DNA of 64,000 nt. Source: Mobula birostris (taxonomy: Eukaryota). Position numbers and translations under genes: made by a program. Positions 1-64,000 of the stretch are shown here, one piece after another. The notes beneath the pieces were generated by a model. It saw nothing but the letters and a program-made list of their open reading frames with translations, was not told where the DNA came from and did no database searches. The first letter of the stretch is position 1. Every line of letters starts with the position of its first letter. Location of the stretch: assembly GCF_030028105.1 (NCBI RefSeq), contig NC_092383.1, positions 87,811,921-87,875,920 of the forward strand, in the 5' to 3' direction.

Positions 1-529
1 AGTGGTTGGAAGGTGGAAGATCTTCGAGTGGGTGATGCAATTCCATGGAAGATTTTGATTTGGTGCCATGAGGAAGATTACCTAGTTCTTGGTGATAAGT
101 CAAATTTATGGTCACATACACAAGTACTGTGATGTACAGTCACAGGGTAAAATTTGTTTGCAACAGCAACACGGCCATATAGATATAGACAAACACAGAA
201 AAAAGATACTGTATAAAACAAGACATTAGAGCAAAGATAAGCACAATTAGAGTCCAGTCCATGGTAGTGCAAGAGATGGTCCACTGTGTTCTGTTGCTGA
301 GGTAGAGATAAGCCCATGCAAGCTGGTTCAAGACCCTGGTAGTCACAGGAAAGGTGCCGCTCTGGAACCTGATGGGTGGGATATCACGTTTCAAAATCAT
401 TCTTCATAGTAGCAGTGAAAAGAGGGCATGACTGAATGTTGTCATGGTGAGTTCCCATAACCATTGGCCTCACTGTCAAGGACTCTTCATCTCATGTTCT
501 TGACACTTATTGCTTATTTATTTATAGAC

Positions 530-680
530 ATACAAACATAGAAAACCCTCAATACAATACAGGCCCTTCGGCCCACAAAGCTGTGCCAAACATGTCCTCA
601 CCTTAGAAATTACCTAAAGTTACCCATAGCCCTCTATTTCTCTAAGCTCCATATACCTATCCAGGAGACTCTTAAAAGAG
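530..680 (-). mobile_element. CR1 LINE 3' end fragment
   Basis: acatagaaaacc...caatacaggcccttcggcccacaaagctgtgcc is the reverse complement of the CR1 3' end seen at 47737-47800; copies at ~37210-37360 and ~53170-53320. Confidence 0.7.
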
Positions 681-2449
681 ACTTAAATTTATTATTGTTA
701 TTTCTTTCTCTTTCTATTTGCACAGTATGTTGTCCTTCTGCACACTGGTTAAAAACCCAGTTGGTGTGGTCTTTGTCCACTGCTCGATTCGCTTTACACT
801 TATGCCTGTGTGCCTAAGCATGGCTCCAATGCCATATTCAAGTTTCCTGATGACACTCCTGTCGTTGGCTGAATCAAAGGTGGTGATGAATCAGCATATA
901 GAGGGAGATTGAATATCTGGCTGAGTGGTGGCATAACAACAACCTCGTAGCATGTCCGCAAGTTCAAGGAGCTGATCATTGACTTCAGGAGGAGGAAACC
1001 AGAGGTCCATGGGCCAGTCCCCACCATTGCAAATTGTGAACAGTGGTGGTGAGGGCTTTACCCATGATCGACTGGGCACATCTACATGAAACGTTGTCAC
1101 AAGAACGTAGCATCCGTTATCAGGGATCTTTACCATCCAGGACATGCTCTCTTCTCACTGCTGCTATCAGGAAGAAGATACAGGAGCAACAGGATCCAAT
1201 ACCACCACCAGGTTCAGGGACTTTTATTACCCCTCAATCATCGGGCTCCTGAACCAGGGTGATAACTTCACTTTCCCCATCATTGAAACGCTCCCACAAC
1301 CTATCAACTCACTTTCAAGGACACTTCATCGCATCTTTTCGATAATTATAGCTTAGTATTTCTTTCTTTTTGCATTTGTACATTTTGTTAACTTTTGCAC
1401 ACAGGTTGAACACCCAAGAGGTCTCTCATTGATTCTGTTATGATTATTATTCTATTATAGATTTATTGAATAAACCCACTGAATGGACGTTGATAATAAA
1501 TATACATTGCATTTGAACTTTTTCTGCTCTCTCCTTGCACCCTAGGCTATTAGCCATATGAGCATGAGCTTCAGTGCATGTACAGTAATCACCAGGGTCC
1601 ACCAGCCCCCCATTCTGTATAGTCAGAAGTTCTCCCGATGGAGATCAGCTGGCTGTGTGAGTAAGTGTGTCTGAGCCAAAGCTATCTCATGCCACCTCCT
1701 TGTGCTCTTGATTTCCTTCTTAATCATACACCTGCATCTCCTTTACTGACAGATCCCAGTTGTTCCATATATCCTTCTTTCCTCCTGACCAGGGCTCTCA
1801 TGATTAAGAATTCTTTATTCCTGCCAGCCATGACAATACTCCAAAGGGAATATGGATTATCTCACTTTTACAAAATTCCCACTTGCCTGTTGCCCCCATT
1901 GCCTGCAAACAAACTACTCCAATCAACTTCAGCAAGTTTCTATCTAATATCATCAAATTTTGCAATGCTTAAATTTGTCCAGCCCATTTCCCAAGAATAG
2001 ACTGGGCTTTTCCCTCTCTGTAGCAGAACCTTCTACATATTGCTTAAAGGAGCATTTCTGAAAACAATTAATAAATACAATCCCATCAATTTCCTTAACA
2101 CTGAAGCAGATTCACTCTTTATCTAGAAAGTTAAATCATTTACTATGACAAACCTAATAATCATGCAACTTTCTGCAACCACCTTGAAGAATTTGTTCCT
2201 CTAAATTAGGTTTATTATTAGACGGCCTCTAGTGTACTCGAAATACATTATTCACCTAGTTCTTCCTCTGAGTTTCACCCAAAAAGCCACACTGGATGAT
2301 CCCCCAATAAATTCATTGAGATCTGAGCATCATTGACAAGGGCGGAATTTATTCTCTACCTCTGGTTGCCCCTAAGAATGTGATGACTCTTTCACTGAAC
2401 CACAGCAGGGATCATTTTCCCAGAAGTCACAACCTGCTCTCAACAAGGA

Positions 2450-3120
2450 TCAGAATCAGAATCAGGTTTAATATCACCAACATATTTTGTGAAATTTGTT
2501 AACTTTGCACTAGCTGCACAACGCCATACATGATAATATAGGAAAAAACTGAATTACAGTTGTTTGTATCACCATTTGATATGAGACTGCACAGGATCGA
2601 AGTAAACTGCAGAGAGCTGAAAAAATGTATAATAGATAAAAATTGTTTTATTGCATAAATACTGCAAAAATAGAAAAAGAAGACGTGATGTAGTGTTCAT
2701 GAGCTCAATGTCCATTCAGAAATTGGAGAGCAGATGGGCAGAAGTTGTTTCTGATACTAGATGATGATGCAGCCAGTCAGATTGCTTTTCATGGTACATC
2801 TATAGAAATGTCTGAGGACTGTAGGTAACATACCAAACCTCCTCAAACTGCGAATGAAATATAGCCTTTTTCATAGCTGCGTCAATATAACGGAACCAGG
2901 TTAGGTGCTCATACATATGAACACCCAGGAATTTGAAGTTGCTCACTCTCTCCGCTTCTGATCCTTCCCTGAGGATTAACATGTGCTCCCTCATCTTACC
3001 TTTTTGAATTTAAATAATAAGCTCTTTGGTCTTGCATGCACTGAGAGCAAAGTTGTTCCTGTGACACCATTCATATGACATTCTGCCAACAATGGCTGTG
3101 CCATCAGCAAATTTCTGGAT
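2450..3120 (-). mobile_element. Degenerate Rex1/Babar LINE RT fragment
   Basis: Minus-strand KFADGTAIVGR and NFKFLGVH motifs; (AGAATC)n reverse tail at ~2452-2465. Copies ~6920-7265 (partial) and ~39115-39785. Confidence 0.75.
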
Positions 3121-3121
3121 G

Positions 3122-3600
3122 ACATTTGAGACATTACAGACATTTACAAGACACGCTGCATCTGCAAAGCAAACAGCATTATGAAGGACCCCACACACCC
3201 CTCATATAAACTCTTCTCCCTCCCGCCATCTGGAAAAAGGCACCGAAGCATTCGGGCTCTCATGACCAGACTATGTAACAGTTTCTTCCCCCAAGCCATC
3301 AGACTCCTCAATACCCAGAGCCTGCCTTGACACCAACCTACTATACCCTCTACTGCGCCTACTGTCTTGTTTATTATTTATCGTAATGCCTGCTCTGTTT
3401 TGTGCACTTTATGCATTCCTGGATAGGTCTGTAGTCTAGTGTAGATTTTGTGTTTTTTTCTTACGTTGTTCAGTGTAGTTTTTGCATTGTTTCATGTAGT
3501 ACAATAGTCCTGGAAAACGTTGTCTCATTTTTACTATGTTCTGTACCAGCAGTTATGGTTGAAATGACAATAAAAAGTGACTTGACTTGACTTGACTTGA
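3122..3600 (+). mobile_element. Rex1/Babar LINE 3' end, joined head-to-head to the previous fragment
   Basis: Encodes KDPTHPSYKLFSLPPSGKRHRSI...NSFFPQAIRLLN and ends AATAAA + (GACTT)n. Copies ~7270-7762 and ~39790-40257. Confidence 0.8.
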
Positions 3601-3648
3601 GCTGTGTCTAATCATGGTTGTCTCGGGGGTACTTTATACTTTATACTT

Positions 3649-4276
3649 CATGATTATGAAGACACGTAGTCCTCTTTTATTGTCATTTAGTAATGCATGC
3701 ATTAAGAAATGATACACTATTTCCTCCGGTGTGATGTCACAAAACACAGGACAAACCAAGACTGAAAAAAACTGACAAAACCACATAATTATAACATATA
3801 GTTACAAACAGTGTAACAATACCATAACTTGACGAAGAAGTCCATGAGCACAGTAAAAAAGTTCAAAGTTTCTCAAAAGTCCCACATCTCACGCAGACGG
3901 TAGAAGGAAGAAAAACTCTCCTTGCCATGCTGACCACAATCCGACTCTGAGTCATCCGAAAGCTTCAAGCTCTGATCAGCTCTGTGACACCGAGTACTGA
4001 GTGCCATCTCTGTCCGAATGATTCAACCTCCTTCTCGGTCGCCAAAAGCAGGCAAGCCTGGTGATTTTGAGGCCAACCTTCCGAAAGTTTCATGACCACA
4101 CAGTAACGACAGCAGTGAACGGGCGTTTCAGAAATTTCTCCAGGTGTTCCACTGTGCTTTCACGTCCATTCTCTATCAAAACAGAATTGTCCACGGCCCC
4201 TATTTAACAGATACGACATCATTTTCACCGGAGAGCTGCGCACGCACAGCGCGCTGCCATCTTCTCCTCCCGCCGG
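3649..4276 (-). mobile_element. ~630-bp non-autonomous retroelement
   Basis: Inserted in a (CTTTATA)n tract; minus-strand 5' end ggagaagatggcagcgcg and AATAAA near the 3' end. Copy at ~40306-40920; absent from the duplicate at ~7800; related element at ~46460-47146. Confidence 0.6.
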
Positions 4277-4307
4277 CTTTATACTTTATTGTCACCAAAC
4301 AATTGAT

Positions 4308-4870
4308 TTCCTACGTCAACTCAGGAAGTGCAACCTGCCTCAGGAGCTGCTGATTCAAATCTATTCAGCAACAATCCAATCTGTTCTCTGTTCGTCCATC
4401 ACTGTCTGGTTCGGATCAGCTACCAAACAAGATAAGAATAGACTCCAAAGAACCGTAAGGGCTGCGGAAAGGATTATTGGTGTGAAGCTGCCCTCGATCC
4501 AGGACTTATCTGCATCTGGAGTCAAGAAGTGAGCAAGCAGCATCATTGTAGACCCATCACACCCTGGACATCACCTGTTCCAACTCCTTCCTTCTGGTAG
4601 CGCGCTTTAGATCACTGTATGCCAGGGCAAATAGGCACAAGAACAGTTTCTTTCCGTATGCCATCTGTCTTATGAACACTTGAATTTTAGTCCACCTGTA
4701 CATGCACAGGTATACCTCATTTGTATATAGTTCACAATCATTTGCACTATTGTTTTGTTTGCTTTTTGATTCTGTACTGCAAGAGCTCAGGGAAACCAGC
4801 ATCAAGTTCCCTGTATCTGTCCACATACATGGCGATAATAAAGGATTCTGATTCTGATTCTGATTCTTAT
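4308..4870 (+). mobile_element. 5'-truncated Rex1/Babar LINE
   Basis: Encodes FLRQLRKCNLPQELLIQIYSATIQSVLCSSITVWFGS... and ends AATAAA + (GATTCT)n. Copy at ~40952-41510; absent at ~7830. Confidence 0.8.
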
Positions 4871-4874
4871 TCTA

Positions 4875-5835
4875 GAGCGTACAATCATCACAGCGATATT
4901 TGATTCTGTGCTTCCCGCTCCCTGGAGTACAAATCGATAGTAAATATTAAAAATGTTAATTATAAATCATAAATAGAAAATAGAAAAGGGAAAGTAAGTT
5001 AGTGCAAAAAAACCGAGATGCAGGTCCAGATATTTGGAGGGTACGGCCCAGATCCAGATCAGGATCCGTTCAGCAGTCTTATCACAGTTGGAAAGAAGCT
5101 GTTCCCAAATCTGGCTGTACGAGTCTTCAAGCTCCTGAGCCTTCTCCCGGAGGGACGAGGGACGAAGAGTGTGTTGGCTGGGTGGGTCGTGTCCTTGATT
5201 ATCCTGGCAGCACTGATCCGACAGCGTGCGGTGTAAAGTGAGTCCAAGGACGGAAGATTGGTTTGTGTGAAGTGCTGGGCTGTGTTCACGATCTTCTGTA
5301 GCTTCTTCCGGTCTTGGACAGGACAACTTCCATACCAGGTTGTGATGCACCCTAGAAGAATGCTTTCTACGGTGCATCTATAAAAATTAGTGAGGGATTT
5401 AGGGGACAGGCCAAATTTCTTTAGCTTTCTCAGGAAGTAAAGGCGCTGGTGGGCCTTCTTGGCAGTGGACACTGCTTGGTTGGACCAAGTCAGGTTTATA
5501 TGTGATATTGACCCCGAGGAACTTAAAGCTTTTGACCTGTTCCACTTGCACACCACTAATGTAAATAGAGTCGTGCCGTCCGCTACTCCGTCTGAAGTCA
5601 ACAACCAGTTCCTTCATCTTGCTGACGTTGAGGGATAGGTTATTGTCTTCACACCATGCTACTAGGTTCTTAATTTCCTTTCTGTACTCAAACTCATCAT
5701 TACCCGAGATACGGCCTACAATTGTGGTGTCATCAGCAAACTTATATATTGAGTTCGATGGAAGCTTGGCTACACAATCATGGGTGTACAATGAGTACTG
5801 CAGGGGGCTGAGTACACAGCCTTGTGGGGCACCCC
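4875..5835 (-). mobile_element. Rex1/Babar LINE RT + C-terminal (DUF1891-like) fragment
   Basis: ORFs 5399-5860 and 5059-5604: GAPQGCVLSP, YKFADDTTIVG, LRKLKKFGLSP, NSFFPTVIRLLN; frameshifted. Copies 7835-10140 (split by an LTR) and ~41520-42475. Confidence 0.9.
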
Positions 5836-6181
5836 AAGAAGAGAAGATGGCTAAACCCACATCCCTGAGCAGAGCCTGTGTTGATTGTCAGCAAGTTGGA
5901 GATGCTACTTCCAATCTGCACAGATTGAACCAACGGACCAACAGAAGAAACAGCAGATGCACAAGTTGGAAATGCCTAACTGAGCGATTCCACTTTCACT
6001 GTAACTTCAAGAACAATCTCAGTGAAATAAGGATTAACATCAGAGATAAACTATTAAAATGGAACATGATCTCTGCAAAATCATGGAATTTTCTGAACAA
6101 CTGAAATGATGAGTTTATATTGCTTACTGCACTTTGTTCTGGTGACGTGTGAGTGACCTTTCATTATTAATCTCTTCACAG

Positions 6182-6505
6182 GCTCAACTGCATTAACTGG
6201 ACCTGAGAAGGTCAGAGGAGTAGAGGGAGAATCAGTCACTGTGGAATGTCGGTATGATCAGAAATACAAGGACTACGTGAAGAAATGGTGTAGAGGTGAA
6301 GCTTACTTTGGTTGTCAGGATCTGGTTTCGACTGAGCAGCCACAAAATGGACAAGTATCAATGACTGATAACAAAACACAAGGGATATTTTCAGTAACCA
6401 TGGATAATCTAAAGATGAGTGACGAAGGGCTATACCAGTGTATAATACAAAGGGCAATGTTGATACCGAGCGAAAGGTTTACCATTTCACTGGAGGTTTC
6501 TGAAG
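6182..6505 (+). CDS. Gene 1, V-type Ig domain exon of a CD300/CMRF35/pIgR-like receptor
   Basis: Acceptor tctcttcacag ends 6181, donor GTATGT starts 6506; 324 nt, phase 1-1. Translates (G)STALTGPEKVRGVEGESVTVECRYDQKYKDYVKKWCRGEAYFGCQDLVSTEQPQNGQVSMTDNKTQGIFSVTMDNLKMSDEGLYQCIIQRAMLIPSERFTISLEVSE. Has the V-set B-strand Cys, DxGxYxC, and the extra WC...C pair typical of the CD300/pIgR/TREM family. Confidence 0.9.
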
Positions 6506-8065
6506 GTATGTTAATTTTTTTTTTCACTCTCCCAGCCTGGGAATTTCCTCCCTCACCTCTGGGTGAAGTAAAAATATTCTTTATATGCCCTCTAAATCTT
6601 TTATTCCTCACCTTAAACTTCAGTCCCTGGTTACATATGCTGTGAGCCGAAGTTTACCACGAAAAATGCCATCTATTCCCCATATAGTTCGGCAGATATC
6701 AGTCAGTCCCCCTTCAGTCTTCACATCCCCAAAAAGAACAACCCAGTCTCTCTAGTCTTTCCACATAATTTTATTGTTACATACCAGGCAACATCCCGGT
6801 GAATCTCCTTTGCAGCCTCTCGGCCCTGCTCCCTGTCCTTCCCACAAACTGCTCATTACAACTGCACTAAAAGAATGGTTGGGATTTCTGACAATCTGAA
6901 CAAAATACAAAATTCAAAAAGTCTGAGGATTGTAGGTAACATACCAAATCTCCTCAAACTGCGAACGAAATATAGTCTTTTTCATAGCTGCATCGATATG
7001 TTGGAACCAGACTAGGTCCTCATACCTAATGACACCCAGGAACTTGAAATTGCTCCCCCTCTCCACTTCTGATCCTTCTCTGAGGATTAACATGTGTTCC
7101 CTCATCTTACCTTTTTGAATTTAAATAGTAAGCTCTTTGGTCTTGAATGCACTGAGTGCAAGGTTGTTCCTGTGACACCACTCAACTAGCTGGTAGATCC
7201 CACTCCTGTATGCCCTCTCGTCACCATCTGAAATTCTGCCAACAATGGCTGTACCATCAGCAAATTTCTGGATGACATTTGAGACATCACAGACATTTAC
7301 ACCACATGCGGCATCCGCAAAGCAAACAGCATTATGAAGGACCCCAAGCACCCCTCATAAAAACTCTTCTCCCTCCTGCCATCTGGAAAAAGGCACCGAA
7401 GCATTCAGGATCTCACGACCAGACTATGTAACAGTTTCTTCCCCCAAGCCATCAGACTCCTCAATACACAGAGCCTGGCTTGGCACCAACCTACTGTACC
7501 CTCCACTGTGCCTATTGTCTTGTTTATTAATTATTATTATTTATTGTAGTGCCTGCACTGTTTTGTGCTCTTTATGCAATTCTGGGTAGGTCTGTAGTCT
7601 AGTGTAGTTTTTGTGTTTTTTCTGACGTAGTTCAGTGTAGTTTTTGCATTGTTTCATGTAGCACCATGGTCCTGGAAAACGTTGTCTCATTTTTACTATG
7701 TTCTGTACCAGCAGTTATGGTTGAAATGACAATAAAAAGTGACTTGACTTGACTTGACTTGAGCTGTGCCTAGTTATGGTTGTCTCGGGAATACTTTATA
7801 CTTTTACTTCATTGTCGTCAAACAATTGATACCAGAGTGTACAATCATCACAACGATATTTGATTCTGTGCTTCGTGCTCTCTGGAGTACAAATCGATAG
7901 TAAATATTAAAAATGTAAATTATAAATCATAAATAGAAAATAGAAAAGGGAAAGTAAGGTAGTGCAAAAAAAACAAGAGGCAGGTCCAGATATTTGGAGG
8001 GTACGGCCCAGATCCGGGTCAGGATCCATTCAGCAGTCTTATCACAGTTGGAAAGAAGCTGTTCC

Positions 8066-9424
8066 TGTCACAATGGGGTGCTGGGAATGGACCCAAATGC
8101 AAGACACAGACACTTATGTACAAGGAACAGGACTTGAGTAGAGTAGGGTCGTGACAGGATACAGAGAAGGAGCAGAGACAAGAACGTAGACTAGGACTTG
8201 GACCCCGAGCCAGAGACTGGACAAGGACCCAGAACCTGGATCTTGCCTCGGGCTTGGGCCCCAGAACCAAGCACGGACATGACATGATTGCAGGACTGGA
8301 GGCTGGGGTCTTGAGGCTAGAGGCTTGGAGACAAGCTTGGGGTCTTGAGGCTTGAGGCTTGGAGACAGGCTTGGCTTGAGGTCTTGGATCTTGAGTTTGG
8401 CTGCTGGCTGGGGTCTTGGATCTTGAGCTTGGCTGCCGGCCGGGGTCTTGGATCTGGGGTCTTGGTCTTGAGGCCTGCCGGCTGGGGTCTTGGGTCTTAG
8501 GTCTTGGGTCTAGGGTACTTCGAGGCTTAGGTATGGACTCCGAGCCAGAGACTCGGAGGACCCAGAATCTGGGACTTGACTCGGGCTTGGACTCCAGAAC
8601 TAGGCAAGGACAAGACGAGGCCACAGGGCTGGACATGGCTTGGGTGTGGAACTCCTGGGTAGGGCGAGACACACAGACAGGTAAAGGCACATGGACAGGA
8701 CTCGGATAGGGCTGGACTAGGCACAGACTGGATGAGGGCCTTCAGGAGCATGGAGCCTTGGACTAGAAGAGACAGGAGCACAGAACACAGAGCTGGGACA
8801 CCTCCTTGGGAACAGGACATAGGGCCGGGACTCACACACATAACACAGAGCTGGGACCCCTCCTTGGGAACAGGACGTAGGGCCGGGACTCATACACAGA
8901 ACACTGAACATGAAGAGACAGATCCCAACACAAGGCGGTGGCAAACGGCGGGATCCACCTCGCGAAGGCGTGGACACAGAGACAGATCCCAACACTGGGT
9001 GGCAGCAAATGGCCAGACCCACCTAGCGAAGGCATGAACACAGAAGCAGATCCCAACACTAGGTAACGGCAAACAGCCGGACCTACCTAGCGAAGGCGTG
9101 GATCCAGAGAGACAATTCCACACAACGAAAGACAGTTCCTTATCTTGACCTAACAAGGCTCTGGTCTTGCTCCGGCAGTAAGACTTCAGCGATACAGGCG
9201 GGGTATCCAGGCTAGGTGAGCAGCCAGAGAGTCAGGCGAGGTATCCAGGCAGAGAGTCAGGCGAGTGGGGAAAGACAGGGATGGGAACAGGACAGTCCAG
9301 TAGGGAATCCCTAGTTTGCAGAGGTATTTATGTCTCAGCCCCAAAACGAGAAACATGTGACCACAACAGAAACTGGGGAAAACCAGAAATCCCAGAACAA
9401 GGAACCATAGACCGGACTATGACA
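8066..9424. mobile_element. Solo LTR (1359 bp), probably Gypsy-class, with internal tandem repeats
   Basis: Termini TGTCA...TGACA, flanked by 5-bp TSD GTTCC (8061-8065, 9425-9429); empty site present at ~5100 and ~41743. Internal GGGGTCTTGAGGCT-like repeats and ~60-bp repeat units. Confidence 0.9.
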
Positions 9425-10493
9425 GTTCCCAAATCTGGCCGTATGAGTCTTCAAGCTCCTGAGCCTTCTCCCAGAGGGACGAGGGATGAGAAATGTGTTG
9501 GCTGGGTGGATCGTGTCCTTGATTATCCTGGCAGCACTGCTCCGACAGCGTGCAGTGTAAAGCGAGTCCAAGGACGGAAGGTTGGTTTGTGTGATGTGCT
9601 GGGCTGTGTTCACGATCTTCTGCAGCTTTGTCCGGTCTTGGACAGGACAACCTCCATACCATGTTGTGATGCACCCTTTGGATGGTGTATCTATAAAAAT
9701 AAGTGAGAGTTTTAGGGGACAAGCCAAATTTCTTTAGCTTTCTCAGGAAATAAAGGCCCGGGTGGGCCTTCTTGGCAGTGGACTCTGCTTGGTTGGGCCA
9801 AGTCAGGTCATTTGTGACATTAACCCCAAGGAACTTAAAGATTTTGACCTGTTCCACTTGCGCACCACTGATGTAAATGGAGTTGTGTGGTCCGCTACTC
9901 CCTCTGAAGTCAACAACCAATTCCATCGTCTTGCTGACGTTGAGGGATAGGTTATCGTCTTCACACCATGCCACCAGGTTCTTAATTTCCTTTCTGTACT
10001 CAAACTCATCATTACCCGAGATACGGCCTACATTTATGGTGTCATCAGCAAACTTATATATTGAGTTCGATGGAAACTAGGCTGCACAATCATGGGTATA
10101 CAGTGAGTACAGTAGGGGGCTGAGTACACAGCCTTGTGGGGCACCCCAAGAAGAGAAGCTGGCTAAACTCACATCCCTGAGAAGAGCCAGTGTTGATTGT
10201 CAGCAAGCTGGAGACGTTACTTCCAATCTGCACAGATTGAACCAACAGACCAACAGAAGAAACAGCAGATGCACAAGTTGGAAATGCCTAACTGAGCGAT
10301 TCCACTTTCACTGTAACTTCAAGAACAAGCTCAGTGAAATAAGGATTAACATCAGGGATAAAATATTAAAGTGGAACATGATCTCCGCAAAATCATGGAA
10401 TTTTCTGAACAACTGAAATGATGAGTTTATATTGCTTACTGCACTTTGTTCTGGTGACGTGTGAGTGACCTTTCATTATTAATCTCTTCACAG

Positions 10494-10816
10494 GCTCAAC
10501 TGCATTAACTGGACCTGAGAAGGTCAGAGGAGTAGTGGGAAAATCAGTCACTGTGGAATGTCGTATGATCAGACTAACAAGGACTACGTGAAGAAATGGT
10601 GTAGAGGTAAAACTAAAGTTGGTTGTCAGGATCTGGTTTCGACTGAGCAGCCACAAAAAGGACAAGTATCAATGACCGATAACAAAACACAAGAGATATT
10701 TTGAGTAACCATGGACAATCTGAAGATGAGCGAAAAAGGGCTATACCAGTGTATGATAGAAAAGGAAATGTGAAAACCGAACGTAAGGTTTACCATTTCA
10801 CTGGAGGTTTCTGAAG
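10494..10816 (+). pseudogene. Second, inactivated V-domain exon inside gene 1
   Basis: Paralogous to 6182-6505 with intact AG/GT, but 323 nt: 1-nt deletion at CGG>CG (~10563). In the restored frame there are TGA stops at 10702-10704 and 10771-10773. Confidence 0.9.
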
Positions 10817-10863
10817 GTACGTTAATAATTTTCTTCACTCTCCCAGCCTGGGAATTTCCTCCT

Positions 10864-10995
10864 TCGAGGGTCTCGGCCTGAAACATCGACTGTATCTCTT
10901 CCTAGAGATGCTGCCTGGCCTGCTGCGTTCACCAGCAACTTTGATGTGTGGTGCTTGAATTTCCAGCATCTGCAGAATTCCTGCTGTTTGCGTTT
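10864..10995 (+). mobile_element. Penelope-like element terminal fragment
   Basis: gagggtctcggcctgaaacatcgactg...gatgctgcctggcctgctg, same family as 62620-62710. Confidence 0.65.
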
Positions 10996-12400
10996 TTCAG
11001 ATCACTATTTAGAAAGATTCCAGAAATTACACTCAGTGCCCATTTTACGGCTACTGAGGTATGTTCATAATCAATAAAATGTGAGAACACAGCTTTCAGG
11101 AAGGTGATGACTGCTTTGCTGGATGTTGATTGCAGTGTTGCAATATCTGGGTAATTGGAAAAGTAGTTTGTTACAACAATGTGATTCTTCCCATTACAAT
11201 CAAACAAACCCACTCCAACATTGAAGTACCAGCTGTCTGGTACAGGTGTTGGTGTAAGCAGTTCTGCTTGCTAATTTCTTGTCTGTAGGTAAGGCCTATT
11301 TCACATGAAGCGATGGTCTGGTTGATGTCTCAGTTTATTCTTGACCAGTATATCACTTCACAAGCTCTACGTTTACATCTTCTTCACCAAGATGCCCTTT
11401 GTACATCCTCTGGAGCATTTCCTTGCATAGCAGCACCAGAATCACAAAACTGTTCCATTTGAGGACCATACCTTTCACTACGAACAGTTCAGCTCTGGAT
11501 GCCCAAGAATCCTGAATACTCATTGGACAGTCATTCTTCGCTGCTGTCAATGCTTTCCATATTGTATCTTTGAGTTCTTTCATTGTTTTACCTGACCCTG
11601 CTGCTTTCCTAATCTGCTCTGTTCTTCTTGGAGATATTGGAAGGGAGGTGCTAATCATGTCAACAAAGACCTGTATATCTGAATTAACTTCTTGATCAAT
11701 CTGTTCTTTCTCATAAATTGCACAAGACAACGCATCAGCAGCAAACTTTTATTTTCCCACAGTGTAGATCATCTTCACATCATATTTCTGCAGCCTTCTC
11801 AACATGTGCTGTATCCTCATGGGACAGTCATTCAGTGGTTTGGACAGGAATGAGACCAATGGTTTATGGTCTGTCTCCACTTCAAAATCTTGTCCATAGA
11901 TGTACTGATGGAACTTTTTGCATGCATATTTGCTGGCGAGAAATGCTTTCTCTATTTGTACGTAGTTGTCTTCCACGCTTGCTAAAACCCTTGACGCACA
12001 GGTCACAGGTTGACATATGTCATCATGCTGCTGCAGTAGTACTGTTTCAAAGCCATTTCGGGACGCATCAGCTGAGGTCCTAGTACACTTTTCTGGATCA
12101 TAAAACTTCAGCCTGTCTCTTCAGTTATGACTCTTTTCTCTTTTCAGCATTTGAAAACAATCTTCTTGCCCATGAGATAACTTTTGATGCTCAAGCAGTG
12201 ACATAAGTGGTTTGACACAGCTGATAGTTAAGGGTGAATGTAGCCAGATAAATCACCATCCCCAAGAAATGTCTCAGCTCCTCTTTGTTTATGGGCCTCT
12301 CCATGTTTTCAGCGTCCGACGTCTTTCTTGGGGCAGCCACGACACCCGCTTCAGATATGACATTGTGGTGAACTCCTCGCATTGCCCACTGGAAACTGAA
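10995..12400 (-). mobile_element. Degenerate Ty3/Gypsy pol fragment (RT, RNase H, integrase)
   Basis: Minus-strand motifs LFDCNGKNHIVVTNYFSNYP, VETDHKPLVSF, RIQHMLRRLQKYD, RHFLGMV; many stops. Copies ~44200-45620 and 54573-54660 (partial). Confidence 0.85.
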
Positions 12401-13999
12401 GTTTTTATTATCTAACATAATAACACGCAGAGTATCTAATAAAGTGGCCACTGAGTATATTTCCCAGCAAAAACCTGCTCACATGAGCAAGTTCCTGGGT
12501 AGGCTGCATAACATGTTGCTCTGAAATTAATTCCTCATGTACTCTACAATTTTTTTCTCTTTTATACCCTCGCCAGTTTGGTGCTTGCAATCAATATGAA
12601 GGAGCTTTTCATTGATATTCGAAAGTAGGATGCAGTACATGATTGTGTCTTTATCATTAATGCAGAGTTGGAGATGGGTGAGAACTTCAGTCACAGCTGT
12701 AGATATCACTAAGAATTTGTCCTGGCCCTGCCATATAGATGCTACAATAAGAAAGCACATTGACCCTCTACTTCATCAGAAGCTTAAGGGAATTTGGCAT
12801 CTCCAATGACCCTCACCAATTTTTGTAGATGCACCACAGAAAGCATCCTATCTGGATGAATCATTATTTTTATAGCAACTGCTCTGCCGAAGACCACAAG
12901 AGCTAAACCAGTCTCCCTTCTTTGGTCTCTCTCTGTACTTCTGTCTCTTGTCTATGGCTCAGGAAAGCATCCATCAAAAATTAAGGACACCTTTCACCCT
13001 AGTAGTTTGCTCTTCTCCCTCCTCCTGTCTATCAGAAAGTGCAAATGCTTGAGAGCATGTACCACCAGGCTCGAGGACACCTTCTGCACCACTGTTAACA
13101 GATCCTGAGCAGACCTTTCAGACACTCAAAGTTGAACCCTAGATCTTCCATTCTACTTCATTGTGGCCCTTGCACTTTCTATGTAACTGCATATTACATT
13201 CTGCATTTTGTTTTCTTTTTACTGCCTTGACATACTGATGTAGAGAATGATCTGTCTGGAGGGAGTTCAAACAAAAACTTTCCAGTGAATCTCGGTACAT
13301 GTGACAATAATCAATCAATTCCAATTCCCACTAAACTTTCCAGTGACGATTGCAGTCCCCTTCAAACATGCCTTTGTGATTTCCACATTTATGCTCCGAA
13401 GTAATGTAGGATCACATTTTGGGAGGTGGGGGTGGGTGTAGACAACTCCTATCTTCGCTTTGTACTTAGTGATTTTAACCTATTCTGATTCAACATTACT
13501 ACCCACAGACTGAACCTGAACAACTCAAAACCCACTGATACCTTCCTTGATTAATAACACTTCTGCCACCTCATTTATGGTTTGTCCATTTGTTCTGGAA
13601 CATTACGTAATCTGGATGAATGAGTACTCAGTCCTGGTCACCCTGTAAACATTCAATTTCCCCCGAGCTTCTCATAATCCTTCATCAGAAACTCCATCCT
13701 ATTCCTGCCTATGTCCTCAGTACCAATGCTAACCATGGGATCTTCCCCATTCCCCAACTCCAACTTCTGCTTCAGCTCAGAAGGAATATACTTCCCCCTA
13801 ACACACACAGACAACACAACTTGGAGCATTTTGAAAGTTGTGAAAGAAGTTTAATAATGTGTGTAACAGTGAGAAGGATTCTCATTCCTTTTGCTAATTA
13901 CCTCAGTTAATACATTGCAATGTAAGTTGCTTTTTATAATGCTGTTTACATTGTAAATATATGCTGGTATTTATGAATTTATGTAAATTTTATTCCAAA

Positions 14000-15150
14000 G
14001 AGCATAAGACATAGGAACAGAATTAGGTAATTTGTGCTCCACCAATCCATTAATACCTTTCTCAAACCCATTCTCCTGACGTCTCCCTGTAACCTTTGAC
14101 ATCCAGACTAATCAAGGTTCTGGAAACCTTCACTTTAAATATACCCCATGATGTGGCCTCCACAGCTGTCTGTGGCAATGGATTCCACAGTTTCACTATT
14201 CTCTGGCTGAAGAAATTCCTCTTAAATGGACATACCTCTATTCCCAGGCTATGCCCACTGGTCCGAGACACTCACGTGAAAGAAAGCATCCTCTCCACAT
14301 TTCATAGTCTATCCTGTCATTTCAATAGTCAGTTGGTTTATGAGATCGCCCAACATCATTTCATTCTTCTAAACATCAGTGAGTATAGGCTCAGAGCGAT
14401 CAAATGCTAATTAAACATTAACCCTTTCTTTCCTAAAATCATTCTTGTGACCCTCTCCAATGCAAGCACATCTTTTCTTAGATAAGAGGAGCAAAACTGC
14501 TCACAATACTCTGTGCGATCTGACCAATGGCCTATGAAGCCTCAGCATTACATCCTGGCTTTTATATTCTAGTCCTCTCGATATGAATGCTGACATAACA
14601 TTTACCTTCCTGACTTTACACTGACTCAACCTGCAAGTTAACCTTTAAGGAATCCTGCAAAAGGACTCCTTTGTACCTCTGAATTTTGAATTTTCTCCCC
14701 GTATAGAAAATAGTCCATCCTTTTATCTGTCTAAGACCTTCTGCAGACTCCCTGTTACCTCAGTACTATCTGTCTTTGCACCTATCTTTACATCATCTGT
14801 AAACTTGGCCCCAATGCGATCAATTCCATCATCCAAATCATTGACATAACATGGAAGGTAGTCCTAACACCAGACCCTGTGGAACATCACTAGTCATCAG
14901 CAGCTAACCAGAGAAGTCCCCTCTATTCCCATTCTTTGCCTTCTGCCAGTCAGCCAATATTCTATTCCTGCTAGTATCTTTCCAGTAATTCCACAGGCAC
15001 TTATTTTGATAAGCAGCCTCATATGTGCCACCTCGTCAAAGGTCTTCTGAAAATCCAAGTAAAAAACATCTAGTGACCCTCCTTTGTGTCTCTTGCTTGT
15101 TATTTCCATAAAGAATTCCAACAGATTTATCAGGCAAGATTTCCTCTTAC
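14000..15150 (-). mobile_element. Degenerate CR1 LINE 3' fragment
   Basis: YLDFQKTFDEVAH and RIVKLWNPLP motifs on the minus strand; paralogue ~56180-57140. Confidence 0.8.
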
Positions 15151-15523
15151 CTCTAACCTCTATCCTTGAAAGAATAAAGAAATAGATAATTCTTCATTCT
15201 TTCTAATGGTTTTTTGTTGCATGTTGCATCAACAAACACCACAGTAAATTCCAAATACGTGTAAATGTAAATAGTAAATAAAATGTATCCTTGATCCTTA
15301 ACGCTTCGCTTATGGTACTTGGCCATCTGAAGATGACTTCAGCAGGAGGGGACTGCATTGGATCACCAGACTGGAAATTCTTGCTCAAACCGCTGGTATC
15401 AGGTTTGAACCAAGAATCAACCCGCACATTGCAGGAGACCTCCTAGCTGGGGCACTGCAGACACATCATGGAGACAGAAATTGCTTTAAGACATTCAATG
15501 AGCAGATATTTGATCCACTTTAG

Positions 15524-15650
15524 CTCCAGAAAAGAAGGCAACCACCTTGGAAATTTCCACTGAAACCATGTGGACCACTTCACCTCAGAATGAGATGTCC
15601 ACCAGGAAAGCAGAATCCACTGAGTCTTCAGTTTCCTCACGTCAGATCAG
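15524..15650 (+). CDS. Gene 1, Ser/Thr-rich stalk exon
   Basis: Acceptor ccactttag, donor GTTAGT at 15651; 127 nt, phase 1-2; (A)PEKKATTLEISTETMWTTSPQNEMSTRKAESTESSVSSRQI. Phase fits the V exon and TM exon; an open paralogue lies at 57512. Confidence 0.8.
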
Positions 15651-15769
15651 GTTAGTCATTTCATGGGACAATTTGGCTTTACCTCAGCATTACAGTATTC
15701 AGAGAACAACTCACAGTAAATATCAGAGGAAAATGCAACTTTATCAGTACAGTAATATAGTGAAACTCA

Positions 15770-15870
15770 CACGAAATGCTGGAGGAACTCAGCAGATCAG
15801 GCAGCATCTATGGAAATGAATTAACAGTCAACATCTTGGGCCAAGACCTTTCATCAGGACAGGAAAGGAA
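15770..15870 (-). mobile_element. Penelope-like element terminal fragment
   Basis: Reverse complement gtcctgatgaaaggtcttggccc...gatgctgcctgatctgctgagttcctccagc; longer paralogue ~57745-58110. Confidence 0.65.
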
Positions 15871-15899
15871 TGGAGGAGATATCACCAAGAATCTATAGA

Positions 15900-16405
15900 A
15901 CTGAATAAAGTACCTGCAGAGACTTAATAGACAGATAAGTGGGTAACAGTTAGGAGAAGGAAGGGCAAGAGTCAGATACTAGAGAGCACCCCTATGGCTG
16001 TCCCCCTTAACAATAAATATTCCTGTTTGAGTACTGTTGCGGGGACAGCCTACCTGGGGGAAGCAACAGTGGCCGTGCTTCTGGCACAGAGTCTGGCCCT
16101 GTGGCTCAGAAGGGTAGAGAAAGGAAGAAGGCAGCAGTAATAGGTGACTATAGTTAGATGGTCAGACAGGCGATGCTGTGGATGCAGGAAAGAAACATGG
16201 ATGGTAGTTTTCCTCCAGAGCCAGAGTCCGGGATGTTTCTGATTGCGTCCACGATATCCTGAAGTGGGAAGGTGAACAGCCAGAGGTCGTGTTACATACT
16301 GGCACCAACGACAAAGGTAGAAAAAGGGAGGAGGTCCTGAAAACAGTCTACAGGGAGTTAGGAAGGAAATTGAGAAGCAGGACCTCAAAGGTAGTAATCT
16401 CGGGT
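15900..16405 (+). mobile_element. CR1 ORF1 (SGNH esterase) fragment
   Basis: Nucleotide similarity to ORF1 of the CR1 at 50721-51746 (VIGD, HTGTND-like segments); not present in the gene 2 paralogous intron. Confidence 0.7.
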
Positions 16406-16423
16406 TACTAATGGTTATTAATG

Positions 16424-16720
16424 GGGTGTCATGGTTGTGTAGTAGTTAGGTTAACGCTATTACAGCTCCAGAAACTCAGGTTCAATTCCCGTCACTGTCT
16501 GTAAGGCGTTAGTACATTCTCCCTGCGATTGCGTGAGTGTTCCAGATTCTTCCCACTTTCAAAATATATGTGTGTTAAGGTTGGTGAGTTGTGGGCACTG
16601 GAAACATGGCAACACTTGCAGGCTAGCCCCATCATATCCTTGGGTTGTGTTGGTTGCTGATGCAAACAACGTATTTCGCTATGTTTCGATGATAATATGA
16701 CAAATAAAGTTAATCTTTAT
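16424..16720 (+). mobile_element. tRNA-derived SINE
   Basis: tRNA-like head (A-box-like region, caggttcaattccc B box), body ending in AATAAA; paralogue ~58183-58480. Confidence 0.65.
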
Positions 16721-16937
16721 AAAGATATTAGATGTTTGTATTGGCATGGAGAGAGAAATGATCAACAGGTAGGAAGCAGTGAATAGGGACAATGGTGTCA
16801 ACTTCAGATTACAGGGCAGTGTCACGAGGCTAATGTTTGCAATGTTTGCCCTCCTACTTCAAAACATCCACCATTGTTCCTGTACCTAAAAAGACCAAGG
16901 TAACATGCTGAATGACTAGTGTCCTGTTGCACTTACC

Positions 16938-17596
16938 CAGACATCCTACCCTGCAAAAACTCATTTCAGGGAGGTAGCACCATCAATTTGCAGGAGACTT
17001 CCGGAGAGGTGGGACGTCTGCAATAGAGTAGCTCCTTGGCAGCTAGCCAGCTAGTTTAAATAACGTTAGCTTTGCTAATGAACGAATGACACCTGTTAAA
17101 CTCACCTCAACATGTCTTTTACAGTCTGAACCCACCATGGGCAATAGAAAAGTCACTGTTTCAAACAGTGCAGCGAGCAACACTGTCATTATTTTGACCC
17201 CTATTAGGCAGGGGTACACTTTAGTGTAGTCTGGGGTGACGTACATTTCATTTTTTTTTGGAACACTCTGCCATGGCGCGCTCTTGCTCGCGCTCTCTCT
17301 CTCTCTCTCTCTCGTGGTCGCTCACGGGTTCTCGCTTGCTTTCTCTCTCACTCGTTCTCTCTCCCTCTCTCGCTCACGCACTCTCGCTTGCTTTTGCTCT
17401 CGCTTGTTTTCTCTCTCGTTCTCTCTCTCGTATGCACGCTCACGCTCGTGGCCGCTCTCGCACTCTCTCTTGCTTTTCTCTCGCTCGCTCTCAAAAAAAT
17501 TGATTTCCGTGGTAGTCTATATAATTTGCAGGCATCAGTGAGCCACTGTTAATATGCGGGAGACTCCCGGAAGTTCCGGGAGAGGTAGGATGTCTG
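16938..17596. mobile_element. Non-autonomous DNA transposon (659 bp) with 13-bp TIRs
   Basis: CAGACATCCTACC at 16938 and GGTAGGATGTCTG ending 17596; internal (CT)-rich tract. Empty site at ~58691-58700 implies an imperfect 6-bp TSD (CTCACC). Confidence 0.8.
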
Positions 17597-17599
17597 CTC

Positions 17600-18785
17600 A
17601 CTTCAATAATAAACAAATGCTTGGAGAGGCTGGTCAAGGACTACACCTGCAGCACACTACCACCCGTACTGGACCCCCTGCAATTCACCTACCGACACAA
17701 CTGATCGACAGATGACACAATAGCCACAGCTATACACACCATCCTTACACACCTGGAGATGAAGAATGTTTATGGGAGAGAATGCTGTTCTTAGACTACA
17801 GTTCAGCATTCAACACCATAATTCCCTTCAAGCTTGACAAGAAGCTCAGAGACCTCGACCTTCACACTGCCTTGTGCAGCTGGATCCTGGACTTCCTGTC
17901 ACCTCTGCCCCTCTGACCCTCAACACAGGAGCCCTTCAGGGCTGTATCCTAAGCCCTTCCTTTACTCTCTGTACACCATGACTGTGTCACCACCCACAGC
18001 TCCAATCTGCTAATTAAATTTGCTGATGATACTACATTGATTGGCCTTATCTCAAATAATAATGAGGCGGCCTACAGAGAAGAAGTCATCACCCTGACAC
18101 AGTGGTGTCAAGAGAACAACCTCTTCCTCAATGTTACAATAACAAAGGAGCTGATTGTGGACAACAGGAGAAATGGAGACAGGCTAACCCCTATTGACAT
18201 CAATGGATCTGGAGTTGAGAGGGTGAACAGCTTTAAGTTCCTCAGTCTGTGTGGTGAAAAAAGCACAACAGTGCCTCTTTCACCTCAGACAGTTAAAGAA
18301 GTTTGGCATGAGTCCCCAAATCCTAAAGAGTATCTATAGGGGCACAGTTGAGAGCATCCTGACTGGCTGCATCACTGTCTGGTATGGGAGCTGTACTTCC
18401 CTCTGCAGAGAGTGGTGCGGACAGCCCAACGCATCTGTAGATGTGAACTTCCCACTATTCAGGACCTGTACAAAGACAGGTGTGGAAAAAGGGCCGGAAG
18501 GTACATTGAGAACACCAACCACAAATTGTTTCAGGTGCTATCATCAGGGAAATGGTACTGCAGCATTAAAGCCAGGACCAACAGTTCTCTGACACAGTTT
18601 CTTCCACCAGGCCATCAGACTGACTAATTCAGGCTGGTGCAATTTTATTTCTATGCTATATTGACTGTCCTGTTCTACATATTATAAATTACATATTGCA
18701 CATTTAGACAGAGACATAATGTAAAGATTTTAACTCCTCATGTATATGAAGGATGTAAGAAATAAATTCAATTCAATTCCAATAT
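17600..18785 (+). mobile_element. Degenerate Rex1/Babar LINE 3' part
   Basis: KFADDTTLIG, LRQLKKFGMSP, ESILTGCITVWYG motifs; AATAAA + (TTCAA)n tail; paralogue ~58700-59875. Confidence 0.85.
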
Positions 18786-18829
18786 ACAGTACAGTAGCCA
18801 CCCCTACAGGCAATGTTTTGATCATCTAC

Positions 18830-19850
18830 CTACAGAAAAGGTGCCAATAAGGTTGAAAGAGTACAGAAAAAAAATTCAAGTATGTTTCCAGGATGGGCAG
18901 AGTTATATGGGGAGATTGAATAGGTTAGGACTTTATTTCTTGGAAAGTATGTGGTGTATAGATAGGATAAATGCAAGTAGTTTTTTTTTCCACTGAATTT
19001 GGGTGCAACTGCAACTAGAGATTATGGGTTAAGGGTGAAAGGTGAAATGTTTAAGGGAAACATGACAGGAAATATCTTCACTCAGAGTGTTGTGAGTGTG
19101 TGGAATGAGCTACCAGTGCAAGTGATGTGAGCGAGCTCAATTTCAATGTTTAAGAGAAGTTCAGATAGCTACATGGATGGGAGGGGTGAGCGGGCTATGA
19201 CCCAGATGCAGGCCAATGGGAGTAGTCAGTTTAAATGGTTTGGCTTGGACTGGATGGGCCATAGGGCCTGTTTCTCTCCTGTACTTTTCTACTTCACTAT
19301 GACTCAATGTAAAGATAGGCAGGAAAGTAAGCTGTGAGGTGGGTAATAATTCACAGAGATTCTGAAAGATTAAACGAGTGGACGAAGATGTGAAGTTGAT
19401 ACTTTGGAAAGATGAGCGAAAGAACATTAAAACTATTTGAGTAGAGAAGAAACTGCAGAAAGTTGCAGTGTTAAAAGGTTTGGGTATCCTTGTGCACAGA
19501 AAGCCAGCACATAGTGAATCAGGTCAGGAAGGCTAATGGACCGTTGGCCATTTCTTCACCAGGGTTGGAGTATCATGGCAGGGAAGTCTTCTGGTTGCTA
19601 GTGAGACCTCATTTAGAGTATCGTGAATAACTTTGATCTTCCTATTTATGAAAAGATTTCATGAAGGCAGTTCAGAGAAGGATCTCTGGGGTGTTCCTGG
19701 AGGGATCCTGGAGGCCTGCAGGGATTGTCCAACAAAGTTAAAAGTTCAGCATTTTGCAACACTAGACTTTCATGCATACTCCAATGAGTGTGCAGTCTAC
19801 TTTTAGAAGGGTGCAAGATGATCTTATTAAACTATGTAAGATTTTTTCTG
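18830..19850 (+). mobile_element. Two adjacent degenerate CR1 3' fragments
   Basis: FTQSVVSVWNELP-type CR1 C-terminal sequence; paralogue ~59930-60960. Confidence 0.65.
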
Positions 19851-21340
19851 GGGGTGATCAACATAAATTGTGAGAGGGAAGCACAAAAGACTGCAGATGT
19901 TGGAATCTGAATATAAAAATATCAAACCCCTGGAGGAACTCAATATGCCAAGTAGCCAAACCCCTGCATCAGGGGTGAGAGGGTAAAGAGCAGACCGTCA
20001 GTATAAATAGGTGACAGGGAGGAAAGTGGTAGGGACAGATAGGTGATAGGTGGGACCAGATGATGTGGGATTAATGGGCAGGTAAGGGTGGGGGACAGGA
20101 AAGTTCAGACACAAGAGGCTGCTGGGTGATCAGAAAGAAGAGATAAGGACCTAAAAAAAGGTCAGGTGGAGTCAAGTGGGGGAGGGGAGGGTGAAGGTGA
20201 GGTCAAAGGCTGGAGACTGATAAGTGGAACTCGATGAAAGTATGATAACCAGATAAAACCAGGTAGGGAGGAAAGGGATAGAAACGGTAAGGCCAAAGGA
20301 GAGGAAACCCAGGTGGATAAGTGTATAAGTGAGTGATGGGCAGAGGGAGAGGGAAAGGTGAACAAAGGGAGAGGGAATGAGGAAGGAACATGAAGGTGTT
20401 AATCAGTCTATTGTTTTGGGAGAAGTAACTGGTCTTGAGTCCAGTGGTGCTGGTGTGGATATTGTATAGTCTCTTTCCTAATGGGAGAGAGAGAAAGAGA
20501 TGGACAGGATGGCTGTAATCCTTCATAATATTGCTGGCATTTTACCAGTACCTTTCTGTATATACTGCGTGTCCTTGAAAAGCGTCGGGAAAAGGCAAGC
20601 AATATCATGAGGGATCCTACCCACCCTGCTGACGGACTGTTTGGCTCCCATCAGGACTCACTTTTTTACAACCTTCTACAGGAACCTGCCATTTACTGTG
20701 TAAGTCCTGCCTTGGTTTACCTTCCCAAAATGTAACACTTCACACTAATCCTACTTAAATTCTATCTGCTATTCTTTGCCCCGCTCTCCAAATAAATAAA
20801 GATCCCGTTATAATCAAAGAAAACTTCTTTATTGTCCACTAAACACCAATTTTGGTGTCATCTGCCTGGAAACTATATGAGTCATGCCAGTTACTCGCTC
20901 ATCCAAATGGTTAATATGGACAACAAACAAGTGGGTACATAGCACCATTTCCTGCGGTACAGGGCTCAGTACTGAAAAACAACCCTCCAATTCATCCCTC
21001 TGACTCCATCCACCAGAACAATTCTATATCCTCCACTTCAGCTGGCTGCAAATTCTACACTCTCACCAACCTCTGATTGAAGAAGTTCACCCTCATATTC
21101 CCCTTAAATATTTCACTGTTCACACCTAACCCATGACCTCAAGTTCTAGTCTCATCCAACGTCTGTGGAAAATAGCTTGTGAGCATTTACCCTGTCTAAA
21201 CCCCTCATAATTTTGTAAACCTCTATCAAGTCTCGCTTCATTTCTCAATGCACCAGGGAATAAAGTCCTAACATATTCAAACGTTCCCTACACTGTTTCG
21301 GTTACTGATTACTTTGTGAGCAATAATTATATTTTCTTAG

Positions 21341-21454
21341 TCCATCAGGAACACAACGGAAAATTCACCACTTTTGGGCTCTGACCCGCTGGATAGTCTT
21401 TGGAGTTCTGGTTCTTTGCACCGTTTCAATACTTTGCATGACAGCTGTTCAAAG
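21341..21454 (+). CDS. Gene 1, transmembrane exon with intramembrane Arg
   Basis: Acceptor attttcttag, donor GTATAT at 21455; 114 nt, phase 2-2; (S)PSGTQRKIHHFWALTRWIVFGVLVLCTVSILCMTAVQ(R). Read-through past the donor would stop at TGA 21516-21518. Confidence 0.8.
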
Positions 21455-22131
21455 GTATATTGTTTCCAATCTCTTCACTTCCATGTTCACACTAAATGCA
21501 ATCAAAGGCAGAATCTGAAGAGTTGCTGTGAATTCCCTGAGATAACTGCTTCACATAGGAGAGATTATAACCTGCACATTAAGTCAAAGTTGAGTTGATT
21601 GTCATTTGCATAGATACGTGCATGCACAAGTTCAACAAAGAACATGCAGCAACAACACAGACAGAGTATCAGGTGCACAACATTAAAACATGAATTATAT
21701 AAAACTATAAAAGAAAGAACTCAATTAGACAAAAAAATCAATTATTGCAAAGACGTCAAAGTGATCATATAGTTGCCATACAGCAATGCCTCAAAAAGTG
21801 GCGTCCATTATTAAGGGCTCCCATCACCTAGCACGCGACCTCTTCTACAAGAGACACAGGATCCTGAAGGCACACACTCACCAATAGAATTCTCACCAAT
21901 ACAATACCAATTCTCCCCCTCTGCCATCTGATTTCTGAATCAAAATTGAACCCATAAACTTACCTTACTGCTTTTTTCAGCACTACTTATTTATTTTCAC
22001 TGTTTTACATATATATACTTACTGTAATCCAGTTTTTTATTCTTATATATTGCAATGTCCTGCTGCTGCAAAAACAACAAATTTTAAGATATATGCCAGA
22101 GATATTAAACCTGATTCTGATTCTGATTACA

Positions 22132-22420
22132 GAGTGCCACGTTATTGTAGCAGTTAGCGAGATGCTATTACAGCTCGGGGCAGCAGAGCTCAGAATTCAA
22201 TTCCTGTATCCTCATTAAGGAAACCTGTAGGTCTTTCCCAAGTGCACGTGGGTTTCCTTGAGTGCTGTGATTTCCTCCCACAGTCCAAAGACATACCAGT
22301 TCGTAGGTTAATTAGTCTATGTAAGTTGCTCTATGATAAGCCTGGGGTTAAAGAGGTGGGTTACTGACCGGCCACAACTCACAGGGCCAGAAGAGCCTGT
22401 TCCACACTGTATCTCTAAAT
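22132..22420 (+). mobile_element. tRNA-derived SINE (V-SINE/HE1-like)
   Basis: tRNA-like head, central gtgggtttcct...tttcctcccacagtccaaagac motif, AATAAA tail; paralogue ~63583-63870. Confidence 0.65.
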
Positions 22421-23769
22421 AAATGAATACTGAGATAGAGATTACGGTTCTGCAGTTCCTTCAAGAACCAAATGGTTGAACCTTGAACCTGGTGATGTCA
22501 AACTTCAGGCTTCTGTACCTCCTGTCCGATGGTAGCTGTGATAAATGCATAGTCCAAATGATGGATCTTGCACGATGGTTGTTGCCTTCACAAGGCTCCG
22601 GCACCTGTAGATATGCCCAGTGGTGGGGAAGGATGTTCCCATGATGTAATAGGCAAAGTCCACTACCCTCTTCAGCTACTTATTTTTCTGCAATTACCAG
22701 ACCACGATGTAACAAGTCAAGATACTTTCAAAAGTACATATTTAGAAGCTTGTTAGAGAGCTCCTTGAAATATTGAATCTCTTTGACTTTCTTTGGCATG
22801 CAATTTTTGTGATTGTATCTACTAACCATTATCCTTGGAGTGAAACAGCAGCGGCGACACACAAATGGTTATACGCCTGAACAAAATGTGTATAGACCAT
22901 ATGAGAAGAATAATATTGAAATGAAGGCTAATAACTGTATTTGAATTCAGATTCACATGTACATTGCAACATACAATGAAATGCATCATTTCCATTAACA
23001 ACCAGCACACACAAGGACATTCACAAGTGTCACCACACATTATGGTAACAAAATAGTATTCCACATTTCTCCGCAGAACAATGTAAGCAACAACCGCAAC
23101 AACAACAACAAAACAAATCAATAACAGCAAAACTAGTCCCTTTCCCGTCCCTTCCATACACTAACTCACCACCCCACCCCACACACATAGACAATCAGGC
23201 CTGCAACCCAGGCCAGGCCACCTCAAGGCCTTCAGTCCTTGAGCCAGATTCTCAAACTCAATCTATAAAAATTATTCTTCTGATGAAATGGCACTGCACA
23301 CTCATGCTTAGCTTTTCAGGGCTAGAGAGGGTGGTCACCATTTGGAGACATACAAATCTCATCACATGCATGCCCTGACACTACGCTTCCATTTACCTCC
23401 AATCTAATTTCACCATACCCTTCTGACATGTTACTAGACAGCTCCCCCACCCCACCCACTCCCCAAACAACTTTATGGCACTTCACTCACAACTCCTGCA
23501 GCAAACAGCTCACAGTCTTCTCCCTTTGGGCCCCACCAGCCTGCACATCATCCAACATCCACACTCCACGCACTACAGCCCCAAGGAAGCCACACAGTTT
23601 AACAGACTCACACACCAGCCTACCAACACACCATCCACATCACCACCACATAAATCCATCCATCCCTGACACTCCACCTGGAGACTATCAACAGTGTCTC
23701 TTGATGAGAAATATCATCAATCACATTGCAAATTCTCACCTCTTAATCAGTGACTTTCTGTTTTTCTAG

Positions 23770-23851
23770 ACAAGCAAATGAGAAAGTCCATGAAAAGCAG
23801 AACCTACGACTAAGACAAATCAGCCCAGTTTCCAGACCAGAGATTCGCTGA
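23770..23851 (+). CDS. Gene 1, terminal cytoplasmic exon (short, no tyrosine)
   Basis: Acceptor ttctgtttttctag; phase 2 entry gives (R)QANEKVHEKQNLRLRQISPVSRPEIR-stop (TGA 23849-23851), followed by AATAAA at 23980. Confidence 0.65.
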
Positions 23852-23979
23852 AAGGACCGGTAGTATTTTGACCTGAACTCACAAGTTGCTCTCAGTGATG
23901 TGAAATGTTTTACTTTTTACCAAATGAAAGATTGTGTAAAATTTTGCACAAACAATAATGGTCAAAATAATCCAGATTG

Positions 23980-23985
23980 AATAAA
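23980..23985 (+). terminator. Candidate polyadenylation signal of gene 1
   Basis: AATAAA about 130 nt after the predicted stop codon. Confidence 0.45.
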
Positions 23986-25484
23986 AATGACTGAACTTTG
24001 TAAACACTATTGACCAATCCTTTGTAATAATGCAACAACAACTTGCATTTCCGTGGCACCTGGAATATGGTAGACAAGTCCCGAGGTGCTCCATAGCAGT
24101 GTCGTCAGAATTTGCCACTGAATCACAAGACCTGTTATAAGCACACGACCTAGTGCTCAGTCAACGAGCTGGGATTAAATGAGCATCGTCAACAGGGACT
24201 GAGAGACTTCAGGTTTGAATCCAGAACTCAGAGCCTGGACTGATGAAGATATGACCACCAGAGAAAGAAGAATTAAGATCAGAGATGTTCTAGTCATCTA
24301 GCTCCAGGAAATATATCTACAGGAAAATCTGTAGATTTGGACTCTCAGGTTTATGATATGTTCCAGTTCTGGTCGTGGTTTTTTGCTACTGCTTTTGGGA
24401 CATTTTTGAATCAGGGTGGCCTGCAGATAATGGAACACTGAGCTAAACTGTACTGAAATATGCCTCTTGAATTTGTGTCTTTATATTCCCTGCTTTTGCT
24501 CGGTTTTTTTTGTTAGTGCCTGCGTGATTTTTATGCGCGTGAGGGAGGGGGCTTTGATTCTTTTTCAAAGGGTTGGTTCTGTAGTTTTGTTCTGTGATAG
24601 TCTGTGGGGAAGACGAATTTCAAGGCTGTGTACTGCATACATATATTGATAATAAATGTACTTTTGACCATTAATAAGATTGCAAGACAGAAGAGAAAAT
24701 TTACAAGGACGTTGCTGGGACTTGACAACCAGAGTTATGAGGAAACGTTGAACAGGTTCGGAATTTGTTCCCTGGACCATTTGAGATTAAGGGGAGATCT
24801 GAATGAGGTATACAAAATGATAAGTGTAAATACAAGCAGGCTCTTTCCACTGAGGTTGGGTGGGACAAGAACTAGAGGTCCTGATTAAGGGTGAAAGGTG
24901 AAATGTTTAAGAGAAAGATGAGGGGGAAGTTCTTCACTCAGAGGTTGGTTAGAGAGTGGAACAAGCTGCCAGCGGAAGAGATGGATGTTGGTTTTGTTTT
25001 CAACTTTTCTGAGATATTAGGATAGGTAAATGGTGGGAAGGGGTCGCAGCAGCAAAATAGTTCAGAATGGGTTTGTGCTGTAGTGCTCTATGACTCTACT
25101 CTCAAGAACACAGAGTCAATACCTTAGGGAGTCTGTTCTTGTTGCCAACAGCACAATATTGTAGGGAACACCATGTACTTGAATGGAAATTGGTCAATCG
25201 CACATGATGCTGATGCAGGTTTCCCATTTATCAAGCCTTTTGTGGCTGGGAATTCCCAGGACAGTGACAATTCTTGACACGGAGTGGCCAGTGACGTCAA
25301 CAGCAATTAATTCCAATTAATGGAAGAAGTTCTGGGGAGGCTAAAGCTTCAACAAAAAGGCAAGACACACCTGCCTTCTCCCCAATGCCTACTCACAGGC
25401 AGACATCTCAAAGATGACTGACCATGAGATCTGAACACAACGCTCCCCACGATCCCTCCCCTCCACAAATGTCTATAATTTAAA

Positions 25485-26098
25485 TGTACGGGGTCTTTTT
25501 TTTTCTTTGTATGTTAAATTTAAAATGGCTTCTTTGTTATGTTATACTGGGGAATGCTTCTCTGTTATGTTAAATGCTGAGAAAGTCTCTAGCTAGACAG
25601 TTGCTTGGGTTAATACAGACAGCAGGGTGCTATTAGCCAATGGGTGGTCATGTATCGTTTTGTTTCCGGGTGATAATGCTGTCTCATATGACTGGGGACG
25701 GGGTTTTTGGGGGGAGTCAGAGGAGAGACGGGGAGGACGGCGGACATGCGGAAAGGCTCCGGTCGATCACTTCGGGTGGTCTCGAGCCATGAGTCGACAG
25801 GATTCGGGTGGTCGTCAGGAATCAATTGAGCTCCAACGGTTGCGCACAAAGAACTTGGACTTTGATAAGTCTTGGCACCTTTTTTTTCATTACTTCCTTT
25901 TCTGTATCGAATTTATATTAATGTCATAGAATTAGTAATATCTATAAAGTGTACTTGGTAAAACGTACTGGGTGTGCTGGCTGATGATTGATGTTTGGGA
26001 TTGATTCGGGCGGCAACCGACTCGGTGGGAAGCGTTGAGGCAGGTGCTGGGTGGGATTTCCCCGAGACATATACAAACCAATATAACTGAGCGTTATA
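25485..26098. mobile_element. Probable solo LTR (614 bp)
   Basis: Starts TGT, ends GTTATA (degenerate ...TTACA), flanked by TAAA at 25481-25484 and 26099-26102 (4-bp TSD). No empty site in the window to confirm. Confidence 0.5.
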
Positions 26099-26434
26099 TA
26101 AATATGACTCAATTTTTTCCTAATCAGAGCCTCAATGCCCCTTGTCCACCTAATCCTGCCAGCTTTGCCCTTCACTCTAACTGGAATACATTGGCCCTGA
26201 ATTCTCCCTAATTCACTTTTAAAGTCCTCCCAATTGCCAGCCATCTCTCTACCTGTAGGCAGCCTCTCCCAATCAATATTTCCAAATTCCTATCTAATAC
26301 CATTTGGAATTAGCATTGCCCCGAATTAGGACTTCAACTATGGAGCAAACATATATTTTTCTATAACTATTTTAATGCTCATGGAAAAACAGTCACTGGT
26401 CCCAAATGCTCCCCCTGCTACAATTCAGTAACTT

Positions 26435-27060
26435 CTCCCACCACATTTCAATGTTCAAATTAAATTTTATTATCGAAGGACATGTATGTCACCAGATACA
26501 ACCCTGAGATTAATTTCTTTGTCGGCATACTCAATAAACCTCTGGAATAACATACAGATCACAATCAATGAAAGACCACCCTACCAGGGTGTTCAAACAG
26601 AGTGCTGAAGACAATAAACTGTGCAAATACAAAAAGATGAAATAATAAGAAATAAATATCAAGAACATGAGATGAAGTGTCCTTGAAAGTGAGTCCAATG
26701 GTTGGCGGAACATTGCAATGATGGGGCAATTGAAGTTGAGTGAAGTTATCCAATTTGATTCAAGAGCCTGATGGTTGAGGGCTAGTTACTGTTCTGTTCC
26801 TGAACCTGATGGTGTGATTTCTAAGGCTCCTGTACCTTCTTCCTGATGGCAGCAGCAAGATGAGATGGTCAGGGTCCCTGATGATAAATGCCGCTTTGCT
26901 GCGACAGAGGTTTATGTGGATGTGCTCAATGGTTGGGAAGGTTTTACTCATGAAGGATGAGGCCATATCGACTACCTTTTGTAGCATTTTCTGTTCAAGG
27001 GCATTGGTGTTGTTCAACTGTTGCCTCCTCTCCAGTAGGGCCATCTACGTATTTCCTGAG
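26435..27060 (-). mobile_element. Degenerate Rex1/Babar LINE 3' fragment
   Basis: LQKVVDMAS...LLPSGRRYRSL on the minus strand. Confidence 0.7.
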
Positions 27061-27789
27061 AAAACATTCCTGGACAATACACACAAAATGCTGGGGGAAA
27101 TCAGCAGTTCAGGCAGCATCTATGAAAATGAAGAAATAATCAACATTTTAGGCCAAGACCTGATGAAGGGTTTCAGCCTGAACATTGACTGCTTATTAAT
27201 TTCCTTGACGCTGCCTGACCTTCCATCATTTTGTGTGCATTCTAGTAAAAGCAACTCTTGTGCTACTGATTTCCTAGAAAATTCTGCCCCATGCTAGTCC
27301 TTAGCAGCGTGGCAGTCCCAGTCAATATTAGGAAATTTAACATTGTTTGTGCTCTTACAGCTACCTGTGATTGCCAACATATTTGCTCCTGTAATTCCTG
27401 CTGACTATTGAGGCTATGATAACATTTCTTCAAACTGATCATTCCCTTCTTATTTCTGAATTCCATCCACACTGCCTCACTGGATGATCCATCAGGAATA
27501 TCCGCTCCAAGTACTACTGTGATGTCCTTCTGAGTTAGAAACACAACTAGGGTCTCAGCCCAAAAAGTTGATTACTTTTTTCCATAGATGCTGCCTGGTC
27601 TGCTGAGTTCCTCCAGCATTTTGTGTGTGTGCAGTAAATGTCACAGGTAAGTTCTTTGCACAGAGATTGGTGGGTGCGTGGAATGCCTGCCAGGGATGGT
27701 TATAGAGGCAGATACATTAGGGACATTTAAGAAACTCTGAATATGGATGCTAGGAAAACAGAGGGCTATGTAGAGGGGAAGGATTAGAT

Positions 27790-28450
27790 TAATCTTCCTA
27801 GGTTAAAAGGTCATGAGCCAAAGGGCCTGCTCTATGTTTATATCAAAATCATCATCTCCTCTTTGTTCACAATCAACTCTGGTACACCACAAGAATACGT
27901 ACTTAACCCACTGCTCTACTCTCTCTTCACCCATGACTGTGCCGCTGGGCAGAGATCAAGTGCCATCTATAAACTTGCCAATGACACATACATTGTCGGT
28001 GAAATTTCAGACAGTGATGATGAGACATAGAGGAGCGAGATAGATCAACTGAATGTGTGTTGTCGAAACAACAATCTTGCACACAATGTCAGTAAGACCA
28101 AGGAATTGACTGTGGTCTTCAGGAAGGAAAAGTTGAAGAAACACACACCCGTCCTTATCAACGGATCAGCAGTGGAAAGAATGAACAGATTCAAGTTCCT
28201 GGGCGTCAACATCTCTGAAGCTCTACCCTGGGTCCAACACATTCATGCATTTACAAGGAAGGGATGATGGCAGCAATATATCATTAGGACTTGGAGGAGA
28301 CTTGTTAGGTTACCAAAGCGATTATTTGCATCACCATCTTGTATGGAGGGTTCATTATACAGGATCAGAAAAAAGCTGCAGGAAGTTGTAAATTCAGCCA
28401 TCTCCATCATGGCCCTCCCCAGCATTGAGGGCACCTTGAAAAAGTAATAC
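27790..28450 (+). mobile_element. Degenerate Rex1/Babar LINE RT fragment
   Basis: NVSKTKELTVVFRK, FKFLGVNISE motifs. Confidence 0.75.
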
Positions 28451-30235
28451 CTCAAAAATGACGCTGGAGATATTGTAATGAGAGATGCAGAGATGGCAGA
28501 GGAATTGAATGTGTATTTTGCATCAGTCTTCACAGTGGAAGACACCTGCAGTATACTGGACATTCATGAGTGTCAGGGAAGTGAAGTTTGTGCGGTGAAA
28601 ATTACGACTGAGAAGGTGCTCAGGAAACTTTATGGTCTGAGAGTGGGTAAATCTCCTCAACCTGATGGAATGCACCCTCGGGTTCTGAAGGAAGTAGCTG
28701 GAGAGATTGGGGAGGCATTAACAATGATCTTCCAAGAATCGATAGATTCTGGCATTGTACCGGATGACTGGGAAATTGCAAATGTTACTCTGCTATTTAA
28801 GAAGGGTGAGAGGCAGCAGAAAGGAAACTACAGAGCTGTTAGCCTGACACCAGTAGTTAGAAAGTTGTTGAATCAATTGTTAGGGATGAGATTACTGTGT
28901 ACCTGGAGACACATGACAAGATAGGCCAAAGCCAGCATGGCTCCCTGAAAGGAAAATCCTTCCTGACAAGCCTACTGCAATTCTTTAAGGAAATTACAAG
29001 CAGATTAGACAAAGGAGATGCAGTAGACATGGAAAATCTTTGATTTTCAGAAGGCCTTTGACAAGGTGCCACTCATGAGGCTGCTTAGCAAGATGAGAGC
29101 CCATGGAATTACAAGGGAGTTACTAGCATGGGTGGAGCATTGGCTGGTCAGCAGAAAACAGAGAGTGGGATTAAAGGGACCCTATTCTAGCTGGCTGCCG
29201 ATTGCCTGTGGTTCCACGGGGGTCGGTGTTGGGACCGCTGCTTTTTACAATGTATGTCAATGATTTGGACTACGGTGTTAATGGATTGGTGAGTAACTTT
29301 GCCGATGATACAAAGATAGGAGGAGGAGCAGGTAGTGTTGAGGAAACAGAGAGCCTGCAGAGAGATTTAGATAGTTTAGGGGAATGGGCAAAGAAGTGGC
29401 AAATGAAATACAATGTTGGAAAGTGTATGGTCATGCACTTTGGTGGAAGAAATAAATGGGCAGACTATTATTTAGATAAGAGAAAATTCAAAATGCAGAG
29501 ATGCAAATGGACTTGGGAGTCCTTGTGCAAGATACCCTAAAGGTTAACCTCCAGGTTGAGTTGGTTGTGAAGAAGGCAAATGCAATGTGGGCATTCATTT
29601 CTAGAGGTATAGAATATAAGAGCAGGGATATGATGTTGAGGCTTTATAAGGCACTCGTGAGACCACACTTACAGTATTGTGTGCAATTTTGGGCTCCTTA
29701 TTTTAGAAAGGATATACTGACATTGGAGAGGGTTCAGAGAAGATTCACGAGAATGATTCCAGGAATGAAAGGGTTACCATATGACGAATGTCTGTCAGCT
29801 CTTGGGCTGTATTCCCTGGAGTTCAGGAGAATTGGGGGGGGGGGGGCGGTTCTCAGAAACATTCAGATTGTTGAAAAGCTTGAACAGATTAGATATGGCA
29901 AAATTATTTCCCACGGTAGGGGATTCTAGGACAAGTGGGCACAACTTCAGGATTGAAAGGCATCCATTTAGAACAGATATGCAGAGAAATTACTTTAGTC
30001 AGAGGGTGGTAAATCTGTGGAATGTGTTGCGACGGGAGGCTGTGGAGGTCAAGTCATTGGATATGTTTAAGGCAGAGATAGATAGGTTCTTGATTAGCCA
30101 GGACATCAACTGGTATGGGCTGAAAGCAGGGGACTGGGGATGACTGTAAAAACTGGATAAGCCCATGATTGAATGGTGGAGCAGACTCGATGTGCCGAAT
30201 GGTCTACTTCTGCTCCTATACCTTATGGTCTTTTG
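28451..30235 (+). mobile_element. 5'-truncated CR1 LINE (RT), frameshifted
   Basis: ORFs 28478-28924, 29202-29540, 29501-29929, 29781-30143: PDGMHPRVLKE, GSVLGPLLF, FADDTKIGG, LVRPHLQYCVQFWAP. Confidence 0.92.
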
Positions 30236-30639
30236 GTCTAAAAAGTGTATGGAATGGGGGCTCCCGGCGACGCTGGTGGAGGTGGATTATGATGGGGGCT
30301 TTTAAGAGACTCCTGGACAGATATATGGAGCTCAGAAAAATAGAGGGCTGTGGGTAACCCTAGGTAATTTCTCAGGTAACCTGTTCAGCACAGCTTTGTG
30401 GGCCGAAGGGCCTGTATTGTGCTGTAGGTTTTCTATATTTCTATGTTTCTTTGTTTATCTATCAATAAAGACTCCATCACCCAGGACATGCACTCTTTTC
30501 ATTTCTATCATCAAGGAGAAGATACAGAAGCCTGTAGACACACTCACTCAACGTTGCAGGAACGTTGCTGGGTAGCCTTGGGATTTACAATATGAACACT
30601 AAGAAGACACCAGCAAATACGGCTTACACTAGAAAATTG

Positions 30640-32090
30640 AAAATGGAAAATTAAATAAAATAGATTTGGCACTGGCTTGCCTGTTTCAATCACTCCACAA
30701 AATGTGTTTGAATGGCATTTCAAAGATACTGAAATGATGCCTGCAGATATCCAACAAAGAACTTGCGCTGGAGAAAAGATAGCTCCTGTGGGAGTGATAT
30801 TCATAACAGTGAAATACAACAGAAATGGAAGACCCTTGTGGAGGCCCCATGTGTCAGTACAACAACCAGCAAGCCACATTGGGCTTGTATTTGGTTAAGA
30901 ACAGGAAGGCCAGTATTGCGGGACCTGATTGGCTGAGACATACAGAACTTGATTGGAGATCCATCAACCATTTGCATGCCACATCTCCGCAATATAGTCA
31001 ACTGAAAACAAATGAAGAAAGATACCAAATGATGCCGTAGCAGTGGTCAAGGTTGGCACTGGAAAAATCAAACATATCAAGGGTACAATATTGTGAAATG
31101 AACATGCCACACCCCAATTTTACAAAGTCCATTTAGTTCATTATATTCTATGATAAAGAAGCCAGTGAGCTAGATTGCATGGAGGCTGAAGGAATTTTCA
31201 CAAGGTTGAGTGGAGCACACGGACATTATCAGTGGTCCAAGTAGCCAAGAAGGATGAGTCTGTCAGGATCTGTGGTGATTTTCAGGTCCCATCAACCCAG
31301 TACTGAAGTAGACCAATACCTTTTGCCCAGGATAGAGGATATCTTTGCAAACCTTTCCGGAGGAAACGGTTTGGCATTGTGGACTCAGCTGTGGTTCCCT
31401 ACAGTAGGAGATGAAGAGGACTCCAAAGTGTTCCTCACCATAAACGCTCACAAAGGTCTTTATTGCAATCACGGACTTGTTTTTAAAGTAGCATCTCCAC
31501 GTGCAGTGTTACCTGAGTGACATCATTGTTACCAAGGATAACACGGAACATCTTTAAAATTCCAAAACAAGTGTTAAAATAGCTATGGGCTTACAGCACT
31601 ATATGGCAAGTGTGATTTCTTTAAATCAAACATTACTTACTGTGGTCACAGTACTGATGCACAAAGATTACACAAGTGTACCAAGAAAAGTCAAGCAGTG
31701 GTGGATACCCCAGGCCAAAGGACCTGTCAGAGCTGTGGTCCTTTTCAGGATTTTTCAGTTACTATGACATGTTCCTGCCAAACCTGGCTGCCCTGATGGT
31801 TTGAACTCATTACTACAGATTGGGAAGAAATGGCAATGGACAAAGCAGTGTGAGGTAGCTTTCCAAAAGGCAAAGGAAATGGTGAAGTTAGACACTGCTC
31901 ACACATTATAATCCACATTATCCAGTGAAACTTGCTTGAAATGCCTGGCCTTATGGTGGATGTGTAGTCTTGTCACATTAAGTAAACGCCCCATAGCCCT
32001 TGCATCATATTTCCTAACTGATGCAGAAAAAAACGCGCACAGATCGACAGAGAGATCTTGAGCGTGGTTTCAGATGTAAAATGATTCTTT
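30640..32090 (+). mobile_element. Degenerate Ty3/Gypsy pol fragment (protease, RT, RNase H)
   Basis: GPDWLR, DQYLLPRIEDIFANLSGG, TINAHKGLY motifs; many stops and frameshifts. Confidence 0.8.
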
Positions 32091-32471
32091 CCTGTAATAT
32101 CCATGGACTCTTATCTTGTTTAGCAGCTTTATGTGTGGCTTTCTGAAGTAACAGCATCCACTGATTCTCCTTTATCTACCCTGCCTGTTACTTCCTCAAA
32201 TAATTCAGACAGACTTATCTGGCAAGATTTCCTCTTAAGGAAATCATGCAGAATCTGCCTATTTTTTTCTTCCAGTTTCTTATCTGCCACACTACTGCTC
32301 CCACATCACTATCCCACCCACACTCCCCACCCCCCGGCACCCACCATACACGACTACATTAAACTGAGTAGTAAGTCGCAAAATTAAGCATCTGAGCCAG
32401 TCTTGGAAGTGTGTGGGTCTTCGTAAGAGGAGCTTCTTGGAAGTGTGTGGGTCTTGGTAAGAGGAGCTTGT

Positions 32472-32503
<32 letters not shown>

Positions 32504-32770
32504 CGCCCTTAACTCCTGGTGGTCGTCGGTTCACAGTCACGACAAGCTTTCGCACCGATTTTTTTGCGGATCGCTCATTGTACGGCGTGTCTTCAGCATA
32601 TGAAACCTGGCGGAGACAATCCCTCTCCAAGTCTTTTTTTAACGAGGTCGAGTTGCTAGCTTGACACTCAACCCAGGCACGGATGGAGAGCGTGCAAGGT
32701 AGCCGGCCGGATTCGAACTCGGGACCTCTCACCCCGAAGTCCAGCGTAGATGCCACTACAACCAGCCGGC
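32472..32770 (-). mobile_element. tRNA-derived SINE with (CA)n tail
   Basis: Minus strand begins gccggctggttgtagtgg (A box)...gagttcgaatcc (B box), ~200-nt body, ends in (AC)n at 32472-32500. Confidence 0.75.
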
Positions 32771-32873
32771 ATTTGTTATAATACTCTCCTGATTGGTGCA
32801 TTGTCCATGCTGGATCAGCTGACAGTGACAGGGAATCAATTTCACTCAGCACATTTGGGTTAAAACTGAGAGA

Positions 32874-33065
32874 GGAACTGGTTTCTTTGACTACTGCCTG
32901 AAAAAGGAAGTGACTAACTCAAACAGAACTCAGACACCCAACCCACTCGACACAGCTGGAACAGGGGGTGGTGCAGGGTGAATCTACCCACCAGAAAAGG
33001 CAGAGAACTACAGGAACAATTCCTGTGTAGGTTCTTACCTCTGTTGACATTTCATCAGATAAATA
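32874..33065 (+). pseudogene. Decayed copy of the receptor promoter and leader exon
   Basis: Colinear with 34121-34312 (aggaact.gtttctttga...aaggaagtgac...gcagggtgaa...caccagaaa...tctgttg...atcag.taaat). It lacks the ATG, and the donor reads ATAAAT instead of GTAAAT. Confidence 0.7.
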
Positions 33066-33689
33066 GTTTTTTTAATGTCCTTTGTGATTAATAACATGTA
33101 ACTTCAAGAGTTCTTTATCAGCTTAGTGGATTCAAGTCTAAACCTCAATGTTGCTCCCTTCACTGGGTGTTAAAGGAAAGAGAAACCGTTCACAGCTTTG
33201 CAAATTCCTGATACTGCAGTATCTTCCTTCCATCACTGATGTAGGAACAGAACATTAGCAGCAAAGCAAGTTTATGAAACAGCAAACTCCCACGAACAGC
33301 AATGAGATGATGACAACGCAGCCTACCTTCTTTCCATTGCTTAAAGGGATTGTTTTTTTTTTGCCCAAGAACATGGAATTTCTTCTCTTTTCTGCAAGAA
33401 GTATTGTTGGATGAATCTCCTCATGGACTTGACAAATCACACAGTGGTCAGGCTGAAAGTCTCAATGATGCGGCAGACCTTAATCTGGAATGGAAATAAG
33501 AGTCGGATATTACAGTGAACAGTAAGGCCCTGGGTAGGGTTATAGAACTCAGGGGCTGAGGAGTACAAGAGCTTGGTTTCTTGAGAGTAACATCACAAAT
33601 AGACTGTGTGGTGAGAAAGGCTCTTGGTACACTGCCCTTCCTCACCCCAGTCAGGGAGGAGGGAGGGGGATCGTCAACTCAGACTATGA

Positions 33690-33872
33690 GAGGCCTGTGT
33701 CGGGCATTTTCATGCCTTACAAGGCACAGATTGAAAGTCTGTGTGGGGCGCCACTCCTCGCACAGACATTTGAGCAATGTGTGATTAAGTGCCTTGCTCA
33801 AGGACACAAACACATTGCCACAGCTGAGGCTCAAACCAGCAACCTTGAGACGAACGCCTTAACCACTTGGCC
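33690..33872 (-). mobile_element. tRNA-derived SINE with CORE-like segment
   Basis: Minus strand ggccaagtggttaagg...ggtttgagcc head followed by gtgtccttgagcaaggcacttaa, resembling the CORE motif. Confidence 0.55.
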
Positions 33873-34064
33873 ATGGAATGATTATCGATTTACAGAGAGA
33901 GGTTGAGCTGACTGGGGCTTCTCTTACTGGATGGTAGTTGAATAAGGAAGATTTTACAGAGGTATATACAACCGAGATTTGTAGGTAGGATGAATGCAGT
34001 TGGGATTGAGGAACTAGAGGATGAAAGAGCAGAGATGTAATCGGCATTGACTTTGGGGGAGTCA

Positions 34065-34158
34065 GGAAGTGAGTCACCAAACAGTTCGTACACCACAGCT
34101 GATGTGTTTTATTTCAAAACAGGAACTAGTTTCTTTGAGATATCTGAATAAGGAAGTG
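34065..34158 (+). promoter_or_regulatory. Candidate proximal promoter of gene 2: overlapping ETS/AP-1 motif plus second ETS (PU.1-type) motif
   Basis: GGAAGTGAGTCA at 34065-34076 (GGAAGT overlapping TGAGTCA) and GGAAGTG at 34152-34158, 50-145 nt upstream of the ATG. The second site is conserved in the decayed copy (32906-32912). Motif match only. Confidence 0.4.
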
Positions 34159-34209
34159 ACCAAGTCAAGACACAGTACAGGGAGCTGATCAGATTGACAC
34201 TGCTGAAAT

Positions 34210-34306
34210 ATGGAGTTGCTGCAGGGTGAAGTCACTCACCAGAAACGGCCCAGGATTGTGGAATCTATCGCTTTCTTGTTTCTCATCTCTGTTGGTTTCA
34301 TATCAG
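34210..34306 (+). CDS. Gene 2, leader (signal peptide) exon
   Basis: ATG in strong context (A at -3, G at +4); MELLQGEVTHQKRPRIVESIAFLFLISVGFIS(G) ends in a hydrophobic h-region. Phase-1 donor GTAAAT at 34307 matches the phase-1 acceptor of the V exon at 42824, giving ...ISGSTA/LTEP. Confidence 0.7.
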
Positions 34307-35492
34307 GTAAATCATTATTTTATAAAATAATCTGATCAGTTGAATTATTAACAAGTGGCCTAAAGTGTTTTTGTCAAAGCAACTGATGAATAACAGGAAA
34401 TTCTGATGTCGTTCCCTCGCTCGGTGGTTCATCTAATGGTAAATCACTTAGTCTGCAGGATCCTGCAGTAACCTCCATCAGTGTCTGTGTGGTGTTCTGT
34501 GTAGCCAATGTGTACACAGCAAGTTCTCCTGAATAGCAAAGAGATAACTGCCCTCTGCCCTGCTTTTTGCCCTTGGTGGTGGGGATAATTCTCATCCTGA
34601 ACAAGGAGGGTCCTCTAAGAGTGCCAAGCTCCCTCAGATGTACACTCCGTCAGTGCTCAGGCTCCTGGAGCGCGAGAGGAACCGGAAACTCTCTGACTCA
34701 GTGGCCAGAACATCACCCATTGAGCTTTACCCAGAACACACCGCTGGCACTGGGTGGGGTACAGCCAGCCTGGGAAAGCCACAGTGGACTGCTCGCGAAG
34801 TGGTGGATGCAGGTTCCATTTCAATATTCAAGAGAAATTTGGATAAGTACATAGATGGGACGAGCATTGAGGACTACAGTGTGGGTGAATGTTGATGGGT
34901 CTAGGCAGATTAATAGTTCATCATAAACTAGATGGGCTGAAGGGCTTGTTTCCATACTGTAGTGTTCAATGACTCTATGCCTCTATGACACTCTCTATAC
35001 ACTGCATGGGAAAACGTTGAATTATAGGACACTCTAATAAAAATGTGTGCAACCCAACCTTTGGAAACAGATGTTCTTCTGAAATCAGGAAGCACCACAA
35101 GCTCTTCTTAGTTTCACATTTGCAGAATTTGCCCCAATGTCTCCCTTCTGTTAAAAATCATCTGTTCACCACAATAAATCGCAACACAGCGGGCCCTAGT
35201 AGCTTGAGCACGTCTGCACAGTGGGCTTTACCCAGTCTCTGAAGATCAGGTTACTGAATTCCTCGATGGTAACCGGTGATTGATCTGATCACACATCTCC
35301 ACACCGGCTCCTTACACTACACAATGGGGAGTGTGGTGTCCACTGCCCTCATTACCAGTGACTGGAAAGAGAATTGAATGATGTTATGTTTCAGAGACTG
35401 GATGACGTGCAGTGTGAAGATGTTCCCGAGCTGCCAGTATCCATGGCAGACAGTTTATTTCATGTGAGTGGCTACTTTAACTGTAATAGACC

Positions 35493-38400
35493 GAGCTTGA
35501 GGTTTGGAATCTACTCCAAGCTTCTGGGACACTATTCCCTGGTCTTCCTCCAGCACAGCCTGGGTCTCAGTATCGGACTGAATCCTTTTGTTTCCTACTT
35601 CTAACCAGAGGGAGTAACAATCCTGTCATATGAAGGCATGGATTTTCCACTGGGGTTAGGGGTTGAAACAGCAGCTTTCATGAGCAGCCATACAGTTTAA
35701 TTCAATGGGGACGTGTGACATACTGACAGAAGGCAGTGTATGAGACGAGGCAAGCACAACTCCACATCATGCTCACTCCGCACTGCTGCACCACAGGGGT
35801 GTGTTCCATCCCCTCTGCTACTTTCTCCATGCACCAACGGCTGCGTCTTCCGTGATCCATCAATTACACTGATAAAGCTTGCTCAATCACTGACTAATCA
35901 CCAGAGTCGATACAATCGCAACAACTTGGAGCTGAATGCCCTCAAAACCAGGGAGTGATGGGTCTCCTCTCCACACTCCTATCATCAACAACTCTACAGT
36001 GGGCACTGCTTCATCATTCAAGTACCTGCTCATCAGTATTTCACTTAAGATGAAAACATCCTTGGCTGCAGCCCACCATTACTGCAGGACTTGTACATGT
36101 CTAGGACAAAGAAATGGGCAGGGAAATTAACTGCATTCTCTGCCCACCCGGCAAACTACTTTTTCCTAAAGCTCCCTTCTGAGAAGCGCGATAGGCCTAT
36201 TAAAACAAACACTTTACATCATTTTAAAAGTTTCTTCCCCCAGGTAACTATCCTGGATTGCACCCCCACTCATCCCTGTCTCTGTACTAACTGTAAGCAC
36301 TACAAAACATTTTTTTAATGTTGTTTACATTGCAAGTATATACTGATATTTATTTATGCATGTTTTATTCCGTATCTGTATTTTAAGTACCAATTTATTT
36401 TTATATAATGTATTATTATTACAATTCTGAATGGCGATGTTTTCTTTTCTATCTCGCCAACACACCACTGCAAATTCCGAATACATGTAAATCGATATGG
36501 AGAATAAAGCTGATCTTTGATTAACGCACAGAACCAGACTGAATGACAAGCTGGCATCCAGGGAAGCAGGCATGGGCTTTAGTACGACTAAGGAGGGGGT
36601 GGTCATGATGTTCACCCCAGTAGGGAAGAGTTAGGGTACGGATGATCTGAAGCAAATCCTCAATCGACAGAGGTTCTGATAGCACTGGTTGGAAGGTGGA
36701 AGGTCTTCCAGTGGGTGGTGCAATTCCATGGAAGGTTTTGTTTCGGTGCCATGAGGAATATTACCTAGCTCTTGGTGATAAGTCAAATTTATGGTCACAT
36801 GCACAAGTACTTTGATGTACAGTCACAAGGTAAAATCTGTTTGCAACAGCAACACGGCCATGTAGCTTTAGACAAACACAGAACAAAGAAACTGTGTAAA
36901 ACAAGACATTAGAGCAAAACAAAAGCACAATTAGAGTCCAGTCCATGGTAGTGCAAGGGATGGTCCACTGTGTTCTGTTGCTGAGGTAGAGATAAGCCCA
37001 TGCAGGCTGGTTCAAGACCCTGATAGTCACAGGAAAGTTGCCGCTCTGGAACCTGATGGGGTGGGATATCAGGTTTCAAAATCATTCTTCATAGTAGCAG
37101 TGAAAAGAGGGCATGACTGAATGTTGTCATGGCGAGTTCCCATAACCATTGGCCTCACTGTCAAGGACTCTTCATCTCATGTTCTTGACACTTATTGCTT
37201 ATTTATTTATAGACATAGAAACATAGAAAACCCTCAATACAATACAGGCACTTCGGCCCACAAAGCTGTGCCAAACATGTCCTTACCTTACAAATTACCT
37301 AGGGTTACCCATAGCCCTCTATTTTTCTAAGCTCCATGTACCTATCCAGGAGACTCTTAAAAGAGACTTAAATTTATTATTGTTATTTCTTTCTCTTTCT
37401 ACTTGCACAGTTTGTTGTCCTTCTGCACACTGGTTAAACACCCAGTTGTTGTGGTCTTTGTCCACTGCTCGATTCGCTTTACACTTATGCCTGTGTGCCT
37501 AAGCATGGCTCCAATGCCATATTCAAGTTTCCTGATGACACTCCTGTCGTTGGCTGAATCAAAGGTGGTGATGAATCAGCATATAGAGGGAGATTGAATA
37601 TCTGGCTGAGTGGTGGCATAACAACAACCTCGTAGCATGTCCGCAAGTTCAAGGAGCTGATCATTGACTTCAGGAGGAGGAAACCAGAGGTCCATGGGCC
37701 AGTCCCCACCATTGCAAATTGTGAACAGTGGTGGTGAGGGCTTTACCCATGATCGACTGGGCACATCTACATGAAACGTTGTCACAGGAATGTAGCATCT
37801 GTTATCAGGGATCTTTACCATCCAGGACATGCTCTCTTCTCACTGCTGCTATCAGGAAGAAGGTACAGGAGCAACAGGATCCAATACCACCACCAGGTTC
37901 AGGGACTCTTATTACCCCTCAATCATCGGGCTCCTGAACCAGGGGAATAACTTCACTTTCCCCATCATTGAAACGCTCCCACAACCTATCGACTCACTTT
38001 CAAGGACACTTCATCGCATCTTTTTGATAATTATAGCTTAGTATTTCTTTCTTTTTGCATTTGCACATTTTGTTAACTTTTGCACACAGGTTGAACACCC
38101 AAGAGGTCTCTCATTGATTCTGTCATGGTTATTATTCTATTATAGATTTATTGAATAAACCCACTGAATGGACGTTGATAACAAATTTACGTTGCATTTG
38201 AACTTTTTCCGCTCTCTCCCTGCACCCTAGGCTATTAGCCATATGGGCAGGAGTTTCAGTGCATGTACAGTAATCACCAGGGTCCACCAGCCCCCCATTC
38301 TGTATATTCAGAGGTTCTCCCGATGGAGATCAGCTGGCTGTGTGAGTAAGTGTGTCAGAGCCAAAGCTATCTCATGCCACCTCCTTGAGCTCTTGATTTC

Positions 38401-41400
38401 CTTCTTAATCATACACCTGCATCTCCTTTACTGACAGATCCCAGTTGTTCCATGTATCCTTCTTTCCTCCTGACCATTGCTCTCATGATTAAGAATTCTT
38501 TATTCCTGCCAGCCATGACAATACTCCAATGGGAATATGGATTACCTCACTTTTACAAAATTCCCACTTGTCTGTCGCCCCCATTGCCTGCAAACAAACT
38601 ACTCCAATCAACTTCAGCAAGTTTCTATCTAATATCATCAAAATTTGCAATGCTCCAATTTGTCCAGCCCATTTCCCAAGAATAGACTGGGCTTCTCGTT
38701 CTCTGTAGCAGAACCTTCTACATATTGCTTGAGGGAACATTTCAGAAAACAATTAATAAATACAACCCCATCAATTTCCTTAGCACTGAAGCAGATTCAA
38801 TCTTTATTTAGAAAGTTAAATCATTCATGCAACTTTCTGTAACCACCTTGAAGAATTTGTTCCTCCAATTTAGGTTTATTATTAGACGGCCTCTAGTGTA
38901 ATCGAAATAAAGTATTCACCCAGTTCTTCCTCTGAGTTTCACCCAAAAAGCCACACTGGATGATCCCCCAATAAATTCATTGAGATCTGAGCATCATTGA
39001 CAAGGGCGGAATTTATTCTCTACCTCTGGTTGCCCCTAAGAATGTGATGACTCTTTCACTGAACCACAGCAGGGATCATTTTCCCAGAAGTCACAACCTG
39101 CTCTCAACAAGGATCAGAATCAGAATCAGGTTTAATATCACCAACATATTTTCTGAAATTTGTTAACTTTGCACTAGCTGCACAACGCCATACATGATAA
39201 TATAGGAAAAAACTGAATTACAGTTGTTTGTATCACCATCTGGTATGGGACTGCACAGGATCGAATTAAACTGCGGAGAGCTGAAAAAATGTATAATGGA
39301 TAAAAATTGTTTTATTGCATAAATACTGCAAAAATAGAAAAAGAAGACGTTATGTAGTGTTCATGAGCTCAATGTCCATTCAGAAATTGGAGAGCAGATG
39401 GGCAGAAGTTGTTTCTGATACTAGATGATGATGCAGCCAGTCAGATTGCTTTTCATGGTACATCTATAGAAATGTCTGAGGACTATAGGTAACATACCAA
39501 ACCTCCTCAAACTGCGAATGAAATATAGCCTTTTTCATAGCTGCGTCAATATAACGGAACCAGGTTAGGTGCTCATACATATGAACACCCAGGAATTTGA
39601 AGTTGCTCACTCTCTCCGCTTCTGATCCTTCCCTGAGGATTAACATGTGTTCCCTCATCTTACCTTTTTGAATTTAAATAATAAGCTCTTTGGGCTTGCA
39701 TGCACTGGGAGCAAGGTTGCTCCTGTGACACCACTCATCTGACATTCTGCCAACAATGGCTGTGCCATCAGCAAATTTCTGGATGACATTTGAGATATTA
39801 CAGACATTTACAACACACGCTGCATCTGCAAAGCAAATAGCATTACGAAGGACCCCACACACCCCTCATATAAACTCTTCTCCCTCCTGCCATCTGGCAA
39901 AAGGCACGGAAGCATTCAGGCTCTCACGACCAGACTACGTAACAGTTTCTTCCCCCAAGCCATCAATACCCAGAGCCTGGCTTGACACCAACCTACTATA
40001 CGCTCTACTGTGCCTACTGTCTTGTTTATTATTTATTGTAATGCCTGCTTTGTTTTGTGCACTTTATGCAGTCCTGGATAGGTCTGTAGTCTAGTGTAGT
40101 TTTTGTGTTTTTTTCTTACGTAGTTCAGTGTAGTTTTTGTGTTGTTTCATGTAGCACCATGGTCCTGGAAAATGTTGTCTCATTTTTACTGTGTTCTGTA
40201 CCAGCAGTTATGGTTGAAATGACAATAAAAAATGACTTGACTTGACTTGACTTGAGCTGTGCCTAATCATGGTTGTCTCGGGAGTACTTTATACTTTATA
40301 CTTTATGATTATGAAGATACGTAGTCCTCTTTTATTGTCATTTAGTAATGCATGCATTAAGAGATGATACATTATTTCCCCCGGTGTGATGTCACAAAAC
40401 ACAGGACTGAAAAAAACTGACAAAACCACATAATTATAACATATAGTTACAAAGAGTGTAACAATACCATAACTTGATGAGGAAGTCCGTGAGCACAGTA
40501 AAAAAGTTCAAAGTTTCTCGAAAGTCCCATATCTCACGCAGACGGTAGAAGGAAGAAAAATTCTTCTTGCCATGCCGACCCAAAGCCGACTCTGAGTCAT
40601 CCGAAAGCTTTGAGCCCTGATCAGCTCTGTGACACCGAGTACTGAGCGCCATCTCTGTCCAAACGATTCGACCTCCTTCTCGGTCGCCAAAAGCAGCAAG
40701 GCCGGGGATTTTGAGGCCAACCCTCCGAAAGTTTCACGACCACACAGTAACGACAGCAGCGAACGGGCGTTTCAGAAATTTCTCCAGGTGTTCCTCTGTG
40801 CTTTAATTTCCATTCTCCATCAAATCAGAATTGTCCACGGCCCCTATTTAACAGATACAACATCATTTTCCCCGGAGAGCTGCGCACGCACAGCGCGCTG
40901 CCATCTTCTCCTCCCGCCTGCTTTATACTTTATTGTCACCAAACAATTGATTTCCTACATCAACTCAGGAAGTACAACCTGCCTCAGGAGCTGCTGATTC
41001 AAATCTATTCAGCAACAATCTAATCTGTTCTCTGTTCGTCCATCACTGTCTGGTTTGGATCAACTACCAAACAAGACAAGAATAGACTCCAAAGAACCGT
41101 CAGGGCTGCGGAAAGGATTATTGGTGTGAAGCTGCCCTCGATCCAGGACTTACCTGCATCTGGAGTCAAGAAGTGAGCAAGCAGCATCATTGTAGACCCA
41201 TCACACCCTGGACATCACCTGTTCCAACTCCTTCCTTCTGGTAGGCGCTTTAGATCACTGTATGTCAGGACAAATAGGTACAAGAACAGTTTCTTTCCGT
41301 ATGCCATCAGTCTTATGAACACTTGAATTTTAGTCCACCTGTACATACACAGGTATACCTCATTTGTATATAGTTCACGATTACTTGCACTATTGTTTTG

Positions 41401-44400
41401 TTTGCTTTTTGATTCTGTACTGCAAGAGCTCAGGGAAACCAGCATCAAGTTCTCTGTATGTGTCCACAGACATGGCGATAATAAAGGATTCTGATTCTGA
41501 TTCTGATTTTTATTCTAGGGAGTACAATCATCACAGCAATATTTGATTCTGTGCTTCCTGCTCCCTGGAGTACAAATCGATAGTAAATATTAAAAATTTT
41601 AATTATAAATCATAAATAGAAAATAGAAAAGGGAAAGTAAGTTAGTGCAAAAAAACCAAGAGGCAGGCCCAAATCTTTGGAGGGCACGGCCCAGATCCAG
41701 GTCAGGATCCGTTCAGCAGTCTTATCACAGTTGGAAAGAAGCTGTTCCCAAATCTGGCCGCACGAGTCTTCAAGCTCCTGAGCCTTCTCCCGGAGGGAAG
41801 AGGGACGAAAAGTGTGTTGGCTGGGTGGGTCGTGTCCTTGATTATCCTGGCAGCACTGATCCGACAGCGTGCGGTGTAAAGTGAGTCCAAGGACGGAAGA
41901 TTGGTTTGTGTGATGTGCTGGGCTGTGTTCACGATCTTCTGTAGCTTCTTCCAGTCTTGGACAGGACAACTTCCATACCAGATGTGATGCACCCTAGAAG
42001 AATGCTTTCTACGGTGCATCTATAAAAATTAGTGAGGGATTTAGGGGACAGGCCAAATTTCTTTAGCTTTCTCAGGAAGTAAAGGCACTGGTGGGCCTTC
42101 TTGGCAGTGGACTCTGCTTGGTTGGACCAAGTCAGGTTTATTTGTGATATTGACCCCGAGGAACTTAAAGCTGTTGACCTGTTCCACTTGCACACCACCG
42201 ATGTAAATGGGGTCGTGCTGTCCGCTACTCCTTCTGAAGTCAACAACCAATTCCTTCATCTTGCTGATGTTGAGGGATAGGTTATTGTCTTCACACCATG
42301 CTACCAGGTTCTTAATTTCCTTTCTGTACTCAAACTCATCATTACCCGAGATACGGCCTACAATTGTGGTGTCATCAGCAAACTTATATATTGAGTTCGA
42401 TGGAAGCTTGGCTACACAATCATGGGTGTACAGTGAGTACAGCAGGGGGCAGAGTACACAGCCTTGTGGGGCACCCCAAGAAGAGAAGTTGGCTAAACCC
42501 ACATCGCTCAGGAGAGCCAGTGTTGATTGTCAGCAAGTTGGAGATGCTACTTCCAATCTGCACAGATTGAACCAACAGACCAACAGAAGAAACAGCAGAT
42601 GCACAAGTTGGAAATGCCTAACTGAGCGATTCCACTTTCACTGTAACTTCAAGAACAATCTCAGTGAAATAAGGATTAACATCAGGGATAAACTATTAAA
42701 ATGGAACATGATCTCTGCAAAATCATGGAATTTTCTGAACAACTGAAATGATGAGTTTATATTGCTTACTGCACTTTGTTCTGGTGACGTGTGAGTGACC
42801 TTTCATTATTAATCTCTTCACAGGCTCAACTGCATTAACTGAACCTAAGAAGGTCAGAGGAGTAGTGGGAGAATCAGTCACTGTGGAATGTCGGTATGAT
42901 CAGAAATACAAGGACTACGTGAAGAAATGGTGTAGAGGTGATTCTAACATTGGTTGTTCCGCCGTGGTTTCGACTGACCAGCCACGAAGTGAACGAATAA
43001 CAATGACTGATTACAAAACACGAGGGATACTTTCAGTAACCATGGACAATCTAAAGATGACTGATGAAGGGCTATACCAGTGTATAATACAAAGGGCAAT
43101 GTTGATACCGAACGAAAGGTTTACCATTTCACTGGAGATTTCTGAAGGTACGTTAATATTTTTCTTCACTCTCCCAGCCTGAGAATTTCCTCTCTCACCT
43201 CTGGATGAAGTAAAAATATTCTTTATATGCCCTCTAAATCTTTTATTCCTTACCTTAAACTTCAGTCCCAGGTTACATACGCCGTGAGCCAAAGTTTACC
43301 ACAAACAATTCCATCTATTCCCCATATAGTTTGGCAGATATCAGTCAGTCCCCCTTCAGTCTTCACCTCCCCAAAAAATACAATCTAGTCTCTCTAGTCT
43401 TTCCACATAATTTAATCGTTGCCTATCAGGCAACATCCCGGTGAATCTCCTTTGCAGCCTCTCCGCCCTGCTCCCTTATCCTTCCTACAAACTGCTCATT
43501 ACAACTGCACTAAAAGAATGCTTCGGATTTCTGACAATCTGAACAAAATACAAATGATAAGAAGTGGGAATCCTTTGCTGAACAGTTAACAGATTACATT
43601 ATCTCTGTCTCAATTATTAAAGAGATGAAATCTTGAACATTATTTTCACATCCCTATGGGAAATTACCAGAGCATTTTATATCCACCCTTCACCTTTACC
43701 CTTCCTTTCTCCCCCTCTCCACACTGATCACTCTCCCCTTCCTCAGTGTTCTTCCTTCTCTCTCCATCCCCACAAACCCTATTCCCACTCTCCCATCTCA
43801 GATGCTCCAGTTTCCCAGCAGTGGGAGTTCGAGGCCAGGCCTTTTCCCTGTAGTCCCAGCAGTGGACAGACTGGGATCAGGAACCTTCTGCTTTCACTCT
43901 GTCACCTTGGTTCAGCACAGAAATTTTGACCCAGTGGGATCTGCGCTTGTGACCAACAGCAAGAGCCCAGCTTCGGTGTGGGAGATGTCCCAGTATGGAT
44001 GGAGGGGGAAATGCAGTCCCAGCTGCTGAGGGGATTTTCAGGGAACTGGGACACTCTCAGGAACATTCTTTGACCAGGAACACAATAGCTCATCTGGAGA
44101 GTGTCCACAGAAATCACTACTTTCCTCAAAACTGATGATAGCAAAAAGGTTGATCATGGACTTTCACCAGAAATAAATTCCCCAAAATAAAAGGAACTTT
44201 TTCAGATCACTATTTAGAAAGATTCCAGAAATTACACTCAGTGCCCATTTTATTATGCATTGCCTTTACCTAATAAAGAGGCTACTGATGTATGTTCATA
44301 ATCAATAAAATGTGAGAACACAGCTTTCAGGAAGGTGATGACTGCTTTGCTGGATGTCGATTGCAGTGTTGCATTATCTGCGTAATTGGAAAAGTAGTTT

Positions 44401-46412
44401 GTTACAACAATGTGATTCTTCCCATTACAATCAAACAAACCCACTCCAATATAGAAGTACCAGCTGTCTGGTACAGGTGTTGGTGTAAGCAGTTCTGCTT
44501 GCTAATTTCTTGTCTGTAGGTAAGGCCTATTTCACATGAAGCGATGGTCTGGTTGATGTCTCAGTTTATTCTTGACCAGTATATCACTTCACAAGCTCTA
44601 CGTTTACATCTTCCTCACCAAGATGCCCTTTGTACATCCTCTGGAGCATTTCCTTGCATAGCAACACTGGAATCACAAAACTGCTCCATCTGAAGACCAC
44701 ACCTTTCACTACTAACAGTTCAGCTCTGGATGCCTGAGAATCCTGAATACTCATTGGACAGTCATTCTTCGCTGCTGTCAATGCTTTCCATATCGTATCT
44801 TTGAGTTCTTTCATTGTTTCATCTGACCCTGTTGCTTTCCTAATCTGCTCTGTTCTTCTTGGAGATATTGGAAGGGAGGTGATAATCATGTCAACAAAGA
44901 CCTGTATATCTGAATTAACTTCTTGATCAATCTGTTCTTTCTCATAAATTGCACAAGACAACGCATCAGCAGCAAACTTTTATTTTCCCACAGTGTAGAT
45001 CATCTTCACATCATATTTCTGCAGCCTTCTCAACATGTGCTGTATCCTCATGGGACAGTCATTCAGTGGTTTGGACAGAAAAGAGACCAATGGTTTATGG
45101 TCTGTCTCCACTTCAAAACCTTGTCCATAGGTGTACTGATGGGACTTTTTGCATGCATATTTGCTGGTGAGAAATGCTTTCTCTATTTGTACGTAGTTGT
45201 CTTCCACGCTTGCTAAAACCCTTGACACACAGGTCACAGGTTGACATATGTCATTATGCTGCTGCAGTAGTACTGTTTCAAAGCCATTTTGGGACACATC
45301 AGCTGAGGTCCTAGTTCACCTTTCCAGATCATAAAACTTCAGCCTGTCTCTTCAGTTATGACTCTTTTCAGCATTTGAAAACAATCTTCTTGCTTATGAG
45401 ATAATTTTGATGCTCAAGCAGTGACATAAGTGGTTTGACACATCTGAGAGTCAAGGGTGAATGTAGCCAGATAAATCACCATCCCCAAGAAATGTCTCAT
45501 CTCCCCTTTGTTTATGGGCCTCTCCGTATTTAGAGCGTCCGACGTCTCTTTTTTGTTATCCATCACAGCCGCTGCAGGTATGACACTGGGGTGAGCTCCT
45601 CGCATTGCCCACTGGGAACTGAAGTTTTTTATTATCTAACATAATAACACACAGAGTATCTAATAAAGTGGCCACTGAGTATATTTCCCAGAAAAAACCT
45701 GCTCACATGAGCAAGTTCCTGGGTAGGCTCCATAACACATTGCTCTGAAATTAATTCCTAATGTACTCTACGATTTTTTTCTCTTTGATACCCTCGCCAA
45801 TTTGGTGCTTGCAATCAATATGAAGGAGCTGGTCATTGATATTAGAAAGTAGGATGCAGTACATGATTTTATCTGTATCATTAATGCAGAGTTGGAGATG
45901 GGTGAGAACTTCAGACACAGCTGTAGATATCACTAAGAATTTGTCCTGGCCCTGCCATATAGATGCTACAATAAGAAAGCACATTGACCCTCTACTTCAT
46001 CAGAAGCTTAAGGGAATTTGGCATCTCCAATGACCCTCACCAATTTTTGTAGATGCACCACAGAAAGCAACCTATCTGGATGAATCACTATTTTTACAGC
46101 AACTGCTCTGCCGAAGACCACAAGAGCTAAACCAGTCTCCTTTCTTTGGTCTCTCTCTGTACTTCTGTCTCTTGTCAATGGCTCAGGAAAGCATCCATCA
46201 AAAATTAAGGACATCTTTTACCCTGGTAGTTTGCTCTTCTCCCTCCTCCTGTCTATCAGAAAGTGCAAATGCTTGAGAGCGTGTATCACCAGACTCGAGG
46301 GCACCTTCTGCACCACTGTGAACAGATCCTGAGCAGACCTTTCAGACACTCAAAGTTGAACCCTAGATCTTCCATTCTAATTCATTGTGGCCCTTGCACT
46401 TTCTATGTAACT
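35493..46412 (+). repeat. First arm of the duplication within gene 2
   Basis: gagcttgaggtttggaa at 35493 recurs at 46413, directly after the sequence equivalent to 13190. Confidence 0.85.
42824..43147 (+). CDS. Gene 2, V-type Ig domain exon of a CD300/CMRF35/pIgR-like receptor
   Basis: Acceptor tctcttcacag, donor GTACGT at 43148; 324 nt open; (G)STALTEPKKVRGVVGESVTVECRYDQKYKDYVKKWCRGDSNIGCSAVVSTDQPRSERITMTDYKTRGILSVTMDNLKMTDEGLYQCIIQRAMLIPNERFTISLEISE; four Cys conserved. Confidence 0.9.
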
Positions 46413-46459
46413 GAGCTTGAGGTTTGGAACCTGCTCCAAGCTTCTGTGACACTGTTTTG

Positions 46460-47146
46460 TTTAGATTATGAGAACAGTCATTTCTCTTTTATTGTAATTT
46501 AGAAATGCATATATGCATTAAGAAATGATACGATGTTTCTCCGACGTGATATCACAGAAAACAAGACAGGCCAAAGACTAACACAAACAAAACCACATAA
46601 TTATACCATATAGTTACAGCAGTGCAAAGCAACACCATAATTTGATGAAGAACAGTCCATAGGCATAGTAAAAAAAATAGTCTCAAACTCCCCGAGTCGA
46701 TCGACTCCCGAGTCCCCGATAACGGCGGCAAAAGGGAGAAACTCCCCGCCATAAACCTCCAGGCACCATCAACTTGCCGATGCCTTGGAAGCAGCCGACC
46801 ACAGCCAACCCTGAGTCCATCCGTTCGAAAACTCCGAGCTTCCGAGCAGCCTTTCCAATACAGCCTCCCCAGCGCCATCCTCTGCCGAGCACCTTCGACC
46901 TCTCCCGGGCCATTGAAACACGCAAAGCTGAGGATTTCGAGGCCTTCAGCTCCAGAGATTCCTGTTACCACACAGTAGCAGCGGTAGCAAAGCAGACATT
47001 TCAGAAGTTTTCCAGATGTTCCGCTGTGCACTCACGTCTGTCTCCATCAAATCAGAATTGTGCACGGTCCCCTACTTGGCAGGTAACAGATATCCATCAC
47101 CGGAGAGGCCACACACACTGTTGTCGCGCCGCCATCTTCTCCTGAA
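46460..47146 (-). mobile_element. Non-autonomous retroelement related to 3649-4276
   Basis: Same minus-strand 5' motif (agaagatggcggcgcgac) and similar 3' region; interrupts sequence that is contiguous at ~35535. Confidence 0.65.
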
Positions 47147-47802
47147 GATTTTTCCAGGTTTTCCTCCCGCACAGCCTGGGTCTCAGTATCGGACTGAATC
47201 CTTTTGTTTCCTACTTCTAACCAGAGGGAGTAACAATCCTGTCATATGAAGGCATGGATTTTCCACTGGGGTTAGGGGTTGAAACAGCAGCTTTCATGAG
47301 CAGCCATACAGTTTAATTCAATGGGGACGTGTGACATACTGACAGAAGGCAGTGTATGAGACAAGGCAAGCACAACTCCACATCATGCTCACTCCGCACT
47401 GCTGCACCACAGGGTGTGTTCCATCCCCTCTGCTACTTTCTCCATGCACCAACGGCTGCATCTTCCGTGATCCATCAGTTACACTGATAAAGCTTGCTCA
47501 ATCACTGACTAATCACCAGAGTCGATACAATTGCAACAACTTGGAGCTAAATGCCCTCAAAACCATGGAGGTGTATATCGACTTCAGGAGTAAGGGTCTC
47601 CTCTCCACACTCTTATCATCATTCAGTGATGTATCATCACTGTTACATCATTCAAGTACTTGGTCCTCAGTATTTCACAAGAGCTCATGTGGAAGACCCA
47701 TATGTCCTTCATTAACAAGAAGGCTCGGCAGAGGATAGAACATAGAACATAGAATAGAACAGCACAGTACAGGCCCTTCGGCCTACAATGTTGTGCTGAC
47801 CC

Positions 47803-50720
47803 TCAAACCCTGCCTCCCATAAAAGCCCCCACCTTAAATTCCTCCATATACCTGTCTAGTAGTCTCTTAAACTTCGCTAGTGTATCTGCCTCCACCACTG
47901 ACTCAGGCAGTGCATTCCACGCACCAACCACTCTCTGAGTAAAAAATCTTCCTCTAATATCCCCCTTGAACTTCTCACCCCTTACCTTAAAGCCATGTGC
48001 TCTTATATTGAGCAGTGGCGCCCTGGGGAAGAGGCGCTGGCTATCCACTCTATCTATTCCTCTTATTATCTTGTACACCTCTATCATGTCTCCTCTCATC
48101 CTCCTTCTCTCCAAAGAGTAAAGCCCTAGCTCCCTTAATCTCTGATCATAATGCATACTTTCTAAACCAGGCAGCATCCTGGTAAATCTCCTCTGTACCC
48201 TTTCCAATGCTTCCACATCCTTCCTATAGTGAGGTGACCAGAACTGGACACAGTACTCCAAGTGTGGCCTAACCAGAGTTTTATAAAGCGGCATCATTAC
48301 ATCGCGACTCTTAAACTCTATCCCTTGACTTATGAAAGCTAACACCCCATAAGCTTTCTTAACTACCCTATCCACCTGTGAGGCAACTTTCAGGGATCTG
48401 TGGACATGTACCCCGAGATCCCTCTGCTCCTCCACACTACCAAGTATCCTGCCATTTACTTTGTACTCTGCCTTGGAGTTTGTCCTGCCAAAGTGTACCA
48501 CCTCACACTTCTCCGGGTTGAACTCCATCTGCCACTTCTCAGCCCACTTCTGCATCCTATCAATGTCTCTCTGCAATCTTTGACAATCCTCTACACTATC
48601 TACAACACCACCAACCTTTGTGTCATCTGCAAACTTGCCAACCCACCCTTCTACCCCCACATCCAGGTCGTTAATAAAAATCACGAAAAGTAGAGGTCCC
48701 AGAACAGATCCTTGTGGGACACCACTAGTCACAATCCTCCAATCTGAATGTACTCCCTCCACCACCACTCTCTGTCTTCTGCAAGCAAGCCAATTCTGAA
48801 TCCACCTGGCCAAACTTCCCTGGATCCCATGCCTTCTAACTTTCTGAATATGCCTACCGTGTGGAACTTGACGAATGCCTTACTAAAATCCATATAGATC
48901 ACGTCCACTGCACTACCCTCATCTATATGCCTGGTCACCTCCTCAAAGAACTCTATCAGGCTTGTTAGACACGATCTGCCCTTCACAAAGCCATGCTGAC
49001 TGTCCCTGATCAGACCATGATTCTGTAAATGCCTATAGATCCTATCTCTAAGAATCTTTTCCAACAGCTTTCCCACCACAGACGTAAGGCTCTCTGGTCT
49101 ATAATTACCCAGACTATCCCTACTACCTTTTCTGAACAAGGGGACAACATTCGCCTCCCTCCAATCCTCCGGTACCATTTCCGTGGACAACGAGGACATA
49201 AAGATCCTAGCCAGAGGCTCAGCAATCTCTTCTCTCACCTCATGGAGCAGCCTGGGGAATATTCTGTCAGGCCCCGGGGACTTATCTGTCCTAATGTATT
49301 TTAACAACTCCAACACCTCCTCTCCCTTAATATCAACATACTCCAGAACATCAACCTCACTCATATTGTCCTCACCATCATCAAGTTCCCTCTCATTGGT
49401 GAATACTGAAGAGAAGTATTCATTGAGGACCTCGCTCACTTCCACAGCCTCCAGGCACATCTTCCCACCTTTATCTCTAATCGGTCCTACCTTCACTCCA
49501 GTCATCCTTTTTTTCTTCACATAATTGAAGAATGCCTTGGGGTTTTCCTTTACCCCACTCGCCAAGGCCTTCTCATGCCCCCTTCTTGCTCTTCCAAGCC
49601 CCTTCTTAAGCTCCTTTCTTGCTTCCCTATATTCCTCAATAGACCCAGCTGATCCTTGCTTCCTAAACCTCATGTATGCTGCCTTCTTCCACCTGACTAG
49701 ATTTTCCACCTCACTTGTCACCCATGGTTCCTTCACCCTACCATTCTTTATCTTCCTCACCGGGACAAATTTATCCCTAACATCCTGCAAGAGATCTCTA
49801 AACATCGACCACATGTCCATAGCACATTTCCCTGCAAAAACATCATCCCAATTCACACCCGCAAATTCTAGCCTTATAGCCTCATAATTTACCTTTCCCC
49901 AATTAAAAATTTTCCTGTCCTCTCTGATTCTATCCTTTTCCATGATAATGCTAAAGGCCAGGGAGCGGTGGTCACTGTCCCCCAGATGCTCACCCACTGA
50001 GACATCTGTGACCTGACCCGGTTCATTACCTAGTACTAGATCTAGGATGGCATTCCCCCGGTCGGTCTATCCACATACTGTGACAGGAATCCATCCTGGA
50101 CATACTTACCAAACTCTGCCCCATCTAATTCCTTGGAACTACTCAGGTGCTAATCAATATTAGGGAAGTTAAAGTCACCCATGATAACAACCCTGTTATT
50201 TTTGCACCTTTCCAAAATCTGCCTCCCAATCTGCTCCTCTGTATCTCTGCTGCTACCATGGGACCTATAGAATACCCCCAACAGAGTAACTGTTCCCTTC
50301 CTGTTCCTGATTTCCACCCATATTGACTCAAAAGAGGATCCTGCTACATTACCCACCCTTCCTGTAGCTGTAATAGTATCCCTGACCAGTAATGCCACCC
50401 CTCCTCCCCTTTTTCCGCCCTCTCTATCCCTTTTAAAGCACTGAAATCCAGGAATATTGAGAATCCATTCCTGCCCTGGTGCCAGCCAAGTCTCTGTAAT
50501 GGCCACTACATCATAATTCCATGTATGTATCCAAGTTCATCGGCTTTGTTCCTGATGCTTCTTGCATTGAGGTACGCACATTTCAGCCCTTCTACCTTAC
50601 TGTCTTTACACTGTTTATTCTGCTTCTCTTTCCTCAAAGCCTCTCTGTATGTTAGATCTGGCTTTACTCCATGCACTTCTTTCACTGTTCTATCACTCTG
50701 GGTCCCATCCCCCTCGCAAA
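47803..50720 (-). pseudogene. CR1 ORF2 (APE endonuclease + reverse transcriptase), disrupted
   Basis: Segments 50150-50506 (ITETWL, GDFNFP), 48729-49997 (SDHRSL, QHGF) and 47803-48813 (PQGSVLGP, FADD) are split by frameshifts or stops. Confidence 0.92.
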
Positions 50721-51746
50721 TTAGTTTAAACCCTCCCGAACCACGCTAGCAAACCTACCTGCAAGGATATTGCTCCCCCTCGGGTTCAGGTGCAACCCAT
50801 CCAATCTGTACAGGTCCCACCTTCCCCAGAAGAGATCCCAATGATCTGAAAATCTAAAACCCTGCCCCCTGCACCAACTCCTCAGCCACGCATTCAACTG
50901 CCATCTCCTCCAATTCTTACCATCACTGTCACGTAGCACTGGCAGCAATCCTGAGAACGCCACCCTTGAGGTCCTGTTCTTCAGCCTCCTGCCTAGTTCA
51001 AGAAACTCACACTTCAGGACCTCATCCCTCTTCCTGCCTATGTCGTTAGTCCCAAAATGTATCACGACTTCTGGTTGCTTTCCCTCTCGTACCAGGATGT
51101 CGCGCACCCGGTCACAGACATCCCGGACCCTGGCACCCGGGAGGCAACAAACCATGCAGGTGACCTTCTCACGTCCACAAAATCTCCTGTCTGCTCCCCT
51201 GACTATAGAGTCTCCAATGACGACAGCTCTCCTCTTCTCCGTCCCACCCTTCTGCACCACAGGGTCAGACTCAGTGCCGGAGGCCCTGCCACCGTGGCTC
51301 ACACCTGGTCAGTCGTCCCCGCCAACAGTATCCAGGACGGTAAACTTATTATTCACGGGAATGGCTACAGGGGTGCTCTGCACTACCTGTCTGCTCACAT
51401 TCGCTTTCCCCCCTCTGACTGTCACCCAACGACCTGCTTCCGACAGCCCAGGTGTGACTACCTCCCTGTAGCTCTCATCTATGACTGCCTCATTCTCCCT
51501 TATGAGTCGGAGGTCATACAGCTGCTGCTCCAGATTCCTTACACGGTCTTCCAGATCGCCCAGCCGTATACACTTCTGGCAGATGTGACTCTGCGTGAGA
51601 GGGGAGTTCCCCCAAGACTGCCACATCTCACTTGAGAGGCACATCACCGTCTCAGGAGACATTGTAAAAACTAACTGTGAGCAAGCTTGTCCTCCGCCTC
51701 TTCTTGTCGAAGCCTCAAAGCTCCCCTCCTTCGCTGGCCCACTCAC
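50721..51746 (-). pseudogene. CR1 ORF1 (Cys-rich/coiled-coil N-terminus + SGNH esterase), one in-frame stop
   Basis: ORFs 51309-51746 and 50721-51302 are in the same frame, separated by the stop at 51309-51311; motifs GDSI, GTND, DGLHL. Confidence 0.9.
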
Positions 51747-54700
51747 TCACTGGCCACTTTCCACTGGCCGCTTCACTTGAGCTATCCCTCTATTTATCTG
51801 TTTGAACTTTTCAAAATGTTTGGTCACCTGACCTCGACTGCCCAAGGATGTACATCTTGTGACAGTTGGTGCAATTCCACCTTCCCCATAATATGCTGGT
51901 GCAATTCTACACTGTTATCTTAAAGAGCATACTCACATCAGCCACTTCCGCCTGGTTTGTGTAGCATCTCCTCACAATAAACAAAAGCTACAGTGAACTG
52001 TCACTTCAGATGAAAATATCCTTGGCTGCAGCCCACCATTACTGCAGGACTTGTAGGTGTCTCGGACAAAGAAGTGGGCAGGAAAATTAATTGCAGTCTC
52101 TACCCACCCAGCAAACTACTTTGACCTAAAGCTCCCTTCTGAGAAGCACGATAGGCCTTTAAAACAAAAGCTTTACACCATTTTAAAAGTTTCTTCCCCC
52201 AGGTAACTATCCTGGATTGCACCCCCACTCATCCCTGTGGCTGTACTAACTGTAAGCACTTCAAAACATTTTTTTAATGTTGTTTACATTGCAAGTATAT
52301 GCTGATATTTATTTATGCATGTTTTATTCCATATCTGTATTTTAAGTACCAATTTATTTTTATATTATGTATCATTATTATAATTTTTGAATGGCAATGT
52401 TTTCTTTTCTATCTCACCAACACACCACTGCAAATTCCGAATACATGTAAATCGATATGGAGAATAAAGCTGATCTTTGATTAACGCACAGAACCAGACT
52501 GAATGACAAGCTGGCATCCAGGGAAACAGGCATGGGCTTTAGTACGACTAAGGAGGGGGTGGTCATGATGTTCACCCCAGTAGGGAAGAGTTAGGGTACG
52601 GATGATCTGAAGCAAATCCTCAATCGACAGAGGTTCTGATAGCACTGGTTGGAAGGTGGAAGGCCTTCGAGTGGGTGGTGCAATTCCATGGAAGATTTTG
52701 TTTCGGTGCCGTGAGGAAGATTACCTAGTTCTTGGTGATAAGTCAAATTTATGGTCACATACACAAGTACTTTGATGTACAGTCACAAGGTAAAATCTGT
52801 TTGCAACAGCAACACGGCCATGTAGCTTTAGACAAACACAGAACAAAGAAACTGTGTAAAACAAGACATTAGAGCAAAACAAAAGCACAATTAGATACAG
52901 TCCATGGTAGTGCAAGGGATGGTCCACTGTGTTCTGTTGCTGAGGTAGAAATAAGCCCATGCAGGCTGGTTCAAGACCCTGATAGTCACAGGAAAGTTGC
53001 CGCTCTGGAACTTGATGGGGTGGGATATCAGGTTTCAAAATCATTCTTCATAGTAGCAGTGAAAAGAGGGCATGACTGAATGTTGTCATGGCGAGTTCCC
53101 ATAACCATTGGCCTCACTGTCAAGGACTCTTCATCTCATGTTCTTGACACTTATTGCTTATTTATTTATAGACATAGAAACATAGAAAACCCTCAATACA
53201 ATACAGGCCCTTCGGCCCACAAAGCTGTGCCAAACGTGTCCTTACCTTACAAATTACCTAGGGTTACCCATAGCCCTCTATTTTTCTAAGCTCCATGTAC
53301 CTATCCAGGAGACTCTTAAAAGAGACTTAAATTTATTATTGTTATTTCTTTCTCTTTCTATTTACACAGTTTGTTGTCCTTCTGCACACTGGTTAAACAC
53401 CCAGTTGGTGTGGTCTTTATCCACTGCTCGATTCACTTTATACTTATGCCTGTTTGCCTAAGCATGGCTCCAATGCCATATTCAAGTTTCCTGATGACAC
53501 TCCTGTCGTTGGCTGAATCAAAGGTGGTGATGAATCAGCATATAGAGGGAGATTGAATATCTGGCTGAGTGGTGGCATAACAACAACCTCATAGCATGTC
53601 CGCAAGTTCAAGGAGCTGATCATTGACTTCAGGAGGAGGAAACCAGAGGTCCATGGGCCAGTCTCCACCATTGCAAATTGTGAACAGTGGTGGTGAGGGC
53701 TTTACCCATGATCGACTGGGCATATCTACATGAAACGTTGTCACAAGAACGTAGCATCCGTTATCAGGGATCTTTACCATCCAGGACATGCTCTCTTCTC
53801 ACTGCTGCTATCAGGAAGAAGATACAGGAGCAACAGGATCCAATACCACCACCAGGTTCAGGGACTCTTATTACCCCTCAACCATCGGGCTCCTAAACCA
53901 GGGGGATAACATCACTTTCCCCATCATTGAAACGCTCCCACAACCTATCGACTCACTTTCAAGGACACTTCATCGCATCTTTTCGATAATTATAGCTTAG
54001 TATTTCTTTCTTTTGGCATTTGCACATTTTGTTAACTTCTGCACACAGGTTGAACACCCAAGAGGTCTCTCATTGATTCTGTTATGGTTATTATTCTATT
54101 ATAGATTTATTGAATAAACCCACTGAATGGACGTTGATAACAAATTTACTTTGCATTTGAACTTTTTTCGCTCTCTCCTTGCACCCAAGGCTATTAGCCA
54201 TATGGGCAGGGGTTTCAGTGCATGTACAGTAATCACCAGGGTCCACAAGCCCCCCATTCTGTATATTCAGAAGCTCTCTCGATGGAGATCAGCTGGCTGT
54301 GTGAGTAAGTGTGTCTGAGCCAAAGCTATCTCATGCCACCTCCTTGCGCTCTTGATTTCCTTCTTAATCATACACCTGCATCTCCTTTACTGACAGATCC
54401 CAGTTGTTCCATGTATCTTTCTTTCCTCCTGACCAGGGCTCTCATGATTAAGAATTCTTTATTCCTGCCAGCCATGACAATACTCCAATGGGATTATGGA
54501 TTATTTCACTTTTACAAAATTCCCACTTGTCTGTCGCCCCCATTGCCTGCAAACAAACTACTCCAATCAACTTTCTTGGGTCAGCCATCACACCCTCTTC
54601 AGATATGACACTGGTGTGAACTCCTCGCATTGCTCACTGGAAAGTGAAGTTTTTTATTATCTAACATAATAACATGCAGAGTATCTAATAAATTGGCCAC

Positions 54701-57511
54701 TGAGTATATTTCCCAGAAAAAAACCTGCTCACATGAGCAAGTTCCTGGGTAGGCTCCATAGCGTGTTGCTCTGAAATTATTTCCTAATGTACTCTACAAT
54801 TTTTTTCTCTTTGAAACCCTCGTCAGTTTGGTGCTTGCAATCAATATGAAGGAGCTGGTCATTGATATTAGAAAGTAGGATGCAGTACATGATTGTATCT
54901 GTATCACTAATGCAGAGTTGGAGATGGGTGAGAACTTCAGTCACAGCTGTAGATATCACTAAGAATTTGTCCTGGCCCCTCCATATAGATGCTACAATAA
55001 CAAAGCACATTGACCTGCTACTTCATCAGAAGCTTAAGGGAATTTGGCATCTCTAAAGACTCTCGTCAATTTTTGCTGATGCACCACAGAAAGCATCCTG
55101 TTTGGATGAATCACTATTTTTATAGCAACTGCTCTGCCGAAGACCACAAGAGCTGTGAACACAGTTCAATCCATCAGTAAAACCAGTCTCCCTTCTGTGG
55201 TCTCTCTCTGTACTTCTGTCTCTTGTCTCTGGCTCATGAAAGCATCCATCAAAACTCAAGGACCCCTTTCACCCTGATAATTTGCTCTTCTCCCTCCTCC
55301 TGTCTATCAGAAAGTGCAAATGCTTGAGAGCGTGTACCACCAGGCTCAAGGACACCTTCTGTACCACTGTGAACAGATCCTGAGCAGACCTTTCAGATAC
55401 TCAAAGCTGAACCTCAGATCTTCCAATCTACCTCATTGTGTTCCTTGCATTTCCCTGCAACTGCATATTACAGTCTGCATTCTGATTTCTTTTTACTGCC
55501 CTGACATACTGATGTAGAGAATGATCTGTCTGGAGGGAGTTCAAACAAAAGCTTTCCACTGGATCTCGGTACATGTGACAATAATCAAACAATTCCAATT
55601 CCCACTAAACGTTCCTGTGACTATTGCAGTTCCCATCAAACATGCCCTAGTGATTTCCACATTTACGCTCTGCACTAACATAGGGCCACATTTTGGAAGG
55701 GTGTAGAAAACTCTTGTCTTAGCCTTGTACTTTGGAATTTTAACCCATTCTGACTCTATGTTACTACCCACAGACTCAACCCTAACAACTCAACACCACT
55801 CTGACATCTTTCCTGATTAATAACACATACACCATCGCCTTTCCTTTATGTCCATTTGTTTTGGAACATTCTGCATGAATGAGTACTCAGTTCTGTTCAC
55901 TCTGTAAACATACAATTTCCCCCAAGCCTCTCATAATCCTTCATCAGAAACTCCATCCTAGTCCCACCTTTATCCTCAGTACCAATGTTGATCATGGCAT
56001 CGTACCCCTCCCCTAATCTCAACTTTTTCTTCAGCTCAGAAGGAATGTCCTTCACCCTAACAGCACACAGACAACACAGCTTGTGGAATTCTGAAAGTAC
56101 TAAAAGAAGTTTAATAACGTGCATAAGAGTAAGAAGGAATCTCATCCCTTTTGTTACACCATTCCATTACTAATGATCTATTATCTCTCTCAACCCCATT
56201 CTCCTATCTTCTCCCTGTAACCTTTGACAATGCAGATCAACCAAGAACCTGCAAACCCCTGAACTTAAATATACCCCATCACCTGGCTTCGACAGATATC
56301 TGTTGCAATGAACTACACAGTTTTTTTTAATATTCATTTAGTTTCAGTGAGACCTCCCCACATCATTTTTCCAAACATCAGCAAGTATAAGCCCAGAGCA
56401 ATCAAATGCAACTTAAATGTTAATGCTTTCATTCCCAGAATCATTCTTGTGATCCTCTCCAATCCCAGCACAACTTTTCTTCAATAAGAGGCCTAAAACT
56501 GCTCACAATACTCTGTGCGATCTGACCAATGGCCTTATGAAGACATGGTGTTACATCATTGCTTTTATATTCTTGTCCTCTCAATTGCCTTCCATGCCAT
56601 TTCCTCAAACTGCAAGTTAACCTTTAAGGAATTCTGCAAAAGGAATCCCAAGTCCCTTTGTACCTCTCATTTTTGAATTTTCTCCTCATTTAGAAAATAG
56701 TCTATGTCTTTGTCTGTCTAAAACCTTGTGCAGGTTCCCCGCCTCCTCAAAATTACCTGTCTTTTCACCTATCTTTAAATCGTCTGTAAATCTGGCCACA
56801 AAGCAATCAATTCCGTCATCCAAATCATTGGCATATAATGTGAAAAGAAGTGGACCCAAAATCAAACCCTGTGAAACACCACTAGTCACCAGCAGCTTAC
56901 CAGATACGTCCCCCTTTATTCCCACTCTTGCCCCCTGCCATTCAGCCCATAATCCATTTATGCTGGTATCTTTCCTTCAATACCACAGGCATTTAACTTG
57001 TTATCAACTTCATGCCTGGTTCCTTGTCAAAGGCCTTTTGAAAATCCAAGCAAACAACATCCACTGACTCTCCTTTGTGTATCCTGTTTGTTATTTCCTC
57101 AAAGAATTGCAACAGGTATTTCAGGCAAAATTTCCCCTTTCCTCTAACCTCTATCCTCGAAAGTACAAAGAAATATAAAATTATTTATTTATTCTAATTG
57201 TTAAGGGTTCTTTCTTCATTGCATGTTGCATCAACACACACCACAGTAAATTCCAAATATGTGCAAATAAAATTTATCCTTGATCCATGATACCCAACTC
57301 ATGGGGTTTAGCCATTTGAAGATGGCTTCAGCAGGAAGGCACTGCAGTGAATCACCAGCCTAAACAGTATTACTCAAAACCCTGGTGTAGATTTGAACCA
57401 AGAATCTCCCCGCACATTGCCAGAGACATTCCAACTGGGGCACTGCTGATACATAATGGAGATAGAAATTGCTTTGAGACATTCAGTGTTCAGATATTTG
57501 ATCTACTTTAG

Positions 57512-57632
57512 CTCCAGAAGAAGAAATTTCCACAAAAAGCGTATGGACCACGTGGACCACCTCACCTCAGAATGGGATGCACACCAGGAAAGGAGAATCC
57601 ACTGACACATCAGTTTCCTTACATCCGATCAG
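57512..57632 (+). CDS. Gene 2, Ser/Thr-rich stalk exon
   Basis: Acceptor ctactttag, donor GTTAGT at 57633; 121 nt, phase 1-2; (A)PEEEISTKSVWTTWTTSPQNGMHTRKGESTDTSVSLHPI; paralogue of 15524-15650 with in-frame indels only. Confidence 0.75.
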
Positions 57633-60600
57633 GTTAGTCATTTCATGGGACAATTCAGCTTTACCTCAGCATTACAGTACTCAGAGAACAACTCACAGTA
57701 AATATCAGAGGAAAGTGTAGCTTTACAGTAATACAGTGAAACTCACATGAAATGCTGGAGGAACTCAGCAGGTCAAGCAGGATCTATGGAAATGAATTAA
57801 CAGTCGCCATCTTGGGCCAAAATCTTTCATCAGGACTAGAGAGGAATGGAGAAGATACCAGAATAGGAAGGTGGGGGAGGAGTGTATGGAAGGAGGGCAA
57901 GCTAGTAGTACATGATAGGTGAAGCCAGTTGAGTATGGCGGGGTGCAAGTGGGGTGAAGTAGGAAGCTTGCAGTGATAAGTAGAAATGAGACCGGGCTGG
58001 AGAACAAGGAGTCTGAGAGGAGAGGAGCGTACATCATGAGGATCATGGGGAAAATAGAAGGAGGAGGAGATTCAGACAGTGGAGATAGGCAGGTGATGAG
58101 AAGAGGTGGCAAAGACTTATAATTTCCCTGGTCCAGATGATCTGCATCCTAGGGTACTAAAGGAGGTGGGTACTAAATTAATGGGGTGTCATGGTTGTGT
58201 AGCAGTTAGATTAACACTATTACAGCTCCAGAAACTCAGGTTCAATTCCCGTCGCTGTCTGTAAGGCGTTAGTACATTCTCCCTGCGATCGCGTGGGTGT
58301 TCCAGATTCTTCCCACTTTCAAAATATATGTGTGTTAAGGTTGGTGAGTTGTGGGCACTGGAAACATGGCAACACTTGCAGGCTGGCCCCATCATATCCT
58401 TGGGTTGTGTTGGTTGCTGAAGCAAACAACGTATTTCGCTATGTTTCAATGATAATATGACAAATAAAGTTAATCTTTATAAAGATATTTAATGTTTGTA
58501 TTGGCATGGAGAGAGAAATGATCAACAGGTAGGAAGCAGTGAATAGGGACAATGGGGTCAACTTCAAATTACAGGGCAGTGCCACAAGGCTGATGTTTGC
58601 AATGTTTGCCCTCCTGCTTCAAAACATCCACCATTATTCCTGTACCTAAAAAGACAAAGGTAACATGTCTGAATGACTAGTGTCTTGTTGCACTCACCTC
58701 AATAATAAACAAATTCTTTGAGAGGCTGGTCCAGGACTACACCTGCAGCACACTACCACCCGTACTGGACACCCTGCAATTCACCTACCGGCACAACTGA
58801 TCGACAGATGACACAATAGCCACAGCTATACACACCATCCTTACACATCTGGAGATGAAGGATTTTATAAGAGAGAATGCTGTTCTTAGACTACAGTTCA
58901 GCATTCAACACCATAATTCCCTTCAAGCTGGACAAGAAGCTCAGAGACCTCGGCCTTCACCCTGCCTTGTGCAGCTGGATCCTGGACTTCCTGTCACCTC
59001 TGCCCCTCTGACCCTCAACACAGGAGCCCTTCAGGGCTGTATTCTAAGCTCTTCCTTTACTCTCTGTACACTATGACTGTGCCACCACCCACAGCTCCAA
59101 TCTGCTAATTAAATTTGCTGATGATACTACATTGATTGGCCTTATCTCAAATAATAATGAGGCAACCTACAGAGAAGAAGTCATCACCCTGACACAGTGG
59201 TGTCAAGAGAACAACCTCTTCCTCAATGTTACAATAACAAAGGAGCTGATTGTGGACAACAGGAGAAATGGAGACAGACTAACCCTTATTGACATCAATG
59301 GATCTGGGGTTGAGAGGGTGAACAGCTTTAAGTTCCTCAGTTTGTGTGGTGAAAAAAGCACAACAGTGCCTCTTTCACCTCAGACAGTTAAAGAAGTTTG
59401 GCATGAGTCCCCAAATCGTAAGGAGTTTCTCCAGGGGCACAATTGAGAGCATCCTGACTGGCTGCATCACTGCCTGGTTGGGAGATGTACTTCCCTCAAT
59501 GGCAGGACTCTGCAGAGGGTGGTGCGGACAGCTCAACGCATCTGTACATGTGAACTTCCCACTATTCAGGATCTTTACCAAGACAGGTGCCTAAAAAGGG
59601 CCGGAAGGATCATTGAGTATGCCAACCACAAACTGTTTCAGGTGCTATCATCGGGGAAATGGTACCGCAGCATTAAAGCCAGGAACAACAGGCACTCACA
59701 CCAGGCCATCAGACTGACTAATTCAGGCTGATGCAATTGTATTTCTATGCTAGATTGCCTGTCCTGTTCTACATACTATAAATTACACATTGCACATTTA
59801 GACAGAGACATAACGTAAAGATTTTAACTCCTCATGTATATGAATGATGTAAGAAATAAATTCAATTCAATTCCAATATACGGTACAGTAGCCACCCCTA
59901 CAGGCAATGTTTTGATCACCTTCCTACAGAAAAGGTGCCAATAAGGTTGAAAGAGTACAGAAAAAAAATTCAAGGATGTTGCCAGGATGGGAAGAGTTAT
60001 ATGGGGAGATTGAATAGGTTAGGACTTTATTTCTTGGAAAGTATGTGGTGTATAGATAGGATAAATGCAAGTAGTTTTTTTTTCCACTGAAGTTGGGTGC
60101 AACTGCAACTAGAGATTATGGGTTAAGGGTGAAAGGTGAAATGTTTAAGGGAAACATGACAGGAAACATCTTCACTCAGAGTGTTGTGAGTGTGTGGCAT
60201 GAGCTACCAGTGCAAGTGATGTATGCGAGCTCAATTTCAATGTTTAAGAGAAGTTTAGATAGCTACGTGGATGGGAGGGGTATGGCAGGCTATGACCCAG
60301 ATGCAGGCCAATGGGAGTAGACAGCTTAAATGGTTTGGCATGGACTGGATGGGCCAAAGGGCCTGTTTCTCTCCTGTACTTTTCTACTTCACTATGACTC
60401 AATGTAAAGATAGGCAGGAAAGTAAGCTGTGAGGTGGGTAATAATTCACAGAGATTCTGAAAGATTAAACGAGTGGACGAAGATGTGAAGTTGATACTTT
60501 GGAAAGATGAGCAAAAGAACATTAAAGCTATTTGAGTAGAGAAGAAACTGCAGAAAGTTGCAGTGTTAAAAGGTTTGGGTATCCTTGTGCACAGAAAGCC

Positions 60601-62306
60601 AGCACATAGTGAATCAGGATGGGAAGACTAATGGACTGTTAGCCCTTTCTTCACCAGGGTTGGAGTATCATGGCAGGGAAGTCTTCTGGTTGCTAATGAG
60701 ACCTCATTGAGAGTATCGTGAATAATTTTGATCTTCCTATTTATGAAAAGATTTCATGAAGGCAGTTCAAAGAAGGATCTCTGGGATGTTCCTGGAGGGA
60801 TCCTGGAGGCCTGGAGGGGTTGTCCAACAAAGTTAAAAGTTCAGCATTTTGCAACACTAGACTTTGATGCATACTCTAATGAGTGTGCAGTCTAGTTTTA
60901 GAAGGATGCAAGATGATCTTATTAAAATATATAAAATTTTTTCTGGGGGTGATCAACATCAATTGTGAGAGGGGAGCACAAAAGACTGCAGATGCTGGAA
61001 TCTGAATGAAAAAATAGCAAGCCCCTGGAGGAACACAATATGTCAAGTTGCCAAACCTCTGCATCAGGGGTGAGAGAGTAAAGAGCAGACCGCCAGTATA
61101 AATAGGTGAGAGTGGTAGGGGTAGATACGTGATAGGTAGGACCAGATGATGTGGGGTTAATGGGCAGGTAAGGGTGGGGGACAGGAGAGTTGAGACACAA
61201 GAGGCTGCTGGGTGATCGGGAAGAAGAGATAAGGACCTAAAAAAAGTCAGGTGGAGTCAAGTGGGTGAAGTCAGAGGCTGGAGGGTGATAAGTGGAACTT
61301 GATGAAAGTATGATAGCCAGTTAGAACCAGATAGGGAGGAAAGCAATACAGAGGGTAAGGCCAAGGGAAAAGAAACCCAGGTGGATAAGTGTATAAGTGA
61401 GTAATGGGCAGGGGGAGAGGGAAAGGTGAGTAGAGGGAGAGGGAATGAGGATTGGTGGGATTGGGAAGGAACATGAAGGTGTTGATCAGTCTATTGTCTT
61501 GGGAGAAGTAACTGGTTTTGAGTCCAGTGGTCCCGGTGTGGATATTGTATAGTCTCTTTCCTAATGGGAGTGAGACGAAGAGATGGACAGGATGGCTGTG
61601 ATCCTTCATAATATTGCTGGCCTTTTACCAGTACCTTTCTGTACGTACTGCATGTCCTTGAAAAGCATCGGGAAAAGGCTAGCAATATCATGAAGGAACA
61701 TTCTACAGGGATCTGCCATTTACTGTGTAAGTCTTGCCTTGGTTTAGCTTCCCAAAATGTAACACTTCACACTATTCCTAATTAAATTCTATCTGCTATT
61801 CTTTGCCCCACTCTCCAAATCGATGAAGATCCTGTTATAATCAAAGAAAACTTCTTTATTGTCCACTAAACACCAATTTTAGTGTCATCTGCCTGGAAAC
61901 TATATGAGTCGTGCCAACTACTTGCTCATCCAAATGGTTAATATGGACAACAAACAAGTGGGTACATAGCACCATTTCCTGCGGTGCAGGGCTCAGTACT
62001 GAAAAATAACCCTCCAATTCATCCCTCTGACTCCATCCACCAGAACAATTCTATATCCTCCACTTCAGCTGGCTGCAAATTCTACACTCTCACCAACCTC
62101 TGATTGAAGAAGTTCACCCTCATATTCCCCTTAAACATTTCACTGTTCACACCTAACCCATGACCTCAAGTTCTAGTCTCACCCAACTTCAGTGGAAAAT
62201 AGCTTGTGAGCATTTACCCTGTCTAAACCCCTCATAATTTTGTAAACCTCTATCAAGTCTCGCTTCATTTCTCAATGCAACAGGGAATGAAGTCCTAACA
62301 TTTTCA

Positions 62307-62712
62307 TATACCGTCTAGGTAGTCTCCAGCCCCTTGGTATGAACATAGAATTCTCCAACTTCTGGTAATTCCCTCCCGCTCCCCTCCTCTATCCCTATGT
62401 CACTCTGCCCCCTCCTCCAGCTGCCTATCACCTCCCTCATGGTTCCGCCTCCTTCTACTACCCATTGTGATTTCTTCTATTCCTTCCTCACCTCCCTGCT
62501 TCCCCTCCCCCATCCCTTTATCCTTTCCCTTACTGGTTTTTCACCTGGAACCTACCAGCCTTCTCCTCTCCACCCTCCCCCCACCTCCTTTATAGGGCCT
62601 CTGCCCCTTCCCTCTACAGCCCTGACGAAGGGTTCCGGCCCGAAACGCCGACCGATCTTTTCCACGGATGCTGCCCGACCTGCTGAGTTCCTCCAGCGTG
62701 TGTGAGTGTTAC
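62307..62712 (+). mobile_element. 5'-truncated Penelope-like element, specific to gene 2
   Basis: Flanked by 13-bp direct repeat CCTAACATTTTCA (62294-62306, 62713-62725); pyrimidine-rich body, hammerhead-like 3' motif; single empty site at ~21267 in gene 1. Confidence 0.8.
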
Positions 62713-62794
62713 CCTAACATTTTCAACCTCTCCCTACACTGTTTTGCTTACTGATTACTCTGTGAGCAATAATTATATTTTCTTGGTCCATCAG

Positions 62795-62902
62795 GAACAC
62801 CGAGCAGAAAATTCACTACATTTGGGCTCTGACCCGCTGGATAGTCTTTGGAGTTCTGGTTCTTTGCACCGTTTCAATACTTTGCATGACAGCTTTTCAA
62901 AG
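62795..62902 (+). CDS. Gene 2, transmembrane exon (uses a shifted acceptor)
   Basis: The position equivalent to the gene 1 acceptor reads TGG. The AG at 62793-62794 gives a 108-nt phase 2-2 exon, (R)NTEQKIHYIWALTRWIVFGVLVLCTVSILCMTAFQ(R), with donor GTATAT at 62903. Confidence 0.65.
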
Positions 62903-64000
62903 GTATATTGTTTCCAATCTCTTCATTTCTATGTTCACATTAAATGCAATCAAAGGCAGAATCTGAAGAGTTGCTGTAAATTCCCTGAGATAACTGCTTC
63001 ACACAGAACAGATTATAACCTGCACATTAAGTCAAAGTTCAGTTTATTGTTATTTGCATAGATACCTGCGTGCACAAGTTCAACGAAGAACATGCAGCAG
63101 CAACGCAGACACAGAGTATCAGGTGCACAACATTAAAACATGAATTATATAAAACTATAAAAGAAAGAACTCAATTAGACAAAAAAATCAATTATTGCAA
63201 AGACGTCAAAGTGATCATATAGTTGCCATACAGTAATGCCTCAAAAAGTGGCGTCCATTATTAAGGCCTCCCATCACCTAGCACGCGACCTCTTCTACAA
63301 GAGACACAGGATCCTGAAGGCACACACTCACCAATAGAATTCTCACCAATACAATACCAATTCTCCCCCTCTGCCATCTGATTTCTGAATCAAAATTGAA
63401 CCCATAAACTTACCTTACTGCTTTTTTTCAGCACTACTTATTTAATTTCACTATTTTACATATATATACTTACTGTAATCCAGTTTTTTATTCTTATATA
63501 TTGCAATGTCCTGCTGCTGCAAAAACAACAAATTTTACGATATATGCTAGAGATATTAAACCTGATTCTGATTCTGATTACAGAGTGCCACGTTATTGTA
63601 GCAGTTAGCGTGATGTTATTACAGCTCGGGGTGGCAGAGCTCAGAATTCAATTCCTGTATCCTCATTAAGGAAACCTGTAGGTCTTTCCCAAGTGCACGT
63701 GGGTTTCCTTGAGTGCTGTGATTTCCTCCCACAGTCCAAAGACATACCAGTTCGTAGGTTAATTAGTCTATGTAAGTTGCTCTATGATAAACCTGGGGCT
63801 GAAGAGGTGGATTACTGACCGGCACAACTCATAGGGCCAGAAGAGCCTGTTCCACACTGTATCTCTAAATAAATGAATACTGAGATAGAGATTACGGTTC
63901 TGCAGTTCCTTCAAGAACCAAATGGTTGAACCTTGAACCTGGTGATGTCAAACTTCAGGCTTCTGTACCTCCTGTCCGATGGTAGCTGTGATAAATGCAT

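Follow-up and report, generated by a model that had tools for sequence, protein, structure and literature searches.

Two tandem receptor genes and two dead exons in the window

The window, meaning the whole stretch of 64 kb that was analyzed, contains two adjacent and recently duplicated tandem paralogues predicted to encode small receptors of the CD300/pIgR type for the surface of immune cells, both on the forward strand (Table 1). The sequence-only reading had proposed two exon chains with defined splice phases. All of the peptides that it quoted were found on the forward strand, with AG/GT borders and in the phases given. The exon junctions of genes 1 and 2 also matched those in the RefSeq models of related rays, namely M. 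hypostoma P0004 for V-TM-tail and Hemitrygon P0002 for stalk-TM (TM, transmembrane).

Table 1. Positions of exons and other features in the window
Feature	Position	Strand	Description
Gene 1 V exon (V1)	6182..6505	+	324 nt, phase 1-1, intact, AG/GT borders
Mosaic patch in V1	6300..6419	+	C-C' loop to E strand, residues ~39-79; V1 matches psiV, not V2
Dead V exon (psiV)	10494..10816	+	1-nt deletion at codon 24, two in-frame stops; splice sites kept
Gene 1 stalk exon	15524..15650	+	127 nt, phase 1-2; Ser/Thr-rich
Gene 1 TM exon	21341..21454 or 21349..21454	+	Contains Arg (..FWALTRWIVFGVLVLCTVSILCM..); two acceptors
Gene 1 cytoplasmic tail exon	23770..23851	+	RQANEKVHEKQNLRLRQISPVSRPEIR-stop; no tyrosine; 27-residue tail; AATAAA at 23980
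Relic leader exon	32968..33057	+	Without ATG; stop in frame; splice donor AT instead of GT
Gene 2 leader exon	34210..34306	+	Start codon (ATG) and signal peptide; GT donor, phase 1
Gene 2 V exon (V2)	42824..43147	+	324 nt, AG/GT, phase 1-1, intact
Equivalent patch in V2	42942..43061	+	Counterpart of the V1 patch
Near-complete LINE	47803..51302	-	GDSL-esterase ORF1 and reverse transcriptase; within ~8 kb insertion, copy 2 only
Gene 2 stalk exon	57512..57632	+	121 nt, phase 1-2
Gene 2 TM exon	62795..62902	+	108 nt, phase 2-2; contains Arg

The leader of gene 1 lies outside the window, upstream of its start, and is expected about 2.5 kb upstream on the basis of the duplication offset. In the tree, V1 paired with domain 1 of M. 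hypostoma P0004 (SH-aLRT 84). The gene 1 stalk was 97.7% identical to the P0004 stalk, and its tail shared 95% identity with that of P0004 across 20 residues; the same tail was present in Hypanus P0162. When the four combinations of exons and acceptors were read, the acceptor at 21341 was in frame after the stalk, and that at 21349 was in frame for V joined directly to TM. The V-to-TM junction, SEGTQRK, was identical to the junction in P0004. psiV is situated between V1 and the stalk and retains both splice sites, and its inclusion would break the frame.

The exons of gene 2 spliced to a single open frame, MELLQ...ISG-STALTEP...LEISE-APEEE...HPIR-NTEQKIHYIWALTRWIVFGVLVLC..., exactly as the sequence-only reading had written it. 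Its leader was 74-83% identical to the leaders of Mobula and Hemitrygon models. The nearest relatives of V2 were domain 2 of M. hypostoma P0004 (87-89%, the value varying with the alignment) and domain 2 of M. birostris P0003. At the TM exon the upstream AG has been lost by mutation of TTAG to TTGG, and the reading frame that enters from the stalk is preserved by an insertion of 2 nt. The junction HPIR-NTE(Q/R)K was identical to that of Hemitrygon P0002. The gene 2 tail lies outside the window and is expected about 1.2 kb beyond its end, where additional exons of gene 2 may also be present.

Self-BLAST of the window revealed a tandem duplication of 36-42 kb with 80-97% identity between the copies. 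The repeats mentioned in the earlier description were real, and correspond to this duplication and to LINE fragments. LINE debris filled the duplicated copies, and LINE reverse-transcriptase fragments were found between the exons. A local duplication of 4.3 kb, which contains psiV, was present in copy 1 only. V1 and V2 shared 78.5% amino acid identity. The two stalks were strongly diverged (59% at the amino acid level, with an indel), and the DNA around them was just 79.5% identical between the copies. In its FG-loop region, psiV resembled the V domain that comes first in M. hypostoma P0004 and is intact there, and the relic leader shared 70% identity with the Pristis P0133 leader. These two dead exons and the activating-type Arg TM segment are features beyond those in the earlier description. 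Its term "single-V" fits gene 2; in gene 1 there is a dead V exon in addition to the intact one, and the number of V domains in relatives ranges from 1 to 5.

A search with 171 retrieved proteins found no Ig exons in the window beyond V1, V2, and psiV. Searching the forward strand of the window with the C-termini of four relatives at a lax threshold revealed no neutral-TM or ITIM exons. tRNA and Rfam scans of the window gave no matches, and no flanking non-receptor genes were found inside it.

The dead V exon and dead leader, the introns swamped by LINEs, and the acceptor lost in gene 2 could indicate that one or both exon chains are unexpressed relics in a decaying cluster. However, all nine exons assigned to genes 1 and 2 were open with canonical AG/GT splice sites. 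The acceptor loss in gene 2 is offset by the frame-restoring insertion, and the resulting junction is the one used by Hemitrygon. In protein sequence, the TM and tail were 92-95% identical to those of M. hypostoma. Decay of either gene is therefore unlikely.

Another possibility is that all exons form one long multi-V gene, comparable to a 565-residue M. hypostoma RefSeq model that extends over ~70 kb. The order in P0004, V-TM-tail-(repeat-derived piece)-V-stalk-TM, is the same as that in the window, and Hypanus P0162 also continues from the tail into a following leader. Against this, the gene 1 tail exon has a stop that is followed by AATAAA, and gene 2 begins with an ATG and a signal peptide of its own. 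The piece that forms the bridge in P0004 derives from a LINE, and in the window this sequence carries an in-frame stop and a frame change. A membrane anchor in the middle of the ectodomain also makes no topological sense. We consider a single gene very unlikely and retain two separate genes; the fused M. hypostoma and Hypanus models look like read-through model artefacts.

The V domains are closest to those of CD300

The V exon matched the Pfam V-set family (6.8e-14 for V2) and elasmobranch proteins (1e-154 to 1e-108), which is far beyond chance. Together with the canonical B-F cysteines, the V domain carries the additional C-C' pair (WC-x7-C) noted in the sequence-only reading, and C22, W35, C36, C44, and C86 are all present. 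In an alignment of 60 related sequences, C22, W35, and C86 were invariant and C36 was nearly invariant. The AlphaFold model of V2 (pLDDT 90.7) placed C36 on strand C and C44 on strand C'.

In a sequence search of the PDB, the best solved structure was mouse CD300lf/CLM-1 (5e-17, 64.8 bits). The lower scorers per domain were pIgR (at most 41 bits), NKp44 (41 bits), and TREM1/2 (33-34 bits), and also included CD300A and FCMR. The fold search returned CD300 members first (TM-score 0.89-0.92, 30-35% identity), followed by pIgR D1 and FCAMR, with CD300lf at the top in the PDB. Among the Swiss-Prot fold matches, ranks 1-8 and 10-15 went to CD300 members and rank 9 to TMIGD3. The V domain is closest to CD300, then to pIgR D1, and then to TREM, in agreement with the CD300/pIgR family proposed earlier. 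An identity with TREM or NKp44 was rejected because of these bit scores and because the TM charge is Arg, not Lys.

In the tree, V1 and V2 fell in a clade made up of Myliobatiformes only (SH-aLRT 99), itself nested in a clade of elasmobranchs only (99). The best matches were all from elasmobranchs, the closest of them from Mobula (manta and devil rays), and the nearest proteins were RefSeq models of Mobula, Hemitrygon, and Hypanus. The V domains of the skate relatives P0007 and P0153 were 50-56% identical. The family comparison and tree, which the sequence-only reading had proposed as a check, thus bore out its suggestion of a cartilaginous fish, and the Myliobatiformes-only clade, together with the duplication found by self-BLAST, agrees with its description of a tandem and lineage-specific cluster.

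The nearest proteins are automatically named "polymeric immunoglobulin receptor-like", which suggests that the genes are true pIgR orthologues, that is, transcytosis receptors for polymeric IgM and J chain. The best whole-chain E-values in the PDB search did belong to pIgR chains, because their five domains add up, and J chain is present in sharks, as cited in PMC9321927. However, scores per domain and the fold ranking put CD300 ahead of every pIgR domain, and the turtle pIgR domains branched separately from the ray V domains. Each gene has a single intact V exon as opposed to two to five tandem V domains, the 27-residue tail leaves no long cytoplasmic region for sorting signals, and the TM segment contains Arg and is not neutral. 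Orthology with pIgR is thus extremely improbable, and we continue with the assignment to a CD300-like family.

V1 and V2 are mosaics of two sequence types

Most of the difference between V1 and V2 fell in a patch of ~120 nt, which codes for the region from the C-C' loop to the D strand, with the C' and C'' strands in between. Among the sites informative for V1, V2, and psiV, 19 inside the patch grouped V1 with psiV and 6 grouped V1 with V2, as compared with 14 and 75, respectively, outside it (Fisher p=3e-8). Two types of patch (A and B) were recognized, and both recurred in Mobula and Hemitrygon. In V1, a type-A patch occurs together with the FG loop found in V2.

The raw codon count between V1 and V2 was 23 nonsynonymous versus 2 synonymous codons. 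With proper site counts over the whole exon, dN was 0.105 and dS was 0.052, and the resulting omega of 2.0 was not significant (Fisher p=0.21). Positive selection after duplication was not supported, because omega was not significant and the differences lay mainly in one patch that is shared with psiV and with other species. The nonsynonymous excess was instead read as a mosaic of old types, since the one patch agrees with psiV and the types cross species. Because V1 joins a type-A patch to the FG loop of V2, binding faces seem to have been reshuffled among the tandem V exons; gene conversion or recombination between these exons would account for it. The unusual feature of this gene pair is that its binding domains are pieced together from two old types of sequence.

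Both genes encode an Arg-containing TM segment

The TM segments of both genes contain Arg within the motif W..LRW(I/V)LF. This motif was conserved in Mobula, Hemitrygon, Hypanus, skates, Narcine, catshark, sturgeon, paddlefish, and bowfin. Wherever the tails of Arg-TM relatives were visible in the segments examined, they were free of tyrosine, and a short tyrosine-free tail was common to gene 1 and the M. hypostoma and Hypanus models. Hemitrygon P0006 is an ITIM twin, with a near-identical ectodomain, a neutral TM segment, and the motifs VVYASV, STYMNL, and VVYSVV. A neutral TM segment followed by a tail with tyrosine motifs was likewise found in Pristis, skates, Narcine, and sharks. We infer that genes 1 and 2 supply the activating side of a system in which activating and inhibitory receptors are paired. 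Gene 2 may not be of the activating type only, because the M. hypostoma model joins a V2-like exon and stalk to a neutral TM segment.

The product of each gene would be a type I membrane protein. After the signal peptide would come a single V domain of the CD300 type with two disulfides, then a stalk rich in Ser/Thr, and then a TM helix with the Arg predicted in its outer third. By analogy with known receptors, ligand binding would fall to the V domain, and signaling to an ITAM adaptor of the FcR-gamma, DAP12, or CD3-zeta type, one of whose acidic residues would pair with the buried Arg. The deep conservation of W..LRW(I/V)LF is also consistent with such pairing. A survey in 2014 reported no FcR-gamma in sharks (PMC4016189), which counts against adaptor pairing; this negative report was the sole find of our literature search for ITAM adaptors in cartilaginous fish. 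Taken together, the window probably contains two tandem paralogues of an elasmobranch CD300-like family, along with a dead V exon and a dead leader, whose V patches seem to have been reshuffled and whose products would act through a ligand and an adaptor.

An extension of this interpretation has two parts, and we regard the two jointly as possible but rather doubtful. The tandem V exons, including the dead ones, may constitute a germline pool of interchangeable binding-surface cassettes, and the Arg-TM module, which sharks, rays, sturgeon, and bowfin have in common, may be an adaptor-docking motif that predates the split between cartilaginous and bony fish. If the pool exists, the C'-C''-D patch and the FG loop would each travel between exons on its own, carried by short gene-conversion tracts, new ligand-binding combinations would arise, and V1 would be one such recombinant. 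The persistence of both patch types across ray species may then reflect balancing or pathogen-driven selection.

Comparison with known receptor systems

A CD300/pIgR-type family is already known in cartilaginous fish, from skate MDIRs (modular domain immune-type receptors), published in 2006, and from automatic RefSeq names. The earlier description of such receptors as poorly characterized in chondrichthyans was therefore fair in part, given the MDIR study as cited in PMC3031540 and the ray and shark genes already named in RefSeq. The 2014 survey placed the first appearance of pIgR-type receptors and FcR-gamma in bony fish (PMC4016189). The locus adds to the MDIR and annotation evidence for a large, fast-evolving family of CD300/pIgR-type paired receptors in cartilaginous fish. 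It provides clean exon models, whereas the RefSeq models of relatives are fused or partial, and a concrete example of binding-face reshuffling between tandem copies. The Arg-TM motif, which has been conserved in cartilaginous as well as in early ray-finned fishes, is a possible handle for finding the signaling partner. The locus overturns no current view, and the detail that it adds is of use to comparative immunology.

Several Ig-domain subfamilies are combined in the MDIRs, whereas genes 1 and 2 have the V type only. In the account given in PMC3031540, skate MDIRs (Cannon et al. 2006, Immunogenetics 58:362) are a multigene set of activating and inhibitory Ig receptors with a V-type domain similar to CD300, TREM, and pIgR. 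As far as that account extends, the charged-TM activating form of the genes in the window, the ITIM forms of their relatives, and the CD300-like domain are shared with MDIRs. The ray genes probably belong to the family that was originally reported from skate under the name MDIR. Our word-index protein searches gave few matches, none of which was named MDIR, and MDIR entries such as ABC86796.1 were not among them.

The RefSeq models named "polymeric immunoglobulin receptor-like" or "CMRF35-like molecule" in Mobula hypostoma, M. birostris, Hemitrygon akajei, and Hypanus sabinus have individual V domains 64-89% identical to V2 and agree with the genes in the window in leader, stalk, Arg-TM, tail, and exon junctions. 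These models often fuse neighbours or are partial, and none is identical to gene 1 or gene 2.

pIgR and teleost pIgR-like (PIGRL) proteins share the V-domain superfamily and the same extra disulfide. The 2-5 domains of pIgR are absent from the ray genes. pIgR also has a long tail with sorting signals, and such a tail is absent from gene 1.

The mammalian CD300/CMRF35-like receptors (CD300a-h; mouse CLM-1 to -9) share one V domain with an extra C-C' disulfide, a mucin-like stalk, the alternative of an ITIM tail or a charged TM segment with a short tail, and tandem clustering. Identity with the ray genes is just 30-35%, and there is no one-to-one orthology with CD300, because the elasmobranch V domains form their own clade in the tree. 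The charge also differs: activating CD300 members mostly use Lys or Glu deeper in the helix, whereas the ray genes have Arg in W..LRW(I/V)LF near the outer face. In contrast to mammalian CD300, relatives of these genes in rays stack up to five V domains.

Exon structure of the two receptor genes

The window has a G+C content of approximately 43% and is free of N runs. The peptide strings predicted in the sequence-only reading were all present on the + strand at the positions claimed, as checked against the window. The peptides of the four exons of gene 2 were used as tblastn queries against the window and returned three V-exon, two stalk, two transmembrane (TM) and two leader matches, one leader good and the other degenerate; exon borders were then read from the DNA itself. 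The splice phases proposed earlier for gene 2 held, and its exons join into a single reading frame that stays open for 216 codons and leaves two bases over. The feature under study runs from the first base of the gene 1 V exon (V1; 6182) to the last base of the gene 2 TM exon (62902); the window contains neither the leader of gene 1 nor the tail of gene 2.

Coordinates of exons, relics and duplicated segments
Feature	Position	Strand	tblastn match	Remarks
Gene 1 V exon (V1)	6182-6505	+	6184-6504	Borders read from DNA
Gene 1 stalk	15524-15650	+	15523-15651	Borders read from DNA
Gene 1 TM	21341-21454	+	21348-21452	Borders read from DNA
Gene 1 tail	23770-23851	+		27 residues, stop; AATAAA at 23980
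Gene 2 leader	34210-34306	+	34210-34305	GT donor, phase 1
Gene 2 V exon (V2)	42824-43147	+	42826-43146	AG/GT, phase 1-1
Gene 2 stalk	57512-57632	+	57511-57633	AG/GT, phase 1-2
Gene 2 TM	62795-62902	+	62796-62900	AG/GT, phase 2-2
Dead V exon	10494-10816		10496-10815	In copy 1
Relic leader	32968-33057	+	32968-33057	Without ATG, stop inside, donor lost
LINE, nearly whole	47803-51302	-		Copy 2 only
Duplicated segment	3-6911 vs 36686-43554			95.1% identity
Duplicated segment	11049-13189 vs 44280-46413			95.2% identity
Duplicated segment with stalk exon and flanks	14320-15881 vs 56325-57857			Only 79.5% identity
Duplicated segment	17597-22550 vs 58693-64000			92-96% identity

The V domain matched Pfam V-set (6.8e-14) and contains an additional cysteine pair, WC-x7-C. 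Among solved structures compared by sequence, the best single-domain match was mouse CLM-1/CD300lf (5e-17, 64.8 bits); single domains of pIgR reached at most 41 bits, NKp44 41, CD300A 40, TREM1/2 33-34 and FCMR 24.5. An AlphaFold model of the V domain, built from a 60-sequence alignment, had a pLDDT of 90.7. Foldseek comparison with the PDB placed mouse CD300lf entries at the top (TM-score 0.85-0.90, 33-35% identity), followed by pIgR D1 and CD300A/CD300F, and then TREM. In the Swiss-Prot fold list, CD300/CMRF35-like proteins occupied ranks 1-8 and 10-15, with TMIGD3 at rank 9 and pIgR and FCAMR after these. The extra cysteine pair and the lead of CD300lf by both sequence and fold bear out the CD300/pIgR/TREM-type assignment made from the sequence alone.

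Predicted activating-type transmembrane exons

The hydrophobic TM span, FWALTRWIVFGVLVLCTVSILCMTAV, carries Arg as its sixth residue, and tyrosine is absent from the tail of gene 1. Searches with the proteins of relatives revealed no neutral-TM or ITIM exon within the 64-kb window. The Arg-TM motif, W..LRW(I/V)LF, was found among elasmobranchs in Mobula, Hemitrygon, Hypanus, two skates, Narcine and one catshark, and also in sturgeon, paddlefish and bowfin relatives. The tails of Arg-TM relatives carry no tyrosine as far as visible in the printed segments. In P0029, P0141, P0160 and P0161 (sturgeon, paddlefish, bowfin), the motif is followed by a Cys-containing helix, in common with elasmobranch CD300-like proteins.

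In its ectodomain, the Hemitrygon akajei protein P0006 is nearly identical to P0002 of that species, yet it has a neutral TM and a tail with VVYASV, STYMNL and VVYSVV. A neutral TM with a tyrosine-motif tail was also present in sawfish, skates, Narcine and sharks. Together, the predicted Arg-TM and neutral-TM/ITIM forms follow the arrangement typical of paired receptors, one activating and the other inhibitory. Mammalian receptors with Arg or Lys in the TM have FcR-gamma and DAP12 as partners, and by this precedent we infer that the Arg would dock an ITAM adaptor. FcR-gamma was not found in sharks in a 2014 survey (PMC4016189). In the second half of the Mobula hypostoma protein P0004, a V2-like exon and stalk are spliced to a neutral TM, suggesting that gene 2 may have alternative downstream exons.

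Splice junctions and fused gene models

The first half of P0004 has the order leader-V-'SEGTQRKIHHFWALTRWIVFGVLVLCTVSILCMTAVQ'-'RQVNEKVHEKQNLRLRQISP', in which V is spliced straight to the Arg-TM exon, followed by the tail. Gene 1 has two TM acceptors 8 nt apart: 21341 is the sole in-frame choice for stalk-to-TM, and 21349 for V-to-TM. Since their in-frame partners differ, both forms are possible, and the reading frames predict that gene 1 can make a stalked and a stalkless receptor. In gene 2 (62781-62810), the upstream AG is lost (TTAG to TTGG), and a 2-nt insertion leaves stalk-to-62795 as the only in-frame option, i.e. the stalked form only. Its stalk-TM junction (HPIR/NTEQK) is that of Hemitrygon P0002 (HPIR/NTERK).

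The models P0004 and P0162 (Hypanus sabinus) continue past the tail into the next gene. We read both as fused gene models: in gene 1 the tail exon closes with a stop, after which comes AATAAA, and gene 2 opens with a start codon and signal peptide of its own. The stretches 35905-36097, 47520-47677 and 51998-52054 are repeat-derived, and P0004 uses such sequence as a coding bridge between adjacent receptor genes; in the window, the bridge repeat sequence is broken by an in-frame stop and also changes frame. The repeat-derived stretch of the M. hypostoma model shares 92% protein identity with 35954-36097, which marks the source animal as a near relative of M. hypostoma and a different species. 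This bridge probably marks a fused model in the public annotation.

Tandem duplication and mosaic V exons

Self-comparison of the window revealed that the tandem cluster noticed earlier consists of two gene copies of one duplicated unit. Apart from the stalk segment, the unit is 92-97% identical between copies. This uneven identity marks the unit as a mosaic of segments differing in age. Stalk 1 is 98% identical to an M. hypostoma stalk, and stalk 2 only 58% identical to the same stalk. Within copy 1, a further local duplication of 4.3 kb (5101-6551 to 9425-10862, 92% identity) gave rise to the third V exon, which is dead because of a 1-nt deletion and two stops. Copy 2 alone has an insertion of approximately 8 kb holding the LINE, a non-LTR retrotransposon whose ORF1 encodes a GDSL esterase and whose reverse-transcriptase ORF2 is interrupted by a frame break. 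The remaining inter-exon open frames are reverse-transcriptase debris. The relic leader precedes that of gene 2 by 1.2 kb. It is 70% identical to the leader of an ITIM-type sawfish relative and only 47% identical to leader 2, and may thus be what is left of a third gene since lost.

V1 and V2 differ at 28 of 321 bases, corresponding to 23 nonsynonymous and 2 synonymous codons, as against 97.7% identity over the 600 bases that precede them. Nei-Gojobori site counts gave dN 0.105, dS 0.052 and omega 2.0; the nonsynonymous excess between V1 and V2 was not significant on these counts (Fisher p=0.21). V1, V2 and the dead V exon were compared three ways with their flanks. At sites where V1 sided with one of the other two, those outside 6300-6419 favoured V2 over the dead exon by 75 to 14, and those inside this patch favoured the dead exon over V2 by 19 to 6 (Fisher p=3e-8).

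Across residues 39-69 of this patch, V1 and V2 share only 14 of 31 residues. V2 matches domain 2 of M. birostris P0003 at 28/31, and V1 matches domain 1 of P0004 at 26/31 and the dead exon at 25/31. In each of the two parts flanking the patch, V1 and V2 are identical at 35/38. The C-terminal part with the FG loop of V1 matches V2 and P0004 domain 2 (AMLIP..), unlike the dead exon and P0004 domain 1 (EMWKPN). This pattern indicates that two old patch types persist across species and that V1 is a predicted recombinant, with a type-A patch and the FG loop of V2. The simplest cause would be gene conversion among the tandem V exons, or recombination between them. Mapped onto the AlphaFold model, the patch extends from the C-C' loop through strand C', the C'' region and strand D into the start of E. 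Judging from CD300lf and pIgR D1 structures, these elements would contribute to the ligand-binding end in this V-domain family.

Relationship to known receptors

HMMER, run in full against 1.84 billion representatives, yielded 1945 matches, with ray RefSeq models at the top: M. hypostoma (81% across all matched stretches; second V domain 87-89%, varying with alignment), M. birostris (78% across all matched stretches), Hemitrygon akajei (67-68%) and Narcine (53%). Skates, sawfish and sharks came after the nearest rays. Related RefSeq models are automatically named 'polymeric immunoglobulin receptor-like' or 'CMRF35-like molecule'. In an IQ-TREE phylogeny of 85 V domains, V1 and V2 both fell inside a Myliobatiformes-only clade (SH-aLRT 99), nested in an elasmobranch-only clade of 28 domains (SH-aLRT 99) whose sister comprised proteins of non-teleost ray-finned fish and eel (SH-aLRT 87). 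Turtle pIgR domains were placed elsewhere. Elasmobranch domains mostly clustered by order, a pattern of lineage-specific expansion that agrees with the array suggested by the sequence-only reading.

The observation of that reading is thus confirmed and its interpretation supported. What our analysis adds is a clean set of gene models, their assignment to the activating type, the finding that the Arg-TM motif is deeply conserved, an acceptor switch offset by a compensating indel, and the mosaic make-up of the V exons. PIGR-type genes were reported as absent from sharks by Akula et al. 2014 (PMC4016189). In skate, the MDIRs (Cannon et al. 2006, as cited in PMC3031540) are described as a multigene family with both activating and inhibitory Ig receptors, their V-type domain being similar to those of CD300, TREM and pIgR. 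Many CD300/pIgR-like models of elasmobranchs are already present in RefSeq, and gene 1 and gene 2 belong to a kind already known.

Follow-up and report, generated by a model that had tools for sequence, protein, structure and literature searches.

The clearnose skate has modular domain immune-type receptors (MDIR), one of which, MDIR1, carries a charged transmembrane (TM) residue. According to PMC3031540, which cites their description by Cannon et al. in 2006 (Immunogenetics 58:362), these receptors form a multigene family of cartilaginous fish with activating and inhibitory members, and their Ig domains resemble those of CD300, TREM and pIgR. The mammalian CD300/CMRF35-like (CLM, LMIR) receptors carry a single V domain of the CD300/pIgR type with four Cys, and their clustered genes place inhibitory members with ITIMs beside activating members with a charged TM segment and a short tail. 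The charge of the activating members is a mid-membrane Lys or Glu (in part after PMC5974347).

The charged residue has been related to the adaptor with which such receptors pair. FcR-gamma is the partner of receptors with an Arg at TM position 4, and DAP12 that of receptors with a Lys at position 9 (PMC8102735); CD89, NKp30 and NKp46 are coupled to gamma/zeta via an Arg located in the upper half of their TMD (PMC13107469). For NKG2D, the Arg serves to recruit DAP10 (PMC13107469). Mouse LMIR8 is coupled to FcR-gamma in spite of its TM Lys (PMC5974347), showing that CD300-family receptors do not follow the residue rule strictly. The Arg/Lys rule invoked in the initial annotation of the present locus stands as formulated in PMC8102735 and PMC13107469, but not as a strict rule for CD300 receptors.

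Organisation of the locus

The window, that is, the whole 64,000-nucleotide stretch of Mobula birostris DNA that was analysed, appears from its sequence to hold two tandem copies, genes 1 and 2, of an activating-type receptor gene that belongs, in this cartilaginous fish, to a cluster of CD300/pIgR-like ('CMRF35-like', skate-MDIR-like) paired receptors. All their exons in the window lie on the forward strand. Each protein has a single V domain on a short stalk, followed by a TM helix and a 27-residue tail. The TM helix has a single conserved Arg near its outer end, within the motif W-x3-R-W, and the tails contain neither a tyrosine nor any known signalling motif. Upstream of gene 1, gene 0 has three V exons; by description, skate MDIR are likewise variable in the number of their Ig exons.

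The V-set Ig exon of gene 1 (6182..6505, 324 nt, phase 1/1, from the Pfam V-set match and the splice sites read) is of the CD300/pIgR type. Both V exons of the window match Pfam V-set PF07686 above the curated cut-off, with E=1e-14 for gene 1 and E=7e-14 for gene 2. The best solved single-domain match of the gene 1 exon is CLM-1/CD300LF (82.5 bits), followed by pIgR D1, CMRF35-H, TREM2 and NKp44. Its four Cys correspond to the canonical pair and to an extra pair (KKWC...GC). The likeness to the mammalian CD300 receptors is one at the level of the family.

Gene 2 encodes a complete receptor and is expressed

Gene 2 is a clean open reading frame of 243 residues comprising leader, V domain, stalk, Arg-containing TM segment and tail. 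The leader exon (34210..34306, MELLQGEVTHQKRPRIVESIAFLFLISVGFIS, phase 1 donor) is 80% identical to the N-terminus of the Hemitrygon protein P0008. It is followed by the V-set exon (42824..43147), by a stalk exon ending with ATCAG in phase 2 (57512..57632) and by the TM exon (62795..62902). The Tyr-free tail exon lies outside the window, at the window-equivalent positions 65218-65301. A lost acceptor had been considered for this gene; however, the stalk joins cag/G at 62795 in frame and reads ...HPIRNTEQKIHYIWALTRW..., like the stingray gene model (Hemitrygon P0008, ...SSHPIRNTERKIHYVWALTRWILFGVLVLSTVS). The 2-nt difference between the two copies at the start of the TM exon is therefore better read as a deletion in gene 1.

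RNA contigs of three runs (X1, X3 and X4) carry exactly the variants of gene 2, namely 12 substitutions and a 21-nt deletion. Since the contigs from the species itself (organism A) match these variants, expression in the own species is shown for gene 2, not for gene 1.

Gene 1 encodes the TM segment and tail but has a disturbed frame

In gene 1, a second V exon at 10494..10817, which tblastn detected with Hemitrygon P0008 as query as well as with the V exon of gene 1, is dead, having one frameshift and two in-frame stops. The stalk exon (15524..15650, APEKKATTLEIS...SSRQI) is 84% identical to the P0008 stalk and also ends with ATCAG in phase 2. The TM exon extends from 21349 to 21454, with an alternative upstream acceptor at 21341. 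An earlier model had used this alternative acceptor. RNA and the stingray homologue rather favour the cag acceptor, which places the exon start at 21349 in gene 1 and at 62795 in gene 2. The last coding exon (23770..23851), defined by spliced RNA contigs and by translation, encodes the tail RQANEKVHEKQNLRLRQISPVSRPEIR followed by a stop, and the 3' UTR extends to at least about 24680. In the Logan contigs X2 record 15 and X3 record 22, from runs of two studies, position 21452 continues directly into 23768; given the 2-base 'ag' ambiguity, this junction corresponds to a GT-AG splice from 21454 to 23770. Together with the translation, this splice bears out the 27-residue tail without any Tyr that had been proposed for gene 1. 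An open frame at 22848 (SETAAATHKWLYA, ...HKWLYA, stop) is not joined to the TM exon in any RNA contig and was therefore discarded as another possible tail.

We also looked for a splice to an ITIM tail, which would speak against an activating receptor. The RNA joins the TM exon to the Tyr-free exon, and tblastn together with a motif scan found no ITIM-like exon anywhere in the window.

The TM exon of gene 1 has lost 2 nt after 21354 as compared to gene 2 and to the stingray homologue. As a consequence, its TM frame is intact only if the stalk exon is skipped or if acceptor 21341 is used, and canonical splicing of stalk to TM exon shifts the frame, so that the product lacks the TM segment and ends in ...DSCSKTSK and a stop. 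This raises the possibility, which we regard as somewhat doubtful and which concerns gene 1 only, that this copy is a decaying duplicate, either a pseudogene or a leaderless cassette, leaving gene 2 as the sole working receptor gene. The deletion disrupts precisely the frame used by gene 2 and by Hemitrygon, the second V exon is dead, and all the organism-A contigs listed carry the variants of gene 2. In addition, no leader-like exon was found between the gene 0 tail and the gene 1 V exon, the search starting 5.9 kb before the window and ending at position 6181. The only signal-like open reading frame, at 6106-6148 (donor GTGAGT), was discarded as leader, its intron of 33 nt being too short. 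Against decay, the V exon is open, and its 28 nucleotide differences from the gene 2 exon change 23 residues, which looks like selection rather than decay. Moreover, the X2 contig, from organism B, matches the gene 1 TM exon without the 2-nt insertion. It aligns from 21347, as expected for the V exon (...GAAG) joined at 21349, and the 441 nt that precede this position equal the 324-nt V exon plus 117 nt, fitting an in-frame V-to-TM transcript with a leader. This one contig is thus compatible with stalk skipping in gene 1.

The TM segment and the position of its Arg

Direct reading of both copies agrees with the initial annotation, which had placed the TM segment WALTRWIVFGVLVLCTVSILCM, with an Arg near its outer end, in both genes. 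The segment is encoded identically at 21375-21440 and at 62823-62888, within a core (21373-21446 in gene 1) that does not differ between the copies, which are about 96% identical in this part. A 48-nt TM probe gave exactly two exact matches, at 21375 and 62823, with 0 expected from shuffles. In gene 1, the context reads ...KIHHF WALTRWIVFGVLVLCTVSILCM TAVQ (21351-21452). The Arg codon, CGC in gene 1, was read at 21387-21389, and its counterpart in gene 2 is at 62835-62837. The Arg is residue 5 of a 25-residue hydrophobic stretch, W9-V33 (WALTRWIVFGVLVLCTVSILCMTAV), and is invariant in all 13 aligned homologous TM segments.

As in the FcR-gamma/zeta-coupled 'RDD' receptors, the residue is an Arg, not a Lys, located in the N-terminal top part of the TMD. 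It is the only charged residue of the TM segment, which lacks any Lys and hence the mid-membrane Lys of the DAP12 type. The high-Arg receptors CD89/Fc-alpha-RI, NKp46, NKp30, KIR2DL4 and macaque KIR3DS share with genes 1 and 2 the Arg at the top of the TMD and a short tail without motifs (PMC13107469, PMC8102735), whereas their ectodomain family and their TM sequence are unrelated. The depth of the Arg is the point at which the comparison is less close. In the TM segments compared here, 17-20 hydrophobic residues follow the Arg up to the cytoplasmic end, as against about 15-16 residues in receptors of the CD89/NKp46 type. In the FcR-gamma and zeta exons of this genome, 15 hydrophobic residues follow the Asp, so that the Arg would lie about one helical turn above the adaptor Asp. 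With Trp at -4 and +1 and such a long hydrophobic run behind it, the Arg may sit at the outer interface of the membrane and not in its core.

This position leaves some room for an Arg that would serve as an interfacial anchor without any adaptor role, the proteins then acting as decoys that do not signal, or competing with the neighbouring gene 3 in a shed or soluble form. The 20 hydrophobic residues after the Arg (WIVFGVLVLCTVSILCMTAV) suffice to cross the bilayer core alone, Trp residues flank the Arg as they do at membrane interfaces, and the TM-less product of the canonical gene 1 splice would be a soluble form. We nevertheless find this explanation improbable: the Arg is unchanged from sharks to a sturgeon amid variable TM segments, as would be expected if it had a specific partner, the frame of gene 2 stays open across its TM segment, and activating receptors that are coupled to adaptors are typically recognised by the presence of an ITIM twin.

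The inhibitory counterpart of gene 2

Gene 3, the next gene downstream (C18:87.897-87.924 Mb), provides such a twin. Its V exon differs from that of gene 2 at only 2 of 321 nt. Its TM segment is uncharged (WHIILAIALSVLFLLLITAMIIC), and it has three ITIM-like tyrosine motifs, VVYASV, NTYVNL and VTYSAV. Genes 2 and 3 therefore form a classic activating/inhibitory pair. The same split is observed in the horn shark, where P0001, with ITIMs, and P0002, with an Arg-containing TM segment, are 89% identical in their ectodomains. Genes 1 and 2 are the 'activating' partners of the neighbouring inhibitory gene 3 and belong to a known kind of receptor pair, not to a new system.

Overall, the conserved TM Arg, the short tail without motifs, the adjoining ITIM twin and the parallel in the horn shark all favour the earlier proposal of activating receptors. 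The context supports well that genes 1 and 2 encode adaptor-dependent activating receptors, to which we assign a probability of about 0.65-0.7.

Candidate adaptors in the genome

The genome encodes FcR-gamma and zeta, both with a TM Asp and a dimerising Cys. The FcR-gamma gene, at C18:98.44 Mb, has a TM exon with the Asp and, downstream, ITAM exons with the ITAM EEGVYT/GLGEHHIDTYESL. The PF11628 profile scored 56.6 bits with this gene and 59.5 bits with the CD3-zeta TM exon on C7, at 39.29 Mb. A prediction of the complex between the TM exon peptide and two copies of the FcR-gamma TM exon gave a score of 0.03 (mark 0.34), which speaks neither for nor against pairing.

If the receptors act through such an adaptor, the Arg would pair, inside the bilayer, with both Asp residues of an ITAM adaptor that forms a dimer through a disulfide bond. 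This pairing would take the receptor to the surface, and the signal would pass via Syk-type kinases. FcR-gamma or CD3-zeta would be the likeliest adaptor because their Asp is also near the top of the TM helix. One ligand could then give opposite signals via gene 2 and via gene 3. Coupling specifically to FcR-gamma/zeta is a prediction from the literature rule, and we put it at slightly short of an even chance.

The receptors could also be activating and use another adaptor, either of the DAP12/DAP10 type, with its mid-membrane Asp-x3-Thr, or an unknown fish-specific one. A DAP12/DAP10-like TM exon with a mid-membrane Asp, CEACYRIGTGALIGIIVGDVAITILIAAATYYLTRR, does exist at C9:129251922, and both the departure of CD300-family receptors from the residue rule (PMC5974347) and the use of DAP10 by the Arg of NKG2D (PMC13107469) make such a partner conceivable. 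This exon was found with an approximate 33-aa human DAP12 TM probe, and the same probe also matched exons on C24 that are CD3 gamma/delta/epsilon-like. The 20 kb downstream of the C9 exon revealed neither an ITAM nor a YxNM exon, which leaves it as no more than a DAP12 candidate. The Pfam DAP10 profile gave nothing above cut-off in the own genome. The Pfam ITAM profile yielded three weak matches only and is uninformative here because introns split the ITAMs. The Arg is close to where the helix begins on the outer side, a long way from an Asp at mid-membrane, and in the literature receptors with a high Arg are associated with gamma/zeta and those with a central Lys with DAP12 (PMC8102735, PMC13107469). 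An adaptor other than FcR-gamma/zeta therefore seems unlikely to us, and FcR-gamma or CD3-zeta stays the preferred candidate for genes 1 and 2.

Discussion

The motif W-x3-R-W is invariant in five TM exons of this genome and in proteins of Heterodontus, Scyliorhinus, Hemiscyllium, Leucoraja, Hemitrygon and Acipenser, thus covering three sharks, a skate, a stingray and a sturgeon. The tails of these homologues are short and variable, nearly all of them without Tyr. The elasmobranch homologues are annotated as 'CMRF35-like molecule 3/5/7' in Heterodontus, as 'CMRF35-like molecule 3' in Scyliorhinus and as 'polymeric immunoglobulin receptor-like' in Hemitrygon and Leucoraja. They have V domains that are 55-75% identical, the same W-x3-R-W TM segment and a common exon order. 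However, these annotations are automatic, and in several cases the model contains additional V domains or stops at the TM exon. Forms with a mid-membrane Lys occur among more distant matches, for instance P0093 and P0142.

In contrast to the mid-membrane Lys or Glu of the mammalian activating CD300 members, the charge is here an Arg close to the outer end of the helix, within W-x3-R-W. The initial annotation had seen in this a CD300 ectodomain joined to a foreign TM segment. This idea is not borne out, as the Arg-containing TM segment is the family's own type in cartilaginous fish and in a sturgeon.

In other respects the locus holds no surprise: CD300-like receptors that occur in pairs and have a charged TM segment are expected in this lineage, and relatives have already been annotated automatically. 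Genes 2 and 3 provide a concrete and easily testable activating/inhibitory pair of an elasmobranch, with candidate adaptor genes in the same genome. Tentatively, and against our own expectation, the W-x3-R-W TM module might be the original device by which all of the CD300/pIgR-like family was coupled to FcR-gamma/zeta, present in the common ancestor of cartilaginous and bony fish and later replaced by the mammalian mid-membrane Lys/Glu modules. If true, this would contradict PMC4016189, in which the origin of FcR-gamma and pIgR-type genes is put no earlier than the bony fish, and paired innate receptors coupled to FcR-gamma would go back to the base of the jawed vertebrates. The Arg-containing TM module, common to cartilaginous fish and a sturgeon, bears on the time at which adaptor-coupled innate receptors originated.

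A tandem pair of receptor genes

The window is a stretch of vertebrate DNA on C18, a contig of chromosome scale in a genome of 4.0 Gb. Two tandem copies of a CD300/pIgR-like receptor gene, gene 1 and gene 2, lie about 41.4 kb apart inside duplicated blocks whose identity is 90-96% for the most part; the blocks start at window positions -1792 and 34762, the latter just 3′ of the gene 2 leader (34210). Profile searches identified the V exons of both genes as V-set domains. Among solved single-domain relatives, CLM-1/CD300LF is the best match, followed by pIgR D1, CMRF35-H, TREM2 and NKp44; among annotated proteins, horn shark 'CMRF35-like molecules' are the closest. The V sequences of gene 1 (6184-6504) and gene 2 (42826-43146) differ by 28 nucleotides, changing 23 of 107 residues; the gene 1 V exon is also 28 nucleotides, and 23 residue changes, away from that of the downstream gene 3. 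Thus, nearly every V-exon difference alters an amino acid. Between genes 1 and 2, the introns next to the V exon are about 95% identical. The divergence between the two V exons resembles the outcome of diversifying selection or of patchy gene conversion.

The gene 2 exons, namely leader (34210-34306), V (42824-43147), stalk (57512-57632, ending with ATCAG in phase 2), transmembrane (TM; 62795-62902) and tail (window-equivalent 65218-65301), join into a clean open reading frame of 243 amino acids. The stalk-TM junction, HPIRNTEQKIHYIW, agrees with that of the annotated stingray protein P0008 (SSHPIRNTERKIHYVW).

This genome carries six TM exons of the arginine type (W-x3-R-W) within C18:87.78-88.02 Mb. 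Upstream of the window, gene 0 (window-equivalent -20268 to -4543; loci L039-L041 and L038) comprises a leader and three V exons, of which the last contains an in-frame stop, as well as a stalk, an Arg-TM exon (IHHVWTLTRWILLGALLLCTVS) and a tail that lacks tyrosine. Gene 0 belongs to this receptor family as a multi-V member.

Transmembrane and tail exons

The initial annotation had proposed an arginine-bearing TM segment in both genes. In gene 1 this exon encodes ...TQRKIHHFWALTRWIVFGVLVLCTVSILCMTAVQ, and a 48-nt core probe matched exactly at 21375 and 62823 only, with no match expected by chance. The proposed 27-residue tail was also recovered: the last coding exon (23770-23851) reads RQANEKVHEKQNLRLRQISPVSRPEIR followed by a stop, and contains no tyrosine. 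Contigs from four public RNA runs (Logan; X1 to X4) were then aligned to window 18200-24150. Record 15 of X2 (1362 nt) and record 22 of X3 (1095 nt) run unbroken from 21452 to 23768, which, with the shared 'ag', defines a GT-AG splice joining 21454 to 23770. Therefore, the tail exon is real. Tblastn and a motif scan found no ITIM-like exon across the 64-kb window. No RNA joint to the alternative open frame at 22848 was seen in the aligned contigs.

The contigs of X1, X3 and X4, which share one organism label, deviate from gene 1 exactly where gene 2 does: the TM exon has 3 substitutions, the 3′ exon has 9, and 21 nt are deleted at 24041. These contigs are therefore transcripts of gene 2. They extend for 163 nt 5′ of 21359, the sum of 12 nt from the TM exon, 121 nt from the stalk and 30 nt from the V exon, consistent with the order V, stalk, TM. 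The 21 nt of gene 1 3′ UTR at 24041-24061 are missing from gene 2 and from every RNA contig aligned, even the otherwise gene-1-like X2 contig, which suggests an indel polymorphism or an exchange between copies.

Gene 1 has an intact V exon (6182-6505) and a dead second one (10494-10817) with one frameshift and two stops. No leader was recognisable from 5.9 kb 5′ of the window (L038) to 6181. A dead leader copy containing a stop lies at 32968-33057. As compared to gene 2 (62800-62801) and stingray, 2 nt are missing from the gene 1 TM exon after position 21354; because gene 2 and the stingray homologue carry the longer form, this is a deletion in gene 1. It frameshifts the ancestral splice from the stalk to the cag acceptor, giving a TM-less product (...DSCSKTSK, then stop). 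The TM frame stays intact only if the V exon is joined directly to 21349, or the stalk to an acceptor at 21341. The latter acceptor, initially proposed, does preserve the frame when joined to the stalk, but the X2 contig favours stalk skipping. This contig carries the gene 1 version of the TM exon and its alignment begins at 21347, where a junction with a V exon ending in ...GAAG would place it; its 441 nt upstream correspond to 324 nt plus 117 nt. Coming from a differently labelled organism, it indirectly favours a gene 1 transcript in which skipping of the stalk restores the frame.

An inhibitory twin and relatives in other fishes

Gene 3 (C18:87897195-87924108; L043-L046) lies about 21-48 kb beyond the window end. 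Its leader is followed by a V exon that matches that of gene 2 except at 2 of 321 nucleotides, a stalk, an uncharged TM exon (WHIILAIALSVLFLLLITAMIIC) and a tail exon with three ITIM-like motifs (VVYASV, NTYVNL and VTYSAV). Near-identical V exons, joined to an Arg-TM in one gene and to an uncharged TM with an ITIM-like exon in the other, make genes 2 and 3, as read from their sequences, a textbook predicted activating/inhibitory pair. A second ITIM exon is located at C18:88086165 (L025).

In horn shark, protein P0001 combines an uncharged TM with three ITIM-like motifs, whereas in P0002 and P0003 the P0001 ectodomain is attached to the TM IWPIFRWLLVGALVICTVSV and a tail of ten residues. A full-library search and name look-ups retrieved the same TM type from Scyliorhinus, Hemiscyllium, Leucoraja, Hemitrygon and the sturgeon Acipenser ruthenus, the Hemitrygon segment (VWALTRWILFGVLVLSTVS) being almost that of genes 1 and 2. 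Across 13 aligned TM segments, W(-4), R and W(+1) are invariant and most remaining positions vary.

Adaptor coupling

An arginine at TM position 4 pairs with the high aspartate of FcR-gamma, and a lysine at position 9 with the central aspartate of DAP12 (PMC8102735). Similarly, in CD89, NKp30 and NKp46 an arginine in the top half of the TM domain serves gamma/zeta (PMC13107469). Under this rule, FcR-gamma or zeta would be the adaptor of the receptors encoded by genes 1 and 2. Two points weaken this step. First, the CD300 family member LMIR8 of mouse has a lysine and yet couples to FcR-gamma (PMC5974347), breaking the rule. Second, 17-20 hydrophobic residues follow the arginine, as compared to 15 after the aspartate of FcR-gamma/zeta, and tryptophans flank it; the arginine may lie at the outer interface. 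Overall, we predict with a probability of about 0.65-0.7 that these are adaptor-dependent activating receptors. Coupling specifically to FcR-gamma/zeta, predicted by this rule, is tentative, at slightly under even odds.

The TCR_zetazeta profile gave two exons above cut-off in this genome. The one on contig C7 is zeta. The other is the TM exon (C18:98440460-98440546; L010:1492-1581) of a gene whose predicted exon content makes it an apparently complete FcR-gamma (FCER1G) orthologue: farther 3′, the exons EEGVYT and GLGEHHIDTYESLQQKAPRKM, the latter ending with a stop, lie near C18:98448567 and 98449064 (L029), and EEGVYT-GLGEHHIDTYESL across the two forms one ITAM. This gene shares its chromosome with the receptor cluster, at a distance of 10.6 Mb. 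An approximate DAP12 probe matched three CD3 gamma/delta/epsilon-like TM exons with CxxC...D in the TM, clustered on C24 (14.12-14.18 Mb; L031, L033 and L034). It also matched one candidate DAP12/DAP10-like TM exon (C9:129251922; L032), within 20 kb of which no ITAM or YxNM exon was found.

In a passage that cites Cannon 2006, PMC3031540 describes the MDIRs, a set of activating and inhibitory CD300/pIgR-like receptors in cartilaginous fish. Genes 1 and 2 belong to an already known kind of receptor, and their relatives carry automatic annotations. Modestly new are the conservation of the W-x3-R-W motif from sharks to a sturgeon and the near-identity of the gene 2 and gene 3 V exons. Modestly new as well, and contrary to a 2014 report of sharks without FcR-gamma or pIgR-type genes (PMC4016189), an elasmobranch genome clearly has both.
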